Below, one piece after another: positions 1 to 64,000 of a stretch of DNA of 64,000 nt. The DNA comes from a virus. Each line of letters opens with the position of its first letter. The first letter of the stretch is position 1. The translations under genes were made by a program, and so were the position numbers. The stretch covers positions 33,609 through 97,608 of the IMG/VR virus record IMGVR_UViG_3300032251_000002; one strand, given 5' to 3'. The notes below the pieces were generated by a model that had not been told where the DNA came from, made no database searches, and worked only from the letters and a program-made list of their open reading frames with translations.

Positions 1-451
1 TAATGTTTCTTTCAAGAGTGGATTTCATTTTAACTAACTTAAGTTTTTGTTCCTTGTTACCTTCTTTTTTAGCATCTTCAAGTTCTTCATCAACTACTTT
101 AAGTTGGTCTTCAAGATTATCTTTAAGTTTCTTTCTCTGTAAGTCATTAACTTCAGTTTTAAGAAATCTAAATACTAAAAATCCAATCCAAGCTGCCCAT
201 GCACCTGTTAAAGCTGCTCCAGCAGTAACTATAGTTAATTTTGTTAGTTCAAGTATAGAACTCTTTTCTTTAAGTAATTTGTCAGCATTAGGTTCTTTCT
301 TTAATGATGATACCATATCCTTAAATTTCTTAAAGTTTGCTTTAGACGTTCTTTCAGCTTTAGCTTTACCGTCTGTTTTTTCAGCTTCACCTAACATCAT
401 AGTATTTTGACTAAGAAGGATTTGTTTAGCTGAGAATTTATCTTCTACCAT
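1..451 (-). CDS. Putative virion (head-packaged) membrane/coiled-coil protein, truncated at window start
   Basis: Not in ORF track; hand translation from ATG 451: MVEDKFSAKQILLSQNTMMLGEAEK...LTIVTAGAALTGAWAAWIGFLVF...; open to base 1; AAAGGA RBS and late promoter at 478-489. Confidence 0.75.
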   Translation of the reverse strand, partial: MVEDKFSAKQILLSQNTMMLGEAEKTDGKAKAERTSKANFKKFKDMVSSLKKEPNADKLLKEKSSILELTKLTIVTAGAALTGAWAAWIGFLVFRFLKTEVNDLQRKKLKDNLEDQLKVVDEELEDAKKEGNKEQKLKLVKMKSTLERNI

Positions 452-477
452 TTTATACATCCTTTCTATAAAGTATT

Positions 478-511
478 TAATAAAATGTTAAAATAATCTA
501 ACATTTTATTA
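478..511. promoter_or_regulatory. Divergent pair of AR9-type late promoters (AACA-N6-TA)
   Basis: AACATTTTATTA on minus strand (478-489) and on plus strand (500-511), each facing a structural gene. Confidence 0.7.
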
Positions 512-532
512 AATTATTAAAGTGAAAGGAAG

Positions 533-1369
533 ATGACTATGAATAAAAATAATGTAAAAGCTTACCTAATCACTGAGTCTACTGTTACAGCTAAACCAAC
601 TATCATTTCAGATAGTAAAAGTGATACGACTATTATAGAAACTATACTTCAAGAAGGTGATGTACCTAATCGAAATAAAAGAATATATCCAACGTCTGTA
701 TTGAAAGCTGCAATGGATTCTGATTATGTAAAAGAAAGACTTAAAACTAAATCATGGTATGGTGAAGCTGGTCACCCACTTAAGCCAGACCTAGATAGAC
801 AGTTGTATATAGACCAAAGTAAGATTTCTCATATAATATCGGAAATTAGCTTTGATAAGAATATACTTAAAGGTACTGTTGAATGTGCTAAGACTTCTGC
901 AGGAAAAGATATGCAAGGTTTAATTCGTCAAGGTAGTGAAGTAGCATTTAGTATGAGAGGGATGGGTCCGATTTCTGAGAAGAAAGGTGATATTCTTCGT
1001 ATTAAAGCTCCACTTCATGTATTAACTTATGACTGGGTTATACATCCATCTCATAAAATTGCATACATGCAAAATGTACTTCAAGAATCAACTATGGGTA
1101 TGTTACTTCCAGAAGGTTATGATGAAAGAGTATTAACTGAAGGTGTTATTACACCTGTACTTGAGAGTCAAATTAAAGACTATATTATGGAAGAAAGTGC
1201 TAATGTTAAGCAACTTGTAGGTCAATTTGAAATTGATAAACATGCAATAATTACTCTTGATGAAAGTAGACAAACGCTTAACATTCGTCAAAATGGTGAA
1301 ATTCTTAAAGTATATATTGAAGATTATGTTAAAAATGAAATTGATGATGTAATCCTTAGAATGTTTTAA
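533..1369 (+). CDS. Prohead core protease (T4 gp21-like)
   Basis: PNRNKRIYP, GEAGHP (His), FSMRGMG (Ser), YDWVIHPS; LxE/IxE candidate self-cleavage sites near both ends. Confidence 0.9.
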   Translation: MTMNKNNVKAYLITESTVTAKPTIISDSKSDTTIIETILQEGDVPNRNKRIYPTSVLKAAMDSDYVKERLKTKSWYGEAGHPLKPDLDRQLYIDQSKISHIISEISFDKNILKGTVECAKTSAGKDMQGLIRQGSEVAFSMRGMGPISEKKGDILRIKAPLHVLTYDWVIHPSHKIAYMQNVLQESTMGMLLPEGYDERVLTEGVITPVLESQIKDYIMEESANVKQLVGQFEIDKHAIITLDESRQTLNIRQNGEILKVYIEDYVKNEIDDVILRMF

Positions 1370-1389
1370 AAAAAAGGAGGTAACTAAGT

Positions 1390-2085
1390 ATGGCTTTAAA
1401 TCCATCTAAAGTACTCAAACATATAGAATTAATGCTTGGTGCTACTCATCAGATTTTAGAATTTGATGCAGATGATATAATGAATATCATATTTGAAAAG
1501 AGCTTACCTACCTTCAGTATATATTATCCTTATTTTTGTGAACATACTGTAAAGTATAAAGAATGTGAAGTTAAAAACAGAGCAGGTAGATATTATCTTA
1601 AGACTAACCTTGAAATAATAGGTGTGTCTAAGTTACTTACCAATAATGCTTATAATGTAAGTGGTAGTCACATTGCTGGTTTATTATCTGGAGACCCTGT
1701 TACAAGACAGATTGAAGCAGATATGGCATCAATGTACTATCAACCTACTACATTTGAATTCCATGCACCTAATATGATAGAAATATTTCCTAAGAGTAGT
1801 TGGTATGCAGACTTCTTTGTTGAATTGAAGTGTGTTCATCCTAATCATATGATGACTATACCTGTAGCACTTAGAGATGAATTCTTAGATTTATGTTTAT
1901 ATGATGTTAGAATGGCTCTGTATCCAATCAGACACAGATATCAAAACATAAATACAACATTTGGGAGCATAGAAATGTTTATGGAGAAATTAGATAGTGC
2001 TGAAGAAGACCGTAAAGAATTGATTTCTCGTTGGAGAGAAAATTTCTTTAAAAGTTCTAAGCGTAGAAAGATATTTGTATACTAA
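1390..2085 (+). CDS. Neck/head-completion protein (T4 gp13-like)
   Basis: N-terminus NPSKVLKHIELMLGA...EFDADDI resembles gp13-type neck proteins; co-transcribed with protease. Confidence 0.6.
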   Translation: MALNPSKVLKHIELMLGATHQILEFDADDIMNIIFEKSLPTFSIYYPYFCEHTVKYKECEVKNRAGRYYLKTNLEIIGVSKLLTNNAYNVSGSHIAGLLSGDPVTRQIEADMASMYYQPTTFEFHAPNMIEIFPKSSWYADFFVELKCVHPNHMMTIPVALRDEFLDLCLYDVRMALYPIRHRYQNINTTFGSIEMFMEKLDSAEEDRKELISRWRENFFKSSKRRKIFVY

Positions 2086-2090
2086 AAAAA

Positions 2091-2122
2091 AAAGAAGATA
2101 ATCTTAATTGATTATCTTCTTT
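2091..2122. terminator. Bidirectional intrinsic terminator
   Basis: AAAGAAGATAATC-TTAATT-GATTATCTTCTTT between convergent genes. Confidence 0.8.
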
Positions 2123-2127
2123 ATATT

Positions 2128-2676
2128 TTATTCTGCATTAAAGTTAATCAAGTTTTGAAGTTCTCTACTATATTTAATAGCACTATTATTAACTCTATCT
2201 TGTCTTTTAGTGTACTCTTTTTTAATTTCATTCTCGATAAGTATTTTTATCTTATCAAAATTATTAACAATATAAATTATTGCCTTGTTATCAAGATTTT
2301 TATAAAGGTTATCTCCATAACCTGTTTTAGTAGTTGGTGAAACATGAGCAGTTAAAGGCATATATGCTTCATAATTACTTCTTTGGGTATCATGGAAAGT
2401 TATGTGACCACCTCTTTCAACAAATGCTCTTAAGTGTATTTCATACTTCTTATCATTAAAAGAACTTGTAGGATGTGGGTCAACCCATTTTACCCATAAG
2501 AAGAAATCTTCTGTAAGTAAGGCTTGTATACTTTTAAAGTATTTGTAAATGTTTTCTTTGGCAGCTATGAGTTCTTTATCAACATTAATCTTATTAGCTT
2601 TAACTATACTTGAGAACTTGTCTTCAGTACTTGTTAGTAATTCTTTAATTTCATTAATACATTCATGATTATTCAT
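2128..2676 (-). CDS. Hypothetical protein
   Basis: 182 aa ORF with GGAGG RBS. Confidence 0.7.
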   Translation of the reverse strand: MNNHECINEIKELLTSTEDKFSSIVKANKINVDKELIAAKENIYKYFKSIQALLTEDFFLWVKWVDPHPTSSFNDKKYEIHLRAFVERGGHITFHDTQRSNYEAYMPLTAHVSPTTKTGYGDNLYKNLDNKAIIYIVNNFDKIKILIENEIKKEYTKRQDRVNNSAIKYSRELQNLINFNAE

Positions 2677-2694
2677 GATACCTCCTAAAAAGTA

Positions 2695-2724
2695 AAGACT
2701 ATACTAAATTAATAGTATAGTCTT
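2695..2724 (-). terminator. Intrinsic terminator-like hairpin
   Basis: AAGACTATACTA-AATTAA-TAGTATAGTCTT. Confidence 0.65.
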
Positions 2725-2731
2725 AGTTATA

Positions 2732-3094
2732 TTATTTTTCGTTTAATACTTCTTGATAAGTTTTAGTTTCAAACTCGTAATGATATTCAATATATTTATC
2801 CCATGTAGAAGCACTTTTAACACGAATAACTTTAGCATCTCCACCTAATGAAACAGAATCACCGTTAGCATCAGTAAATATCCATCCATCAGAACCAGAA
2901 GCAGAGTCTACAAATGTATCTTTAATTTTCCATACATCTTGAATTATACCACCAGATGAATTAATAATTACATAATCACCTTTTTTAGCAAATAAACCAC
3001 CTTGATTATCCATCTTATTTCCAAATCTTGCACAACCTGTCATAGATGATAAAGCTACAACTACAATTAACATTAATAATAATACTTTCTTCAT
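2732..3094 (-). CDS. Lipoprotein
   Basis: MKK + hydrophobic stretch + lipobox-like MTGC. Confidence 0.7.
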   Translation of the reverse strand: MKKVLLLMLIVVVALSSMTGCARFGNKMDNQGGLFAKKGDYVIINSSGGIIQDVWKIKDTFVDSASGSDGWIFTDANGDSVSLGGDAKVIRVKSASTWDKYIEYHYEFETKTYQEVLNEK

Positions 3095-3107
3095 AATTTT
3101 CTCTCCT

Positions 3108-3512
3108 TTAATCTAAGAACATTCCTTTTAGTTTAGTAGAATTATTATATTCTATTAATACTTCTACATCATATCTTTCAACTTTAGCTCTACTTACAAT
3201 ATCTTTCAATATTTTAATAGATTCTTTTTCACCATTTTTAGTATGATGTCTGTTTGATTCATACTCATAAACATTATTAATGCTATCAAGTACAGGTTTA
3301 TCTTCACAATACCAATAACGTCCTTCATCAATTCTATACTCTACCCAATAAGTAAAGTTAAGTTTTTCCATTTTAATAACTTCTCTAGAAAATAATCCAA
3401 AGAAGAATTTTTTAATTCTTCTAACTGGATGATATGTTGAAGTTGTTATTTGATTATGTTCATCAATCTCGCTACTTACTGTGAATTTGACCTTATACAG
3501 TATCTTTTTCAT
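3108..3512 (-). CDS. Hypothetical protein
   Basis: 134 aa ORF overlapping the end of the upstream gene. Confidence 0.65.
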   Translation of the reverse strand: MKKILYKVKFTVSSEIDEHNQITTSTYHPVRRIKKFFFGLFSREVIKMEKLNFTYWVEYRIDEGRYWYCEDKPVLDSINNVYEYESNRHHTKNGEKESIKILKDIVSRAKVERYDVEVLIEYNNSTKLKGMFLD

Positions 3513-4959
3513 TTGAATCCTCCTCAGAGTGTCCTGTGAAGTAGAACTTATCAGTTTTAATGAATGGTGTAAATGTTCCAGTCATTCCTGGGTCTCCTGA
3601 ACTTGATGTAGTTAATCCAATTCTACCCACATAACTTGGATGTAAACCCATATATCTAACACTAATAGATTTTCCTCCTTCACTCATTGATTGAGGACCA
3701 CGCTGTGAGAACTTCAATCCTGAAGTGAATAAATCAATCCCATTAACACTATTGTTATATCTCAATAGCTCATTTTGCTTAAGCTTCTTTATAACAAATC
3801 CTGGTCCAAGTGTACTGAATAATTGTTTCTTTTGATTAAATGTTACTTGTGGCTTATTCAGTAATCTATAAGTTATAGTACTGAACTTGATTAATAATGG
3901 ATGTAATAAATACTCATTAACACGAATTCTTTTGTTGGCTAAATCCATGTTATCTTTAGTAATAAGATAATCATACTCAGTCATCATCCATCTGATAATT
4001 GTATAGATACTTTCTTTGTGACTATCATCAATTCTTAAAATCTTCTTAGTACGGTCATCAAGAATTCTTTCAAATGATATGATAATCTTTTTAGCTTTGT
4101 CAATTTGAGAGTTAGGATTCTTGGTAAATATCATACCTAATTTCTTTTCCCATTGTTCTCTTACAACAATTTTAGCTACTGTACTTCTTAGATTCATCAT
4201 TTCACAAATCATCATTACAAATCTTTTACCAAATGAATCTTCCATTACTTCATCTCTAGCATAAACAGCTAAGTTTTTATTGATTTTAAAGAATATGTAA
4301 TCTTCATTATCACTATCATCAAAATCAATATCGTTTGCATCAACAATTCCAACTGAATGGTCATCATATCCAAACATTTCTACAGTTTTATCAAATCCAA
4401 ATTTTGCAAAGTAATAATGTAATACATTAATCTTATTCTTGAATAAATCAATTATAAATAGATTATCTGTATATTCATTACCATTTACATCTTCCAATGT
4501 TACTTCGTGAGTTCTAAGTACAATTGGCATTAAAAGTGTCTTCAATGTCAATGACTTAGGTGTCTTGTAAGTAGCTAAATCGATTATTTGATAAATTGGA
4601 TAACTCTTATTACCATCTAAAACATAATAAAAATCATTAATAAGTTTAGGGAACAAGATACTTCGTTCAATTAGTTCATCATTACCATCATCATCTTTGA
4701 TACTAAATCTAATAGTAATGTTATCAAGGCGAGATTCCTCTAAACTAATCCATTTTTCACCTTCCTTACCTCTTGTGTTTAATTTAGACTCATCAGTCTC
4801 TAGCTCAGCTCCAAGAAACTTAACACCATCAATTACTTCTAGTGCCTTACAAATATCCTTCATATACTCAAGAACATTGTCATTTCGTTTCATGTAGATG
4901 AACTCTTCATTAAACTTCTCTGGATTATTCTCTCCATACTGCTTAAGAAAGTTATACAT
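3493..4959 (-). CDS. Non-virion RNA polymerase beta subunit, N-terminal part (AR9 gp105-like)
   Basis: FPKLI...GNKSYPIYQ, LTLKTLLMPIVLR, HPSYVGRIGLTTSSSGDPGMTG match the beta-N subunit as I recall it; early promoter upstream. Confidence 0.88.
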   Translation of the reverse strand: MYNFLKQYGENNPEKFNEEFIYMKRNDNVLEYMKDICKALEVIDGVKFLGAELETDESKLNTRGKEGEKWISLEESRLDNITIRFSIKDDDGNDELIERSILFPKLINDFYYVLDGNKSYPIYQIIDLATYKTPKSLTLKTLLMPIVLRTHEVTLEDVNGNEYTDNLFIIDLFKNKINVLHYYFAKFGFDKTVEMFGYDDHSVGIVDANDIDFDDSDNEDYIFFKINKNLAVYARDEVMEDSFGKRFVMMICEMMNLRSTVAKIVVREQWEKKLGMIFTKNPNSQIDKAKKIIISFERILDDRTKKILRIDDSHKESIYTIIRWMMTEYDYLITKDNMDLANKRIRVNEYLLHPLLIKFSTITYRLLNKPQVTFNQKKQLFSTLGPGFVIKKLKQNELLRYNNSVNGIDLFTSGLKFSQRGPQSMSEGGKSISVRYMGLHPSYVGRIGLTTSSSGDPGMTGTFTPFIKTDKFYFTGHSEEDSNEKDTV

Positions 4960-4994
4960 GTTTTTCCTCCAATCATTTTTATATAATATAATCT

Positions 4995-5018
4995 TATCAT
5001 GGTAATAATATATGTTTA
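4995..5018 (-). promoter_or_regulatory. Early-type (virion RNAP) promoter
   Basis: TAAACATATATTATTACCATGATA matches the 11-copy consensus. Confidence 0.7.
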
Positions 5019-5045
5019 AATATATTTTTATAGATTCAAATCACT

Positions 5046-5138
5046 AACAATTATATAATTCGCACTTGATACCTAAAATTCTTTCTTACAAGAATAAAAA
5101 GTTCAATTTTTGGTATAACATTTGCGAACAATATTATA
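5046..5138 (+). promoter_or_regulatory. Tandem late-type promoters upstream of HU
   Basis: AACA-ATTATA-TA (5046-5057) and AACA-ATATTA-TA (5127-5138). Confidence 0.6.
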
Positions 5139-5231
5139 TATAAATTTAATATATTATATTGAGCGATTCAATAATAAAGTGTTAATTTATAATTTAAACT
5201 AAAAAAAAATAATTAAAGGAGTGTAATACTT

Positions 5232-5540
5232 ATGACTAAAACAGATGTATCTAATGCATTAGCTGTAAAGCTTGAAGTTACGAAAAAAGATGCTAAAGTA
5301 ATTCTTGATGGTGTTCTTGAAGTAATTACTGAAGGTCTTGTAAATGAGAAGGAAGTTCAACTTACAGGTTTCGGTACTTTCTTATCTAGAGAAATGAAAG
5401 GTAGAGAGGGAAGAAATCCTCGTAAACCAGATGAAGTTGTTGATATAGAAGCTAGAGAACAAGCTTTCTTTAGAGCTGGTCGTCATCTTAAAGATGCTAT
5501 CAACCCTAACTCTAAGAAAAAGAAAAAAGGTAAGAAGTAA
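5232..5540 (+). CDS. hup: HU family DNA-binding protein
   Basis: MTKTDV...VQLTGFGTF...REGRNPR; lysine-rich tail. Confidence 0.92.
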   Translation: MTKTDVSNALAVKLEVTKKDAKVILDGVLEVITEGLVNEKEVQLTGFGTFLSREMKGREGRNPRKPDEVVDIEAREQAFFRAGRHLKDAINPNSKKKKKGKK

Positions 5541-5553
5541 TCCTTAATAAATA

Positions 5554-5583
5554 AACGCTATAACCTAAATGGGTTATAGCGTT
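5554..5583. terminator. Intrinsic terminator
   Basis: AACGCTATAACC-TAAATG-GGTTATAGCGTT between convergent genes. Confidence 0.8.
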
Positions 5584-5591
5584 CTTTTATA

Positions 5592-6251
5592 TTAATAAGC
5601 ATTATTGAAGTATTCTGGATATACTGTATTTAATAGAGTAATCTCCTCTTCAGTACATGGTCTTCCATCTGCGATAGATACCATCTCATTAGAAAAGTAC
5701 TTATTAATAACAAAACAGTTCCATACATGTTGTCCATATTCATTTTTGTCAACACAGCATAGATAATGACCTTCTTTACCTTCTAAACAACCTAAGTCAG
5801 TGTGGTCAGCAGTATTGTCATAATGGGTAATCTCTTTTGAATCATTATCATATATAACCCAAATCTTGTAACCTTTAATAGAGTATACTTTACTACTATC
5901 ATCATTAGGGTCAGTAAATACTTCTGTAACTTTACCACCTTGGTTTTCATCAATCTTTTCGAATAACATAATGTTATCTCTAGTCATGGGAATAATATCA
6001 CCTTGGTTCTCATAAGATAAATTATTAACAACTTCTGGGTTCTTAAGATTAGATTGTAATTGACTCATTTCAGAATCAGTTAAACCAATCTTTTCTTGTA
6101 CATTTTTAATTAGTGCCTTACCACCTACATTATTACCTTTTTTCTTTGCTTTTTCATTTTGTCTTTCAGCAGCTCTTCTTTGCTTTCTGTTCAACAACTT
6201 TGGATGTGAATCTAGTCTGTCAATCTTTGCAGTTTCTCTACTTGTATCCAT
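5592..6251 (-). CDS. Hypothetical protein with basic N-terminus
   Basis: 219 aa; NRKQRRAAER basic segment. Confidence 0.7.
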   Translation of the reverse strand: MDTSRETAKIDRLDSHPKLLNRKQRRAAERQNEKAKKKGNNVGGKALIKNVQEKIGLTDSEMSQLQSNLKNPEVVNNLSYENQGDIIPMTRDNIMLFEKIDENQGGKVTEVFTDPNDDSSKVYSIKGYKIWVIYDNDSKEITHYDNTADHTDLGCLEGKEGHYLCCVDKNEYGQHVWNCFVINKYFSNEMVSIADGRPCTEEEITLLNTVYPEYFNNAY

Positions 6252-6265
6252 TTATCATATTCCTC

Positions 6266-6697
6266 CTATATAATTCCTTTTTCACTAAGGAAATCTCTAA
6301 AACCTTTAACTATTTCTTCTTCATTAGCTATAAGCTTACCATCATAATAAATGTCTGCATTATCTTTAAATTCTAGAATTATTCTACCATTTTTAGAACT
6401 AACTAATGAGAATATAGTATTTACTTCCATAGCTTTTCTTGACTTGTGTGCAGCTAACAATTGCTTATGTATATTATTTAATGCAATTAACTTAACAGCT
6501 GGCAATATTACACTTGAATCCTCTCTCTTCATACCACATGCATGACCAACTATTTCAGTACCAGTTGATTCATGTGTAGCTAAACATATTGTAGTTCTCA
6601 ATCCAATATTCATGTAAGTGACTTTAGTGATTTCAAAATCCTTACACAAAATATTCTCTACGTTTTGTAAAACGTTTTCTATTTCTTGATTATCCAT
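6266..6697 (-). CDS. Gp49-like (N4 Gp49/Sf6 Gp66; Acb4-related) protein, divergent
   Basis: TYMNIGLRTTICLAT...GTEIVGHAC...KLIALNNI resembles the family pattern, but the NFD motif is missing. Confidence 0.4.
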   Translation of the reverse strand: MDNQEIENVLQNVENILCKDFEITKVTYMNIGLRTTICLATHESTGTEIVGHACGMKREDSSVILPAVKLIALNNIHKQLLAAHKSRKAMEVNTIFSLVSSKNGRIILEFKDNADIYYDGKLIANEEEIVKGFRDFLSEKGII

Positions 6698-6791
6698 TCA
6701 TACCTCCAATATTCTACATTATATTATATTGTTAGACATATAATTAAAAACAAAAAAAAAAGAATAACCCTTGACAGGTTATTCTTAATAT

Positions 6792-7439
6792 TTATTTCAC
6801 TGTTATTGAAACACTTAAATCAATCTTAACATTTTTGTTATCTGAATTACATTTAGTATGGTGAGCATCAATAATTTGACGATTGATTTCATCAACTACA
6901 TCTTGTGTAGGAACAATAACTTTATTTGAAATCTTAATAAGTATATCCTCTGTTTTGAATAAATCATAAGATTCAAAAGGTTGTTGATAATCAGCGTTTC
7001 TATGGTCACACCCTACAGCTTCACAATCTTCACACTTAGGAGACCCATCAGGATTTCTTGGCTCGTCATCATCTTCATCAATTTCATTATATTCTGGATA
7101 ATATTTAGTTTTTAATGATTTAACAAATTCTGAAACCTTAATAATTCTTTCATGGTCTCCTTGATAATTGTTGTCAAATGCACCTAAATCTAAAGCTTTT
7201 CTTAAATCTAAATTATCAATAATTTTAAATTCAACTGTACTATAATCTATGTTTAAAGTTCTAAGAATATCATGAGACATTATAACTTTCTTAAGTTTAT
7301 GAAGTAAAGCTGCTTCAGTAACCTTAAATTTATAATGACTTGTAAATTTTAATGGAATTCCAGACTTTACCACAGTATCATCAATTAATATATCCATCAT
7401 TGTAATAAATCCTCTAACTATTTTCATTCCTTTTTTCAT
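6792..7439 (-). CDS. Hypothetical protein with CxxCxxxxCxH motif
   Basis: CEDCEAVGCDH. Confidence 0.65.
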   Translation of the reverse strand: MKKGMKIVRGFITMMDILIDDTVVKSGIPLKFTSHYKFKVTEAALLHKLKKVIMSHDILRTLNIDYSTVEFKIIDNLDLRKALDLGAFDNNYQGDHERIIKVSEFVKSLKTKYYPEYNEIDEDDDEPRNPDGSPKCEDCEAVGCDHRNADYQQPFESYDLFKTEDILIKISNKVIVPTQDVVDEINRQIIDAHHTKCNSDNKNVKIDLSVSITVK

Positions 7440-7443
7440 TTAA

Positions 7444-7758
7444 CTACCCCCAATTCGGTTTCTTTCTATTGTCTAATACTAATTGATTAGACATCATCAT
7501 TTGTCTTAAATTAACATTAATATGTTGTGTAACTCTAACATCATAATATTCTTCTACAATGTTTAAGTCCTTATCAAATATAACTGATGCTTCTCTCTCA
7601 GTTATTAATGCACAACCAGAAAACCATTTACCATCACCTTCAATTTTATAAGATACCATTTGAATATCATGAACCTTATCTAACTTTAAAGCATTAGTAA
7701 TTTGGTCTCTAATATCTTTACTCACTTCACTAGCATTTAACTCTGTTAATTTCTTCAT
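7444..7758 (-). CDS. Hypothetical protein
   Basis: ORF with GGAGG RBS. Confidence 0.65.
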   Translation of the reverse strand: MKKLTELNASEVSKDIRDQITNALKLDKVHDIQMVSYKIEGDGKWFSGCALITEREASVIFDKDLNIVEEYYDVRVTQHINVNLRQMMMSNQLVLDNRKKPNWG

Positions 7759-7771
7759 TTAACTACCTCCA

Positions 7772-8227
7772 CTATTTTGATTCAATGTGTTCTGCAACCT
7801 TTCTAGCATCATTAATATCTACGTATTCAAATAATATTGCTGGGCAGCAAGGACAAGACCAATAAATAACGTCTTTGAATTTACGAGTTTCCATTTCTTC
7901 ACCACATAAGGAACATACACATTTAGTACTAATTCCACGAACTTTCAATTGATTCAATTTAACTATTTGATTATTAACAACATCTAGTTTATCTTGCATA
8001 TCAATTTGTTGTTTCATTAATCCTTTAGTGATTAAAGTTTGAATTCCAATGATTTTCATAGTTTGATTGTGAATAGAATTAGAATGTTCATCGTTCTCAA
8101 CCAGTATATCTAATTCTTTACACTTATCATCAAATAGAATAAATAAGTCATCAATAGATAACTCTTCAATAACTGGCTCACTCCATACTTTTTTTGTTTT
8201 ATTACACATTTTTCTTTCCTCCATCAT
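7772..8227 (-). CDS. Coiled-coil plus zinc-ribbon protein
   Basis: CSLC...CPCC; early promoter at 8255-8278. Confidence 0.65.
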   Translation of the reverse strand: MMEERKMCNKTKKVWSEPVIEELSIDDLFILFDDKCKELDILVENDEHSNSIHNQTMKIIGIQTLITKGLMKQQIDMQDKLDVVNNQIVKLNQLKVRGISTKCVCSLCGEEMETRKFKDVIYWSCPCCPAILFEYVDINDARKVAEHIESK

Positions 8228-8254
8228 TTCTCCTTAGTTTATATTATAATCTAT

Positions 8255-8304
8255 ATCAACATAATAATATATGTCTATATTTTATATAAGAAAACAAATA
8301 ATTA
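8255..8304. promoter_or_regulatory. Divergent early (-) and late (+) promoters
   Basis: TAGACATATATTATTATGTTGATA on minus; AACA-AATAAT-TA at 8293-8304 on plus. Confidence 0.65.
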
Positions 8305-8341
8305 TATTTGTATAATTTAATAATAGAAAGGAGTTCTTGAT

Positions 8342-9052
8342 ATGTTATTTAAATCTTTAAGTGAAGCTCAATCTGTTGCAGTTAGCTTAGTTAAAGAAGA
8401 ACTTAATAGGATTCATAAAAGATACAATTTGTATGATAAAGAACACCTTGTAATGTCACTAGAACATTCTACATTTGAAATTATGTTAAGTAATTTTAAA
8501 GAATTACAAGATATTTTTAAACATAATGTACTTGAAATAAATAATGGGTATACTTTTGAACATAGTGTTAAAGTGGCTACTATGGCTGTATTTGTTGCAA
8601 TATTTATGGGATTAACTAAAGATGAAATAGATGGTATATGCAAGGGATGTCTTTTACATGATTATGGTAAAATGTTCTTAGATTATGAAGTAATTCATAA
8701 AAATACAACATTAAATGAAAATGATATATTACATCTTAGGAAACATTGTATGATGGGTTTTAATTATTTTATAAATAATCCAGATATACCAATAGTCAGT
8801 AAGCAAATAATACTTAATCATCATGAAAATCTAGATGGTACAGGGTATCCAAGAGGACTTACAATTAAATCATTAAATTTTTCAACTCAATTATGTTCTT
8901 TATGTGATGTATATGATGCATTGGCATCTGATAGACCCTACAGAAGTGCTGTACCAAGTTCAAGTGCAGTCACTATGATGAAAAAAGAAATAGGTGTTAA
9001 GTTTGATAAGTCAATGTTCTTAATTATAATGAGAATATTATGTTTAGACTAA
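8342..9052 (+). CDS. HD-GYP domain phosphodiesterase
   Basis: YTFEHS, LLHDYGK, HHENLDGTGYPRGL, CDVYDALASDRPYR. Confidence 0.92.
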   Translation: MLFKSLSEAQSVAVSLVKEELNRIHKRYNLYDKEHLVMSLEHSTFEIMLSNFKELQDIFKHNVLEINNGYTFEHSVKVATMAVFVAIFMGLTKDEIDGICKGCLLHDYGKMFLDYEVIHKNTTLNENDILHLRKHCMMGFNYFINNPDIPIVSKQIILNHHENLDGTGYPRGLTIKSLNFSTQLCSLCDVYDALASDRPYRSAVPSSSAVTMMKKEIGVKFDKSMFLIIMRILCLD

Positions 9053-9060
9053 ATAAAAAA

Positions 9061-9087
9061 GAGTATAATACATTATGTATTATACTC
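9061..9087. terminator. Intrinsic terminator
   Basis: GAGTATAATAC-ATTAT-GTATTATACTC between convergent genes. Confidence 0.7.
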
Positions 9088-9094
9088 ATATTTA

Positions 9095-9301
9095 TTACAT
9101 CTTAGTTAAAAAATAAAATCCATTGATTAAAAGTGCTAACAAAGTTATTGACAATGTAGCCTTAATGTATAATCTGTGAATTCGTTCATTTGTTCCTCTT
9201 CGGAATCTAATCTTTGCATCAGTTCTATACATCATTATAGCCTGTATAATCCATAAGAATATTACTATGAAGTTAAAGTACTCCATTATAAATTTTAGCA
9301 T
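9095..9301 (-). CDS. Small two-TM membrane protein
   Basis: Two hydrophobic segments separated by a basic loop; AAGGTGG RBS. Confidence 0.65.
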   Translation of the reverse strand: MLKFIMEYFNFIVIFLWIIQAIMMYRTDAKIRFRRGTNERIHRLYIKATLSITLLALLINGFYFLTKM

Positions 9302-9494
9302 AAATATACCACCTTAGTCTTTTAGAACCCCCTTGAGTTTACGCTCACAATAAATCTCCTATATATAATCAATATATTGTAGACCTAGTTATGGTCTCAC
9401 ATCAATATATTGTAATGTCAAAAAAATATCTATAATAAATAGTTCGTTAAAATGATAGACTAAGATAGTATAATTCCACCTTAGTCTATCAATG

Positions 9495-10427
9495 TTATAA
9501 TACTGTTACACGCTCTAAAAAGCTATTGATATCTAATATTAAAGTATTTTTACTACCATTTAAATATTCAAAAACTATATAGTTACAAGTATTGAAATAA
9601 TGTTCTTCCTCAGCATCTCTTGCTATACATTTATCAAATTGTCTTTGGTCATCAGCGTAATTATTATTTAAATCTATAATTGATTTAACACTTATTTCAC
9701 CATGAGGTATATTGCAATTAGTTCTACCATTTTTGAAACTAGTTGGATAAATGTTAAATTCAAAATGAACTTGAACGTCTGATGCGTCATCTAATGGTCT
9801 TAACTCTGCTACACCAGCAAATAGATTTATATTCATAGCTTGATTCTCAAACTTACTGTCAATATACTCAAACTCAACATATGGAGAATTTTGATAGTAT
9901 TCTTTATCTACATCATTTTTACATGCATTAACATCAACATATCGTTCTTCCATTGCTATTACAGAGTCATTTTTTGTAGTTATAGCTTTAACTCTAACTA
10001 AACCTTTTGGTAAATCTATTGCATGATTATGCACTTTATGTGAATTAATCCAGTATATTCTCTCTTCTTGAACTATAGCATAAGTTTCGTCAATTTCATC
10101 TGGAACTTCTTCAATAGTGTTTAATTCTTCTTCTACTGCAAAATCATCATCTTCAAAATCATCTAATGGATAACCATTAAATTCATCAACAGATTCTACA
10201 ACTTCTATATCAACATACTCAGCTTTAACCTTTACATTAATACATTCATCTTTATTATGTTGATTTAAAGACAACATACAGAAAGATTCAATTTCAGTAT
10301 CATATATAAAAGCATAACCTTCTTCATATGCCTTCATTATAGTTAATCCATCTAAATCAGTAACATTCTTAATATGACTTTTTTTAACTCTATACTGTTT
10401 ACCCTCTTCGTTTAATTTAACTGCCAT
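9495..10427 (-). CDS. Hypothetical protein with internal domain duplication
   Basis: LPKGLVRVKAI...YVEFEY repeated as IPHGEISVKSI...YIVFEY. Confidence 0.7.
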   Translation of the reverse strand: MAVKLNEEGKQYRVKKSHIKNVTDLDGLTIMKAYEEGYAFIYDTEIESFCMLSLNQHNKDECINVKVKAEYVDIEVVESVDEFNGYPLDDFEDDDFAVEEELNTIEEVPDEIDETYAIVQEERIYWINSHKVHNHAIDLPKGLVRVKAITTKNDSVIAMEERYVDVNACKNDVDKEYYQNSPYVEFEYIDSKFENQAMNINLFAGVAELRPLDDASDVQVHFEFNIYPTSFKNGRTNCNIPHGEISVKSIIDLNNNYADDQRQFDKCIARDAEEEHYFNTCNYIVFEYLNGSKNTLILDINSFLERVTVL

Positions 10428-10490
10428 AATTAATCCTCCTTAATTACATATTAAATAAGGGATATCTAAATTAATAGATATCCCTTGATA

Positions 10491-12527
10491 TTATTTATTG
10501 AGTAATAAACTCTTTAAGAAACTCTCATTAATGATTGGAATTCCTAAATCTTTTGCATCTTTATTCTTACCTGTATTACTTTCGATATCATTATTAATAA
10601 GATAATTAGTATTCTTACTTACCTTACCACTAACTTTATGACCAAGTAACTCTAACTCTTTCTTAAGTTCTGTACGGTTTTTCCACTGATTTACTGAACC
10701 TGTGATTACAAACTTATACTTAGGAGTGTTGCCATTTTTAGCAATAGCTTCTTTAAATATACATAAGTTGTTTTCAACATGATTATAAACATCAATGAAA
10801 TCATCTTGGAACTTTCTCATACCTTTAATAAACTTATTAATTCTGATGTCGGAGAATCCTTCAGTGTGTAATAATGTTTCATAGAATTCTTCACCTTCAT
10901 AGAAAAATAAATCTTCATCATAATCAGCAAATAGTTCTTCAATTGTCCAAATTGTCATAAGGTCTTTTGCTTGAGACAATCCAAAGTCATCAATACCTAG
11001 TCCAGCAAGAATCTCATAATCAAATGGTTGCTTACTTTCAATAGCTTTTTTAATTCCATTAGCAGATACTTTACCCATGCCATCAAGTTTAGCAACTTCA
11101 TTATAATCTAACTCATAAAGGTCAGATATACGGTGTAGCATATCAGCATTATAAAGTTTCTTAAGAGTGCTTGAACCTACACCTTTGATATCAAGTTTTA
11201 CTAAATATCTTTCAACTCTACCTACAATTTTACCATCACATTCTTCATTATAACAATAAGCAAAGACTTCTGTATCATTTAAGAATATTGGTTTCTTACA
11301 TATAGGACATAGTTGTATAAATTCGAATGGCTCAATCAAATCATTCTCTGGAACATCAAGTTTTTCAACATATGATAAAGTATCATTACGATATTGAACT
11401 AATACTTTACTGCCAATTCCCAGACCTAATTTTTCAAATCTCTCATAGTTAGCTAGGGATACAGTTGTCTGTTCAGCACCATTAAACACAACTGGCTCAA
11501 ACACAACTTTAGGAGTAATTCTACTTGTCTTACCATAATCAAATACAAAGTCAACTACAGTTGATTCTTTTTCCATATAAGGGAACTTTAAAGCAACTGC
11601 CCACTTAGGTTTAGAGTTTGTAATTCCTAATTTACGATACTTAGGGTCAAGTAATTCAATTACCAAGCCATCAATCATAAATGGTAAATCAAATCTTTCA
11701 GTTGAAAGAGTATCATAGATGTCTTCAATTTGTGTTGTAATAGTGTCTAAGTCACCCTCAAGTATTTCAAGATTATCATTAAACTTAATAGAATTTAAAG
11801 AACCAACCTTACCACTAAATTCTCTTTCAATGAATAAATATTCATCCATTTTATCTACTTCTTCATCAATGAAACTCATACCTAATGGAACTAGAGTAAG
11901 ATATTCTACATATTCATGTGCATTATCTCTATCAAGTAATCCAGCTACTAAACTTCTTGGATTAGCATATGTAGACAATCCTGGCTCTTCTTGTATCAAA
12001 TCAAAGTTTTCATAAGTAGTCATAACTTCATATTTAATTCCTACATGAGATTCATCTAAGATAGTCATATCTTTAAATACATGGTATAAATCTTTACCTT
12101 TACCATTTCTACCTCTTGTTAATGCAGTTACGACCTTACCTTTATTGTACTCAATAACTACACTGTTACCATCATACTTATAAGATAATCCTACATCAAA
12201 CGGACCAAAGTCATTACCTGTAGTTCTATAAAACCATTCCTTAAGTTCAACAATAGTATTTACTTTAGAAAGTGACCCAACAAGGTGTCCAAAAGAATGT
12301 TTAACATTTACTGTACCTTTACCCTCTTTAGGTTCTGCTCCAATAGGTAATGGACCAACTTCACTTTCATATCTATCTCTTAATGCATCATATATGTCAT
12401 CTGACATAGATTTCTTTTCTTCATTGTAATAAGTTTTAGCTGCTTTTTCTAACATCATCTTAACTAAGGACTGCTGTTTAGCATCCCATTTAGGTAAATC
12501 TAAGTAATCTGAAGTTCTTAATCCCAC
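10491..12527 (-). CDS. ligA: NAD-dependent DNA ligase
   Basis: KYDG adenylation motif, ALTRG, IDGLV, zinc finger CPIC...C...C, HhH repeats, C-terminal BRCT. Confidence 0.96.
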   Translation of the reverse strand: MGLRTSDYLDLPKWDAKQQSLVKMMLEKAAKTYYNEEKKSMSDDIYDALRDRYESEVGPLPIGAEPKEGKGTVNVKHSFGHLVGSLSKVNTIVELKEWFYRTTGNDFGPFDVGLSYKYDGNSVVIEYNKGKVVTALTRGRNGKGKDLYHVFKDMTILDESHVGIKYEVMTTYENFDLIQEEPGLSTYANPRSLVAGLLDRDNAHEYVEYLTLVPLGMSFIDEEVDKMDEYLFIEREFSGKVGSLNSIKFNDNLEILEGDLDTITTQIEDIYDTLSTERFDLPFMIDGLVIELLDPKYRKLGITNSKPKWAVALKFPYMEKESTVVDFVFDYGKTSRITPKVVFEPVVFNGAEQTTVSLANYERFEKLGLGIGSKVLVQYRNDTLSYVEKLDVPENDLIEPFEFIQLCPICKKPIFLNDTEVFAYCYNEECDGKIVGRVERYLVKLDIKGVGSSTLKKLYNADMLHRISDLYELDYNEVAKLDGMGKVSANGIKKAIESKQPFDYEILAGLGIDDFGLSQAKDLMTIWTIEELFADYDEDLFFYEGEEFYETLLHTEGFSDIRINKFIKGMRKFQDDFIDVYNHVENNLCIFKEAIAKNGNTPKYKFVITGSVNQWKNRTELKKELELLGHKVSGKVSKNTNYLINNDIESNTGKNKDAKDLGIPIINESFLKSLLLNK

Positions 12528-12539
12528 AGTGTTTCCTCC

Positions 12540-13091
12540 TTAGTAATACTCATAATAATCTGGACTCACATAATCTACAAGCCAAACATTGTTAATAGTC
12601 TTATAAAATACTATACCATCATCATGCATTTTTTTAGCATTAATTCTAATTATCTTAGGGTCTCCTCTTCGACTGCCTACAGTTCTAGCAGTTTCTTCAT
12701 CTTTAGATAAATGTACTGCGTGTCTGGTCATTTTTCTAATACCATCATAAGATATAGTTTCCCAAGTTTTTTGAGTAGTTCCATGATATAAATATTTTGG
12801 TGGTATTTCTGGATGCATATTAAATGTAACATCTACTGTAGATATACTATGACCTTGATTAGCTCTAATCATATTACCATCTTTTGAGAATGAATACCTT
12901 GTTTTCTTATCAGTTGCAACTACTTCTTTAAGTTTTTCTAAAGACATTTTATGTTTTGGAGAAAACCTACTTATTCTATCAAGTAATTCTTCAACAAAAC
13001 AATACCCATCCAAGTCTAACTTAAGAGATAGACTTGATGGATTGTGTCTTAGAACATAACTAAGATATCTACTTAGTTTATCATTGTTCAT
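12540..13091 (-). CDS. kptA: RNA 2'-phosphotransferase (Tpt1/KptA)
   Basis: LSYVLRH, IRANQGHS, LYHGT, RHAVHLS; likely true start ATG 13091 (MNNDKLS). Confidence 0.92.
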   Translation of the reverse strand: MNNDKLSRYLSYVLRHNPSSLSLKLDLDGYCFVEELLDRISRFSPKHKMSLEKLKEVVATDKKTRYSFSKDGNMIRANQGHSISTVDVTFNMHPEIPPKYLYHGTTQKTWETISYDGIRKMTRHAVHLSKDEETARTVGSRRGDPKIIRINAKKMHDDGIVFYKTINNVWLVDYVSPDYYEYY

Positions 13092-13506
13092 CTCTGTACC
13101 CCTCAAAATTCTTCTTTGCAAATTCTTTGAACTCTTCAAGTGACATGATGTCCATATACTTATGACTAACAACATGACATTTAGCTTTGTAATACTTAAT
13201 GTAATCATTGTTCTCAGTATATCCTTCTCCATCAAATACAAATATATGATGATGATATCCTAAAACACCTCTATCAAACATATGTGCCATTCTTTGAAGT
13301 TCTCTATTTGCTGCATTTTCACCTAACCAACCTATTTCAATAATCATTTGTGGTTTATTAGGGAAAGTTAATCTTAACATTTCATCTCTAGCTTCAGTAA
13401 TACCAAACTGGTCTCTGAACATAGCTTCTGATTCTGGATTCATTTTATAGCTTTTTAAGATTTCAATAACCTTATTTACTGGACTCATTACTGTTTGTTT
13501 ACTCAT
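13081..13506 (-). CDS. Hypothetical protein
   Basis: 141 aa ORF within operon. Confidence 0.65.
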   Translation of the reverse strand: MSKQTVMSPVNKVIEILKSYKMNPESEAMFRDQFGITEARDEMLRLTFPNKPQMIIEIGWLGENAANRELQRMAHMFDRGVLGYHHHIFVFDGEGYTENNDYIKYYKAKCHVVSHKYMDIMSLEEFKEFAKKNFEGYRDEQ

Positions 13507-13507
13507 A

Positions 13508-14101
13508 TTATTTACCTCTTTTCGTTATTAAGTTATTAAGACTTATAGCCTTATATAGTTTACCTAAAAATGATTGTTTCTTTTCAATAACTTTAGTTGG
13601 TTTTTCACCGACTAATAATACTTCTTTAGATTCAAAGCTTTTAAAGAATCCATCAAACACATTTTTGTTTTCAGTAAAGTATGTAATTGTTTTGTCAAGG
13701 TTTTCACTGTCAAAAATATTTCCTCTTACAAAATGAATATCACGTTTTAAGAAAGTATCCATATCTTTACTTCTAATGATTGCATAATCATGAGATACTA
13801 CATTAATATCAGTCATTGTAAAATCAAATAAATCTAAAGGATTATTCTTAACTCTATTTTTATGGAAAATTACAACTTGACTAGTATTTTCTCTAAGATA
13901 TCTTAGCATTCCTTTATGAAAAATACCTTCATCCGTAACTATAGAACCATCCCTCATTCTATTTGAAATTATTACATATGTGAAACCTTCTTCCTTCTCA
14001 GCCATATATTTTAAAGTAGTATGCCAATGTGTCAACCTTTGTTTCATAGCTCTAGCTTCAAGAATCCTACCTTCATCAATAAATGCATCATAAATTATCA
14101 T
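13508..14101 (-). CDS. Hypothetical protein
   Basis: 197 aa ORF with GGAGG RBS. Confidence 0.65.
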   Translation of the reverse strand: MIIYDAFIDEGRILEARAMKQRLTHWHTTLKYMAEKEEGFTYVIISNRMRDGSIVTDEGIFHKGMLRYLRENTSQVVIFHKNRVKNNPLDLFDFTMTDINVVSHDYAIIRSKDMDTFLKRDIHFVRGNIFDSENLDKTITYFTENKNVFDGFFKSFESKEVLLVGEKPTKVIEKKQSFLGKLYKAISLNNLITKRGK

Positions 14102-14140
14102 ATCTTTCCTCCCTTGTTAAAAAATATAGCCTAGAATAAT

Positions 14141-14719
14141 CTAGGCTATCTTACTTATAATCCAGAAACCACCATTAATAACTCTCATAGCTCTTATAAG
14201 AGTATCAACTGTTGCTTCTTTTCTTTCAGTAATATTTTCATAATCAATTCCTACAGGTGATAAGATTAAACAATTATTTTGTTCATCTATTCCTTCTATA
14301 AGAACTACATGTCTTGATGGTTTATGTTTAGAATTAACTAAACTGTAATCTAAACTAACAATAATATCTGCATCATTGTTAAGAATTAAATTCTTAACAT
14401 AATTTGCATCATAATCAAATGAGTCTTGAACTGCTTTCCAATCAACATAAGTTTCCTTTAATGGAATTCCTTCTGGTTTAAAGAATTGTTGGTTTAAATC
14501 ATTTACATGACAACCTTGGTCTTCAAACTTTTTAGCAATTTTAACATTAGGATACATTTCTTTATCTTTTTCAGATGTTTGAAATTTAAGAAATTTTGTT
14601 GCTAATCCTAATTGAGAGTAACCTTTATCAAGGTTATGTCTCTTTAGAATCATTAGTATACATGCTGGAACACACATATTTGGGTCTTGATTAACTATAA
14701 TTTTGTATCTTTTCTTCAA
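14141..14719 (-). CDS. C39-like cysteine peptidase domain protein
   Basis: Q-x4-CVPACILMIL ... RHVVLIEGID; TTG start. Confidence 0.7.
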   Translation of the reverse strand: MKKRYKIIVNQDPNMCVPACILMILKRHNLDKGYSQLGLATKFLKFQTSEKDKEMYPNVKIAKKFEDQGCHVNDLNQQFFKPEGIPLKETYVDWKAVQDSFDYDANYVKNLILNNDADIIVSLDYSLVNSKHKPSRHVVLIEGIDEQNNCLILSPVGIDYENITERKEATVDTLIRAMRVINGGFWIISKIA

Positions 14720-14730
14720 ATCAAAACCTC

Positions 14731-15297
14731 CTAAATAAGTGACTTGTCAAATTTTGATTCATCTACATTTTGTACCAATGATGACATATCAATACCCATT
14801 TCAATAAACTTATCAAAAGCTTTTCTTGCTGAATTCTCATTAACTATATGAAATAATACTGCATATTGTTCCTTGATGTCATCAACTAATTCACAATTAA
14901 CTTTAGATAGATTTATTATTATTTCACTTAGTTCAGGATTACTTTCAGCTGTCACACTATAGTTTTCTGATACAAACTTAATAAAGTCAGTTTCATTGTC
15001 TCTCTTGTTATCAATATTTACACCAGTCATACCATATCTATTAAGTATACTTTTAAACTCGTAAGATTCAAGTTTGAAATATCCTTTTTTCAATAGTTTT
15101 TTAACATTTTCCATTGCATGAGTATAATGACTAAAAGCCATTTGAAGTTCTTCAAATGCTTGCACATGGTTCTTTTTAAGGTCAAGTTCAATTAAACCAG
15201 CAACTTCTTGTTGAAATCCAGTGGTTACTTCACCTATACGTTTTTTCTTCTTAGATGTTAAGAATTCTCTTAATGTTTTTTTAGTAATGTTTGCCAT
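14731..15297 (-). CDS. Hypothetical helical protein
   Basis: 188 aa ORF with RBS. Confidence 0.65.
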   Translation of the reverse strand: MANITKKTLREFLTSKKKKRIGEVTTGFQQEVAGLIELDLKKNHVQAFEELQMAFSHYTHAMENVKKLLKKGYFKLESYEFKSILNRYGMTGVNIDNKRDNETDFIKFVSENYSVTAESNPELSEIIINLSKVNCELVDDIKEQYAVLFHIVNENSARKAFDKFIEMGIDMSSLVQNVDESKFDKSLI

Positions 15298-15313
15298 TGG
15301 TTGTTCTCCTTAT

Positions 15314-15517
15314 CTAAAATGATGTCTTAAGTTGTGAAAACTTATTACATGGAATTAAACAATCTTTTCCAATTGTTATAACTACTTCAGATAATCTATC
15401 CTTAATCAATTCAATTACTTCATTGTTTAATGCAAGATAGTCATCTTTAAATTTACATACGCTTTCCTTATTACAATTATCACACACTCTTAATCTACTT
15501 TCTGGACTTCTAGCCAT
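15314..15517 (-). CDS. Small Cys-rich protein
   Basis: CDNC...C; directly after early promoter. Confidence 0.6.
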   Translation of the reverse strand: MARSPESRLRVCDNCNKESVCKFKDDYLALNNEVIELIKDRLSEVVITIGKDCLIPCNKFSQLKTSF

Positions 15518-15530
15518 TGTAATTCCTCCT

Positions 15531-15554
15531 TATCCTAGCTATAATATATACTTA
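15531..15554 (-). promoter_or_regulatory. Early-type promoter
   Basis: TAAGTATATATTATAGCTAGGATA. Confidence 0.65.
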
Positions 15555-16664
15555 AAATTTATCTTTACCATAGATGAAACCACATGTAGACAATATAATA
15601 TTCAAAAGAAGTATTACAGTATAAGCTACACCAGATGGGTCTAATTGAATGTATTCAAAATCAGCCATTTCTTTTCTATCAAACTTATCTATTATATAAG
15701 CTTCAGTTTCATCTAAAATGTTATAAAACATTTCAGTAGTTCCATAATTATTAATCATGTTTCTTACTTCAATTTTTAAAGCTTCATCTTCTGCCCATGA
15801 GAATACATGAGTCCATTCAATATCAGTTCCTTTAGAACCTATTACAATAATAAAATCATTCTTATTACCATTTTCCCATTTCTCTTGAAGTGCATATGCT
15901 TCTTGAATTGGAACATTTCCAACGTTAACAACTATAACATTAATTTCTTTCCATGACTTCTTCTTACCAGTTTCTTCATCAGTTATCATGGTGTTAAGAT
16001 TAGAATTCATCTCATTTAAATTTTCCAAAGTTTTATCAAATTCTGGAAATGCACCTAGTAGTCTCATTACCATAAAATTTTTCACATCATTAGGATACTC
16101 TGGTAAATGTTTGTAATCCTTGATATCTATCTCTTCATATTTATATATTGAACTTGAGACTTTTAGATAATTATCGTACTTGTGTAAACTTGATGTTGGT
16201 TGACCTATTTCCCACCATTGATATAACTCACTAGCTTTATTAGGATAACTATCTTTAAATCTAGTTCCATCAGGTGCTTTAGTCACATATTGTTTACCAC
16301 CATCAGATGTTTTAATCCAGTTCTTAGCTGAATGATGTTTCCATTTTCCTGGGATGGTTTCTATATACGTTTCGGTTTTTGTTTTACCATTTACAGTTTT
16401 AGTTCTTGTTTTAGTTACAGTTTTAGGTGGAATCCATTCATCCCATTCCTCTTTATGACCTACTTCAGTTATTCTACCTGACCATATTTCAGTATCAGTT
16501 ATTCTTGCTTTAATATCTATCTTTATTACAATAAAGTTAATTGCAATTAAAATAAAAACTCCCAGTACTATAAAGTGTACTGGGATTTCTATATTTAATT
16601 TAACTTTAATTATAATAAATATTATAGCAAGTAAAATTGGTAATCCTACTGTTACAATATTCAT
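15552..16664 (-). CDS. Membrane protein, partner of LemA-like gene
   Basis: Two N-terminal TMs, DTEIWSG, WENGNKND motif, C-terminal TM. Confidence 0.7.
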   Translation of the reverse strand: MNIVTVGLPILLAIIFIIIKVKLNIEIPVHFIVLGVFILIAINFIVIKIDIKARITDTEIWSGRITEVGHKEEWDEWIPPKTVTKTRTKTVNGKTKTETYIETIPGKWKHHSAKNWIKTSDGGKQYVTKAPDGTRFKDSYPNKASELYQWWEIGQPTSSLHKYDNYLKVSSSIYKYEEIDIKDYKHLPEYPNDVKNFMVMRLLGAFPEFDKTLENLNEMNSNLNTMITDEETGKKKSWKEINVIVVNVGNVPIQEAYALQEKWENGNKNDFIIVIGSKGTDIEWTHVFSWAEDEALKIEVRNMINNYGTTEMFYNILDETEAYIIDKFDRKEMADFEYIQLDPSGVAYTVILLLNIILSTCGFIYGKDKF

Positions 16665-16673
16665 AATAACCTC

Positions 16674-17231
16674 CTAATCGTCTTTGTTATCAAATAAGTC
16701 TACTTCATCACTACCACCATCATCAAATGTTTTCTTAGTCTCATCAGATGTGATAACGAAGTCATTCATATCTAGTTCAGTTTTACCTAAGATAGCTGAC
16801 ATAATGAAATGAACTTCTACATAAGTATTGTATTCTCTAACAACATCTGTAATCTTCATTTGCATATTATTAAAGTTTGCTCTACCACTCTCAATAGCAG
16901 CTTGTAAGTTAGTATAAACTTCAGTACCTAGTTGTGGATTATCTTCTTTAATCATTTGGAATAAAGGAGCAGAGTCTTCATAACGACCACCAATTAATCC
17001 AGTATATAATTCTTTATAATGTTCAGCTTGCTGCTCTGTTACTTGTGCCATTTCTTTAAATGTTTTCCACATAGCATCATAAGATGTTTGGTTGGCAACA
17101 TACTGTGCATCAATTTGATTTTCTAATTTAATCATAGTTGTTCTTGATGATAATACTGATGCTATTGAACCTACAATTAGTAACAGTACAATACCTAAAA
17201 TTGATAATCCGATAATAGTTCCTTTTTTCAT
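16674..17231 (-). CDS. LemA-like membrane-anchored coiled-coil protein
   Basis: N-terminal TM; IESGRANFNNMQ...YNTY. Confidence 0.65.
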   Translation of the reverse strand: MKKGTIIGLSILGIVLLLIVGSIASVLSSRTTMIKLENQIDAQYVANQTSYDAMWKTFKEMAQVTEQQAEHYKELYTGLIGGRYEDSAPLFQMIKEDNPQLGTEVYTNLQAAIESGRANFNNMQMKITDVVREYNTYVEVHFIMSAILGKTELDMNDFVITSDETKKTFDDGGSDEVDLFDNKDD

Positions 17232-17243
17232 TTTAAATCTCCT

Positions 17244-17534
17244 TTATTGGTTGGCTTGTTGGTCTAAAAGTATAGTTAATAAATCATTTCTACACTTTGT
17301 AGCTAACTTATCTAATGATAAGTCTTTTCTTATGAGCAAGTCTCCGACAAATTGCAATGTTGAGTTAAGTTCAGTCTTTAGACTTGGGTCACTTAAACGA
17401 ATTATAAAGTAAGGACTAAAGTTGTTGTGATTAACTTCAACTCTTAATGACTCACTACCATAATCCTTCCTAAGTACTTGTTTAATTAAATCAATTTTTT
17501 CTTTTAATTGATTTGTCTTGTATTCTTCTATCAT
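17244..17534 (-). CDS. Small protein of the shared C-terminal-helix group
   Basis: Ends CRNDLLTILLD. Confidence 0.65.
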   Translation of the reverse strand: MIEEYKTNQLKEKIDLIKQVLRKDYGSESLRVEVNHNNFSPYFIIRLSDPSLKTELNSTLQFVGDLLIRKDLSLDKLATKCRNDLLTILLDQQANQ

Positions 17535-17914
17535 TTCAAAATCACTTCCATTAATTGTACTTTGATTTCTTGACGTATTTCAGCTTTAGTTTTATTTAAA
17601 GCATCATAAATTGAAACTCTACCTACTTTAACAAATGTAGGTTCATTCTTTGTTCGTAAACCATTATTCTTTTCTTGTCTACCATCTTTCCATTCACTAC
17701 CATAAAACCATTCTTCATACTCTTGCATTTCAATAGTACCTACTTGCATACTAATAACAGTCTTCTTTGTAGAATTATCATATGAGTGTGAAGGAAAATC
17801 TGCAGCCATACCATTCTCTTTCAACATAAATCTAATTACATTGATTCTTTTATGGACTTGACGTTGGTCTAATAAATATTTCTTTTTTCTTTTATTTATT
17901 TTTTTCTTACCCAT
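17531..17914 (-). CDS. Small protein of the C-terminal-helix group with terminase-like peptide
   Basis: Internal MQEYEEWFYGSEW; ends IKVQLMEVILK. Confidence 0.65.
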   Translation of the reverse strand: MGKKKINKRKKKYLLDQRQVHKRINVIRFMLKENGMAADFPSHSYDNSTKKTVISMQVGTIEMQEYEEWFYGSEWKDGRQEKNNGLRTKNEPTFVKVGRVSIYDALNKTKAEIRQEIKVQLMEVILK

Positions 17915-18404
17915 TATCTTCTACTCCTAACTCGTTGTCTAAAATTAAGTCAAATAATTTCATTTTACATAATTGTATGATATCATCTTTCTTAGAAAAT
18001 GATGCTCTAGTTAACTTAAATTCAGTTACTTTAGTCTCATCTTTTTTAAATGAAAATGAAGAATCTGGTGGATTTAAAAATGAAGCTGGTACACCCAATG
18101 CATTTGCCATTTGTTGATTGAAATTCTGTGTAAGTTTCTTAAAAGCTTCTTTACTATACACTCTTCCATTTCTATTAGGTTGGTTAGCAGGTTGAGACAT
18201 TACAGCAATACTATCAAGTACTACCATTTCAGGCTCTTTCTTTGGTTTTGGATATGCATAAAAAGTTATAGTATCATTATTAACTCTTGTAGAAGCACTT
18301 ACTCTAATATTATTCTCATTACAAAATTGCTTAACGATTTTAATCTTTTTAGCATAACATTTCTTATTAGAATTTGGTATACGTTTATTGTCTTTAGGAA
18401 ACAT
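17907..18404 (-). CDS. MFPK-family motif-mosaic protein 1
   Basis: Paralog of 18877..19392; insert has VVLDSIA, QPNRNGRVYSKE, ANALGVPASFL. Confidence 0.75.
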   Translation of the reverse strand: MFPKDNKRIPNSNKKCYAKKIKIVKQFCNENNIRVSASTRVNNDTITFYAYPKPKKEPEMVVLDSIAVMSQPANQPNRNGRVYSKEAFKKLTQNFNQQMANALGVPASFLNPPDSSFSFKKDETKVTEFKLTRASFSKKDDIIQLCKMKLFDLILDNELGVEDNG

Positions 18405-18412
18405 ATAACCTC

Positions 18413-18877
18413 CTATTCTTTTATTAAACCATACTTAATTAATAAATCCAATGACAATTGAGTTGCTTCAAATATCTCCATAGATTTCATTTCATTTAAA
18501 GAGAACCATCCTATCTCATCTACTTCTCCTTCAGCTGGAATAAGGTGACTTGAATCTTTAACTTGTACTGCAAAAGCATAATCATCATACTCACCATCAA
18601 AGTAGTTTCCAAGGAATGTACAAGCATATACTATAAGACCACACTCTTCAAGTACTTCTCTTATAATAGCTGCTCTAGGTGTTTCACCTACATCACATTT
18701 ACCACCCATTAATCCCCAACTACCAGCACCCTTTCTAGGTAAACCTTTAGAGTTTATTGCACTCCTTTTACCTAATAAATACTTTCCATTTCTTCTAATT
18801 ATTGCACATGTACCTATTTTTGTTTCTCCACCTTCATAGATAATTAAATCTTTACTTACATTTAATACTTGACTCAT
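18413..18877 (-). CDS. Nudix hydrolase
   Basis: Nudix box GGKCDVGETPRAAIIREVLEECG. Confidence 0.92.
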   Translation of the reverse strand: MSQVLNVSKDLIIYEGGETKIGTCAIIRRNGKYLLGKRSAINSKGLPRKGAGSWGLMGGKCDVGETPRAAIIREVLEECGLIVYACTFLGNYFDGEYDDYAFAVQVKDSSHLIPAEGEVDEIGWFSLNEMKSMEIFEATQLSLDLLIKYGLIKE

Positions 18878-19392
18878 TATATAACTCCTTCTATAGATAA
18901 CTCCATTATTCTAGATTTAAACATACTTAATATTTTCTTACGCTTTAACTCAGAAACATTCTGTATAACTATTTTATGTAGAACTTGTGATGTACTTCTA
19001 CCAAAGTTAAAAAGTTGCACATCATCTATAAAATCTCCATCAAAATCACCACCAGACAAACTTGCCCAATTTGGATATAATTTAGATACATCTGGCATAC
19101 TGAATTCATCAATTATAATAGTACCTAATTTACGACCATTAGACTTTTTATTCTCTTTTAAATTAAGTACAGTGCTATTTTTAGAGTACTTTAAACTGTT
19201 ACCACCAGGTATGAACTTAGGTTTAGTCTCTTTCTTCTTAAGTATTTTTACAACTATAGTATCTCCATCAATATTTATACTAGTAGTTACTCTCAACCCT
19301 TGAGACTTAGCAAACCCTTTCAGAGTACTGGCTTTATTCTTATATTCTTGCTCTTTACTACTAATCCTATTGTCAGTATTCTTTGGGAACAT
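18877..19392 (-). CDS. MFPK-family motif-mosaic protein 2
   Basis: Paralog of 17907..18404; insert has IPGGNSLKY, IIIDEFSM, GGDFDGD. Confidence 0.75.
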   Translation of the reverse strand: MFPKNTDNRISSKEQEYKNKASTLKGFAKSQGLRVTTSINIDGDTIVVKILKKKETKPKFIPGGNSLKYSKNSTVLNLKENKKSNGRKLGTIIIDEFSMPDVSKLYPNWASLSGGDFDGDFIDDVQLFNFGRSTSQVLHKIVIQNVSELKRKKILSMFKSRIMELSIEGVI

Positions 19393-19403
19393 ACTAAACC
19401 TCC

Positions 19404-19748
19404 TTATTTAATTTCAAGTTTATGTTTTTCTTTAAATGTTTTAAATGTACTAGCTTTTTCATTGAACTGATGAATTTTAATAAGAGCCTTCTCAATTATT
19501 TCCACCATTCTAGATTCTTCATTAACTGATGTAGATTGAATGACTGTAATTTGAACGTGGTCTTTAGTTAACAACTCATAAAGATATTCATTCTTTCCAC
19601 CTCTTAGTGTTGTTTTAAATATTACTTCTTTAAAATAATAATCATTATTTTCATGAGTAAATTTAATAATCTTATCATTATGTCTAATTACATACCCTAG
19701 AAATGTTGATGTCATTATATCTACAATTTTTTTATTTAAGTTGAACAT
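19404..19748 (-). CDS. Hypothetical protein
   Basis: 114 aa ORF with RBS. Confidence 0.6.
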   Translation of the reverse strand: MFNLNKKIVDIMTSTFLGYVIRHNDKIIKFTHENNDYYFKEVIFKTTLRGGKNEYLYELLTKDHVQITVIQSTSVNEESRMVEIIEKALIKIHQFNEKASTFKTFKEKHKLEIK

Positions 19749-19807
19749 ATACCTTTCCTTTCAAATTAAAATAGAGAAAGACTCAAAACGAGTCTTTCCC
19801 ATATTTA

Positions 19808-21772
19808 TTATTCATCTACTACTTCCATACCTATAGTTTTCATATAAATATCAAATATCATTTTAGTTCTACTTGACTCTCCTGTCTGTGGTATCTTCTC
19901 AAGGTTAAAGATATCATCAGTAAGTAAATGTTTAATTACTTCCTGTCTATCTTCTTGATTGATTGAATACTGTGACATAAGTCTTATTACATTCTTAATA
20001 TCATTAGTTAAGAATAAGTTAGTTAATTCCATCTCACCAATTCTTACAGGTGTCTTTGTATACAGAGATTGATGTAACTTAAATCTTGTAGACTTAGATG
20101 GAATGTTCTTTAAGTTAACATAACTAGAACTTCTAGCTGAGAACTTAGATTTTGGTTCATGTTTCAATTTTAAGAAGTATAAATCTCCCATGATAAGAGG
20201 TTGAATAATCTTCTTTCCTCCTACAGACATAGAATATGGTTTAAACTGTGGATACTTCTTATATAGTTCCCCTAATTGGTCAAAGGTTATATTATTGAAG
20301 AAAGGTGATTGATGTATGAATATACCATCTTCAAATATATCTTCCCAGAATTCAACAGTTTCATCTTCATCTAATTCATTATAATAATCTACCATGAAAT
20401 CATGTTGAACTTCATTTGCAGAGTTAATATAATCGAAGAACAGTTCAGTCATCTCATCAATACTTTCTTCAGTATTAATATCCCATAACTTTTTACATTC
20501 TCTCTGAATATTGTCAGATAAGAAGTTAATTTCTTGCTCATACATTTGAGAAGGATTAAGTCTGTTAATAATACCTAATGGATTAAGAACAACATCTGCT
20601 CTTTCACCAAATTCATTAACTGGCATTTCATCATCTGGTAGAATTAAAGATACACATCCTTTATTACCATATCTACCTGTTAATTTACTACCAATTACTA
20701 ATGGTTGCTCATACAATACTTTGAATTTAATAATTAAGTTATCAAAGTCAGAACCTTCATACTTCCAGTTAACATCTTCACTAATAATTTCTTTTGCTCT
20801 AGTATAGATATAACCAGCATCATCAGAGTAGTTTCCACCTTCAATAATAGGTTCTAATACTCTAACTATTTCTTCATAGTATGCTGTATTTTCTTGGTGA
20901 TACTTTAGTATCTGTGAATGATACATGTGTTTTTCTAATCTCTCATTAGTTGTATTACAGAATATATCTATATCAACTATAGTTCCTTTTGAGTAGAAAG
21001 GTGTGTCTGTAGAATAATTTACTTTCATTAAATTCTGAACTGAACCATCATAAAGTATACTATCGTAGTTAATTCTTCTTCTTGAGGAAACTATTGAATT
21101 AACAATATCTTCTCCAATATCTGGGAAACATTTGTAATTATCTTTATCTCCATACAGATTACATAACATGTCATTTGTATTTAGAGTGATAACTACGTCA
21201 TCAACTGTAAATGAAGATAAACGGTCTCTAGCAGATTCTGAAACCACTATTGCATCCTCATAAGTCATATTTTTCCAAGGAAGATATACTGATTTAAGAT
21301 TAAGACCAAAACCAAAGTTTAAATCTTTATCATAAGCAGTACTTCTAAAGATGACATCTTCATCAGCAATTCCATCACCAACTTCTTTACCTTTTAAGCC
21401 ATCATTCTCTAAAGTGTAACCATATCTTTCAGTTACTCTCTCACATGGCTTTTCATAGACTACGTCTACTAGTCCATTCTCATCTTGAAGTACAAATAGT
21501 GAATTCATTGCATTCTTATTAATCTTAGCAATAATATTCCAATCTCTATCCGACTTTCTATAAGATGAACTATATTTTCCTACCATGTTTTCAAAATTAG
21601 TAAATACTCTAGCTCGTTGAGTATCCTTTAATACTAATGATTGAACTACATGAGAGTCAAACATATTGGTTCTACTGGAATCAGTTTTATCTACATTGGG
21701 AATTAAGACTTCTTCTGCAAGAAAATCATGTTTATTATCAAACTTTCCAATGTCTACCACCTTTGTTTCCAT
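19808..21772 (-). CDS. Non-virion RNA polymerase beta subunit, C-terminal part (AR9 gp089-like)
   Basis: YEDAIVVSES, GSKLTGRYGNKG, NPLGIINRLNPSQ, YFLKLKH, RIGEME. Confidence 0.93.
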   Translation of the reverse strand: METKVVDIGKFDNKHDFLAEEVLIPNVDKTDSSRTNMFDSHVVQSLVLKDTQRARVFTNFENMVGKYSSSYRKSDRDWNIIAKINKNAMNSLFVLQDENGLVDVVYEKPCERVTERYGYTLENDGLKGKEVGDGIADEDVIFRSTAYDKDLNFGFGLNLKSVYLPWKNMTYEDAIVVSESARDRLSSFTVDDVVITLNTNDMLCNLYGDKDNYKCFPDIGEDIVNSIVSSRRRINYDSILYDGSVQNLMKVNYSTDTPFYSKGTIVDIDIFCNTTNERLEKHMYHSQILKYHQENTAYYEEIVRVLEPIIEGGNYSDDAGYIYTRAKEIISEDVNWKYEGSDFDNLIIKFKVLYEQPLVIGSKLTGRYGNKGCVSLILPDDEMPVNEFGERADVVLNPLGIINRLNPSQMYEQEINFLSDNIQRECKKLWDINTEESIDEMTELFFDYINSANEVQHDFMVDYYNELDEDETVEFWEDIFEDGIFIHQSPFFNNITFDQLGELYKKYPQFKPYSMSVGGKKIIQPLIMGDLYFLKLKHEPKSKFSARSSSYVNLKNIPSKSTRFKLHQSLYTKTPVRIGEMELTNLFLTNDIKNVIRLMSQYSINQEDRQEVIKHLLTDDIFNLEKIPQTGESSRTKMIFDIYMKTIGMEVVDE

Positions 21773-21802
21773 ACATTGCCCTCCTTATTTTGTATAAATT
21801 TT

Positions 21803-21826
21803 TGTCATAGCTATAATATATACTTA
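21803..21826 (-). promoter_or_regulatory. Early-type promoter
   Basis: TAAGTATATATTATAGCTATGACA upstream of nvRNAP beta-C. Confidence 0.7.
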
Positions 21827-21874
21827 TAAAATGAACTAGCTGAAAGGAGATAGTCTCCCTTCAGCCAATTTAAA

Positions 21875-23149
21875 TTATTCTACTTCAACCCAATCTTCAC
21901 CATCTTTGTAAACTTGAGTGTAATCACCATCTTCTTCATACCAGAAGTCTCCATCACCATCTCTGTAAACATTGTTCTCAGAGTCAATAAGTTTTAATTC
22001 ACCATCATCACTTTCTGGTAGCTCATTAAGATACTTCTTGTATAATTCTGCAACATCTTTATCAAATGCTTTTCTAAATTCTGGTACAGTATTGTACTTC
22101 TCTACAACTAACTTTTGAGAGAACTTAACTGTAGGAAGTGAATGTAAGTAATAACTTCTACCTGCACCACCAATAAGCTTAGCATCTTTAAGATTTACAT
22201 AGTTAGTAAGAATATTATTGATACCATTCTTTTGTTCAAATACCATTTTGAAAGTAAGACCAGCAGCATTACTTCTAGACTTAACTAAGATACCTGTCAT
22301 ATAGAAACCTTTAACACCAAATTCTTTATCTTCTTCAAGTTTAGAACTTGCTTCTAACTTAACAAGTGTATTTGATAAGTAAGTAACTGCTTTACCACCA
22401 GGGATAGAGTCATCTTGCTTAAGGTAGTTTACTTGAGCTTTTGTCTTAGCGAAACCAATTTCAATCTTCTTAGTTAAATGATTAACTAACATAAGAATGA
22501 TATTACCATCTTCCATTGGAGACATAACTCTTTTAAATACGTTTGTATTAACTTTTGCAATAGCTGCAGCACCCATAGAACCCTTCATTTCTTCAGAGTC
22601 TTCAATATCCTTTGGTGCAATTAATGCAACAGAGTCTACTAAGAAAATTGTAGGTGGTAATGCATAAATGATATTACCATCTTCATCAGTAGCACCAGTG
22701 TCTACTTTTAAAGCTTCATAATTCTCTTGCTTAATCTTTGCAATTGCCTTAACACCATCAAATAGTGATTCAGCATAGATGTTTTTTGTTAAATGAATGT
22801 ACTTGTTCTTAAACTTTTCTTTACTCCATCCAGTTAAAGCCATAACTCTTTCTGGTGAAGTCGCTCTCTCAAAGTCATAATGGAAAATAGTTGATTCATC
22901 AAATTGGTCTGCAATAGCACATGCTTGTTGAATAAGTTTAGTAGTTTTACCTACACCTGATTCTGCAATTGCCATGTATGCTTTACCTGCAGGTAAACCT
23001 AGTGAAATACCACCATCAGCATCATGTTTACCATTAATGTAATCGAAGATATCAATTCCTGTTCTGTAATAAGGTGTATATTCACACTCACTACCAAAGT
23101 CTTCCTTCTTCATTGCTTCTCTAAATTGACCCATTAAAATATTAGACAT
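21875..23149 (-). CDS. uvsX: RecA/UvsX-like recombinase
   Basis: Walker A AESGVGKT, Walker B FLVDSVA, IPGGKA; likely start ATG 23149 (AAGGAGG RBS); late-type promoter 23184-23195. Confidence 0.88.
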   Translation of the reverse strand: MSNILMGQFREAMKKEDFGSECEYTPYYRTGIDIFDYINGKHDADGGISLGLPAGKAYMAIAESGVGKTTKLIQQACAIADQFDESTIFHYDFERATSPERVMALTGWSKEKFKNKYIHLTKNIYAESLFDGVKAIAKIKQENYEALKVDTGATDEDGNIIYALPPTIFLVDSVALIAPKDIEDSEEMKGSMGAAAIAKVNTNVFKRVMSPMEDGNIILMLVNHLTKKIEIGFAKTKAQVNYLKQDDSIPGGKAVTYLSNTLVKLEASSKLEEDKEFGVKGFYMTGILVKSRSNAAGLTFKMVFEQKNGINNILTNYVNLKDAKLIGGAGRSYYLHSLPTVKFSQKLVVEKYNTVPEFRKAFDKDVAELYKKYLNELPESDDGELKLIDSENNVYRDGDGDFWYEEDGDYTQVYKDGEDWVEVE

Positions 23150-23358
23150 ATTATAATTCCTCCTTAGTTTATATGCTTTCATCTAATTACATGTTACATT
23201 AAAATTTAAAATAAAAAAAAATCTTATTCCATCAACGTAAAAGTAAAAATTAAAGAATTGTTTAATCGTATTTTAAACAATTAAATAGTGGTTGGTACTT
23301 TTAGCTTTTTTTATCTTATTGGCAATTAGTATGTCTTAAGTGTTACCTCCGTTTTATA

Positions 23359-23405
23359 TAATAATGCACCCTAATTCCTTGTTGGCGGAATTAGGGTGTG
23401 TTATT
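23359..23405. terminator. Long hairpin (terminator or part of a structured RNA)
   Basis: AATAATGCACCCTAATTCC-N8-GGAATTAGGGTGTGTTATT. Confidence 0.6.
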
Positions 23406-23414
23406 TCGTTCTTG

Positions 23415-23534
23415 TTATTTTGCACCAAAGGCAGCCATAGTACCATCTTCAGTCATCATACTTTTTTCTAACTCTTCACGAGTAGGCTTTTTAACCTCTT
23501 CTTTTTTAACTTCTTTAACATTATCTTTCTTCAT
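23415..23534 (-). CDS. Small charged protein (39 aa)
   Basis: MKKDNVKEVKKEEVKKPTREELEKSMMTEDGTMAAFGAK, AAGGAG RBS; below the ORF track cutoff. Confidence 0.55.
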   Translation of the reverse strand: MKKDNVKEVKKEEVKKPTREELEKSMMTEDGTMAAFGAK

Positions 23535-23547
23535 AAGATTCTCCTTC

Positions 23548-23862
23548 CTATTTTGTTTTAAGATATGCACAATCTCTCATTAATCTACTAAAATATAGTG
23601 GGTCTTCATTTTCTAATTCAGTTATGGTAGATATTTTATCATCCACAACTCCCTCAACAATTCCAGTAATGTCATAATAAATACCCTCATATCTAACCAT
23701 AAAATGATTATCTATGTTATCATGAACTATTTCAGTAAATCTAAATATATTATGCAAGATTATTGCAAAGTGATAACAGTTGCCTTGAGTAAATAGTTTC
23801 TCAGTTTCTTCAACATTAAATCCTTTTTTAAAATTATTAACGAATATTATTATATCCTTCAT
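23548..23862 (-). CDS. Conserved-looking phage protein, possible Cys-His-Asp (papain-like) fold
   Basis: GNCYHFA...HF...YYDITG. Confidence 0.5.
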   Translation of the reverse strand: MKDIIIFVNNFKKGFNVEETEKLFTQGNCYHFAIILHNIFRFTEIVHDNIDNHFMVRYEGIYYDITGIVEGVVDDKISTITELENEDPLYFSRLMRDCAYLKTK

Positions 23863-24224
23863 TATAATTCCCTCAATCCAACTTTATTACCACTTACAAA
23901 CATTTGAAATGAAACTCCACTATACTCATCTACCATAACATTCTTAGTAGCATCAACATTATCAATTTGAGTTTGAAGATTACTAGTTGTTGATTGTAAA
24001 GTATCTATCGATGTTTGCTGATTTCCTTGAACTAGTAAAAGATTATTAATACTGGTCTGGAAACTACTTTGTGTAGATTTAAGAACATCTATATCTAATT
24101 GTTGAGCATCTTGAATTGATTTATTAGTGTTAATTAGAGCTCTGTTATCAATTGAGAAATCTACAGTTGTATTAAGGTCTAATTCAAGTTTGAGCAGACC
24201 CTTAACTTGTGACTTTTCTAACAT
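23862..24224 (-). CDS. Coiled-coil, tail-fibre-associated-like protein
   Basis: Heptad Q/T/S-rich coiled coil. Confidence 0.5.
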   Translation of the reverse strand: MLEKSQVKGLLKLELDLNTTVDFSIDNRALINTNKSIQDAQQLDIDVLKSTQSSFQTSINNLLLVQGNQQTSIDTLQSTTSNLQTQIDNVDATKNVMVDEYSGVSFQMFVSGNKVGLREL

Positions 24225-24763
24225 TAAATCACCCTTCCTATTTTACGTTCATACTCCTTTCCAAATATTAAACATTTGTAAACTTGTACAAATCGTAATG
24301 GTTTTTCTTCATTGAACCAATCCCATCTAAATAGATTACCTAAATAAATAATTAATGGTGCAAAGATTATTGTCCATAACAGAATAAACGGTAATGAAAT
24401 TTGTCCCATTACATGCATTGGAATACTTAAATCACCTAGATTTAGGTACATTCCAGAATAATCCCATACATCTAACTTGAGCATTAAATTCACCACAATG
24501 CCTACAAAGAACTCTAGAACAGTAATTGTTATTGAAATTATGACTACTTCAGTTCTAACGGATAATTTAAATCCTTTAAACTCATCTAATAAATCACCTA
24601 TAACAAAACATATACCACCAGTTACAGCCATTGTCCAATGACTATCTCCATCATAAAGTATCTCCATTGCATAGTAAACGATACCACCTACTATGAATAA
24701 CATTAATGCTTTTAATAATTCTCTTATTAATTTATTCTTTACTTGTTTCATGTGTTGAACCAC
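24224..24763 (-). CDS. Multi-pass membrane protein (putative ABC-transporter type IV/CmpB-like)
   Basis: GGIVYYAMEILY..SHWTM, LEFFVG, VWDYS, GQISLPF. Confidence 0.75.
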   Translation of the reverse strand: MVQHMKQVKNKLIRELLKALMLFIVGGIVYYAMEILYDGDSHWTMAVTGGICFVIGDLLDEFKGFKLSVRTEVVIISITITVLEFFVGIVVNLMLKLDVWDYSGMYLNLGDLSIPMHVMGQISLPFILLWTIIFAPLIIYLGNLFRWDWFNEEKPLRFVQVYKCLIFGKEYERKIGRVI

Positions 24764-24774
24764 CTTTCAAAATT

Positions 24775-25353
24775 CTACAACCCCTGTGTTATTTCTAGAC
24801 CTTGCATTTCTGCTAAAAGACCCATATTGAAAGCTGTTTCTTCGTCAGTTAAAGGAAGTCCATAATAAATTGCATTAACTTCTTCTTTACTGACACATTT
24901 CATAACTCTTCCTTGTAAACTTTCACAATACAATCTACATGATAAAAAGAAACCTTTTAACTCTGTAAAGAATAAACTAAATTCTTCATAAGTCCAAATA
25001 TCATGTTGAGTTGAATTGTTATCATGCCATAGTGCTTTTACAATATCTGTTGGTCCAAGAGGAACACCAGCTAATGTCTTTTGTCTTCCAGATTCTAATG
25101 CAACCATCTGTTCTGAAGCATCTGAAATTGTATCTTGCATTTCATTATTAAATATAGAGTATCTTCTAGGTTCTCCATACTTAACACTACTTTCAAATCC
25201 AGCTTCTAACTGTGCTAGCTTTGAATAAGCTAACTCATTATACTTCTGCATTCTTAATTGGTCTAAAGTTAAATCTATAAGCTCATTATCAAGAATAGTT
25301 ATCTTTGTAACGTTCTTACCATCAACTTCAATTATTTCGGTATTAGTATACAT
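24775..25353 (-). CDS. DUF4376-like tail-fibre-associated protein
   Basis: LRMQKYNEL...SKEEVNAIYYG pattern. Confidence 0.55.
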   Translation of the reverse strand: MYTNTEIIEVDGKNVTKITILDNELIDLTLDQLRMQKYNELAYSKLAQLEAGFESSVKYGEPRRYSIFNNEMQDTISDASEQMVALESGRQKTLAGVPLGPTDIVKALWHDNNSTQHDIWTYEEFSLFFTELKGFFLSCRLYCESLQGRVMKCVSKEEVNAIYYGLPLTDEETAFNMGLLAEMQGLEITQGL

Positions 25354-25367
25354 AGTAACTCTCCTTT

Positions 25368-25772
25368 CTAAATAACTTCAAATTCTATTGAGTTTGATGT
25401 AAGATTAACATCAGGTGACGTTACTTCTACAACAAATATGCCAGTTTTTTGAGATACCATATTAATACAGAATGAATTGTCTTCTGGTGCTAATGCAACA
25501 GGTATTAACTGTAAATCTTCACTATCATCTTCTAGTATTTCTCTAATAATAACATTTAAAGAATCTAATGACGTTGAATTTTGAGTTGCAATTGATACTC
25601 CGTCATCAACTAATATTTTTTTCTTAACGTTAACATCTATATCAATTATGTCTCCTTTAGATATAGTAATTAAATCATTAACATTTAATAATTCAACAGA
25701 GTAACCAGTAGTATAAAAAACTTCTGAAGCTCCAGTTTTAACGTATATATCTCCATCTATTCTTACAAACAT
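25368..25772 (-). CDS. Hypothetical beta-rich protein
   Basis: 134 aa ORF in tail-like cluster. Confidence 0.55.
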   Translation of the reverse strand: MFVRIDGDIYVKTGASEVFYTTGYSVELLNVNDLITISKGDIIDIDVNVKKKILVDDGVSIATQNSTSLDSLNVIIREILEDDSEDLQLIPVALAPEDNSFCINMVSQKTGIFVVEVTSPDVNLTSNSIEFEVI

Positions 25773-25776
25773 TCAA

Positions 25777-26367
25777 TTACCCCCTTTCATTATATAATAC
25801 AGAAATATTAGAGTTAAAAGGTTTACCTTTTTTTCCCCAAGCTTCAATCTTTAAACTCTCATTAAACTCAACAGGTGAGTTTATTAAGTAAAGTTCTGGG
25901 AAAGGACTAACTGTTGGTAGAAATTTACCATTTATCTTACTAAATGATGAGTATGTAACATACTTACTTATACTTCTATAATATCCACCAACAATACTTT
26001 TATTATAATTATATGTACCTTGAGGAACTAATCCAATTAAACCACTATTGTTTCTAGAGTCAAATCTTAATTCAACTCCATCAATAGTTATAATAACATT
26101 TGAATCTGATGTTCCTTCTGCCATAAAGTATGCAGAATTTATAACACCTTTAGCATTGGTTAGATTAACTAGTGTAGTCATATATGAACCAAAACCAATT
26201 CTACTTTGCAATGATAATTCATTGATAAATTTCTTTGTATTTACTACAACTTCATTTTCAATATTATCATGCATATTACTAACAGCTTGCTTAATCTCAT
26301 CAGCAACTATTTTAGTTTGGTCTAGGGTTTCCTTATCAGCTATAAATATTATATCTCCCTTTGCCAT
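25777..26367 (-). CDS. Putative tail/receptor-binding accessory protein
   Basis: IADKETLD N-terminus; ITIDG...PVEFNESLKIE beta-sandwich-like C-terminus. Confidence 0.5.
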   Translation of the reverse strand: MAKGDIIFIADKETLDQTKIVADEIKQAVSNMHDNIENEVVVNTKKFINELSLQSRIGFGSYMTTLVNLTNAKGVINSAYFMAEGTSDSNVIITIDGVELRFDSRNNSGLIGLVPQGTYNYNKSIVGGYYRSISKYVTYSSFSKINGKFLPTVSPFPELYLINSPVEFNESLKIEAWGKKGKPFNSNISVLYNERG

Positions 26368-26381
26368 TTAAATACACCTCC

Positions 26382-26537
26382 TTATAATAAGTCAGCTAAC
26401 TTATCAAAATCTTCCATTAAAGAATTCTCACTAAGAATTCCATCTTTTATTTCTTTTTTAACTTTTTTCTTACTTTTCATAGAGGTACTGTCAATCTTAT
26501 TAGTATTGTCTACTATCTCTTTATCATTAGATTTCAC
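26382..26537 (-). CDS. Small hypothetical protein (51 aa)
   Basis: GTG start with GGAGG RBS overlapping the end of the Tad1-like gene; ends MEDFDKLADLL. Confidence 0.45.
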   Translation of the reverse strand: MKSNDKEIVDNTNKIDSTSMKSKKKVKKEIKDGILSENSLMEDFDKLADLL

Positions 26538-26925
26538 TAGTTCCCTCCACTTCTCTGTCAACTCTTTTATCAGTTCTAATTCTTAGAACCTTTAAACAAT
26601 CTTCCAGATGCTTAATAGCTTGTTCATTCTCATCACATTTGTAAGGAGATTCTTGAAAACATTGAAGACGTTTAACTACCATACTTATTAAGTCTTCGTT
26701 AGCAACACCATTTACACCATTTTCTTTAATTGGACCTTTTTGGAATTTAACTACAGAAACAGGTGGTATAATTTCTACATTTTCAAACTGTTCAGAATTC
26801 TGTATATGTTTAAGTGAAGGCTCTACAATAAATAAATGTGGTGCATTAAATTCAAACTTATCTGTATCTTCATGACTTATTGTAGTGTAGTTATCTGTTA
26901 AAAATTCATTAATTAATTTCTCCAT
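26527..26925 (-). CDS. tad1: Tad1-family immune-signal sponge protein
   Basis: KFQKGPIKE..NGV..EDL..V..RLQ.FQ..PY..EN..A..HLE...R..R..R.VEGT matches the Tad1 pattern as recalled. Confidence 0.75.
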   Translation of the reverse strand: MEKLINEFLTDNYTTISHEDTDKFEFNAPHLFIVEPSLKHIQNSEQFENVEIIPPVSVVKFQKGPIKENGVNGVANEDLISMVVKRLQCFQESPYKCDENEQAIKHLEDCLKVLRIRTDKRVDREVEGTSEI

Positions 26926-26934
26926 AATATCCCC

Positions 26935-27063
26935 CTAGTTATATTTTTTCTTTGATTGCTTTGTTTCTTTAATTTCAATTGCAATATATGCATCAGGCAT
27001 TACTGCATTAGTTGTACATAAAATTAAAGATATTAATAGTAATATTACTAAAACTCTTCTCAT
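26935..27063 (-). CDS. Small signal-peptide/TM peptide (42 aa)
   Basis: MRRVLVILLLISLILCTTNAVMPDAYIAIEIKETKQSKKKYN. Confidence 0.45.
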   Translation of the reverse strand: MRRVLVILLLISLILCTTNAVMPDAYIAIEIKETKQSKKKYN

Positions 27064-27111
27064 CTTTCCACCCCATATCTTTTTAATTTATAGTTAAAAA
27101 TCAACTTTTAT

Positions 27112-27318
27112 TTAAAAATTATCTTCTCCATCATGGACATATTCAGATATTTCATTTTCTTTCATAAACTTAGTAACCTTCTTTTTCAATTCAGTACCAA
27201 CTTCCCTATTACCTTTCTGAATTCTTTGTATGTTCCCTTGAGGAGTCGAAGAGTAACTTATGCCAGCTACAAGATGTTCCCTTAAAAATAAAGCTTTTTT
27301 TCTAACAGACATAAACAA
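27112..27318 (-). CDS. Hypothetical protein
   Basis: 68 aa, TTG start with GGAGG RBS. Confidence 0.55.
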   Translation of the reverse strand: MFMSVRKKALFLREHLVAGISYSSTPQGNIQRIQKGNREVGTELKKKVTKFMKENEISEYVHDGEDNF

Positions 27319-27323
27319 TCCTC

Positions 27324-27764
27324 CTAATCTTTATTAAGTACATCACCTATCATTAATTTAACAGTATCTATCATCTCATTAAGCATTCCATAGTTCCAAG
27401 GATTTCTCTTACCACCAGTGTATTCTCTAGCTAATCCCATTCTAAGTAATTTAGCATTAATAGATTCTGTAGATTCTCTATGTTCATAGATAGTACCTAA
27501 TAATCTACCATATTTGCCTGTATTACCATCTAACTTAGTTGTAATATATACATACTTACCTTCAATCTTTTGTTGAAGGTACGCTTTAACTGACAGACCA
27601 GCGTCTTTTTCTAAAAGATTCTTAGTTCTACATTCTGGTGTATCAATACCTAGAACTCTAACTCGTTCCTTATAGGTGATATCAAAACCTAAATCAAATT
27701 CAACATCAATAGTATCTCCATCTACTACTCTTAAACACATGGCTTTGAAATTATATAATTCCAT
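27324..27764 (-). CDS. Thermonuclease (SNase-like)
   Basis: RVVDGDT, RVLGIDTPE, GKYGRLL. Confidence 0.92.
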   Translation of the reverse strand: MELYNFKAMCLRVVDGDTIDVEFDLGFDITYKERVRVLGIDTPECRTKNLLEKDAGLSVKAYLQQKIEGKYVYITTKLDGNTGKYGRLLGTIYEHRESTESINAKLLRMGLAREYTGGKRNPWNYGMLNEMIDTVKLMIGDVLNKD

Positions 27765-27772
27765 AAGTCCTC

Positions 27773-29275
27773 CTATTTCTTCTCATACTTCTCTCTAGAT
27801 AAATCTTTCTTATTTTTATTCTTAAGAGTTCTATCTAATGCTAATCCACCTGTAACTAAATCTGTCATTATTCCAGCACCCATAAAGTATACATCAACTG
27901 TATTTAATGTTTGCTTATCACCTAAATCTGATTTAAGGTCTTTTAACTGTAAGTATCCTTGTTGTGATATTTGTTTATACATCTGCATTTTCTTTTTACT
28001 ATCATCAGCTCTTGGTCCAAAGAATTCTTTTAAAGCTTCCTCACTACCATAAGTCATTAAAGCATAGTTCTCTGCATCTGTAATTCTTGCAATCTTATCG
28101 TTACCAGTAACTTGATTAGTCTTCATATTTCTAGACTTAATGTCAAGTGAATAACTATTCTTTTTACTAAGTATCTGTTGTAATCTTCTAAGGTGAAGAT
28201 ATCCCACAGGTACTTTAGTTTTACTTCTAATTGGCTCGTCTTTATTACCATCATGTTTGTAGTAAACATACTCTTCAAGTGGAACGTTTAAGAAATTAGC
28301 AGCTTTCTTGATAGTCTTAAGGTCAGGTTCATTCTCATATGGAATAATCTCTAAATAAAAATGTTCATTTTCATCTTTCATAAACTTTTTAATCCATGTA
28401 GTAAATTGTGTATTACTCATTGACTTAAAGAAACCTTTATACTTTTCACCATTCTTTCCAGTTTTGTCAAGAAGATTCATAGTCTTTAATACCATGTCTT
28501 CAATCTTTTTTCTTTTAGAAGTAGTTATAGTTTGAGCTGCTTCATTAAGAAACTCATTACCATCCATAACATCATAGAATCCTTCTAAGTGAGCCTGTTG
28601 ACTCTCGGTAAGAATAAAATCTGAACTCTCAGTAATAAAACCTTCATCTTTTAACTGTAAGAAATACTTATACGATTTATCTCTACTGTCTAACATGGTG
28701 TATATTTTATTAAGTTCTAACTTTCTAACTTCTTCAGTCTCTTTAAGATGATATTTAACATAACCTTTTCTACCATATTTTTCAGATAGATGTTCATAAA
28801 CTCTTTCAAAATGTTCTTCTTCAGATAATTCTGGATTGTTATGCTTGCCAAAGTTATATGCTCTTTTAAACATAGTATCTAAATTATCACTTCTATCTGC
28901 ATCAGATACAACCTTACCATATAAACTTCTAGGTGGATGTTTAGAACTAGCTCTGTGGTCTTCACAAGCTTGTGCTATAAGTTCTATAGTATCTTTATCA
29001 AATATAGTTCTTAAGAATGTATCTTTTCTAACTATCTTACCAGATTCTATATGATGTACGTCTCTGTTCTTAGATAATCCTGTATCATGAAATGCTGCAA
29101 TAGTATACACTATATTCATATCAACATCATCTTTTAAAATCTCAGCAATCTTAAGTGAATCGTTTATAACACTTGTTACATGATTTACATCATGACCTTT
29201 ATCAAATTTTTTATACATCGGAATTATCTTATCATTGATGTATTTGATTAAACTTTCATTTAATTCGTTTAACAT
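27773..29275 (-). CDS. Fusion: HD hydrolase + virion RNA polymerase beta C-terminal subunit
   Basis: aa 1-210: H...HD...H...DAD HD domain; aa ~246-500: VPVGYLHLRRLQQ, ARITDAENYAL, PRADD resemble split beta C-terminus; linker has ITE/LTE/LNE. Confidence 0.75.
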   Translation of the reverse strand: MLNELNESLIKYINDKIIPMYKKFDKGHDVNHVTSVINDSLKIAEILKDDVDMNIVYTIAAFHDTGLSKNRDVHHIESGKIVRKDTFLRTIFDKDTIELIAQACEDHRASSKHPPRSLYGKVVSDADRSDNLDTMFKRAYNFGKHNNPELSEEEHFERVYEHLSEKYGRKGYVKYHLKETEEVRKLELNKIYTMLDSRDKSYKYFLQLKDEGFITESSDFILTESQQAHLEGFYDVMDGNEFLNEAAQTITTSKRKKIEDMVLKTMNLLDKTGKNGEKYKGFFKSMSNTQFTTWIKKFMKDENEHFYLEIIPYENEPDLKTIKKAANFLNVPLEEYVYYKHDGNKDEPIRSKTKVPVGYLHLRRLQQILSKKNSYSLDIKSRNMKTNQVTGNDKIARITDAENYALMTYGSEEALKEFFGPRADDSKKKMQMYKQISQQGYLQLKDLKSDLGDKQTLNTVDVYFMGAGIMTDLVTGGLALDRTLKNKNKKDLSREKYEKK

Positions 29276-29287
29276 AATTAATCCTCC

Positions 29288-29539
29288 CTAACTAGTACTA
29301 CTAATAAACTTCACTTTATCTTTAGGAAGTTTTTGTATGCTGTCAAAGAAACCACTTCTAGCTCTATGAGTATATGCAAAGAATTGACCTTTATCAGTTT
29401 TACCTATTGAACATTGAATAGTTCCAAACCTCTCTTTTATCTCATCTCTTTCAGCAAGTGTTAATGATACTTTATTTATTTTACCTTCAGATAAAAACAA
29501 TGAATTTTCTTTTAAAAACATCTGTTTTTCATTAAGCAT
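29288..29539 (-). CDS. Small putative internal head protein with N-terminal propeptide
   Basis: MLNEKQMFLKENSLFLSE leader; late promoter 29564-29575. Confidence 0.6.
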   Translation of the reverse strand: MLNEKQMFLKENSLFLSEGKINKVSLTLAERDEIKERFGTIQCSIGKTDKGQFFAYTHRARSGFFDSIQKLPKDKVKFISSTS

Positions 29540-29598
29540 ATGAATCCTCCTTTATTGATTAAATAATGTATTGTTATAAAGCGTAATTATAAATCCAT

Positions 29599-29622
29599 CA
29601 AACATATATTATAATAATGAAC
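29599..29622 (+). promoter_or_regulatory. Early-type promoter facing a non-coding region
   Basis: CAAACATATATTATAATAATGAAC. Confidence 0.6.
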
Positions 29623-29827
29623 TTACTAATCCTAATTATATAATATTCTAAAGTAATGAAAGAAACCACAACCCTTTTGTTATGTTTAGTTAGCATTAGT
29701 AAGATTACCCCTATAGAGGTTTGATATAAAATGAAATGCTATTAAGCCCAGCATTGAAAGTTGTGTCTTACCTTTATTTAGATTTGAAACCATCCTAACC
29801 TTCTCAGTTAGGATGGTTCTTTTTTTT
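29618..29827 (+). ncRNA. Putative structured ncRNA 1 (~200 nt)
   Basis: Early promoter, long stem 29622-29645/29678-29703 with G-U pairs, hairpin with ATTAAGCCC loop, U-tract terminator 29788-29827; no convincing ORF. Confidence 0.5.
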
Positions 29828-30972
29828 TAGTAATTACTAAACAACGCTTCTAAGTCAATGTCTTCAGACTTAACTTCAGAATCATCATTACCACCAAAAA
29901 TAGATGGTTTAGTTTTCTTAACTTCTTTACGTTCTTCTTTAAACCAATCAATATTGACATCTTCATCATTAAATAAAGAAATCTTCTCTCTCTTCTTAAA
30001 CTTACCCTTAGCAGACTCAACACTATCCATAACTAATTTAAGTCTATCTTCTGGGAAACTTAAACCTGTAAGAATAGATACAATATAATTCTTATTGTCA
30101 TCTGCAGAATAATATCCTTCAAATGTTTCAATTGGTTGACCAATATTTTTATGGAAAATATCATAATCGATAAACTTAGTTGCTTCTTCTTGAAGTTCGA
30201 AGATATATCCACTTCTTTTAATTACTTTATCATACTGTAAAGAAGCAAATATACTTGAATTCCAAGATGAGTCTAATGCTTCTGCAATAGTTTCTGAATC
30301 ATTAATTTGATTCATAACAGTTACAGTTATTGACATACAGCCTGGAGTAAACATTAATTTAGATAAATCTTTACTATCCATATTACCATACTTACTTGAT
30401 TTTCTCTCTCTGTTATAAACAACATCTAATGATGCAATTACATGACTATTAACACCATTGTATAAATCAGCCTTAGACATTTTTGATTTATGTTCTTTGA
30501 ATTTCTCATTGTCTACAATTAGTGTAGGCACATCAATTGATGATAATTCTTCAAGACATTCATAAGTATTAAATTGAGCTACAGGAGTCTCACTTAATGC
30601 TGGAATTACTGCAATAGCTGCAAACTTCTTGTCTGGAATCATTTTAGTAAGCATGTCAATAATAATTGGAGACATACCTGACCCTGTTCCACCACCTGAA
30701 GAGAATGTAATGTAAATTATATCACAATCGTAAAACTTTGTTTTAACAAACTGAATGATGCTCTTGTAATGTGATTTAACTTCAGACTTACCAATAGCTC
30801 TGTCTTTACCACAACCACCTTGTTCACCTAATAATAACTTATTCTTAACTAAACTAATTGAATCTAAATCTTCTTGACTTGTATTCATTATTGCAGTAGT
30901 GTAACCTTTCTTGTCACCTAACTCAGCAATATTCGAACCACAAGCACCAATACCAAATATACCTACTTTCAT
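29827..30972 (-). CDS. Tubulin/FtsZ-family GTPase (TubZ/PhuZ-like)
   Basis: GIGACGSNI, GGCGKDR, signature SGGGTGSG, GNMDSKD (T7 loop), acidic C-terminal tail. Confidence 0.92.
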   Translation of the reverse strand: MKVGIFGIGACGSNIAELGDKKGYTTAIMNTSQEDLDSISLVKNKLLLGEQGGCGKDRAIGKSEVKSHYKSIIQFVKTKFYDCDIIYITFSSGGGTGSGMSPIIIDMLTKMIPDKKFAAIAVIPALSETPVAQFNTYECLEELSSIDVPTLIVDNEKFKEHKSKMSKADLYNGVNSHVIASLDVVYNRERKSSKYGNMDSKDLSKLMFTPGCMSITVTVMNQINDSETIAEALDSSWNSSIFASLQYDKVIKRSGYIFELQEEATKFIDYDIFHKNIGQPIETFEGYYSADDNKNYIVSILTGLSFPEDRLKLVMDSVESAKGKFKKREKISLFNDEDVNIDWFKEERKEVKKTKPSIFGGNDDSEVKSEDIDLEALFSNY

Positions 30973-30986
30973 TACTACTTCCTCCT

Positions 30987-31454
30987 TTATACTATTCCTT
31001 TTAATATTCCTTCTCTCATCTTAATTAAACGGCTACAATATTCATCTTGAGTTAATACAGTTTTCTTTGGATTAGTGCCACCAATAGTATGTACTATCTC
31101 ATGACCGACTGTATCAAGTAATGCATTTCTAACTCTTTCATTCTGAATTAACATTTCATAAAATGCTTGATTAAGTAAGTCTTGATATTCCTTTGAATCT
31201 CTTTGGTAAGCCTTACCTTTCCACCATAACTCTTGTTTTCTCCACCACTCAACACTTCTGCCAGCAGTTTTAGCCTTAGCACCGTTTAAAGAACATATAT
31301 GTCTTTGCATATTTTCATCTTCAAATTTAAGTGATTGAATGAATCCTTCCATACTTCCACAGTCAATACCGTCTATAGTAAAGAAATTTTTGTGTAAATT
31401 AGATAATAACTTGTATGGGTACTCTATAGTTATATTAATATCAAGAATACTCAT
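30987..31454 (-). CDS. NADAR-superfamily protein (T4 gp30.3-like)
   Basis: LSNL...F.IDG..CGSMEGFIQSLKF, AK..GR, LLDT...H, TVLT..EY. Confidence 0.7.
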   Translation of the reverse strand: MSILDINITIEYPYKLLSNLHKNFFTIDGIDCGSMEGFIQSLKFEDENMQRHICSLNGAKAKTAGRSVEWWRKQELWWKGKAYQRDSKEYQDLLNQAFYEMLIQNERVRNALLDTVGHEIVHTIGGTNPKKTVLTQDEYCSRLIKMREGILKGIV

Positions 31455-31977
31455 TTAATAATTCCTCTACAATCTTTCTAGTATTTTCATGCATTTGCAT
31501 TTTATCCTTATTACTTTCATACCATGATTTAGTATCATCATCTTTACCATTTATAGCACGTCCAGCACCTAACCAATCAGCAACCATTTCTTTTACGTAT
31601 TTATAAGGTATTTCCATAAGTGTAGTACCACCAGAATCATGACGTAAAATCCAATATTGCCAGTGATGTTTATTTTTATGTTGATGACCCAACCATGAAT
31701 AATTCATTCTTCCTTCAACAACACTTTCTCTATGACTATCAATTGCATGTTTGATGTTGATACTTGATTCTTGTCCTGCTATGTATTTATCATCTGGTAT
31801 TTTATCTCCATAAAAATAATTAGCATAACTACTAAATTCTTCACTTCTAAATTTACTTATATCATGCAATAAACCTCTAAGTGGTATACCCATTTTACAA
31901 CACTCTACAAATACAAACCATTTATGTCGTAATACATAACTTAAGTACTTCTTAAAAACTGTTTTAGTCATTCTCAT
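31441..31977 (-). CDS. DUF5662-like HD-fold protein
   Basis: RHKWFV, HDISKF, HQHKNKHHWQYW, EMVADW. Confidence 0.75.
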   Translation of the reverse strand: MRMTKTVFKKYLSYVLRHKWFVFVECCKMGIPLRGLLHDISKFRSEEFSSYANYFYGDKIPDDKYIAGQESSINIKHAIDSHRESVVEGRMNYSWLGHQHKNKHHWQYWILRHDSGGTTLMEIPYKYVKEMVADWLGAGRAINGKDDDTKSWYESNKDKMQMHENTRKIVEELLNEYS

Positions 31978-31978
31978 A

Positions 31979-32281
31979 TTACACCAACCCTGCTATAGAT
32001 TCTTTATATAAATCTAGGAATCTTCTTCCATCCTTAGTTATATAAAACTTATTCTGTCTCTTATCTCTATTTCTATTTAATAGTCCAGCAATTTCAAGTC
32101 TTCCAGCACAGGCATTAAATATAAATGGAGTAATCTTAACATCTGCCATTATCTTAATGTTATCTATAGCAGCTAATTTATTAAAAGTCTTATGTTTATA
32201 TAATACATTTAATATAAGAATTTCTTCTGTTTTCAATCGGTCCAATAATTCCATTAAACATTCATCACACATTTTCTTCAT
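31979..32281 (-). CDS. Winged-helix DNA-binding protein (possible TubR-like adaptor)
   Basis: RLEIAGLLNR...KFYITKDGRRFL wing motif; first gene of tubulin operon. Confidence 0.65.
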   Translation of the reverse strand: MKKMCDECLMELLDRLKTEEILILNVLYKHKTFNKLAAIDNIKIMADVKITPFIFNACAGRLEIAGLLNRNRDKRQNKFYITKDGRRFLDLYKESIAGLV

Positions 32282-32358
32282 CTCCTTTTTATTTTTAAGT
32301 GGTTACAATTTTATGTTAGCAATTTATATTTTTATATAAAACGTAAATAAAAATTCTT

Positions 32359-32382
32359 CAAGCATATATTATAATAGTGATA
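32359..32382 (+). promoter_or_regulatory. Early-type promoter
   Basis: CAAGCATATATTATAATAGTGATA. Confidence 0.6.
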
Positions 32383-32658
32383 CAAGACAAAGAGAGAAAG
32401 GAAGTGGCTTTATGCTACATCGCTCAATTTTATGTTTCGTTATCATTTTTAGGTTATTTGTTCCTAACATTATTTAGTTAGGTATAATTATTAATATGAA
32501 TTCTTCTTAGGTAGAAATTTAGTTTAAATTAATTATTATTATCAAATGACCTACTTTGAATGATGTTAGGAACAAGTAACTTAGTTATACTAAATTAGTT
32601 TAGTTAAACCAATCAAAAAAAAAATAGAGAGAATTAAGCCCTCCCTCTATTTTTTTTT
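32378..32658 (+). ncRNA. Putative structured RNA 2 (~280 nt), possibly encoding a 21-aa hydrophobic peptide
   Basis: Early promoter; ~30-bp stem 32451-32483/32549-32582 with G-U pairs; terminator with ATTAAGCCC loop; sORF 32412-32477. Confidence 0.5.
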
Positions 32659-32661
32659 GTA

Positions 32662-34041
32662 CTAGGACTTATTTGTTAACATAAGTTCCATATTCAAAGT
32701 TCTCAGTTTAACATACTCATCTGGCACATCCCCCAACATGTCAATATTAAATATGTTATCTGTAACGTTAAAATCATATCTCTTTCTTACCTTAGCATAA
32801 CTTTTTATAAATGTACTATAAGTTTTAGAGTTACATTTATTAGCAGCTTTAAATAGACTTTTAACTAAATCATCTCTGTAATGTTTATCAGTCATCTGGA
32901 ACATAGAATGTTTTGATACTTTACTCTTAATTCTTCTATTTAATCCTAATGTCATAACTTGGTCAAAATTCTTATTAAATGTACTACTAACAAACTCATC
33001 CATTACACCTTCATTAACAATTATACTGTATTCTTTTGGATGCAATCTATCTAAATAGAATAAGAAATTAGTCCATCTAGATGTTATCTCATCAACATAT
33101 CCTGACTTAAGTATAAAAGAATCTACATATAAATCTCTACCATTAGTACTTAATCTTTTATAGATGTCTTTATTGACAAATATTTTCTTACATAATCTTT
33201 TAACCATTTCATCATCATAAGTGCAATTTGAAATGTATCCTCTTATACCAACTTCAGATGTTATTTTTTTAACTAAATACACATCAAAGTCTATTTTACT
33301 TTTAACTTCTTTTAAGAAATATGCCATGAATTTCTGTGGTATATTATCTAAAATCTTTTCCCGAAAGTCGGGTCTATTTCTAAATAACCTTACAGCATCA
33401 TTAAAATACCCTTTAGAATCAAACCTTTTTAAACATGATAATATTATATCTTGACAACCTGGTAAGTCTATAAGAAGTCTATAGTTATATAGTAAATCAT
33501 AAACTCCATCTTTATTTTTTAACATTAAATTTCTAAAATGTTCAGGGTCTTCTTCAAATACTTCAACTATACATTGAGATATATTTATATCATATAAGTT
33601 TATATCTATTTGGTCTCTTAAATCAGGTCTAAAAGCATATAGATATTGATATGCAGTTTCTCCTAAAAACTCTCTATCAGACTCAGTTATTTCATCTTCT
33701 ACAAAATTAGCATAAGCTAATGAATCAAAATATGTTGCCATAGTAATTTCTCTAAATTTTCTATATGAATGAATATCATCAATTTCAAAGAATATCCTTG
33801 GATAATCTTGTCTAGTTGAAATATGGTAATAATATACATACATATCCTCTTCAAAATCAAGAGCTTTACCAACTACAGTATTTAACATATGAGTACTATA
33901 TGTGCATATATAAGCATCATCTATATTTCCAGGAAGAACACTACTTCTACTTTTTTTAGTAGTTAAATTTTCCTTTAGCAATGGTACACTTGATAGTATA
34001 ATATTATTATATTCCTTTATTTCTATAATACGTTTAAACAT
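32662..34041 (-). CDS. Helical hypothetical protein with shared C-terminal helix
   Basis: 459 aa; ends LRTLNMELMLT; early promoter upstream. Confidence 0.7.
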   Translation of the reverse strand: MFKRIIEIKEYNNIILSSVPLLKENLTTKKSRSSVLPGNIDDAYICTYSTHMLNTVVGKALDFEEDMYVYYYHISTRQDYPRIFFEIDDIHSYRKFREITMATYFDSLAYANFVEDEITESDREFLGETAYQYLYAFRPDLRDQIDINLYDINISQCIVEVFEEDPEHFRNLMLKNKDGVYDLLYNYRLLIDLPGCQDIILSCLKRFDSKGYFNDAVRLFRNRPDFREKILDNIPQKFMAYFLKEVKSKIDFDVYLVKKITSEVGIRGYISNCTYDDEMVKRLCKKIFVNKDIYKRLSTNGRDLYVDSFILKSGYVDEITSRWTNFLFYLDRLHPKEYSIIVNEGVMDEFVSSTFNKNFDQVMTLGLNRRIKSKVSKHSMFQMTDKHYRDDLVKSLFKAANKCNSKTYSTFIKSYAKVRKRYDFNVTDNIFNIDMLGDVPDEYVKLRTLNMELMLTNKS

Positions 34042-34067
34042 CTTAAACTCTCCTTTATTTTTATTAA

Positions 34068-34103
34068 TATCAAAGAAATAATATATGTTTAAACATATTA
34101 TTA
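34068..34103. promoter_or_regulatory. Back-to-back early (-) and late (+) promoters
   Basis: TAAACATATATTATTTCTTTGATA (-) abutting AACA-TATTAT-TA (+, 34092-34103). Confidence 0.65.
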
Positions 34104-34118
34104 AAAAGGAGGTATTCT

Positions 34119-35291
34119 ATGGCAAACAAATATAATACGTTTGTATTTAAAGAAGAACAATATCCAATTGTTAATCAACACTTAGCACAGAAGAAAAATA
34201 GTGATAAGTTTCAAAGATATATCAAATCTTATGTAGATAAGAATAGTGAAGTTCTATTTGAGAACTCTCCTATACACCGTTTATATTTTAAAGATAATGA
34301 CTTTAAAATTGTTTATGATGTAACTGGTTTAGAGTCTAAAGATATAGAAAGTCTTGTAAAGAAGAACAAACTAACTGAATCATCTTGGAGATTATTTAAT
34401 AATCCTTTCAATTGGGCAATGATGGTAGTATTGTCTTATTACCATAAAAAGAAAATGAAAAAAGAATTTGAAGCTTCTTTAATGTATCTAACATTATCGT
34501 TATATGCCTCATTACATTTTAAGTATTTTAAGTATGTCCCTAATGAGAACATTATGAGATATACTATAAATAATCTTAGTGGTAAATACTACATTAAGAA
34601 ATATGGTATTTTATTCAAAGCTTTATTTGAAACAGCAATGAACTCTCATGAAACTTATTCTAAATATTTAGATGAGATGTCTGATAGACAACTTATTGAG
34701 TACATCATGAACCTTAGAACTAGACTAAATAGTTTTGTTCAAAACGTTGCTAAAGAATACTATAAAAATAGTGAAGAAGGTAATTACATTAACTTTGAAG
34801 CTGACAGTAGTGATGAAGACAATTATTTTGAAACCGATAATATATCATTTTTGATTGATAGATTATCTTCTACAGTTATGAATGATGTCTTAACTAATGG
34901 TATAAACTTAAAGATAGCTAATCTTTCTGCAGAAATGTGTGGAGTAAGTAGAACAGCCATTAGAGTAGCATTAGATAATATTCTTGAAAAAGAGAATGAA
35001 AGAATCAAAGAACTAATAGTTCTTATATTGCAACAGTATTTAGTTGAAGAAGGTAATAGTGCTGATATTATTGGTACTAAGTATTTCATTAATGATTGCT
35101 TAAAATTATATTCTAAAAGTAATACTGTTGATGAGAATGTATTAAGAATTAAAGAAATTCTTGATGAATGGTTAACTGAGAACAGTGATAAATATATTAA
35201 AACTGAACGTGTTGCTACTAAGTCTAGCTTTAGAAGAGCTATATTTATGTACTTTGTATTCTGCATTCAACAAACATATACTAATCACTAA
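34119..35291 (+). CDS. Late helical protein (candidate virion RNAP accessory subunit)
   Basis: 390 aa, mostly helical, acidic EADSSDED loop; late promoter; function unproven. Confidence 0.5.
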   Translation: MANKYNTFVFKEEQYPIVNQHLAQKKNSDKFQRYIKSYVDKNSEVLFENSPIHRLYFKDNDFKIVYDVTGLESKDIESLVKKNKLTESSWRLFNNPFNWAMMVVLSYYHKKKMKKEFEASLMYLTLSLYASLHFKYFKYVPNENIMRYTINNLSGKYYIKKYGILFKALFETAMNSHETYSKYLDEMSDRQLIEYIMNLRTRLNSFVQNVAKEYYKNSEEGNYINFEADSSDEDNYFETDNISFLIDRLSSTVMNDVLTNGINLKIANLSAEMCGVSRTAIRVALDNILEKENERIKELIVLILQQYLVEEGNSADIIGTKYFINDCLKLYSKSNTVDENVLRIKEILDEWLTENSDKYIKTERVATKSSFRRAIFMYFVFCIQQTYTNH

Positions 35292-35315
35292 TATTAAAAA
35301 GAAAGGAAAAATAAA

Positions 35316-35858
35316 ATGTTTTTAAATGAAAATCAAGTATTGATGAATAGTAATTCATTAATGTTATCTGAAGCTAGTAGAAGTATGACTGAACTTAACT
35401 TTATTCAAAAGTTAATTGGTAATGCTAAAACTGAAGATGACTTAAAGAAAATAAGTAAAAGTAAAATCTTTAAGAAGAAACATAAAGATTTTAAAATTAG
35501 TGACATATATGCATTTGGTCAAAGTAGAGGTTTAACTGCTAACCAGATAGATGGTAAAGTTGAAGAAGTTAAAGCTGAAATAGAACCTCACGTTCAATTA
35601 GCTGGTATTGCTATTGGTTTCTTTATGCCATTCTTATTACTTTTAGCTGTATTCTTACTTCTAAAAATCTTGGATGAGAAGAAATTTATGGAATATGTTA
35701 GAGTTGGTATGGAATTCCAAGGTACAGTTTTAATAATTGTTGGATTCCTAGCTATTCTATTATCACCAATGTATTATTATGCTGCTGGTTATGTAATGAC
35801 TATTGGTGTTATTGATATTATTATGGGTGTACTTTGGATATCACTTTCTAAAACCTAA
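35316..35858 (+). CDS. Putative virion membrane protein with N-terminal propeptide
   Basis: MFLNENQVLMNSNSLMLSE leader; three C-terminal hydrophobic segments. Confidence 0.6.
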   Translation: MFLNENQVLMNSNSLMLSEASRSMTELNFIQKLIGNAKTEDDLKKISKSKIFKKKHKDFKISDIYAFGQSRGLTANQIDGKVEEVKAEIEPHVQLAGIAIGFFMPFLLLLAVFLLLKILDEKKFMEYVRVGMEFQGTVLIIVGFLAILLSPMYYYAAGYVMTIGVIDIIMGVLWISLSKT

Positions 35859-35865
35859 AAAAAAT

Positions 35866-35895
35866 AAAGCTAAGAGATTAATTTCTCTTAGCTTT
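35866..35895. terminator. Bidirectional terminator
   Basis: AAAGCTAAGAGA-TTAATT-TCTCTTAGCTTT between convergent genes. Confidence 0.75.
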
Positions 35896-35917
35896 TTCTT
35901 TCTTGGAACATAGAAAA

Positions 35918-37309
35918 TTATCTTCTAGAAGAGTTTTTGAAATTTAATTCTTTAACTTGACCATAAGGTTTTTCTTTAACTGATAAGTCTGATGCTTTAG
36001 TAGTTAATACCCATAATAATTTATATCCTTTTGGAGCTGGGTCAAGTATACGTTCACCACCACCATCTGTAAAGTAAATTGCAATATCAGTTTTAGGAAG
36101 GTTTTCATTGATATATTCAATAGCTGGACTAAATGCAGTACCACCTCTTCCCTTAACATTAAGTTTAATATCTTTCTCACTTTTAGCAGTGTAAACTCTA
36201 ACTACATCCATATCACAGTCAATGATATGTAATTGGAATTTAACATGACGAATAATTCCAAATATTTCACGGAAAATCCATTTTATTTCTTCATCACTAA
36301 CAGAACCAGAGGTATCTATTATAACTGTAATAATTACAGTTCTATCAGAAATACGACCTCTAATATCATATCTATTAGGTTGTCTTCTATCTCTACGTAA
36401 GATAGTTTTTCTATAAGGAATCTTAACACTTCCTAAGTAAAGTTTAAGAACTTTTTGCCAAGAGATTACTGGCTTTTCATTAAGTTTCTTTATAAGTGAT
36501 TCTATATGTCCTGGAACTTTACCACGAGATTTTTCAGCAGCTTCATTAGCGATATCTCTAACCATATCTTTCATGTCATCAATATTACCAACCTTGTCAG
36601 ACTCTCTCCAAACATCATGATTGTTAGTTGGTCCACTACTTAATTCATCACCCATTTCACCACTAGATTGACCATCATCTCCACTATCACTATTACCTTT
36701 AATACTACCTGAATCACTTTTATGATTGTTGTTACCTCTCATTTTGTTCAAGTTATTTTGAGCTTTAGGATTCTTGTGACATGCGTTGTTAATCAAGTCT
36801 ATATAGTACTCAGATTCTCTCTTAGCTTCAACGCTATTTATAAAGAAATCTTTCTCTAATGAATCTAAAGTTATGAATCCACTTCCAGTTTTTCCTAATG
36901 TTGGTAGATATTGATTTATTGACGCATCCATACCTATGTTACATGTAGTTCTATCATACTTAGTTACATACATTTTCTCTCTTAGTAAATGTAAATTAAG
37001 AATATGAAGACATTCATGTCTTAGAATATCTTTACTAATTTGTACTGAATACACTATGAAACGTGGCATGTTTAACCATAAATCAAAGTAAGTTCTATTC
37101 ATAGATACTCCAGCAGGTGCAGGAAATCTTAAATCATATCTTCTATTTAGTAATATTATTACATTTGCATAGAATGGGTCTTCCTTAAGTAAAGAGAATA
37201 TCAATAACTCAATATACTCTTTAAAGTTTTTATGTGCTTTCTTTATTTCACCAGCTTCTATCATTTTAATAATATTTTCTCTCATTTGGTGAATATTATC
37301 TTTAGCCAT
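35918..37309 (-). CDS. Metallopeptidase-like + VWA domain protein (DUF2201-type)
   Basis: HECLH, NIGMDASIN; MIDAS DTSGS; GRGGTAF; YFTDG. Confidence 0.88.
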   Translation of the reverse strand: MAKDNIHQMRENIIKMIEAGEIKKAHKNFKEYIELLIFSLLKEDPFYANVIILLNRRYDLRFPAPAGVSMNRTYFDLWLNMPRFIVYSVQISKDILRHECLHILNLHLLREKMYVTKYDRTTCNIGMDASINQYLPTLGKTGSGFITLDSLEKDFFINSVEAKRESEYYIDLINNACHKNPKAQNNLNKMRGNNNHKSDSGSIKGNSDSGDDGQSSGEMGDELSSGPTNNHDVWRESDKVGNIDDMKDMVRDIANEAAEKSRGKVPGHIESLIKKLNEKPVISWQKVLKLYLGSVKIPYRKTILRRDRRQPNRYDIRGRISDRTVIITVIIDTSGSVSDEEIKWIFREIFGIIRHVKFQLHIIDCDMDVVRVYTAKSEKDIKLNVKGRGGTAFSPAIEYINENLPKTDIAIYFTDGGGERILDPAPKGYKLLWVLTTKASDLSVKEKPYGQVKELNFKNSSRR

Positions 37310-37319
37310 TTAATTCCTC

Positions 37320-38261
37320 CTATAATTCTACATCTATTGTCATTAGTACGTCAAACATTTCTTTTTTAAGTCTTTTATCTCCATGCTCTGAAACTGAACC
37401 TTCTAGATTAAATGTTTCTCTAATATCTTTAGATGAAACTAATGTTTTCAGTATCCTTCTAAGTTTAGACATTGGCATGGTATTCCAACATTGAACTAAG
37501 TTGTCCGAAATTAAAATACGAGTTTCTTTTTTAATATAATAATTTACATGTTTTATTACATCATCTTTTAATAATATTTTATTTACAAATATGGAAGTAC
37601 ATACTATATCTAATAGTAAATCAAAACAAATATTGTCAGCAACTTCCATACCCCATAATTCTATAGAACCCTCCACAAAATCAATAACAGTTACAAATAG
37701 TTCAGTTAATTCAGATATTGCAGTGTTTGAATTTTTAGAACCATCACTTCCTGTTAAACTTGTTAATCTTGATTTATATTGTATAGTGTAGCTTTTAAGT
37801 ATCTCAAAGTAATTACAATTTGGTACAGCCTTATATGTAACTGGTACTAGATTAACTCTAAACATATTATGATATCTTCCAATTAACATTCGGTCTATAG
37901 AACCTCTTAAGTGTGATTCAAAAGAATAATGACTATCTTTACTCTTTAAATAAGTATTTTTAAGAGTATTCTTTATGAATGAATAGTAATAATTTAATAC
38001 TTTTTTATTAGTTACAATTTGCTCTAATTTACCACTTATACTCCACTCACGTTCAGCTCGTTGCATATAACCTGTGTTCAATCTTGAATCAAGAAAATGT
38101 GTTAGTTCGTTACTCTTAAGTAATTCTTCAATCTCATCATCACTAAAAGTGCATACCAATCCTAAAACTCTTATTATAAATTCATCTTTATCAAAGTTAT
38201 TATCTTTAAATATAACATCTATATTTTGTATCATTGCTACAGCGTTCATTATTAACACCAC
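37320..38261 (-). CDS. Helical hypothetical protein with shared C-terminal helix
   Basis: Ends LKKEMFDVLMT; lies between MoxR and VWA genes. Confidence 0.65.
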   Translation of the reverse strand: MVLIMNAVAMIQNIDVIFKDNNFDKDEFIIRVLGLVCTFSDDEIEELLKSNELTHFLDSRLNTGYMQRAEREWSISGKLEQIVTNKKVLNYYYSFIKNTLKNTYLKSKDSHYSFESHLRGSIDRMLIGRYHNMFRVNLVPVTYKAVPNCNYFEILKSYTIQYKSRLTSLTGSDGSKNSNTAISELTELFVTVIDFVEGSIELWGMEVADNICFDLLLDIVCTSIFVNKILLKDDVIKHVNYYIKKETRILISDNLVQCWNTMPMSKLRRILKTLVSSKDIRETFNLEGSVSEHGDKRLKKEMFDVLMTIDVEL

Positions 38262-38266
38262 CTTTC

Positions 38267-38761
38267 TTATTGTAGCATTTTCTCTAAATAAGATAATCTT
38301 ATATTTGGAAAGTTTTCATTATCCGTAAAATCATCAAAATTAAAGAAGTTGTTAAAAGCTTCAACTTGTCTAGAATAATAATTACTAGTATATTCTGAAT
38401 TATCATTTATGAAATCTCTAACTCTAAAATATTTTTTCAGTATAGAATTTCTAGAGATAGCTTTCATATTTTCTAATGAAGTTGCAAAACATAAAGCAAA
38501 GTCTTCTTTTAAAATATCTGATAAAGCATTAAAAGATTCCATTAATTCTTTATTTGGAGTAAAGAATGCTTGAGCTTGGGTTTTAGTTCTAATTTTTTCA
38601 ATAACGTTAAATAACAAATCTTCATCTACAATGAACTGACATTCTTCTTCATTTAATAAACTTAATAACTTAAAAATTGCCATCAATGTATATTGTAATG
38701 GTTGACCTTTTAAATCATCTTCAATATAAAGTACTCTGGGAAGTAATTCTTTAATATCCAT
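38267..38761 (-). CDS. Helical hypothetical protein with shared C-terminal helix
   Basis: Ends IRLSYLEKMLQ; N-terminus loosely resembles 37320 protein. Confidence 0.65.
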   Translation of the reverse strand: MDIKELLPRVLYIEDDLKGQPLQYTLMAIFKLLSLLNEEECQFIVDEDLLFNVIEKIRTKTQAQAFFTPNKELMESFNALSDILKEDFALCFATSLENMKAISRNSILKKYFRVRDFINDNSEYTSNYYSRQVEAFNNFFNFDDFTDNENFPNIRLSYLEKMLQ

Positions 38762-38764
38762 TAT

Positions 38765-39097
38765 TTATTTTCTCCTAACTTCGTCTAGTAATTTAAAAAT
38801 ATTATTAGTATGAGCATCACCATTTATTACATAATTATCATGATTCTCAATATATTCTAATACTTCTTCTAAACTACAATGTTGTGGAAACTTCTTTTGG
38901 AAATGATAGTTATCCATATCCAATTTGTTATAGTGATGCAATATTGGTTTACCACGATTAGGTAAACTCACTCTCCATTTATCATATCTAGAGATTATAA
39001 TAATTACATTATTATGGTCAAAGTAATTATAAGTGAACTTAAACTTATTACATAATGTCTTAACTTTTCTTTCAGAAATCATTACATCTCCTTTCAA
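38765..39097 (-). CDS. Hypothetical protein
   Basis: LHHYNK...YHFQK...YIENHD. Confidence 0.6.
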   Translation of the reverse strand: MKGDVMISERKVKTLCNKFKFTYNYFDHNNVIIIISRYDKWRVSLPNRGKPILHHYNKLDMDNYHFQKKFPQHCSLEEVLEYIENHDNYVINGDAHTNNIFKLLDEVRRK

Positions 39098-39345
39098 AAT
39101 AAATCATCAAACAGATAATCATCTACTTCTTCTTCGTCATAACTGTCAACTACCTCTTGTGCGTTGCTAACAGCTTCTTCCATATTTACATTTCCATATA
39201 TTGCCATAGCACATGCATCACAATATACTGGATTGATTGGATAACCCATACATCCACACATATGTCCACTACAACAATATTCTAAGTGATAATCATCTGG
39301 AACACATATATTCTTACCACATTTTGCACAGTCCCAGTCTTTCAT
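39094..39345 (-). CDS. Cys-rich zinc-binding protein
   Basis: CAKC, CCSGHMCGCMG, CDAC. Confidence 0.65.
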   Translation of the reverse strand: MKDWDCAKCGKNICVPDDYHLEYCCSGHMCGCMGYPINPVYCDACAMAIYGNVNMEEAVSNAQEVVDSYDEEEVDDYLFDDLF

Positions 39346-39399
39346 ATCTTCTCCTTTAAAAAAATTACTTAGGGATAGTTAGTCCCTAAGTAAATATTA

Positions 39400-40530
39400 T
39401 TACACACTTCTAAGTCTTTTATTAGTATCATAGAATAAATCTAAGTACTCTGTTACTGCTGATAATTTCTTGTGAAGATTTTTATGGTTATGCATAATAT
39501 TTGCAATTACTGAAACCATTGTATCTTTAGGAATATTATCACAGAAAGTAATAAAGTTCTCAATATCAACTTTGTCATTCTTTTTAGAGCCATCATCAAG
39601 ATAGTTAATTAACTTCTTAACTGTTACTGTAAGTCTAGGAATAGACTCACCTGAGATACGGTGAACCATATTATCACTTAATCTTGAACCACAGAAGATT
39701 TCATCAACTCTAATTAGAGGATTGGTCTTAGTTTCCAAATGTCTCATAAATGCTGTTGCTGGAATACGACCAATATCTGAACGAACAAGTTCACTTAATA
39801 TACCATCATCAAAATTAAATTCTTCAATGAATGTAGTATATTTTTTAGAAACTGATTCCCAAGAACGTGGTGTTGGTTTAATCTTTTCAGTAGATGCTGG
39901 AATATGCAACATATCAATGTTAGATGATATGAACTCAACTATATCATTATGAATACCATTATCCATTGCCCAAGCTAACCAATCTTCTACATCTACAGTT
40001 AAATTATAGAAGGAGAATCTATCTATAAGAGCTGCATTCATAGTATTAACTTGATAGTCATTGTCATCATCAGCTTCTGGATTTCCAGCAGCTATAATAG
40101 AACAATCACCAATAGGTAATTCAGCAGTGTTAATAACTTTATCAAGAATAAGTTGCATTAATTCCTGCTGTACTGCTAACTCTGAACGATTAAGTTCATC
40201 AATGAATAAAATTACATGATAACCTTCTGCTACTAAATCTTGAATCTGCTTAATCTTCCAATACAATGTATATGTATTAATATGGTTTCCTTCATTGTCC
40301 TCTACAGGAATTGGGATACCACCAAGTTCACCTTCTTTAAGAACTGAACCAAATATTGTTACATGTGTAAATTTCATACCATCTTTAGCATATCTTTCAT
40401 TTAACTTTTTACACATCATTTTTGGAAAGTTTGATTTACCAATACCAGCATGTCCTTCAATATAGGCAATCTTTGCTGACTCAGAATTAATGTGTACGTC
40501 TACAACATTTTCTAACATAGTATACTTCAT
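39400..40530 (-). CDS. MoxR-like AAA+ ATPase
   Basis: GHAGIGKS, LFIDELNR, AAGNP, ALIDRF, TPRSW. Confidence 0.9.
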   Translation of the reverse strand: MKYTMLENVVDVHINSESAKIAYIEGHAGIGKSNFPKMMCKKLNERYAKDGMKFTHVTIFGSVLKEGELGGIPIPVEDNEGNHINTYTLYWKIKQIQDLVAEGYHVILFIDELNRSELAVQQELMQLILDKVINTAELPIGDCSIIAAGNPEADDDNDYQVNTMNAALIDRFSFYNLTVDVEDWLAWAMDNGIHNDIVEFISSNIDMLHIPASTEKIKPTPRSWESVSKKYTTFIEEFNFDDGILSELVRSDIGRIPATAFMRHLETKTNPLIRVDEIFCGSRLSDNMVHRISGESIPRLTVTVKKLINYLDDGSKKNDKVDIENFITFCDNIPKDTMVSVIANIMHNHKNLHKKLSAVTEYLDLFYDTNKRLRSV

Positions 40531-40571
40531 TGTGTTTCCTCCTCTTAGGTTTATATAATATTATATTTTTA

Positions 40572-40595
40572 TGTCAATAGTATAATATATATTTA
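40572..40595 (-). promoter_or_regulatory. Early-type promoter
   Basis: TAAATATATATTATACTATTGACA upstream of MoxR. Confidence 0.65.
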
Positions 40596-40598
40596 TAA

Positions 40599-41159
40599 TT
40601 AGTTTAGTAACTTATAATTATTTAAAAAGTATTTATACTTTTCAGATGCAACTGATATGTTCAAAGTCATTCTAGCTGCAGAAATATCTTTAGGTTCTAA
40701 AACCCATATATGATGTTTATCATTATCCTTACTAAGACCTATTAAAATTAATACATCAACTTTACCTAAGTCTTTTCTCTCTCGTTTAATGACATTATAA
40801 TCATTTCTATATTTTCTTGATAACGAGAAGCAATATCTATTACTACTAATATTTGCAACCTTAACCATTACCTTCTTTTTATTTATAATTAGATTATAAG
40901 GTTGCTTATCAGCTATAGTGTATACATCATTAAATTTAATATTTCTATTAAATAATACACTTTTAATATGCATGAATCCTTTCTTAAAAGTATCTAAATC
41001 TTTATGTTTAGATTCAATATTATATCCATGTCTTCTTTTTCTAATTGTAGTTATGCAACATTTGTACATTTCAGAAATCTCTCTATCAGATTTACCTTCA
41101 TCAATGTAGAGTTGTCTTAACTTTATTTCATCAATATCAACCACGTACTTCTTACCCAA
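40599..41159 (-). CDS. HTH + nuclease-like domain protein
   Basis: LRQLY..GKSDREISEMY..TTIRKR HTH; degenerate PD-(D/E)xK-like C-terminus. Confidence 0.5.
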   Translation of the reverse strand: MGKKYVVDIDEIKLRQLYIDEGKSDREISEMYKCCITTIRKRRHGYNIESKHKDLDTFKKGFMHIKSVLFNRNIKFNDVYTIADKQPYNLIINKKKVMVKVANISSNRYCFSLSRKYRNDYNVIKRERKDLGKVDVLILIGLSKDNDKHHIWVLEPKDISAARMTLNISVASEKYKYFLNNYKLLN

Positions 41160-41176
41160 TATAATTCACCCTCTTT

Positions 41177-41614
41177 CTAGTCTGATATAAGTACACCTTT
41201 TAAATGGTCATATTCATGTAAAAATCTTCTTGCATCCATATCTAGTAACTTTGCAATAGTTGGCTTTCCATTCTCATTATAATATCTTACAGATATCTTT
41301 CTAGAACGAGCAACTGGGAACTTTTGGTCTGGGATACTTAGACATCCTTCATTTTTTGTTTCTTTAGTCTTACCTTCTTTAAGGATAATTGGATTGATGA
41401 TAATTTTAGTATTATTCTTACCAAATCTAACTACAAACATAGCCTTTGATAATCCTATTTGTGGTGCAGCAATACCAGCAATTGCAGGATTATCATCTAA
41501 CATTTGTTTCATGTTCATAAAAATTTCTTTATGCATTTCAAAATCTTTAATTTCAACTACATCTTTCCTTAACACATTAGTCTCATCGTTTTCTATAGTT
41601 ATAATTTCGTACAT
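41177..41614 (-). CDS. def: Peptide deformylase
   Basis: GIAAPQIG, EGCLS, HEYDH; likely start 41614. Confidence 0.92.
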   Translation of the reverse strand: MYEIITIENDETNVLRKDVVEIKDFEMHKEIFMNMKQMLDDNPAIAGIAAPQIGLSKAMFVVRFGKNNTKIIINPIILKEGKTKETKNEGCLSIPDQKFPVARSRKISVRYYNENGKPTIAKLLDMDARRFLHEYDHLKGVLISD

Positions 41615-41673
41615 ATTATTTCTCCTTTCAAATAAATAATCCCTATACAAATTAATGTATAGGGATATTTTGT

Positions 41674-41901
41674 TTAGTTATTAAACATTATAGCAAAGAT
41701 AGTTACATAGTCATGGTACTCAGTAACAGTTTTACCATCACTGTTATTCTTTTTTGCTGTAAGCTCTAATAGTTCATCAGTATCATTAAAAACAATACTA
41801 GAGTATACATCTGGATAAACCATTGTACCATCCAACTTTATTAAACAAATATTATCTTGACCGTTATTGTCAACTAATTTTCTAACTACTTCAGTTTTCA
41901 T
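41674..41901 (-). CDS. Hypothetical protein
   Basis: 75 aa, AAGGAGG RBS. Confidence 0.6.
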   Translation of the reverse strand: MKTEVVRKLVDNNGQDNICLIKLDGTMVYPDVYSSIVFNDTDELLELTAKKNNSDGKTVTEYHDYVTIFAIMFNN

Positions 41902-41931
41902 TTATCTTCCTCCTTCTAGGTAATTGATTAA

Positions 41932-42687
41932 TCAATTGTTAGAATTCAGATTATCCCTTATAATATAAAAATCATCTTCAGGAATTCTACCATTCATCAA
42001 TCCCTCAATAGGGTCTATATCTTCAACAACTATATTTTGATTGGCTATAAAATTCATAAATTCTTCCTCTAAATCTTCAGGATTAAATACTTGTTTTAAG
42101 AAAATGTAACACATTTCTTTAAATTTATCTTCAGTTATTATAAGGTTATCATATTCTTTAAAAGGTAACCTTATTGGAACGTAGAAATTTTTATTATTTA
42201 AACTAAATCTATACGATAAAGAATATGCTTTTTGATTTGAATTAATATAATTATATTTGTTATCATGTATTGGTTTTCGTATAATTCCCACTGTATCCTT
42301 AAAATCTTGAAAGTCTACTAGTTTATCAAATAGCACTCTATATACGTTGGCTTCGGTTAATATTAACTTTTCATCATTTATTAATAAAGATTGAATGCCT
42401 TTTAAATCAATCGTACCATCATGTAAGTCAGTTTTTTTTCCCAACATAAATTCACGTTCATATAAAGCTGCGTTTGTTAGGATTTCATCATAGTCTTTCT
42501 GATTTAAAATTTTTTTATTTGCTGCACCAAACCTATTTTTAAGAATTATATAAAAGAATTGTTCATTAGCAAAGAATTTTGTAACTATTAAGTAAGCATT
42601 ATATTGTTTCATTTTATCAGCATGTTGTAAAGATTTACCATTTTGTCTGGGCATTGAATAGAACTTTTGTGGTGGAACATATGACAT
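41932..42687 (-). CDS. Hypothetical protein with N-terminal terminase Walker-A-like peptide
   Basis: Likely start 42687 (GGAGG RBS): MSYVPPQKFYSMPRQNGKS. Confidence 0.65.
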   Translation of the reverse strand: MSYVPPQKFYSMPRQNGKSLQHADKMKQYNAYLIVTKFFANEQFFYIILKNRFGAANKKILNQKDYDEILTNAALYEREFMLGKKTDLHDGTIDLKGIQSLLINDEKLILTEANVYRVLFDKLVDFQDFKDTVGIIRKPIHDNKYNYINSNQKAYSLSYRFSLNNKNFYVPIRLPFKEYDNLIITEDKFKEMCYIFLKQVFNPEDLEEEFMNFIANQNIVVEDIDPIEGLMNGRIPEDDFYIIRDNLNSNN

Positions 42688-42746
42688 TAAGTATACCTCC
42701 TTAAAAATAATAGTGGTAGAGAAATTAATCTCTACCACTAATTTTA

Positions 42747-45296
42747 CTATTTTGGTGCTACAGCTACGTCAATAACAAAGTTATCTTCATCAACATTTAC
42801 CAACTTCATTCCATAAGTCGGTCTCTTAATAGGTTTGAATTCATCTAGACAAACTCTAATAATATTTGAAGATGTTGTAACAGCTATATCATCATCTTGT
42901 TTCACAATCATAGATTTTACAAGATAATTATCTTCTTTTAACTTAATCATTAATCTACCTGTACTTTTACTTGTTCTTTTCTGTCTGGGAAATCCATCAT
43001 TAATTTGAGTTTTATTTCCAGACTTTGGGTCATTCTTTTCTACCATGTCAGTAATCTTAGTAACTTTACCTAGTCCATTACTTGTTACTCCAAGAACTAA
43101 CGTATTTTCATCATCAATGATGTCCATACTAGCTACTTCATCACCATCTTCAGTTAGATTAATTGCAGACATACCAAAACTATCTCTCTTAGATGCTCTC
43201 ACTTCAGTATGTTCATATCTGATTGCTTGACCACCTAATGTGCTTACAAATATATCTTGCATTTCTTTACCACTATCAATATACTTTACAGAAGTTAATT
43301 CATCATCTTTTCTTAACATCATAGCAATGATACCTGATGTTCTGATGTTTGAGAACTCTTCCATCTTAGTCTTCTTGATTTGTGCATTCTTAGTACAGAA
43401 TAATAAGAATGATTCATCATCATTAAACTGGTCATTACTAATACATAGTACATTGGTAATTTCCTCACCATCTTTAAGACCTTTAACATAAGCAGTAATT
43501 TTGCTACCTAGTGATGTAGATTTAGTCTCTTTAATTTCCCACACTTTAATATCAAATACTCTACCAAAGTTAGTGAAACATAATAGGTGGTCTTTAGTAG
43601 ATGCAAAGAAGTTTTGTGTTACAAAGTCATCTTCCTTAATCTTACCAAAGTTGATACCTTTTCCAGCTCTCTTTTGAGTTTTTAAATCTCTTTTCATTCT
43701 CTTTACAAAGCCTTCATTTGTAATTGTAACCATCATCTGCTCATCTGTAATTGTATCTTCTACAGTGATATCAGTGTTAATTTCAATTAATTGAGTCTTT
43801 CTTGGGAAACCATAATTCTTGATGATTTCTTTTTGCTCGTCAATAATAATCTTATCAATCTTAGAAGTATCTTTAATGAATGACAAGTTATGTAGAACTT
43901 TACCTTCAAGTTCTTTCTTCTCATCTTTAAGCTTTTGTTTCTCTAAACCTGTAAGTCTAGATAACTTCATATCAACGATTGATTGAGCTTGAATCTTAGT
44001 TAAATCATAATTTGTAACTAGTTTACCTTTTGCAACACTTACATCACTAGATGACTTAATTATTTTAATTACATCATCAATATTACTAAGTGCAATTAAT
44101 AAACCTTCTAAGATATGAATTCTTCTTTTCCATCTTTTAATGTCATATAAGAATACTCTCTTAATAGTAATTCTTCTGAACTCAATCCATTCTTCAAAGA
44201 TTTCTTTAATGTTATACTCTTTAAAGTAATCACCATTTACACATACAAGAATAATCTTTACAGTGTTTTCAAGTGGAGTATGTTTGTATAATAGATTCTC
44301 AACAGTTGCAGCATCAGCATCTTTCTTAACAAGAATTTCAATTCTAATACCTTTCTTATTTGAGTAATCTTTTAAATCTGCAATACCTTCAATCTTCTTT
44401 TCTCTTACAGCATTTGCAATACTTGTAACAATACCTGTCTCACCACCAATGGTTTTACCATATGGTATTTCAGTGATAACTAAATATTCACGATTCTTTC
44501 TTTCTTCAATTTCAATATTAGCACGTACTTTTACAGTACCTCTACCTGTCTCATATGCATTTACAATACTGTTCTTTGAACATAGACTAGCACCTGTTGG
44601 GAAGTCTGGCATCAATTCAGTCGCTACCTCTCTTAAAGAAGTTTCTGGTTTCTTAATAAGTTTAATAACCATGTTAGCAATATCTTTTGGATTATGAGGT
44701 GGAACTTCTTGAACGTAACCTGCAGCAATACCTGAAGACCCATTGATTAATAAGTTTACAGTCTTTGCTGGAAGTACAGTAGGTTCAGTTAAAGACTCAT
44801 CAAAGTTAGCTCTAGTATCTACAGCATTTTTATTTAAATCAGCTAGTAAATAATCAGTTGTGTATTTGTGTAATCTTATTTCAGTATATCTCATTGCAGC
44901 TGCACCATCTCCAGAGATGTTACCAAAGTTACCATGTCCGTCAACTACTGGAATGTTTTGTACGAATGGTTGTGACAATCTAACAATAGCATTATACACT
45001 GATGAATCACCATGTGGATGGTACTTACCTAATACATCACCAACAACACGTACAGCTTTCTTATGAGGTTTACTGTTAACTAATCCCAATTCATTCATAG
45101 CAAAAGCACTACGTCTATGAACAGGTTTAAAACCATCACGAATATCTGCAACAGCTCTTGAATACATAAGTGATAACATGTACTTTAACATATTACTTTT
45201 TTGTACGTCTGTTAGGTTTCTCTCAATAACCCCTTGGATTATCTTTTTCTCTTCTTTCTTTACTGCATCTGAAACTTTTCCAAGCTTTTTAGCCAT
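42747..45296 (-). CDS. gyrA: DNA gyrase subunit A
   Basis: DGFKPVHRR, HPHGDSS, AAMRYTE, GyrA-box QKRAGKG, beta-pinwheel CTD; early promoter 45312-45335. Confidence 0.95.
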   Translation of the reverse strand: MAKKLGKVSDAVKKEEKKIIQGVIERNLTDVQKSNMLKYMLSLMYSRAVADIRDGFKPVHRRSAFAMNELGLVNSKPHKKAVRVVGDVLGKYHPHGDSSVYNAIVRLSQPFVQNIPVVDGHGNFGNISGDGAAAMRYTEIRLHKYTTDYLLADLNKNAVDTRANFDESLTEPTVLPAKTVNLLINGSSGIAAGYVQEVPPHNPKDIANMVIKLIKKPETSLREVATELMPDFPTGASLCSKNSIVNAYETGRGTVKVRANIEIEERKNREYLVITEIPYGKTIGGETGIVTSIANAVREKKIEGIADLKDYSNKKGIRIEILVKKDADAATVENLLYKHTPLENTVKIILVCVNGDYFKEYNIKEIFEEWIEFRRITIKRVFLYDIKRWKRRIHILEGLLIALSNIDDVIKIIKSSSDVSVAKGKLVTNYDLTKIQAQSIVDMKLSRLTGLEKQKLKDEKKELEGKVLHNLSFIKDTSKIDKIIIDEQKEIIKNYGFPRKTQLIEINTDITVEDTITDEQMMVTITNEGFVKRMKRDLKTQKRAGKGINFGKIKEDDFVTQNFFASTKDHLLCFTNFGRVFDIKVWEIKETKSTSLGSKITAYVKGLKDGEEITNVLCISNDQFNDDESFLLFCTKNAQIKKTKMEEFSNIRTSGIIAMMLRKDDELTSVKYIDSGKEMQDIFVSTLGGQAIRYEHTEVRASKRDSFGMSAINLTEDGDEVASMDIIDDENTLVLGVTSNGLGKVTKITDMVEKNDPKSGNKTQINDGFPRQKRTSKSTGRLMIKLKEDNYLVKSMIVKQDDDIAVTTSSNIIRVCLDEFKPIKRPTYGMKLVNVDEDNFVIDVAVAPK

Positions 45297-45332
45297 TAAT
45301 TATTTCCTCCATTTCAATGATATAATATATAC

Positions 45333-45659
45333 TTATTTTACGTGGTACTCTTTTTCCTCATCAAAATTGTCTGGCATAAATACTCCATTAGCAATAGCTT
45401 GAAGAATAGACTGTGAGTACTGTTCTTGTAAGAAAGCACCTATACCAATAAGGATTGTAATCATTGCAACTCTAGGATTTTCATATTGAGACTTGTCAGT
45501 TGTGAACTTGTCAAACTTGTAAAGTTCTGGTAAATCTGTTAAGTTTCCTTCAAGTCTATAATAAACTAATTGCTTATTGAAAATGAAATTATGTTGTATC
45601 CACTCTTCTACTTCTTTAATATTATTAGCTTCGAACATTTGTTTCCTCCTATATTCCAC
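45333..45659 (-). CDS. Hypothetical protein
   Basis: ORF within operon. Confidence 0.55.
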   Translation of the reverse strand: MEYRRKQMFEANNIKEVEEWIQHNFIFNKQLVYYRLEGNLTDLPELYKFDKFTTDKSQYENPRVAMITILIGIGAFLQEQYSQSILQAIANGVFMPDNFDEEKEYHVK

Positions 45660-45849
45660 GTTTTATTCTAACATCTTGATAGTGTTTATTTATAAATTTA
45701 TAAGCATCATCTGAATCATTACCAGTAAAATCTATACCTAAATAATATTTGATTTGACCTATCAGATACTTTTGTTTATGTGTTGGTGGGTTAACTTCAG
45801 TAATACTTGGTTCTGGGTCTCCAACTAGACCTGTTTTTACATCTAGCAT
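45649..45849 (-). CDS. Small hypothetical protein
   Basis: PTHKQ...AYKFI. Confidence 0.55.
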   Translation of the reverse strand: MLDVKTGLVGDPEPSITEVNPPTHKQKYLIGQIKYYLGIDFTGNDSDDAYKFINKHYQDVRIKRGI

Positions 45850-46436
45850 TACTTACTCCCTTCTGCAAAGAACTTATAATAGTTCACTTGCATTAGTTCT
45901 CCACGTAACTCATCAAAGAATGGATGTAATTCTTTAGGAACTTTTTCACACCACTCATCTCGCTTATCTAATGCCATTAATTCTCTAGTTTCAGTAGCAG
46001 CTACAGGAATTCTTGCTCTTGGTAAAATAATTTCTGAAGTCTCTGGAATATCATTTGTATCAAACCATCTACTTCTAGATTCATCATTACCATATATCAT
46101 TACACAAGGATGTGTCTTTACTACTAGTTTATTTTTACCTAGAACATATCTACCCCATTCAGGTGTAATGTCACCCTCATGTGTCATATCTGGTACATCT
46201 CTTAGGATTATATTACATCCATTATAGTTACTACCATATTTCTCTCTGAACATTCTTGCTCTTGTTTCATAACAGAATGGATTTCTTTCAGTTCCATACT
46301 CTTGAGTTGAACCAATCATAATAACTAAGTTCTTACAAAGCTTAGTAGCTAGTTCAATAAGTGAATGATGTCCTATATGAGGACCAGGTACTTGAAATCT
46401 ACCAAAGATTAAACCATTCATAAATTGCTTTTCCAT
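45849..46436 (-). CDS. NMN adenylyltransferase (NadM-like nucleotidyltransferase)
   Basis: GRFQ...HIGH, IGSTQ, NPF..ETR, ATETR. Confidence 0.8.
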   Translation of the reverse strand: MEKQFMNGLIFGRFQVPGPHIGHHSLIELATKLCKNLVIMIGSTQEYGTERNPFCYETRARMFREKYGSNYNGCNIILRDVPDMTHEGDITPEWGRYVLGKNKLVVKTHPCVMIYGNDESRSRWFDTNDIPETSEIILPRARIPVAATETRELMALDKRDEWCEKVPKELHPFFDELRGELMQVNYYKFFAEGSK

Positions 46437-46439
46437 ATG

Positions 46440-46628
46440 TTAATCCTCCGTTTCTAGTGCAAGTGTATATCCTCTAGTTGTACTAACTCTTTTATGAATA
46501 CCTTCTTCTTTATCAAGAGTATTAGAACCAGATGGATTATTTAAACTAACTTTTAAATCACCTTCAGGAGTTATAACATATTCAATAATTATATTTTTAC
46601 TAATATTATTCTCTATAGTAACTTTCAT
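46440..46628 (-). CDS. Small hypothetical protein
   Basis: 62 aa, GGAGG RBS. Confidence 0.55.
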   Translation of the reverse strand: MKVTIENNISKNIIIEYVITPEGDLKVSLNNPSGSNTLDKEEGIHKRVSTTRGYTLALETED

Positions 46629-46787
46629 TTAACCCTCCATGTGTTTTGATTTACTTAATTTTTCTCCACCAGTAAGATACATGTATACTTCATCATCATG
46701 ATTTTCATCATCTGCATCATATCCAAGTTTCTCTCTAGTAGCTTCCACTATATATAGTGCATAGTATTGTAAACCTTCATGTGACAT
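46629..46787 (-). CDS. Small hypothetical protein (52 aa)
   Basis: MSHEGLQYYALY...; AAGGAGG RBS; below track cutoff. Confidence 0.5.
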   Translation of the reverse strand: MSHEGLQYYALYIVEATREKLGYDADDENHDDEVYMYLTGGEKLSKSKHMEG

Positions 46788-46950
46788 GTTTACCTCCTTT
46801 GCAACCTCTTAACATTGAAAGAGGTATTTTCTTAAGTTGATGTACGTCCAAGTATAATTCTTCTTTACACTTGGAGCATACAAAAACTGGTGATTTAAAT
46901 ACATGATTAGTTTCTAAATGACTAAATCTGAAGTCATGAAGTCTAAACAT
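46777..46950 (-). CDS. Small zinc-finger-like protein (57 aa)
   Basis: MFRLHDFRF...CSKC...GC; below track cutoff. Confidence 0.5.
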   Translation of the reverse strand: MFRLHDFRFSHLETNHVFKSPVFVCSKCKEELYLDVHQLKKIPLSMLRGCKGGKHVT

Positions 46951-49399
46951 CTAAATCCTCACCTTTAACCATTGCTTGGTTTTTCAATAAGAATACCTTA
47001 CGTTTGTCAGCAAACTTAGATAATTTATTCATAAGATTATGCATTGTTTCATCAGCACTTTCTTCATCATCAACAACAACTTTAATTAATGTTCTATTAA
47101 CTGGATTCATTGTTGTATCCCATAAATCATCTGCATCCATCTCACCTAGACCTTTAAGTCTTTGTCTTGATGAAGGAGTAGCTTTCTTATAAAGCAAATC
47201 TATTAATGCTCCAAGGAAGATATCTTCATACTCATCTCCACCTTTTTCAGCATAGTATAAATCTGTAGAGTTTGCACCTTTAGATATCATATCAACTAAA
47301 GGTTGAATACTTTCTACAAAATCGTCATTAATAAAGAAGTTATGATACTCATCTCCATGCATTCCATCAACAATAAATGAGTCATCATCATCATTATATA
47401 ATGCAGTTAATTCATCATAATTTTCATTTATAAAATCATCAACATCACCTATGTCACCATCAATTAAGAAGTTGATGATTCCTTCAGCTACTTCTTTATG
47501 AATACCATCTTCTGTAATGAAAGTATTTAATTCAGTATTATAAGTTCTACCAAATTTAAGTAACTTAGTTAATTTAACTTTAGTTAATGACTGTAATTCA
47601 TCTTCAACGTCAATTGCAATATCAAATGATTTAATAATTCTTTCAACGATAAATGCTTCATACTCATCTTCATCAATAATAAATCTTTTAGTCTTTCCTT
47701 CTTTAACAGAATACAATGGTGGTAATGCAATGTATACATATCCTCCAAAGATTAACTCTGGTAAATGTCTGAATATGAAAGTAAGAATTAATGATTGGAT
47801 GTGATAACCATCTACGTCGGCATCTGCCATTATTATAATTTTATGATACTTAAGATGTGCAATTAAATCAAAATCATCTTCAATTATAGCAGTTTTCTTA
47901 CCTGTCAGAATGTAAATTAAATCAGCAAGTTCTTTATTATCAAGAACCTTAATAGCTGAATCATTGTTAGTATTCTTAGGTTTACCTTTTAATGAATAGA
48001 TTGCTTGGAACTCTTTATCTCTACCCATCTTTGCTGTACCACCAGCTGAATCACCCTCTACCAAGCATATTTCACTCTTTGTAGGGTCAGTACTCATACA
48101 GTCAGCTAATTTAGCTAAGTCTGACATTATTGAAAGACCTGACTCACCTTTTTTAGTAGTATTTTCTTTAGCTTTTCTAGCAGCCTCAGCAGCTTTTGCA
48201 GCTAATATAATTTTCTTAGCAACCATTTTAGCATCTTTATCATTCTCAGATATCCATGTATCCAATTCATCTTTAACAAGTTTTTGAACTACACCTTGTA
48301 TGTCAGAGTTACTAAGTTTTTGCTTAGTTTGACCAGCATATAACGGTTCATTGTGTTTAACAGATACTACTGCAATCAATCCATCTCTTACATTATCACC
48401 AGTAATTTTAAGGTCTCCATCTTTCTTAGTGATAAGGTTAGATTTCTTAATGTAAGTGTTAAATGATTGTGTGATAGCCATTCTAAAACCTTGTTCATGA
48501 GTACCACCTTCAGTTGTAAGAATTGAGTTACAGAAAGAAGTTAGTTCTTCTTTACCACGCTTTTTATAAGCAATTGCTACTTCTACAGACATTTTAACTA
48601 TCTTAGTGTCAGTTACACCAGACTCTTCGTCTAGTACTATTTCATGTTCATATGAACTTTCACCTTCAAAATAAATTGGCTTGATGATTGGTGATTCATT
48701 GTTGTCGTTAATAAACTCTACAATACCATCTTCATGATAATATTCAATAGTTTCTTTTGCATCAACATCAACTAGAATTAATCTTAAACCTTTGTTTAAA
48801 TATGATTGCATCTCTAAATCTAACTTAATATTTTCTAAGTCAAATGTAGTAGCACCCATTATAGATTTATCTGGTTTAAAGAATGTAACAGTTCCAGTCT
48901 TATCTTTCTTAGTTAATTTCTTACCTTTAATTAACTTTGTTGTTGGCTTACCTTTAGCAAACTCTTGTCTCCAATGGAAACCATCTTTTTTTACATCAAT
49001 AGTCATTTCAGTAGATAATGCATTAACACATGATGCACCTACACCGTTAAGACCACCAGATACTTGATAAGAACCATCATCAAATTTACCAGATGCATGA
49101 AGTGTACATACAGCTCTCTCTAATGCTCCATTGTCTACTGGCATACCACGACCTTCATCCGTAACTCTTGACCATCCTTCTTTATTAGATATTTCAAGTT
49201 TAATAGTATTACCATGACCATTTAAATGCTCATCAATAGAATTATCCCTTGTTTCTCTAAGTAAATGGTCATTACCAGCAATACCAATTGCACCAATATA
49301 CATTGTTGGTCTTTTTCTAACGTTTGCAGGGAATTCTAATACTTTAATATCCTTACCTGAATACGTTGGCTTCGTGCTTGTTTTCTTAGCTTTTGCCAT
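46943..49399 (-). CDS. gyrB: DNA gyrase subunit B
   Basis: VRKRPTMYIG, DNSIDE, GGLNGVG, EGDSAGG, DADVDG, KGLGEM. Confidence 0.95.
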   Translation of the reverse strand: MAKAKKTSTKPTYSGKDIKVLEFPANVRKRPTMYIGAIGIAGNDHLLRETRDNSIDEHLNGHGNTIKLEISNKEGWSRVTDEGRGMPVDNGALERAVCTLHASGKFDDGSYQVSGGLNGVGASCVNALSTEMTIDVKKDGFHWRQEFAKGKPTTKLIKGKKLTKKDKTGTVTFFKPDKSIMGATTFDLENIKLDLEMQSYLNKGLRLILVDVDAKETIEYYHEDGIVEFINDNNESPIIKPIYFEGESSYEHEIVLDEESGVTDTKIVKMSVEVAIAYKKRGKEELTSFCNSILTTEGGTHEQGFRMAITQSFNTYIKKSNLITKKDGDLKITGDNVRDGLIAVVSVKHNEPLYAGQTKQKLSNSDIQGVVQKLVKDELDTWISENDKDAKMVAKKIILAAKAAEAARKAKENTTKKGESGLSIMSDLAKLADCMSTDPTKSEICLVEGDSAGGTAKMGRDKEFQAIYSLKGKPKNTNNDSAIKVLDNKELADLIYILTGKKTAIIEDDFDLIAHLKYHKIIIMADADVDGYHIQSLILTFIFRHLPELIFGGYVYIALPPLYSVKEGKTKRFIIDEDEYEAFIVERIIKSFDIAIDVEDELQSLTKVKLTKLLKFGRTYNTELNTFITEDGIHKEVAEGIINFLIDGDIGDVDDFINENYDELTALYNDDDDSFIVDGMHGDEYHNFFINDDFVESIQPLVDMISKGANSTDLYYAEKGGDEYEDIFLGALIDLLYKKATPSSRQRLKGLGEMDADDLWDTTMNPVNRTLIKVVVDDEESADETMHNLMNKLSKFADKRKVFLLKNQAMVKGEDLDV

Positions 49400-49466
49400 T
49401 AAATCTTTCCTCCTTAGTTGAGTGAATTAACTCCATGTCATTTCCTCCAATATAATATAATTTTAT

Positions 49467-49520
49467 TGTCATCACTATAATATATATTTGAAAATAATCT
49501 TAACTATACATATAATTGTT
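49467..49520 (-). promoter_or_regulatory. Early-type and late-type promoters upstream of gyrB
   Basis: CAAATATATATTATAGTGATGACA (49467-49490); AACA-ATTATA-TG (49509-49520). Confidence 0.6.
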
Positions 49521-49606
49521 TAGTTTCATATTAAAATAAAAAAAAAGTATGAAATTTCGAAAATATAAGGGAATTAGCCATTAGACTAATTCCCTTGTTA
49601 ATATTA

Positions 49607-50053
49607 CTAAGTGTTTTCTAAATCTTCTCTTCTTTGGAATCTATCTCTTCTAAGAGTTCCAAATTCTAATATTTCGTTAAACATAAATATTGGTCTTGAA
49701 TAAGTGTTACTGGCATTAGGTGTATCTCCATAAGGAACATATGAAACTATCATCTTACCACTTTCAGTATATAATGATATACCTACTATTGTATAAATAT
49801 TTCCTTTAAAATGTTCATATATTTGACCTACATGTAAATTTCTATTAAGAGTACCTACAACTTTATAAGTTTGCTTTAAAAATGACTCTCTAACATATTC
49901 ACGAACATACAGTAATAATGTAATAATAATTACTGTAAGTAGTGTAGATATTAAGTCAATATCAGTTAACCCACAAATCATTAACATTATTTTCACTATA
50001 GCATATATAACTAATGCATATATGACATCATGTTTACTACTAGCTTTCTTCAT
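49607..50053 (-). CDS. Two-TM protein fused to DUF1653 domain
   Basis: GQIYEHFKGNIY...TE...V.Y...YSRP..MF...RF. Confidence 0.75.
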   Translation of the reverse strand: MKKASSKHDVIYALVIYAIVKIMLMICGLTDIDLISTLLTVIIITLLLYVREYVRESFLKQTYKVVGTLNRNLHVGQIYEHFKGNIYTIVGISLYTESGKMIVSYVPYGDTPNASNTYSRPIFMFNEILEFGTLRRDRFQRREDLENT

Positions 50054-50057
50054 CTTT

Positions 50058-50726
50058 TTATTTCAGTCCTTTCTTCACCTTTTCTTTTTTAATGTGGTAC
50101 ATTCTTTTGTCTGCCACACTAATTAAGTCATCTAAATTATCACCATCTACTGAAAATACACTTCTACCTAGTGAGAAGCTTATATCAAATTCAGTACTAT
50201 CAGACAACATATTTAAATTATTAATGAGTCTATTTTGCATAGGACAAACTTCTGCTGTTTCTTCAACATCATATATAAACAGTACAAATTCATCCCCACC
50301 CCATCTTATAACACTATCAGTTTCTCTAACAGACATCTTAATAGTATTTGCTAAGAATTTTAAAATTTCATCACCTTTTAAATGTCCATATGTATCATTG
50401 ACTTTTTTAAAGTTATCTATATCAATTAACATTATACATATATGTTCATTCTTATGTTTTGCTCTTTTAAAAATTTTACTTGAGTACTTTGTTATATAAT
50501 TTCTATTATATACTTGAGTTAGTGAATCAATCAAATGATTTCTAACTGCTTTATCATAACGTTTACCTAGCAACCAAAATACAAGTGTTATGAAACTAAT
50601 AACTGCAACCTGAATTAACGTTGTATCCATTACCCCAATATCTCTCACATATTCAAGCATTTTTATAAATAATATACTTACTATAAAAAAACTGAGACCA
50701 ACTATTCTTCCTTTGTATTGCGACAT
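50058..50726 (-). CDS. Membrane-anchored diguanylate cyclase (GGDEF)
   Basis: DSLTQVYNR, DIDNFKKVNDTYGH..GD, I-site RETD, RWGGDEF, ADKRMY. Confidence 0.93.
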   Translation of the reverse strand: MSQYKGRIVGLSFFIVSILFIKMLEYVRDIGVMDTTLIQVAVISFITLVFWLLGKRYDKAVRNHLIDSLTQVYNRNYITKYSSKIFKRAKHKNEHICIMLIDIDNFKKVNDTYGHLKGDEILKFLANTIKMSVRETDSVIRWGGDEFVLFIYDVEETAEVCPMQNRLINNLNMLSDSTEFDISFSLGRSVFSVDGDNLDDLISVADKRMYHIKKEKVKKGLK

Positions 50727-50803
50727 TACATAATACCTCCCTTTATCATTTTTTTTTGTATAAAAATTCCCATGTCCTTTATAAAGAACATGGGAATATG
50801 AGA

Positions 50804-51049
50804 TTATAACTTCATGATAGAGTCTTTGTTAACTACCTTGAACTCAATATCATCACCTAGTATAACTAATGAGGGTGCTGACATAATATTGTATTTGGCT
50901 GCCAATTCTCTATTCTTAGTTGCATCTTCTATTGTTACATTGTCAAATTTACTTAAATGGTCTTTAGCTGCTGGACAATAACTACACGTTGGTGTAGTAA
51001 ATAGTATAGCTTCTAATTCTCCATTTACAAATCTTTCTTCCAAATTCAT
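50804..51049 (-). CDS. Thioredoxin/glutaredoxin-like (NrdH-like) redoxin
   Basis: CSYC and IMSAP cis-Pro motif; in nrdDG operon. Confidence 0.85.
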   Translation of the reverse strand: MNLEERFVNGELEAILFTTPTCSYCPAAKDHLSKFDNVTIEDATKNRELAAKYNIMSAPSLVILGDDIEFKVVNKDSIMKL

Positions 51050-51081
51050 TAAAGAATCCTCCTTGAGTGTTATGTGTGTGT

Positions 51082-51582
51082 TTAAGAATTATGTAAAGCA
51101 TCCTTTAACGATTTAAAATATTGATTACCAGTTGATAGTTTAACCCCACCTAAATCATCAAATCTAGGTTTATTTATAGGATTAAATCTTCCGAACTTGA
51201 ACATTATATCTTCATGATGTTCTAGCTCAACTAACTTATCCATAATTTCATTAGGATAATAACCAGTAAATAAGACAATTTCCATGTCCGTTATTTTTCT
51301 AAAATCATTAATAAACTGTTTAGTCTCAACCCAATTATCTATAGGGTCTAATCCCGAAAGGATTATGCATTCTGCAAAAGGATTAATCGATAAATGTTTT
51401 TCAACAACATCTTGTGCCGACATATCAGAAACGTAGTCTAAACCACCGTTATGACAAGTTACTTCAACACCTTTTTCCTTTGCTTCTTTTACACATTTAA
51501 AATTACAGAAAGGAGTGGCTATATATAAGCCAACCTTCTTATAATCATTAAAAACAGTTTTTGGATTACCTGCTACCTTCAT
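51082..51582 (-). CDS. nrdG: Anaerobic RNR activase (radical SAM)
   Basis: CNFKC...CHN (split Cys triad), LSGLDP, FTGY, STGNQ. Confidence 0.8.
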   Translation of the reverse strand: MKVAGNPKTVFNDYKKVGLYIATPFCNFKCVKEAKEKGVEVTCHNGGLDYVSDMSAQDVVEKHLSINPFAECIILSGLDPIDNWVETKQFINDFRKITDMEIVLFTGYYPNEIMDKLVELEHHEDIMFKFGRFNPINKPRFDDLGGVKLSTGNQYFKSLKDALHNS

Positions 51583-51597
51583 ACACTACACTCTCCT

Positions 51598-53739
51598 TTA
51601 CATTTTCTCAATTGTCTCTGTCTTGTGCCATGTTCTACGACTATGTTCGTCTTTACGGTTCTTACCAAAATCAAAGATAGTTGATTTAAAGTAACCAATA
51701 CTTCTAGAAACAGCATTTATGATGTCACCACCACATAATTTACACTGTCCTTCTTCATGGTCTGGATAGTTATGATGGTTAACACATGTGTATATAGTAC
51801 TATTAAACGCATAGTGTTCAATATTAGGATACATTTTCCATAATTGTCTATGTAGTTTAATGTTTTGCTCTGGTGTTAATGGAGCATCAATATTGATATG
51901 ACAAATACCTGATGGTGGTGTAATTTCAGAAAGAACTTCCTCCCACTTAAGTCTTTGAGCAATATCAAAGTTTAATGTTAATGGTGTAAACTGATTAGAT
52001 AACTCTGGGTAATTTACAGCATCTTCACCAAATAATATTCTTTCTCTTTCAGCAAATCTAAATGCTGCTGACTCTCCAGGAATACAAAGCTCCATATTAA
52101 TAGGGAAACCTAGTTCTTCTGTTTTGTTTATACAAATATCATTAAATAATGCAACAATATCATTTGCAAAAGCTAATTCTTCATCAGTGTACTCAGTACC
52201 CCATTCAGCATCAAATACTAATTTAACTGCTTCATAAAGACCTAATCCACCTAATGTAGATGCTAATTTAGTAAAGTCAACCCATCCTGCTTCAGATAAC
52301 TTGTAGAAATTCTGTGAATCTCTCTCCATAATAATTTCTCTTTGTGCTTCAAGAATTCTTACAGATATATCTAATTTAGTAGTAAGGTTGTAAAGATATG
52401 CATCTTTTCTACTTTGTAATGGAATTGCTTGTACAGAAGATACATCTTTGTACATATCTAATGCAATTGCTGGAAGACTAGTAGTAACTACTCTTAAACT
52501 ACCAACAGCATTATTACCATCATGTTCAGTAGTAACACCTAATGAGTTAACTGCAACAGCTACTTTAGGCTTATCAACTGTAATTCTACAACACATTGCT
52601 AATTTAAGTCCTCTGTAAACATTTATGTTATTGTAAGTTGCGAACTTACCTAAGATGTAATCTACAAACTCATCATCAGCTTCTTGTAATTCTTCAGCAC
52701 CAACATCATCTTTAGGCTTCATAAGAGTAACAACTGGCATAGCAACAATCTTAGTTAGACCATTGTGACCTTTGATACCTTGACTAAAGAAGTCAGCAAA
52801 TATTTTTTGTAAGATAATAATTTCATCAATGTAACCATCAATATTTTCTCCACTTGGATATCTATAATACTCAAAGTTATCCTTAAGAATTCTAGGTGAG
52901 AATAAGTTTAAATTAGTGAATAACGATTGATATCCATTTCTAAACTTGTTTCCAGCTAAATGAACCCAATGTTGAAGTGAGTTAGTTAATTTATGGTTAT
53001 ATACATAATCACAGGCTTCTTCTACAGTTGTAGAGTTTTCTTTAATCTTCTCAACAGCTTCATCAAAACCTCTTCTAGATGTAACTAAGTTAGAAGCTAA
53101 TGCGTTAGCAGCCATATCAAAACTCATTCCTCTATGAGCTAACTTCATTGCTTCACGTTCTTGTCTTGAATAGAAAGCACCACCGATATTTATATCAAAT
53201 ACTACAGTTGCTCCCATAAACTCAGAACATGCATCAAACATACTTTCAGCTACAACACTAATGTAACTTCTAAATGTCGTAGGTGCAATGTTAGGAACAT
53301 CACTCCAAGGTCTTCCACCTCTTTCATCTTCTCTCATTAAGAATGAAGATGAGAATGCTACACAATAAGGTAAATCAATATTCTCTGAATCATTAATTAA
53401 TCCAGTTCCAGCAATAACTTCTAGTAACGCTTCATCAGCAACTTCTTTACTATACTTTTCTGTCATTTTACTGTGAAGTAAATCATAAGAACTCATCTTC
53501 TCCATACCTTCATAAACTTTCTTACGTCTATGATTAGGATGAGTTGATTTTCCTACGTTGGCATTTTCTTCACCAGTCATATTTTCATTATTAACACTGT
53601 GGTAAGCTGCTTTTCTAGCAGGAATGTTTAAACTCTCTGGGTCAATTGCTTCTATCTTTAAGATATCATTAGATAATCCTTGGATTAGTTCAGTAAAATC
53701 ACCTGAGAATGCCTGTCGTACTCCTATTTTGTCTGTCAT
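51598..53739 (-). CDS. nrdD: Anaerobic (class III) ribonucleoside-triphosphate reductase
   Basis: PYC, MCCR, GSLRVVT, IPGESAA, C-terminal zinc site and glycyl-radical RSIGYF; no ATP cone; late-type promoter 53818-53829. Confidence 0.85.
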   Translation of the reverse strand: MTDKIGVRQAFSGDFTELIQGLSNDILKIEAIDPESLNIPARKAAYHSVNNENMTGEENANVGKSTHPNHRRKKVYEGMEKMSSYDLLHSKMTEKYSKEVADEALLEVIAGTGLINDSENIDLPYCVAFSSSFLMREDERGGRPWSDVPNIAPTTFRSYISVVAESMFDACSEFMGATVVFDINIGGAFYSRQEREAMKLAHRGMSFDMAANALASNLVTSRRGFDEAVEKIKENSTTVEEACDYVYNHKLTNSLQHWVHLAGNKFRNGYQSLFTNLNLFSPRILKDNFEYYRYPSGENIDGYIDEIIILQKIFADFFSQGIKGHNGLTKIVAMPVVTLMKPKDDVGAEELQEADDEFVDYILGKFATYNNINVYRGLKLAMCCRITVDKPKVAVAVNSLGVTTEHDGNNAVGSLRVVTTSLPAIALDMYKDVSSVQAIPLQSRKDAYLYNLTTKLDISVRILEAQREIIMERDSQNFYKLSEAGWVDFTKLASTLGGLGLYEAVKLVFDAEWGTEYTDEELAFANDIVALFNDICINKTEELGFPINMELCIPGESAAFRFAERERILFGEDAVNYPELSNQFTPLTLNFDIAQRLKWEEVLSEITPPSGICHINIDAPLTPEQNIKLHRQLWKMYPNIEHYAFNSTIYTCVNHHNYPDHEEGQCKLCGGDIINAVSRSIGYFKSTIFDFGKNRKDEHSRRTWHKTETIEKM

Positions 53740-53929
53740 ATTATGTTTACACTCCTTTTTAATATAATATTATAATCCCTAAAATGATAAGGATGATTAT
53801 AACTTTTTCACATTCGATAATTATTTGTTGCATAAACTTTCTTTTATTTTTGAAAGGACAATAAAAAATAAAGTTTCTAATAAAGAAAATCGCTATAAGG
53901 TTTTATGTATAGACCTTATAGCGACACTA

Positions 53930-54262
53930 TTATTTACGTTTTCTATTGTTCTGTCTTGATTTTTTGGCAATTTTTGTCTTTTTCTTGTTACGTTTTACAG
54001 ATTTAGCTTTTCTATTTTGTCTAAATTCCTTCAATATTTTTTGCTCTGGAGTAAGAAATGCTTCTCGTATATCATACACATCTTCATTAAAGTCTATAAC
54101 ATCCATAGATTTAGTTGGAATTAATGCGTCATCCTCAACATCATGGTCATCCTTAATAACTGGATTTAGAACTGTTCCACTGTTAATGTGAGGGTTTCTT
54201 AAAATACTAGCAATTGCTGTACCCATGCCACCACTACCGATTATACCTACTTTATCAGCCAT
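53930..54262 (-). CDS. Small protein with Rossmann-like N-terminal peptide and basic tail
   Basis: KVGIIGSGGMGTAIA; KKTKIAKKSRQNNRKRK. Confidence 0.6.
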   Translation of the reverse strand: MADKVGIIGSGGMGTAIASILRNPHINSGTVLNPVIKDDHDVEDDALIPTKSMDVIDFNEDVYDIREAFLTPEQKILKEFRQNRKAKSVKRNKKKTKIAKKSRQNNRKRK

Positions 54263-54271
54263 AATTTCCTC

Positions 54272-55495
54272 CTATATAGCTAGTATTAATTTATCTGCAG
54301 CACGAGTTATAGCAGTATATGACCACTTCTCATGTTGCTTATAAATGTGTTCATAATATACAAATACTTTATTCCACTGACTACCTTGAGCTTTGTGAGT
54401 GGTTATAGCATATCCGAAATCAAACTTATTAATCTTTTCATCTCTTTCAATCATTTCCCTTGTTTTATGATTTACAGGGGTTGGATAGTCCAATTTAAAA
54501 TCTTCAGAATCTGCTAAGATATCAGGGAAGTATGAGTATTCAGTTGCACCATCTGGTTGGAAACCTAATCTGTGAGTTCTACTATGCTTATCAAATTTAT
54601 AAGGTTCATCTATTACTTGACCTGTCATTCCATTGATAAGGTTCATAGTAACTCCCTCAACTTTAATTTCTTTATCCCAGTTGTTTTTAATACATATTAT
54701 CTTTTCACCTACTTGAGGGAATGTACCAGAGAAACCTAATTCATCCCTTATTTCTTGATTTAATAATTTTCTTGTATCATTCTTACCACATAAAACTTGG
54801 TCGGCTCGTAACATGTATCCAGCTTCAATATCATCTTTTGGTATTATGGCGACTTTATTTCCAAGCATACCATATGTTAAATGACCATTTAGTACTGCTT
54901 TTCGATTAACCCAATCCCATTTTACCAACTTATCAAGTCTAGCTAATTCAGATAAATATATAATTGGATTATCTGCAGCTTGTCTATGAATTTCAGTAAG
55001 TAATACATCTGGATTTTCAAAGTAACCATTATCCTCACCAATAGGTTTTAACTGTCCATTATCACCTAATAGAAGAATTTTAATTCCATATGACATTAAA
55101 TCTTTGATTAAATGTTTAGCCACCATATAAGCTTCATCAATTACAATGAGTCTTAAAAGTGAACTTAATTGTGTCTTTTTAGTATTGATTGCAACCTTAC
55201 GATAAATACCATCTTTATCTTTAATATTTTGAACTTGAGTATCATATATTAATTTATGAATGGTTGTAGCTCTATTACCTTTTTGATTCAATACTAACGC
55301 TGCTTTACCTGTAAACGTACAGAATGCAACTTGGAATTGTTGGAGTCCAAGTTCATCAATTATGGCACTAACTATAGTAGATTTACCAGAACCAGCTACA
55401 CCCGATATGGTAAATACTTGTTCACTACTTATTTCATACCACATTATAGTTTTCTTTTTAGCATTATTTTGCATTGGCGAAAGTATTATTCCCAT
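54272..55495 (-). CDS. Dda/RecD-like SF1B helicase
   Basis: GVAGSGKS, TIHKL, VIDEA, GDNGQL, HRQA, YAITTHKAQGSQW, YTAITRA. Confidence 0.92.
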   Translation of the reverse strand: MGIILSPMQNNAKKKTIMWYEISSEQVFTISGVAGSGKSTIVSAIIDELGLQQFQVAFCTFTGKAALVLNQKGNRATTIHKLIYDTQVQNIKDKDGIYRKVAINTKKTQLSSLLRLIVIDEAYMVAKHLIKDLMSYGIKILLLGDNGQLKPIGEDNGYFENPDVLLTEIHRQAADNPIIYLSELARLDKLVKWDWVNRKAVLNGHLTYGMLGNKVAIIPKDDIEAGYMLRADQVLCGKNDTRKLLNQEIRDELGFSGTFPQVGEKIICIKNNWDKEIKVEGVTMNLINGMTGQVIDEPYKFDKHSRTHRLGFQPDGATEYSYFPDILADSEDFKLDYPTPVNHKTREMIERDEKINKFDFGYAITTHKAQGSQWNKVFVYYEHIYKQHEKWSYTAITRAADKLILAI

Positions 55496-55504
55496 ATTTC
55501 CTCC

Positions 55505-55948
55505 TTAACTTATTTCTTTACCATAATATTTAAGAATTAACTGGAATATAGATTCCTCTTCAGAATTAGAGAATTCATGTTCAAGCATAACCTCATTAGT
55601 TCCATCATGGATTAATTTTGAATAGTAACCATCTTCGGACTTATATGTTTTAATAGCATCCACTTCACATATATCTTCACTAAGCATATAATCAATAAGT
55701 AATTGCAGGTGATTTTCATTTGTCATTGGCATGAATAATTCTACTGAGTTCTTTCCTAACTTCTTTCTTAATTTAATACCCTTTTCATTAAATGGTACAA
55801 TTTTATTACCATCAACTGTTACAGGTAGAAATGGTGTAGAATCAGTATGACTCCAGAAGTAACCACTTCTTACTTCCCATTCCATTAAATTTGATGCAAT
55901 TTCACTTACTTTTTCACATAGTTCTTTATTAAATTCTGCCACTGTCAA
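55505..55948 (-). CDS. Hypothetical protein
   Basis: 147 aa, TTG start with GGAGG RBS. Confidence 0.6.
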   Translation of the reverse strand: MTVAEFNKELCEKVSEIASNLMEWEVRSGYFWSHTDSTPFLPVTVDGNKIVPFNEKGIKLRKKLGKNSVELFMPMTNENHLQLLIDYMLSEDICEVDAIKTYKSEDGYYSKLIHDGTNEVMLEHEFSNSEEESIFQLILKYYGKEIS

Positions 55949-55964
55949 TCCTCCTAGAATGTCA

Positions 55965-56327
55965 TTACTTAACTTTAACTTGTTTTCTAATTACTGCTTT
56001 AATGTAACCTTCGTTATAATCTACATATAAATTTGTATAATAACTAGGTAAAGTATCACTATGTATTGCTTTAAAATCTACCCAATAGCTAGCTACTTCA
56101 GCTAAAGAATTTGCTCTCATTACTACTAAATTTTCTATTGAAAACTTAATAGCTGCTGGTTCTGTTGGTGAAGTCATGTCCATAGATAAATTTGAAATAG
56201 ATAAATCTATATTCTTCACTAAAGCATCAGCTTTTCTAAACATATCCATTGTTTCTTTATCAATTAAATACTTCTTTAGAACTTCTTCAACTTCTACCAT
56301 TTTTTTCTTCTTCTTTTTAAAAAACAT
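55965..56327 (-). CDS. Hypothetical protein
   Basis: 120 aa after early promoter. Confidence 0.6.
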   Translation of the reverse strand: MFFKKKKKKMVEVEEVLKKYLIDKETMDMFRKADALVKNIDLSISNLSMDMTSPTEPAAIKFSIENLVVMRANSLAEVASYWVDFKAIHSDTLPSYYTNLYVDYNEGYIKAVIRKQVKVK

Positions 56328-56346
56328 TTTTACTCCTCCTTAATTT

Positions 56347-56370
56347 TGTCACAGTTATAATATATACTTA
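56347..56370 (-). promoter_or_regulatory. Early-type promoter
   Basis: TAAGTATATATTATAACTGTGACA. Confidence 0.65.
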
Positions 56371-56408
56371 TAAACCTCATGAAAAAAAGAAGATAACTAA
56401 ATTAATAG

Positions 56409-56633
56409 TTATCTCTTAATTTGATTTAATATTGCTAATACATGTAGTTTTTCATCAATAGAACTGAAAAACTTATCATTGAATGAGTTGTGTAAAGGTC
56501 TTTCATTCTCTATGAAATGTTCATTCATGGCATTAAGTTTTCTATTCTTTATACCTTTAACTTTTCTAAATTCTTCTCTTTCCAAATCAGTATCATTTGA
56601 AACTTTATTTATTAATTGTGTATAATTAATCAT
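56409..56633 (-). CDS. Hypothetical late protein
   Basis: 74 aa; late promoter 56660-56671. Confidence 0.55.
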   Translation of the reverse strand: MINYTQLINKVSNDTDLEREEFRKVKGIKNRKLNAMNEHFIENERPLHNSFNDKFFSSIDEKLHVLAILNQIKR

Positions 56634-56659
56634 TATAATTCTCCTTTCAATTAAATATT

Positions 56660-56719
56660 TAATGTAATGTTACTAAATAATTATTTTTTTAGTTTACATA
56701 ACATTTTAACATTTAATTA
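56660..56719. promoter_or_regulatory. Divergent late promoters
   Basis: AACA-TTACAT-TA (-, 56660-56671) and AACA-TTTAAT-TA (+, 56708-56719). Confidence 0.65.
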
Positions 56720-56746
56720 AATAAATATAAAGAAGAGGTGATTTAA

Positions 56747-57367
56747 GTGAAAGAAAATCTTAGTCCTGCAGATTTTAGTGGATTAATGGTAGCATATGTT
56801 ATGGCACATGGAAGTGATGGTTCAATTGCTGTAACTATACCTAAAGTTATGGGAAACTTTACAAATAGTGTAACTCCTGTATCGGGGTTGATAGAAATAA
56901 ATAATGGTATGGTAAATAATGAAAATGTTGAAGAGTACAAGAAATTAATAACAGGAGTTAATTTCTTTTGGGTTGAACCTTTAAAACCTGTAAATTATTT
57001 GCCTGTAGTATGTGATATAACACAATTACCATATACTGAAACTTTAGAAGTAACTGACTTTAATCTTGAATCTGCTGAAATTTCTGGCACTGATGACTTA
57101 GGTGGTAGATGGGTTGGTGTTGATATGTCAGGTGGCGAAAATAGTCATAATCATATGGCACAAATTAATTCAAGTCAAACTCATAGTTTAGAAGATGCTA
57201 TTATTAAATCAGTTAGTGGTGGTTTAACTGTTAATCATCCTAAGTTGAATAGACAAATAACTCTAAATAAACATACTGTAATGATTCCAAAAGTTAAAGA
57301 GAAAATACTAGTATTCTTTGTAGATGGTGACCCTCAAAAGGGATATTATATACCATTCACAATTTAA
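56747..57367 (+). CDS. Baseplate hub/spike protein (gp5/gpV OB-fold-like)
   Basis: IAVTIPKVM...IPKVKEKILVFFVDGDP OB-like motif; HxH motif. Confidence 0.6.
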   Translation: MKENLSPADFSGLMVAYVMAHGSDGSIAVTIPKVMGNFTNSVTPVSGLIEINNGMVNNENVEEYKKLITGVNFFWVEPLKPVNYLPVVCDITQLPYTETLEVTDFNLESAEISGTDDLGGRWVGVDMSGGENSHNHMAQINSSQTHSLEDAIIKSVSGGLTVNHPKLNRQITLNKHTVMIPKVKEKILVFFVDGDPQKGYYIPFTI

Positions 57368-57378
57368 AGGAGAAAGAT

Positions 57379-57957
57379 ATGTATAAGATTTTTAAGAGTA
57401 GAGAAAAAAGAATAAAAACTAAACATATAATAATATCTCATGCTAGAAATACGTTCCAAAAAGGGTCTTATATACTTCCAGATGTTTTAGAAGGTGGAAC
57501 TTATAGATATACTTGGGGAAACTGGCAAAAGTATTATTACGAGGAGTTAAGAAAAGAAAGATTAGCATGTCATTACTTTATTGAATTACTTGATAAGGAT
57601 TATGTTGTATTTAATGGTCTTCCTAAAACTAGACCTAGTTATTTCTTACAAGATTTAGCTAAAGCTGGAGTTATTGAGTGGAAGTATAGAGATGCAATAC
57701 TTATACTAATTGGTGAAGATTTTTCTGTGTTCCCAATAGAAGATAGATTGAATACTCATATGTGTGATAAAATTCTAACTCCACTATTATATGAACATCA
57801 TTTAGACTATGAAGCAGTTAGTTATATAGATGATTTATTACAACCAGGGTGGAAGAAGTTATTGAAGGATAACAATTTAAAGTATGAAATAGTTCTTCAA
57901 AAGTATTATGATAGTAATAATGTATTCTTTAAGATGAAGGAGTATAGTAAAAAATGA
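57379..57957 (+). CDS. Amidase-2-like (degenerate) protein
   Basis: KHIIISHA...ACHYFIE resembles T7-lysozyme-type amidases. Confidence 0.45.
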   Translation: MYKIFKSREKRIKTKHIIISHARNTFQKGSYILPDVLEGGTYRYTWGNWQKYYYEELRKERLACHYFIELLDKDYVVFNGLPKTRPSYFLQDLAKAGVIEWKYRDAILILIGEDFSVFPIEDRLNTHMCDKILTPLLYEHHLDYEAVSYIDDLLQPGWKKLLKDNNLKYEIVLQKYYDSNNVFFKMKEYSKK

Positions 57958-58115
57958 TAATTAAGACAAAAGACGATAAGACATATTTTTCTGTATGGGT
58001 CAGTGAGTGTAATCATACAGAATTAACTATACTCTGTAAAAAAGGAAATCAACTGAGTTTAGAGACAATTAAAAGAGATAATATCGTTACTCCACCAGAG
58101 TTTAAAAAACAATAA
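57954..58115 (+). CDS. Small hypothetical protein (53 aa)
   Basis: ATGA overlap with upstream stop; MIIKTKDDKTYFSVW... Confidence 0.5.
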   Translation: MIIKTKDDKTYFSVWVSECNHTELTILCKKGNQLSLETIKRDNIVTPPEFKKQ

Positions 58116-58129
58116 AGGAGGATTAAACA

Positions 58130-58606
58130 TTGGCAATAGATGATAATAAACTTAATGAAAATGAATATGATAGTTCAATTTACACGGACTTAAAAGATTC
58201 AATTTTAGATTCAAAAGATAATAAATTTGTATATACAAATATAAATACTAAGATTAATTTCAAAGGAGAATTAATTATTATAGATGAGAGTATTCTTAAT
58301 AAATATTCAACTATAATAATGGACAACACTATTCAAATTGAAATTGATGAAAAATACTTCTTACAACCTGAACTATTATCTAAAAAAATATATGGTACAG
58401 TTGACTTATGGTATTTAATATTATGGGTTAATAAACTAAGTTCAATGTATGAATTTAAGAAAAAATATATTAGAATATTCAATCCATCTGAAATTAATGT
58501 TTTAAATGACTTGATTGAATTGGAAAGAGAATACATTCAAAATACTCAAACTAATCCAGTAATGATAGAGGATTTAACTATTATGAAAGTTCCAATAAGT
58601 GAGTAA
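58130..58606 (+). CDS. Baseplate wedge protein (T4 gp53/LysM-like)
   Basis: QPELLSKKIYGTVDLWYLILWVN. Confidence 0.75.
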   Translation: MAIDDNKLNENEYDSSIYTDLKDSILDSKDNKFVYTNINTKINFKGELIIIDESILNKYSTIIMDNTIQIEIDEKYFLQPELLSKKIYGTVDLWYLILWVNKLSSMYEFKKKYIRIFNPSEINVLNDLIELEREYIQNTQTNPVMIEDLTIMKVPISE

Positions 58607-58611
58607 AAAAA

Positions 58612-58643
58612 AAGAGACTATATCTTAATTGATATAGTCTCTT
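58612..58643. terminator. Bidirectional terminator
   Basis: AAGAGACTATATC-TTAATT-GATATAGTCTCTT. Confidence 0.8.
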
Positions 58644-58645
58644 TA

Positions 58646-60289
58646 TTAATCTTCATCCTCATCAAAATCTGCTAGGACTGTTTTCTTGCCAGCTTTCTTA
58701 CGTTTCTTACCAGTTGTTAAAGGTTTACTACCACCATTAGTTGTATCATATTCAGCTAATCCATCACCTAAATCTAATAATGATAAAGATTTTGCTAAAT
58801 TATAATCTGGTTTAAGTTTCATACCATTTTCAAATGGATGTGCAAAGTAATGTAAATCTTGTTTCTTTGCTCTAGATTTTACTAATTTATAAGTTAAGAA
58901 ATCTACATCAGTTGTTGTTTGTTTTTCTTTATTGATAATGATTACATAATCTGAGTTATCAATCAATCTTACAGACTCACCTACATGAGAAATACCTAAC
59001 TGTTTAACTATGTTGTTTTTCCCTTTTTCAAGAGCAGCTTCAATTACTTGGAATGCAGTTCTATTCAACTGCGAAGCTGAAACAACAGGAATGTCTCTGT
59101 CTTTTGCTATAACTGTGAAGTCATCACATACAGCACCCAACTCTAAATACATCTCAGCATGTTTTTCAGAACTATTAATACGCTTTAAATAATCATGCAG
59201 TAACATTACTACTTCATAACCATCTAGAGCCATATCATCAATCATTCCATCAACATCTGCAGTACTTATTGACTTATTAGGTCTGTATTTAATTTCTAAT
59301 GGAACTCCCTCATTGAATCCATTTTCACATAACATTTTCATTACAGTTGCAGCATCATTTTGTATGAAAGGAATATCTTCACCAATATAATGAGACCATA
59401 ATCTATTAAGTGTTTCATCTTGAGAGTTCTCTTGAGATACATACAGAATACAGGGTTTCTTAGTTGGGTCTTTTGTAACCCATTCAGTATTACAATGTTT
59501 AGCATCCAAAGCTGCTTGAATAAGCTGACCAGATTTCCATCCACCTGGAGCTCCCAAGTAAAGATAGAATCTTTGACATTCATAACCACCATTTAACATC
59601 TTGTTTAAGTTCTTAACTGATGTCTGGACTTTGTTATTAGGTCTACTAAAGTTTTTATGTGCTATATTGATTGCATCTTCAAGTCTACTATCATTTGAGT
59701 TAAAATCTCTGGCAGTATACTTATTAGGTGCTTTAGCTTTTTGTAACTTCTTATGAAGTGATTTAACTACTGTTGAATACTCTTCGGCAAATTCACCAAG
59801 ACTTTCGTAATCACCAGATTTAAATCTCATTGCAAGATTATCTAGTTCAACTTGTTCTTTATATAAAAACGAGAACTTCATCTTATCACTAATGTATTCT
59901 TCAATATAACCTACTGTTTCGTTGTCAATATCATCATCATAAGTTTCAGATATATATTCAACTAAATCATCAATCTCATCTTCATACTTACCCCCACCTT
60001 TTGTAAAGGATACAATTCTTTCATGGTCATTCATTCTTTTCTTAACCATTGCAGTTAAAGACTTCTTTAAGAAGTGAAAGCGTACTTCCATTTCTCTATC
60101 AGTTTCATATGAAGATGAATCTATCATTTCAAGTAATTCTAACAACTTTAACTTTGAACGTCTTGTTATGATAATGTTTTCACTATAAGTGTATATAATT
60201 AAGTCATCTAGCTCGTTGATACTTATTTCTATTGGTACTTTATCGTTTTCAGCGTAAGCATGTCTACCTGATTTTTTTGTTATTGCCAA
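58646..60289 (-). CDS. Replicative DnaB-like helicase
   Basis: GAPGGWKS, SQEN, HDYL, SASQLNR; late-type promoter 60323-60334. Confidence 0.88.
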   Translation of the reverse strand: MAITKKSGRHAYAENDKVPIEISINELDDLIIYTYSENIIITRRSKLKLLELLEMIDSSSYETDREMEVRFHFLKKSLTAMVKKRMNDHERIVSFTKGGGKYEDEIDDLVEYISETYDDDIDNETVGYIEEYISDKMKFSFLYKEQVELDNLAMRFKSGDYESLGEFAEEYSTVVKSLHKKLQKAKAPNKYTARDFNSNDSRLEDAINIAHKNFSRPNNKVQTSVKNLNKMLNGGYECQRFYLYLGAPGGWKSGQLIQAALDAKHCNTEWVTKDPTKKPCILYVSQENSQDETLNRLWSHYIGEDIPFIQNDAATVMKMLCENGFNEGVPLEIKYRPNKSISTADVDGMIDDMALDGYEVVMLLHDYLKRINSSEKHAEMYLELGAVCDDFTVIAKDRDIPVVSASQLNRTAFQVIEAALEKGKNNIVKQLGISHVGESVRLIDNSDYVIIINKEKQTTTDVDFLTYKLVKSRAKKQDLHYFAHPFENGMKLKPDYNLAKSLSLLDLGDGLAEYDTTNGGSKPLTTGKKRKKAGKKTVLADFDEDED

Positions 60290-60337
60290 TATTCATAGCC
60301 CTCCTTACTTATTACTATCTCTTATTATGATGTTATC

Positions 60338-60511
60338 TTATGCGTTTTGATTGTAAAAAGTGCTTATTTCATAGTCTAAATTAACTAATACATCTAATAC
60401 TTCATCATAAGTAGAACAACCTACTTTACTTGGATAATCCAATCCATCTTCATATTTCATTCTTTCCTTGTATAAATCTGACAAGGAAAATAATTTTGCA
60501 TCAGTTTCCAT
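60338..60511 (-). CDS. Small hypothetical protein (57 aa)
   Basis: METDAKLFSL...; GGAGG RBS; below track cutoff. Confidence 0.5.
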   Translation of the reverse strand: METDAKLFSLSDLYKERMKYEDGLDYPSKVGCSTYDEVLDVLVNLDYEISTFYNQNA

Positions 60512-60527
60512 TAATATCCCTCCAATA

Positions 60528-61082
60528 TCATTTCAATGATAGTTCCATAAGTACTTTTTGTAACTTAGTACTTCCATACTTATGAACATGAAACTCTAAA
60601 CTACTAAACCATACAGATAAATTGTTATTTGGAGTACCATATGGTTTAAAGTGGTTGAAAAATCTCTTCTGAACATTAAGAGAATATTCATGTATATTGT
60701 CACAGAAGTTTTTAATTAAAGCATTCATAACACAATCAACAACTTGAGGTTCAAAATAAGTCATTAATATTCCAGAGTCTAGATTATTACCAGAGAATAC
60801 TTTAGGTATTAAGTATTCTATAACTAAAGGATGAAACATCTCTTCAGTCTCATTAACTCGTTTAACTTCTTTTATACCTGCATAAGTTAAATAATCTAAT
60901 AAAGCAGTTATAAAACTCTTAGGAGATACAGAACCCTTACCAGATTGAGTATCTAGAAAATATGCAGTTTTAACTACTGCCATAAATGGTGTAAATTCAT
61001 TATCTTTGTTTCTAAAAGTGTGTAAGTGACTTAATTTAGTTTTCTTTGAGTAATCATTCTCAGCATCAATTCTTGCAGCCAT
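60528..61082 (-). CDS. Hypothetical protein with shared C-terminal helix
   Basis: Ends LQKVLMELSLK. Confidence 0.65.
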   Translation of the reverse strand: MAARIDAENDYSKKTKLSHLHTFRNKDNEFTPFMAVVKTAYFLDTQSGKGSVSPKSFITALLDYLTYAGIKEVKRVNETEEMFHPLVIEYLIPKVFSGNNLDSGILMTYFEPQVVDCVMNALIKNFCDNIHEYSLNVQKRFFNHFKPYGTPNNNLSVWFSSLEFHVHKYGSTKLQKVLMELSLK

Positions 61083-61092
61083 GTTTATTCTC

Positions 61093-61569
61093 CTATTCTA
61101 TTCTTAATATATTTTCCATCCATATTCTTCGGATGTTTGAATACTCTTTAACTTTAGTTAATCTATCTTCAAAATAGTCTTTAAACAATTTATATTGTTT
61201 ATCCTTATAAGTTAAAGAATTGTATAATGTTCTTAAATTACATTCCATATCATTCTCATTATTTTTAAGAAGTCTATGCAGTGTTCCTTTAACATATATA
61301 CCTGTGACATTACTCATTGTATGGTAATTATAACATTCTGAATTCACAGAAGTAAAACCATCTATAAAACTCCTTGTAGTGCCGAAGTCTATCTCATTAA
61401 TCATTTCTTCATGAGAAACTTTCAATAATGTTGAACATGGTAATTCTGATAACATACTTGTGAAGATATCAAATTTTGTAACGTACGTTACACCAAACGT
61501 ATCTTCTTGATTTTTCTCTATTAGTTTACTAGCACTATACATTGATTTAAATTCTTCCAAGCTTATCAA
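61093..61569 (-). CDS. Hypothetical protein with shared C-terminal helix
   Basis: Ends IRRIWMENILR. Confidence 0.65.
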   Translation of the reverse strand: MISLEEFKSMYSASKLIEKNQEDTFGVTYVTKFDIFTSMLSELPCSTLLKVSHEEMINEIDFGTTRSFIDGFTSVNSECYNYHTMSNVTGIYVKGTLHRLLKNNENDMECNLRTLYNSLTYKDKQYKLFKDYFEDRLTKVKEYSNIRRIWMENILRIE

Positions 61570-62089
61570 AATCTACGTCTCCTTTCAATAATATCTCCAT
61601 TACAGTTTTATCTATAATTTGTGTGTAGTCAGCTCTATGTTTCTTTAGATATTTTTGTATAGAATCAATTATTGGTAGATTACCTACTCTAATAATATCA
61701 TCAAAACATTTAATTGCTTTAAGGTCTTTTCTAAACTCATTTCTAAGAGTATGATGTACGTTTTTCCCTTCAGCAATAGACTTTAAAGGTTTTATTAAAT
61801 TTAAAACGCATCCCTCAATTAGATAATCAAACAACTCTCTCTTATCATTAATAAGTTCATCTATATCATAAATATGATAAAATCTTTTATCTACTCCACC
61901 TTGAATTAACTCATGTAAATGTAGAAATGGAAATACATATTCATCTAATAATACTTTCCCATCAAAAGGTTCATCCAAGTTAATCATAAATTCAACCAAT
62001 CTTTCAGTTACAGTAAATTCAGATGATTCTTCACTAAAAGTATTTTCTATCATATTCAACATTGCATACATTTGGTCGCTAGTCATCAT
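61547..62089 (-). CDS. Hypothetical protein with shared C-terminal helix
   Basis: IDKTVMEILLK near C-terminus. Confidence 0.65.
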   Translation of the reverse strand: MMTSDQMYAMLNMIENTFSEESSEFTVTERLVEFMINLDEPFDGKVLLDEYVFPFLHLHELIQGGVDKRFYHIYDIDELINDKRELFDYLIEGCVLNLIKPLKSIAEGKNVHHTLRNEFRKDLKAIKCFDDIIRVGNLPIIDSIQKYLKKHRADYTQIIDKTVMEILLKGDVDFDKLGRI

Positions 62090-62427
62090 TGTATACCACC
62101 ACCTAACGAATAATTCATAAGTGCTTTTTTAAAGTTATTAGTAAGTGTAAGTAAATCTAAATGATGACCAAAGTTATTATACATATATTCAGAAATTTTA
62201 TCATAACTATCATTGTCTGAGACCAAAAAGTAATACTTAGGAGTTATATTTACTGTAATATTGTGCAATGGTTTAATACCAAAACTTCTTTTATGTTTTT
62301 CCCAAGTTACTAATTCAAACCCTAATTTTCGACATATATCGTGTAGTATATTTATTTGATTATTTAAATCTACATGACTTTGTTCTCTAAAATCACGTCC
62401 TATTTTTCTTACATCCATATATTTCAT
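62086..62427 (-). CDS. Hypothetical protein with shared C-terminal helix
   Basis: Ends FKKALMNYSLG. Confidence 0.65.
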   Translation of the reverse strand: MKYMDVRKIGRDFREQSHVDLNNQINILHDICRKLGFELVTWEKHKRSFGIKPLHNITVNITPKYYFLVSDNDSYDKISEYMYNNFGHHLDLLTLTNNFKKALMNYSLGGGIQ

Positions 62428-62750
62428 TAATTCCCCAACTCACTTTCCATATAATCAAGAAATATTATTTCTTTTAATTTATCTCTTTCATATTCATTAT
62501 AAGATATAATGCCTGATTTCATAAATGAGTACTTACTTATACGTAAACCATATAAAGTGTAATCATTTGGACCACATCCAATAGTATATCCATTGTCAAG
62601 TTTAATAGTTATACATTTACCCGATTTTTGAGATTTCAAAGAACTTCTATCAAACCTTTCTAAAAGTATATCATACATATACTCATATTTTTCTTGAACT
62701 ATATCATCTACAGGAAAAGTAAATTTGTTGTACTTCAGTAATTCACTCAT
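62427..62750 (-). CDS. Hypothetical protein with shared C-terminal helix
   Basis: Ends IFLDYMESELG. Confidence 0.6.
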   Translation of the reverse strand: MSELLKYNKFTFPVDDIVQEKYEYMYDILLERFDRSSLKSQKSGKCITIKLDNGYTIGCGPNDYTLYGLRISKYSFMKSGIISYNEYERDKLKEIIFLDYMESELGN

Positions 62751-62759
62751 ATTTCCTCC

Positions 62760-63032
62760 TTAAATTAAAACATGGAGTAACTTTTCTCTAAGCCATCCAA
62801 CTAATATACTATCTTTAGTATCAAAATTATAATATCCATTATTATGAAATAAGTTTGTTGAACCATTATAAATATACAATACATATCTATCAGTGTTAGT
62901 GCATTTAATATACGCAATTTTACCTATGTATATTGTATACGGGTCAGCAAGGAATCCATTTTTAAGAGATACACTTTCAATATATCTATCAATTAAGTCA
63001 ACTATTTTTTGTTGAGCTACCTGTATAGTCAT
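62760..63032 (-). CDS. Hypothetical protein with shared C-terminal helix
   Basis: Ends LREKLLHVLI. Confidence 0.6.
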   Translation of the reverse strand: MTIQVAQQKIVDLIDRYIESVSLKNGFLADPYTIYIGKIAYIKCTNTDRYVLYIYNGSTNLFHNNGYYNFDTKDSILVGWLREKLLHVLI

Positions 63033-63071
63033 AATCTTCTCCTTAATAAAATAAAGAGGAATAGCAATATG

Positions 63072-64000
63072 CTATTCCTCTGGTTTTAACAGTAATTCAT
63101 TTAACTTATCTTTACTTATCTTTACACCTTCTTCGTTCTCAGTGTACATTAAGATAACATCCTTAGTGTCATATTCTCCACTAGTTACATAATCATATTC
63201 ATTCTTTTCTTCTTCTTCATTTTGCTGTTTAATCTTATCAGATACATCAATTCTTACATCATTATCAGATGAGAAAGTTTCCTTCATAATAGCTATAGCT
63301 GCTTTTTCATCAACTAATTCTAAGTCAACTTTAACTCTAACATTGTCTAAAGATAATCTTAATTCATCAATTTTAGCAACTTTTTCATCAACTGTAGAGT
63401 CTGCATCAATATACTCTGATAATTTAACTGTTGTATAATCTAGAGCATGAATATTCTTTATAAATTTAACTTTATATTCTGTAGACTCTACATCATAAGT
63501 TAAATCTAAGAAACCTTTAGGTTTTTCTTCACCATAACACCATCTAGAATAGCTTCCTGTATAATATATCTTTTCTTTATAAACATTGTGTGTATGAATA
63601 TGTCCAAATATAATTGGACCATAGACTTTATCCTCCCACTGCTTAATTCTAAATACAGGTGAACCTTTAATATTACGTTCTGATTCTTGAACTTGACATG
63701 TAAATGCTTCATGTTCCCAAGTACCATGTCCAAATATCATATCATATTTAGCTCCATCACTACAAGCATCTAAAAATTCTTTATAATACTCATCTTGGTC
63801 ATGCATGTATTCTTCTGGTATCCATAATATACTTACTTCAGGGAACATTTCTTCTTCAGTTACAGTAGTAATAATTCTGAAATCAACATCTGTATATAAC
63901 TGATAATGTTTAAAATTATCTAATTGATTGAAGTCATGAGTCTTAGTACCTCTTATCCAACGTAACTTAATGTTAAATTCTCTACATAAACCTAATAGGT
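63072..64000 (-). CDS. SbcD/Mre11-like nuclease, 5'-truncated by window end
   Basis: Frame open to the window end (RGTKTHD), FGHG, FGHIH, YTGS, EEKPKGF. Confidence 0.85.
   Translation of the reverse strand, partial: LLGLCREFNIKLRWIRGTKTHDFNQLDNFKHYQLYTDVDFRIITTVTEEEMFPEVSILWIPEEYMHDQDEYYKEFLDACSDGAKYDMIFGHGTWEHEAFTCQVQESERNIKGSPVFRIKQWEDKVYGPIIFGHIHTHNVYKEKIYYTGSYSRWCYGEEKPKGFLDLTYDVESTEYKVKFIKNIHALDYTTVKLSEYIDADSTVDEKVAKIDELRLSLDNVRVKVDLELVDEKAAIAIMKETFSSDNDVRIDVSDKIKQQNEEEEKNEYDYVTSGEYDTKDVILMYTENEEGVKISKDKLNELLLKPEE

Follow-up and report, generated by a model that had tools for sequence, protein, structure and literature searches.

A recurrent C-terminal helix on otherwise dissimilar small proteins of an uncultured AR9/PBS1-like jumbo phage

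An uncultured jumbo phage of the AR9/PBS1-like type encodes many small ORFan proteins that carry a similar short helix at or near their C-termini, on bodies with no detectable similarity to one another. This raises the question of whether the helix is a separable interface, the best-kept part of a family that has otherwise diverged, or a product of composition. We analyzed a 64,000-nucleotide stretch of the genome (the window; all coordinates are counted from its first nucleotide) together with the 97.6-kb contig that contains it.

A common C-terminal motif in ORFan proteins

The initial annotation of the window had proposed a shared amphipathic C-terminal helix on about 13 proteins encoded mainly in three gene clusters. 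All 13 quoted peptides could be located on real minus-strand ORFs, ending −1 to 11 residues short of the stop (Table 1). Across the whole contig, the membership is larger: about 20–22 small ORFan proteins share a 10-residue helix (the tag), some of them encoded in a fourth cluster upstream of the window. The tag follows the consensus [LIF]-[KR]-x-x-h-[M>L,F]-[E>D]-h-x-[L>M,I], preceded by a polar stretch and followed by a variable number of residues (up to 11). Among 20 aligned tags, position 2 is K/R in 16, position 6 is Met in 13, position 10 is L/M/I in 19 and position 7, near-invariant and with hydrophobic neighbors, is E/D in 16. The 12 residues preceding the tag have a polar fraction of 0.667, compared with 0.581 in random 12-mers (p = 0.002). 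The hydrophobic moment of the tag equals that of random 11-mers (0.93 in both), so that 'amphipathic' is a loose label; over half of the helix surface is hydrophobic, as burial within the protein's own domain would predict. The motif can also occur ~40 residues from the end, as in two paralogs, and is therefore not a strictly terminal label.

Several members match weakly (17244, 62086, 62760 and −17270), and one match, at −9167, sits amid late tail genes. The NUDIX hydrolase within cluster 1 has a degenerate motif-like tail (QLSLDLLIKYGLIKE) and was left out of the tagged count. The 17244 ORFan has no match in Pfam or PHROG, and its ESM Atlas model is of low confidence (pLDDT 0.54); a homolog search with the 18877 ORFan found only itself.

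Table 1 Tagged genes and neighboring features in the window
Feature	Position	Strand	Details
ORFan, 96 aa, cluster 1	17244..17534	-	tag CRNDLLTILLD, nt 17262-17294; 5 residues follow
ORFan, 127 aa, cluster 1	17531..17914	-	tag IKVQLMEVILK, nt 17534-17566; extreme C-terminus
ORFan, 165 aa, cluster 1	17907..18404	-	tag CKMKLFDLILD, nt 17937-17969; paralog of 18877
NUDIX hydrolase, within cluster 1	18413..18877	-	phrog_1198, E 4e-17
ORFan, 171 aa, cluster 1	18877..19392	-	tag FKSRIMELSIE, nt 18889-18921; paralog of 17907
AR9-type early promoter motif, AAGTATATATTAT-6N-G	21813..21825	-	upstream of nvRNAP beta gene
ORFan, 459 aa	32662..34041	-	tag LRTLNMELMLT, nt 32674-32706
Early promoter motif	34078-34090		directly upstream of tagged 32662 ORFan
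DUF2201: putative zinc metallopeptidase (HECLH) + VWA domain	35918..37309	-	
ORFan, 309-313 aa, cluster 2	37320..38261	-	tag LKKEMFDVLMT, nt 37338-37370; between MoxR and VWA
ORFan, 164 aa, cluster 2	38267..38761	-	tag IRLSYLEKMLQ, nt 38270-38302
MoxR-like AAA+ ATPase (AAA_5)	39400..40530	-	
Early promoter motif	40582-40594		MoxR-like gene is first gene after
ORFan, 184 aa, cluster 3	60528..61082	-	tag LQKVLMELSLK, nt 60531-60563; predicted all-alpha
ORFan, 158 aa, cluster 3	61093..61569	-	tag IRRIWMENILR, nt 61102-61134
ORFan, 180 aa, cluster 3	61547..62089	-	tag IDKTVMEILLK, nt 61583-61615; 11 residues follow
ORFan, 113 aa, cluster 3	62086..62427	-	weaker tag FKKALMNYSLG, nt 62101-62133
ORFan, 107 aa, cluster 3	62427..62750	-	tag IFLDYMESELG, nt 62433-62465
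ORFan, 90 aa, cluster 3	62760..63032	-	weaker tag LREKLLHVLI, nt 62763-62792

The motif is enriched at C-termini

We searched the 131 called ORFs of the whole contig with the pattern given in the initial annotation, h-[KR]-x-x-h-[MLF]-[ED]-x-x-[LIM], and scored a match as a tail match if it started within the last 25 residues. The pattern occurred 10 times in tails (3275 positions) and 3 times internally (27024 positions), a 24-fold ratio of rates (Fisher p = 4.5e-8) in a comparison that is partly circular because the pattern had been fitted to tails inside the window. The 33.6 kb of contig that precede the window, outside the earlier reader's view, gave 4 tail matches (925 positions) and 2 internal matches (9449 positions; Fisher p = 8e-4). 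We take the initial observation as confirmed. Tails were also scored with a PSSM derived from the 13 seeds, taking the 95th percentile of internal windows as threshold: 6 of 35 upstream tails exceeded it (1.75 expected), whereas in AR9 12 of 265 did (13.25 expected). None of 300 position-permuted patterns reached 10 tail matches (mean 0.38). The annotation had also suggested a motif search of protein tails against internal helices: when a crude de novo finder was given the last 24 residues of each ORF, the same motif was its top result, but only 2–3 s.d. above internal-segment controls. A single-seed BLOSUM neighborhood test was not significant.

Selection acts at the protein level

In cases of overlap with the next gene, G-rich residues that follow some of the tags (GGIL, GGLL, EGVI and, in the 62086 ORFan, GGGIQ) correspond to the SD of that gene, as would fit a nucleic-acid signal in gene 3′ ends. 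Usually, however, the SD of the next gene is located after the stop and therefore does not create the motif. Synonymous codons within the 20 aligned tags are used as they are genome-wide (141 preferred codons, 147.6 expected), from which we conclude that the motif is kept at the protein level. Given this ordinary codon preference, the varied Leu and Arg codons and the variable distance from motif to next start codon, we rejected an origin as SD, promoter or recombination linker, which we regard as exceedingly improbable.

Tagged genes form arrays, mostly behind early-type promoters

The tagged genes are arranged in four tandem arrays, with 11 adjacent tagged pairs compared with 2.9 expected. 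Site matching with the AR9 early-promoter consensus (PMC5312081) showed that three arrays lie in runs of same-strand genes preceded by AR9-type early promoter motifs, among them cluster 1, downstream of the motif at 21813..21825; the neighbors in these runs are nvRNAP beta, split PolB and MoxR genes. The 32662 ORFan likewise follows such a motif. For the fourth array, beside a DnaB-like helicase gene, a promoter was looked for and not found. A virion structural protein gene (16674-17231) comes after cluster 1. The annotated placement of two tagged genes between the MoxR and VWA genes is borne out, and the DUF2201 protein encoded there keeps HExxH and, in its VWA domain, a complete MIDAS motif (DTSGS..T..TDG). 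Similarity between tags is no higher within an array than across arrays (permutation p = 0.43), and shared constraint therefore fits better than recent copying.

The tag is kept in orthologs and is sparse in relatives

Orthologs are known for only two tagged genes, 37320 and 38267, on a single contig (L030) of a second phage, where both again lie between MoxR and VWA. The two pairs are 30% and 34% identical overall, and both keep the tag: the 37320 ortholog retains GDKRIKKLMFD, and the C-terminus of the 38267 ortholog reads NFPRLRQAYVEQLLKSH. When the listed non-overlapping windows are ranked by conservation, the tag block comes within the top 3 for 37320 and its ortholog; for 38267, the tag comes sixth, and first place goes to the linker that immediately precedes it. 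The regular expression gave 0 tail matches and 1 internal match in AR9 (318 ORFs), and nine helicase loci of other relatives yielded 1 tail match in about 220 ORFs. Because AR9 carries the MoxR and VWA genes, mutually adjacent, without tagged proteins, the tag does not track this pair.

The protein bodies are dissimilar

The proteins had been described as a constant C-terminal helix on otherwise dissimilar bodies, and our comparisons agree. With the last 22–24 residues removed, Smith–Waterman z-scores between tagged proteins averaged 0.15, compared with 0.12 and 0.19 for controls. The sole clear exception was 17907 with 18877 (z 8.3; BLAST E 4e-5 over the N-terminal 61 aa), and two further pairs at z 3.7–4.2 were about as frequent as in controls. 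Both 17907/18877 and −3180/−2770 are demonstrable paralog pairs; HMM iteration on the tagged proteins found no further similarity, and hhalign of the two ortholog-backed families (37320 and 38267) gave a probability of 0.5%. Two low-confidence models suggest folds of different class, a difference to be read at the level of secondary structure only: 62760 is modeled as alpha-beta-beta-beta-(beta)-alpha (H3-24, four strands, H76-88; pLDDT 48) and 60528 as all-alpha with nine helices, the last at H172-182 (pLDDT 55). Along with the tail-removal comparison and the ortholog pairs, these fold classes are consistent with a constant helix on variable bodies.

By eye, many small members open with a similar helix ending G-h, followed by strands. 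Six members (158–459 aa) are all-alpha in appearance, one by model and the others by eye.

Candidate roles of the helix

Judging from the sequences, we tentatively favor, at somewhat short of even confidence, a helix specific to this lineage that serves docking or assembly of fast-evolving early proteins, with a putative single partner. The helix would be a common protein–protein interface through which many such proteins dock onto one phage or host partner, or bundle with each other, while the variable bodies would provide individual activities. The order-specific tail pattern, replicated out of sample, argues for this reading, as do the residue preferences of the aligned tags with their ordinary codon use, the dissimilar bodies, retention in orthologs, tags as similar across arrays as within them, the polar lead-in and the early-promoter setting. 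Counted against it are the narrow margin of the unbiased de novo test, the low confidence of both models, the weakly matching members, the internal motif of two paralogs, the hydrophobic surface expected of a buried helix, and the tandem arrays, similar sizes and two clear paralog pairs, which fit descent from one family. Indeed, one or two hyper-diverged, tandem-expanded paralog families, in which the helix is the best-kept element of one small common fold (an N-terminal helix and a beta-meander ahead of the C-terminal helix) rather than a separable tag, form a somewhat unlikely but substantial alternative. Tagged genes are adjacent far beyond expectation, twelve members are all 90–120 aa, the 62760 model has the corresponding topology, the starts of many small members look alike and the motif is internal in two paralogs. 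Yet tail-removed similarity does not exceed controls, the larger members look all-alpha rather than alpha/beta, and tags are no closer within arrays than between them; moreover, a purely structural helix would accept L/I/F at the position where Met prevails. Chance, meaning that the eye had singled out ordinary hydrophobic C-terminal helices such as an AT-rich proteome contains, is disfavored and has a low probability: the BLOSUM and de novo results, the weakly matching members and the match among late tail genes count in its favor, but the upstream replication by both pattern and PSSM, the failure of permuted patterns, the gene clustering, conservation in orthologs and the absence of enrichment in AR9, which has the same composition, all speak against it.

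The initial annotation had cast the tagged proteins as adaptors in a bait-and-dispose anti-defense platform, a proposal that gains no support from our analyses. Its candidate hubs were the phage MoxR and VWA-metallopeptidase, or a host Clp ATPase, for which the tag would be a recognition element or degron. We consider this improbable. The conserved gene order in the second phage and the intact HExxH and MIDAS of the DUF2201 protein are in its favor, and the MIDAS site could possibly bind the conserved acidic residue, flanked as it is by hydrophobic residues. However, the majority of tagged genes are far from the pair, and AR9 has the pair without the tag. A Clp-type degron is read at the free C-terminus, but here the motif is followed by anything from 0 to 11 residues, or about 40 in two paralogs, a variable spacing that misfits ssrA-like degrons and argues against one.

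By analogy with phage T4, the tag might instead direct small proteins into the head for injection with the DNA, its h-M-E core doubling as a prohead-protease site of the [LI]-x-E type; this, too, we hold to be quite improbable. The CTS of T4 is a portable address on internal proteins IPI–III and Alt, the last of which is also processed C-terminally (PMC9026906), and, like the tag, it is a ~10-residue peptide common to a large phage's accessory proteins, themselves small, fast-diverging and otherwise dissimilar. The h-[ML]-E core resembles the cleavage site, and cluster 1 is followed by a structural gene. The T4 peptide, however, is N-terminal, is removed by the prohead protease and is found on late virion proteins, whereas the peptide here is C-terminal and is encoded behind early-type promoters, beside replication and transcription genes. 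Its acidic residue lies mid-peptide, and cleavage would therefore split the signal rather than free the protein from it.

Comparison with known docking peptides

Other terminal peptides offer parallels to a docking helix. T4-type sliding-clamp-binding tails, such as LDFLF at the gp43 C-terminus and in a ligase loop (PMC6212786), are short hydrophobic–acidic–hydrophobic segments, often C-terminal and helix-capable, that bring several proteins to one hub, and the tag core [MLF]-[ED]-h-x-[LIM] is similar to L-D-F-L-F. However, neither the contig (38% complete) nor AR9 yielded a gp45-like or DnaN-like clamp, the C-terminal half of the phage's own PolB lacks the motif at its end, and ~20 ORFans far exceed the clients known for any clamp. 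Nor was a shell gene found for the second parallel, the encapsulation peptides of bacterial microcompartments, which are short terminal helices on unrelated cargo (PMC4594438). These bind one shell partner and resemble the tag in their poorly conserved polar linker and, sometimes, a short hydrophilic tail. They are, however, strongly amphipathic and keep a hydrophobicity pattern without fixed residues, whereas the tag, with its hydrophobic moment at background, keeps specific K/R, Met and Glu residues.

A recurrent C-terminal motif in an AR9-like jumbo phage

Sequence comparison identifies the 97.6-kb IMG/VR virus contig (38% complete by CheckV, GC content 29%), whose bases 33609-97608 form the window, as an AR9/PBS1-like jumbo phage. 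Window 19808-21772 encodes the C-terminal half of a multisubunit RNA polymerase (RNAP) beta subunit; this half is 42% identical to AR9 gp088, with PBS1, Staphylococcus S6-like phages and Yersinia phiR1-37 as the next-best matches. Other identifiable genes include gyrA, gyrB, NrdD, an NAD-dependent ligase, UvsX and a DnaB-like helicase (58646-60289), together with a MoxR-like AAA ATPase (39400-40530) and a DUF2201 VWA/metallopeptidase. The part of the contig that precedes the window encodes a split family-B DNA polymerase (PolB), the tail sheath, the large terminase and the major head protein.

The initial annotation described a common C-terminal helix, h-[KR]-x-x-h-[MLF]-[ED]-x-x-[LIM] (hereafter, the tag), on about 13 accessory proteins, and all 13 quoted peptides do lie at the ends of minus-strand ORFs, where it had placed them. 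The full contig yielded 131 called ORFs, for which we compared matches to this regular expression in the last 25 residues of each protein (the tail) with matches at internal positions. Tails contained 10 matches in 3275 positions and internal segments 3 in 27024 (Fisher p = 4.5e-8), an enrichment that is partly circular because the expression was fitted to tails within the window. The upstream 33.6 kb, which had not been seen when the motif was defined, therefore provides the fair test, and there the counts were 4/925 in tails and 2/9449 internally (p = 8e-4). Among 300 position-permuted versions of the expression (mean of 0.38 tail matches and 2.1 internal matches), none reached 10 tail matches, which indicates that the order of positions matters. 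A position-specific scoring matrix built from the 13 seeds scored 6 of the 35 upstream tails higher than the 95th percentile of internal windows, against 1.75 expected; applied to AR9 tails, it gave a count at chance level. AR9, which has the same composition and 318 ORFs, has no tail match to the regular expression and one internal match, and nine helicase-anchored loci from more distant relatives (helicase identity of at most 41%) showed no tag enrichment.

A crude de novo motif finder applied to the final 24 residues of each protein returned the same motif as its top result, just 2-3 sd over internal-segment controls, and a single-seed BLOSUM test of the motif was not significant. The enrichment is real, and these two results indicate that it is borne by a pattern of few positions and not by overall similarity. 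We rejected the idea that AR9 carries another tag of its own: the sole find of a de novo search of AR9 C-termini was a RIWDCGN[LM]VF tail in three large paralogs (ORF ends ~118698, 147327 and 222079), which are probably homing endonucleases.

Anatomy of the tag

Across 20 aligned tags, position 1 is L, I or F in 16 and position 2 is K or R in 16; position 6 is Met in 13 and L or F in the remainder; position 7 is E or D in 16, and position 10 is L, M or I in 19. The motif is followed by 0-11 non-conserved residues, or by about 40 in two paralogs. The 12 residues that precede it are more polar than random segments (0.667 versus 0.581, p = 0.002) and are not conserved among members. Net charge ranges from -3 to +2, centred on 0. 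The helix had been described as amphipathic, which proves to be a loose term, since its hydrophobic moment (0.93) equals that of random 11-mers; the hydrophobic positions 1, 5, 6, 8, 9 and 10 span more than half of the helix surface. A membrane-targeting helix of the MinD/FtsA type, which combines a high moment with net positive charge, was rejected on the background-level moment, the near-zero charge and the conserved acidic residue.

Codon choice within the motif matches that of the genome as a whole (141 preferred codons versus 147.6 expected, with Leu and Arg each encoded by several codons), which points to selection at the protein level and rules out a DNA-level signal as the source of the motif. 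The SD sequence of the next gene was also discarded as a source: it mostly lies after the stop codon and explains solely the G-rich residues that follow some tags. The RNAP beta C-terminus, KMIFDIYMKTIGMEVVDE, was considered as a tagged member and set aside as the ancestral beta C-terminal helix, which has an equivalent in AR9 gp088. The C-terminus of a NUDIX hydrolase (18413-18877) encoded within one tagged array, QLSLDLLIKYGLIKE, looks like a degenerate tag and also like the bacterial clamp-binding QLSLF motif.

The tag occurs on largely dissimilar proteins

According to the initial annotation, the tagged proteins were otherwise dissimilar. This description suits most of them but not two paralog pairs, which an all-against-all BLAST search joined: 17907 with 18877 (E 4e-5) and -3180 with -2770 (E 2e-9), each ORF being named by its window start coordinate, negative if upstream. 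HMM iteration after removal of the last 22-24 residues added no further relations, and the mean Smith-Waterman z of tail-removed sequences was 0.15 for tagged-tagged, 0.12 for tagged-untagged and 0.19 for untagged-untagged comparisons. None of the 13 tagged ORFs had a Pfam or PHROG match above threshold. A MAFFT alignment of 13 small members was of insufficient quality to serve as folding input. The paralogs 17907-18404 and 18877-19392 have MFPK and a ~61-aa N-terminal stretch in common and unrelated middles, with the tag on both. The second pair (genome 30428-31221, window -3180 to -2387, plus strand; 137 and 127 aa) lies immediately behind an early-type promoter and carries motif copies VKAKFLEYSL and LKAKYMEYEL about 40 residues before the protein ends.

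AlphaFold models computed without an alignment predict a helix, four strands and a helix for 62760 (90 aa, pLDDT 48) and nine helices for 60528 (184 aa, pLDDT 55), both at low confidence and too poor for fold comparison. On these models, at least two secondary-structure classes seem to share the same ending. Fold searches with them returned noise-level matches only (best, YkuJ with Z 5.3; BFVD E > 0.7), a PDB sequence search with the two ortholog-backed profiles gave nothing significant, and an ESM Atlas search gave weak leads only.

Tagged genes cluster, mostly behind early-type promoters

The AR9 early-promoter consensus is AAATATATATTAT-(6N)-G (PMC5312081). Its 13-nt form is kept in this distant relative (RNAP identity 42%), on the coding strand of intergenic gaps and at two gene edges, and the sites open gene runs headed by nvRNAP beta, MoxR, gyrA and gyrB.

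Sites matching the AR9 early-promoter consensus, AAA[TCG]ATATATTAT-(6N)-G, in window coordinates
Site	13-nt span	Strand	Setting
-16903			intergenic gap
5017	5005-5017		intergenic gap
8276	8264-8276		intergenic gap
15553	15541-15553		gene edge
21825	21813-21825	minus	intergenic gap
34090	34078-34090	minus	intergenic gap
40594	40582-40594	minus	intergenic gap
45334	45322-45334	minus	gene edge
49489	49477-49489	minus	intergenic gap
56369	56357-56369	minus	intergenic gap

Three arrays (17244-19392, 37320-38761 and one upstream of the window) and the singleton 32662 belong to same-strand gene runs behind early-type promoters, near genes of early function. For 60528-63032, the array that lies upstream of the helicase, no promoter was found on the contig, and it may be located past the contig end. 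Besides the paralogs -3180 and -2770, seven more tagged members lie upstream of the window; six of these surround the PolB N-terminal gene as a fourth array, which begins directly after the promoter at -16903. Tagged genes adjoin one another more often than expected (11 pairs versus 2.9, p < 5e-5). Tags within an array are no more alike than tags from different arrays (p = 0.43), which is easier to reconcile with a common constraint than with recent copying.

Conservation of the tag in a second phage

Four genes (39094, 38765, 38267 and 37320) stand between those for MoxR and the DUF2201 VWA protein (window 35918-40530). Because the MoxR and VWA genes are adjacent in AR9 (NC_031039, 21947-23062 and 23264-24574), the tagged genes between them are lineage-specific insertions. 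An exhaustive HMMER search with 37320 against 1.84 billion representatives found a single relative, P0123, at 30% identity. The gene order on the 2.8-kb metagenome contig that encodes it is the same as here, with orthologs of 38267 (at 34% identity) and 37320 followed by one of the DUF2201 protein. Both tagged orthologs keep the tag, ending in ...NFPRLRQAYVEQLLKSH and ...GDKRIKKLMFDSFMKDFETEDED. Among the listed non-overlapping windows, the tag block of the 37320 pair is one of the three best conserved; in the 38267 pair, first place goes to the linker that immediately precedes the tag, and the tag comes sixth. By eye, 38267 and 37320 looked like plausible paralogs, an idea rejected because hhalign finds no relation between the two families. 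Searches by tblastn of phage records with 32662 and 37320 gave no match, a word-based search with 18877 and 32662 gave self-matches only, and IMG/VR scans with RNAP beta, P0123 and alignment A4 gave nothing.

The preference for Met, the conserved acidic residue (16/20) and the conservation in orthologs all point towards tighter and more specific constraint on the last helix than on the remainder of the proteins, whatever its origin.

Interpretation of the tag

We tentatively favour the reading that the tag is a shared docking interface for many fast-evolving early proteins, whose last helix would dock them to one partner or to each other. The main alternative, plausible though somewhat unlikely, is that the tagged proteins belong to one or two hyper-diverged paralog families in which the last helix is a structural core element. 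Such descent would account for the tandem arrays, the similar protein sizes, the internal motif copies and the two paralog pairs, the sole relations found by BLAST, HMM, Smith-Waterman and hhalign, but it sits poorly with members that appear all-alpha, with the lack of similarity between the bodies and with the conservation of specific residues. A Clp-type degron, read by ClpXP or a tail-specific protease in the manner of ssrA, is unlikely, given the variable distance between motif and C-terminus: an ssrA-like signal needs a fixed free-C-terminal position and conserved end residues, whereas the residues that follow the tag vary in number and are not conserved.

For a docking interface, the MoxR/VWA pair had been suggested as a candidate hub. 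The DUF2201 protein (35918-37309) retains intact HECLH (HExxH) and DTSGS MIDAS motifs, and MIDAS sites of VWA and integrin I-domains bind acidic ligand residues. AR9, however, encodes the pair but no tagged proteins, and we regard it as very improbable that this pair reads the tag. More generally, it is conceivable, if doubtful, that C-terminal "address" helices, each specific to one lineage, have arisen repeatedly in jumbo and huge phages and each plug a large, fast-turnover set of early effectors into one conserved hub; here, about one in six proteins would be involved, and the hub might be the MoxR/VWA pair, through its MIDAS and the conserved Glu, or a host machine. If real, such a modular effector-docking system would be one not yet described for phages. 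Literature searches turned up no report of a tag of this kind from jumbo phages, AR9-like or other.

Known targeting systems match the tag in part. The T4-type capsid targeting sequence fits its genomic logic (PMC9026906) but is N-terminal on the precursor, whereas the tag is found within 25 residues of the C-terminus or, in two paralogs, ~40 residues before it. Capsid targeting also entails removal by the prohead protease and presence in the virion, and the position of the tagged genes behind AR9-type early promoters counts against it without being decisive. The core of the tag resembles the clamp-binding tail of the T4 LDFLF type (PMC6212786). Clamp profiles (PF02916 and PF00712) had no match in the contig (38% complete) or AR9, although a host clamp could serve; a clamp-binding motif would be expected on the C-terminus of the replicative polymerase, but the C-terminal half of PolB (genome 417-2348) ends in ...SKNYYSNVINF, with no match to the regular expression. 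With encapsulation peptides of bacterial microcompartments (BMCs), the tag has in common the layout of linker and helix (PMC4594438), including a polar, poorly conserved linker. Those peptides are 15-20 residues long and strongly amphipathic and lack fixed residues, whereas the tag has fixed residues and a predicted helix with a moment at the level of random 11-mers. BMC shell proteins (PF00936) had no match in the contig (38% complete) or AR9.

The early genes of giant phages are mostly ORFans without a handle for experiments, and a short, transplantable peptide shared among them offers a direct one. If one hub reads ~20 different early proteins, that hub would be a point at which host takeover is controlled in this phage lineage, and the tag would be a sequence marker for effector genes in related metagenomic phages. 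Even as the remnant of one paralog family, the tag would mark a large expansion of early genes that is specific to this lineage.

Other features upstream of the window

The N-terminal (exonuclease) and C-terminal (polymerase) parts of PolB are encoded by separate genes on opposite strands (genome 12892-14712, minus, and 417-2348, plus), with ~10.5 kb between them and tagged ORFans on both sides of the N-terminal gene. A 195-aa protein encoded directly downstream of the gene for the major head protein (genome 32982-33569, window -627 to -40, minus strand, for the 195-aa protein) has an extremely acidic, D/E/T-rich stretch over its first ~110 residues and may be a scaffold or head-core protein.
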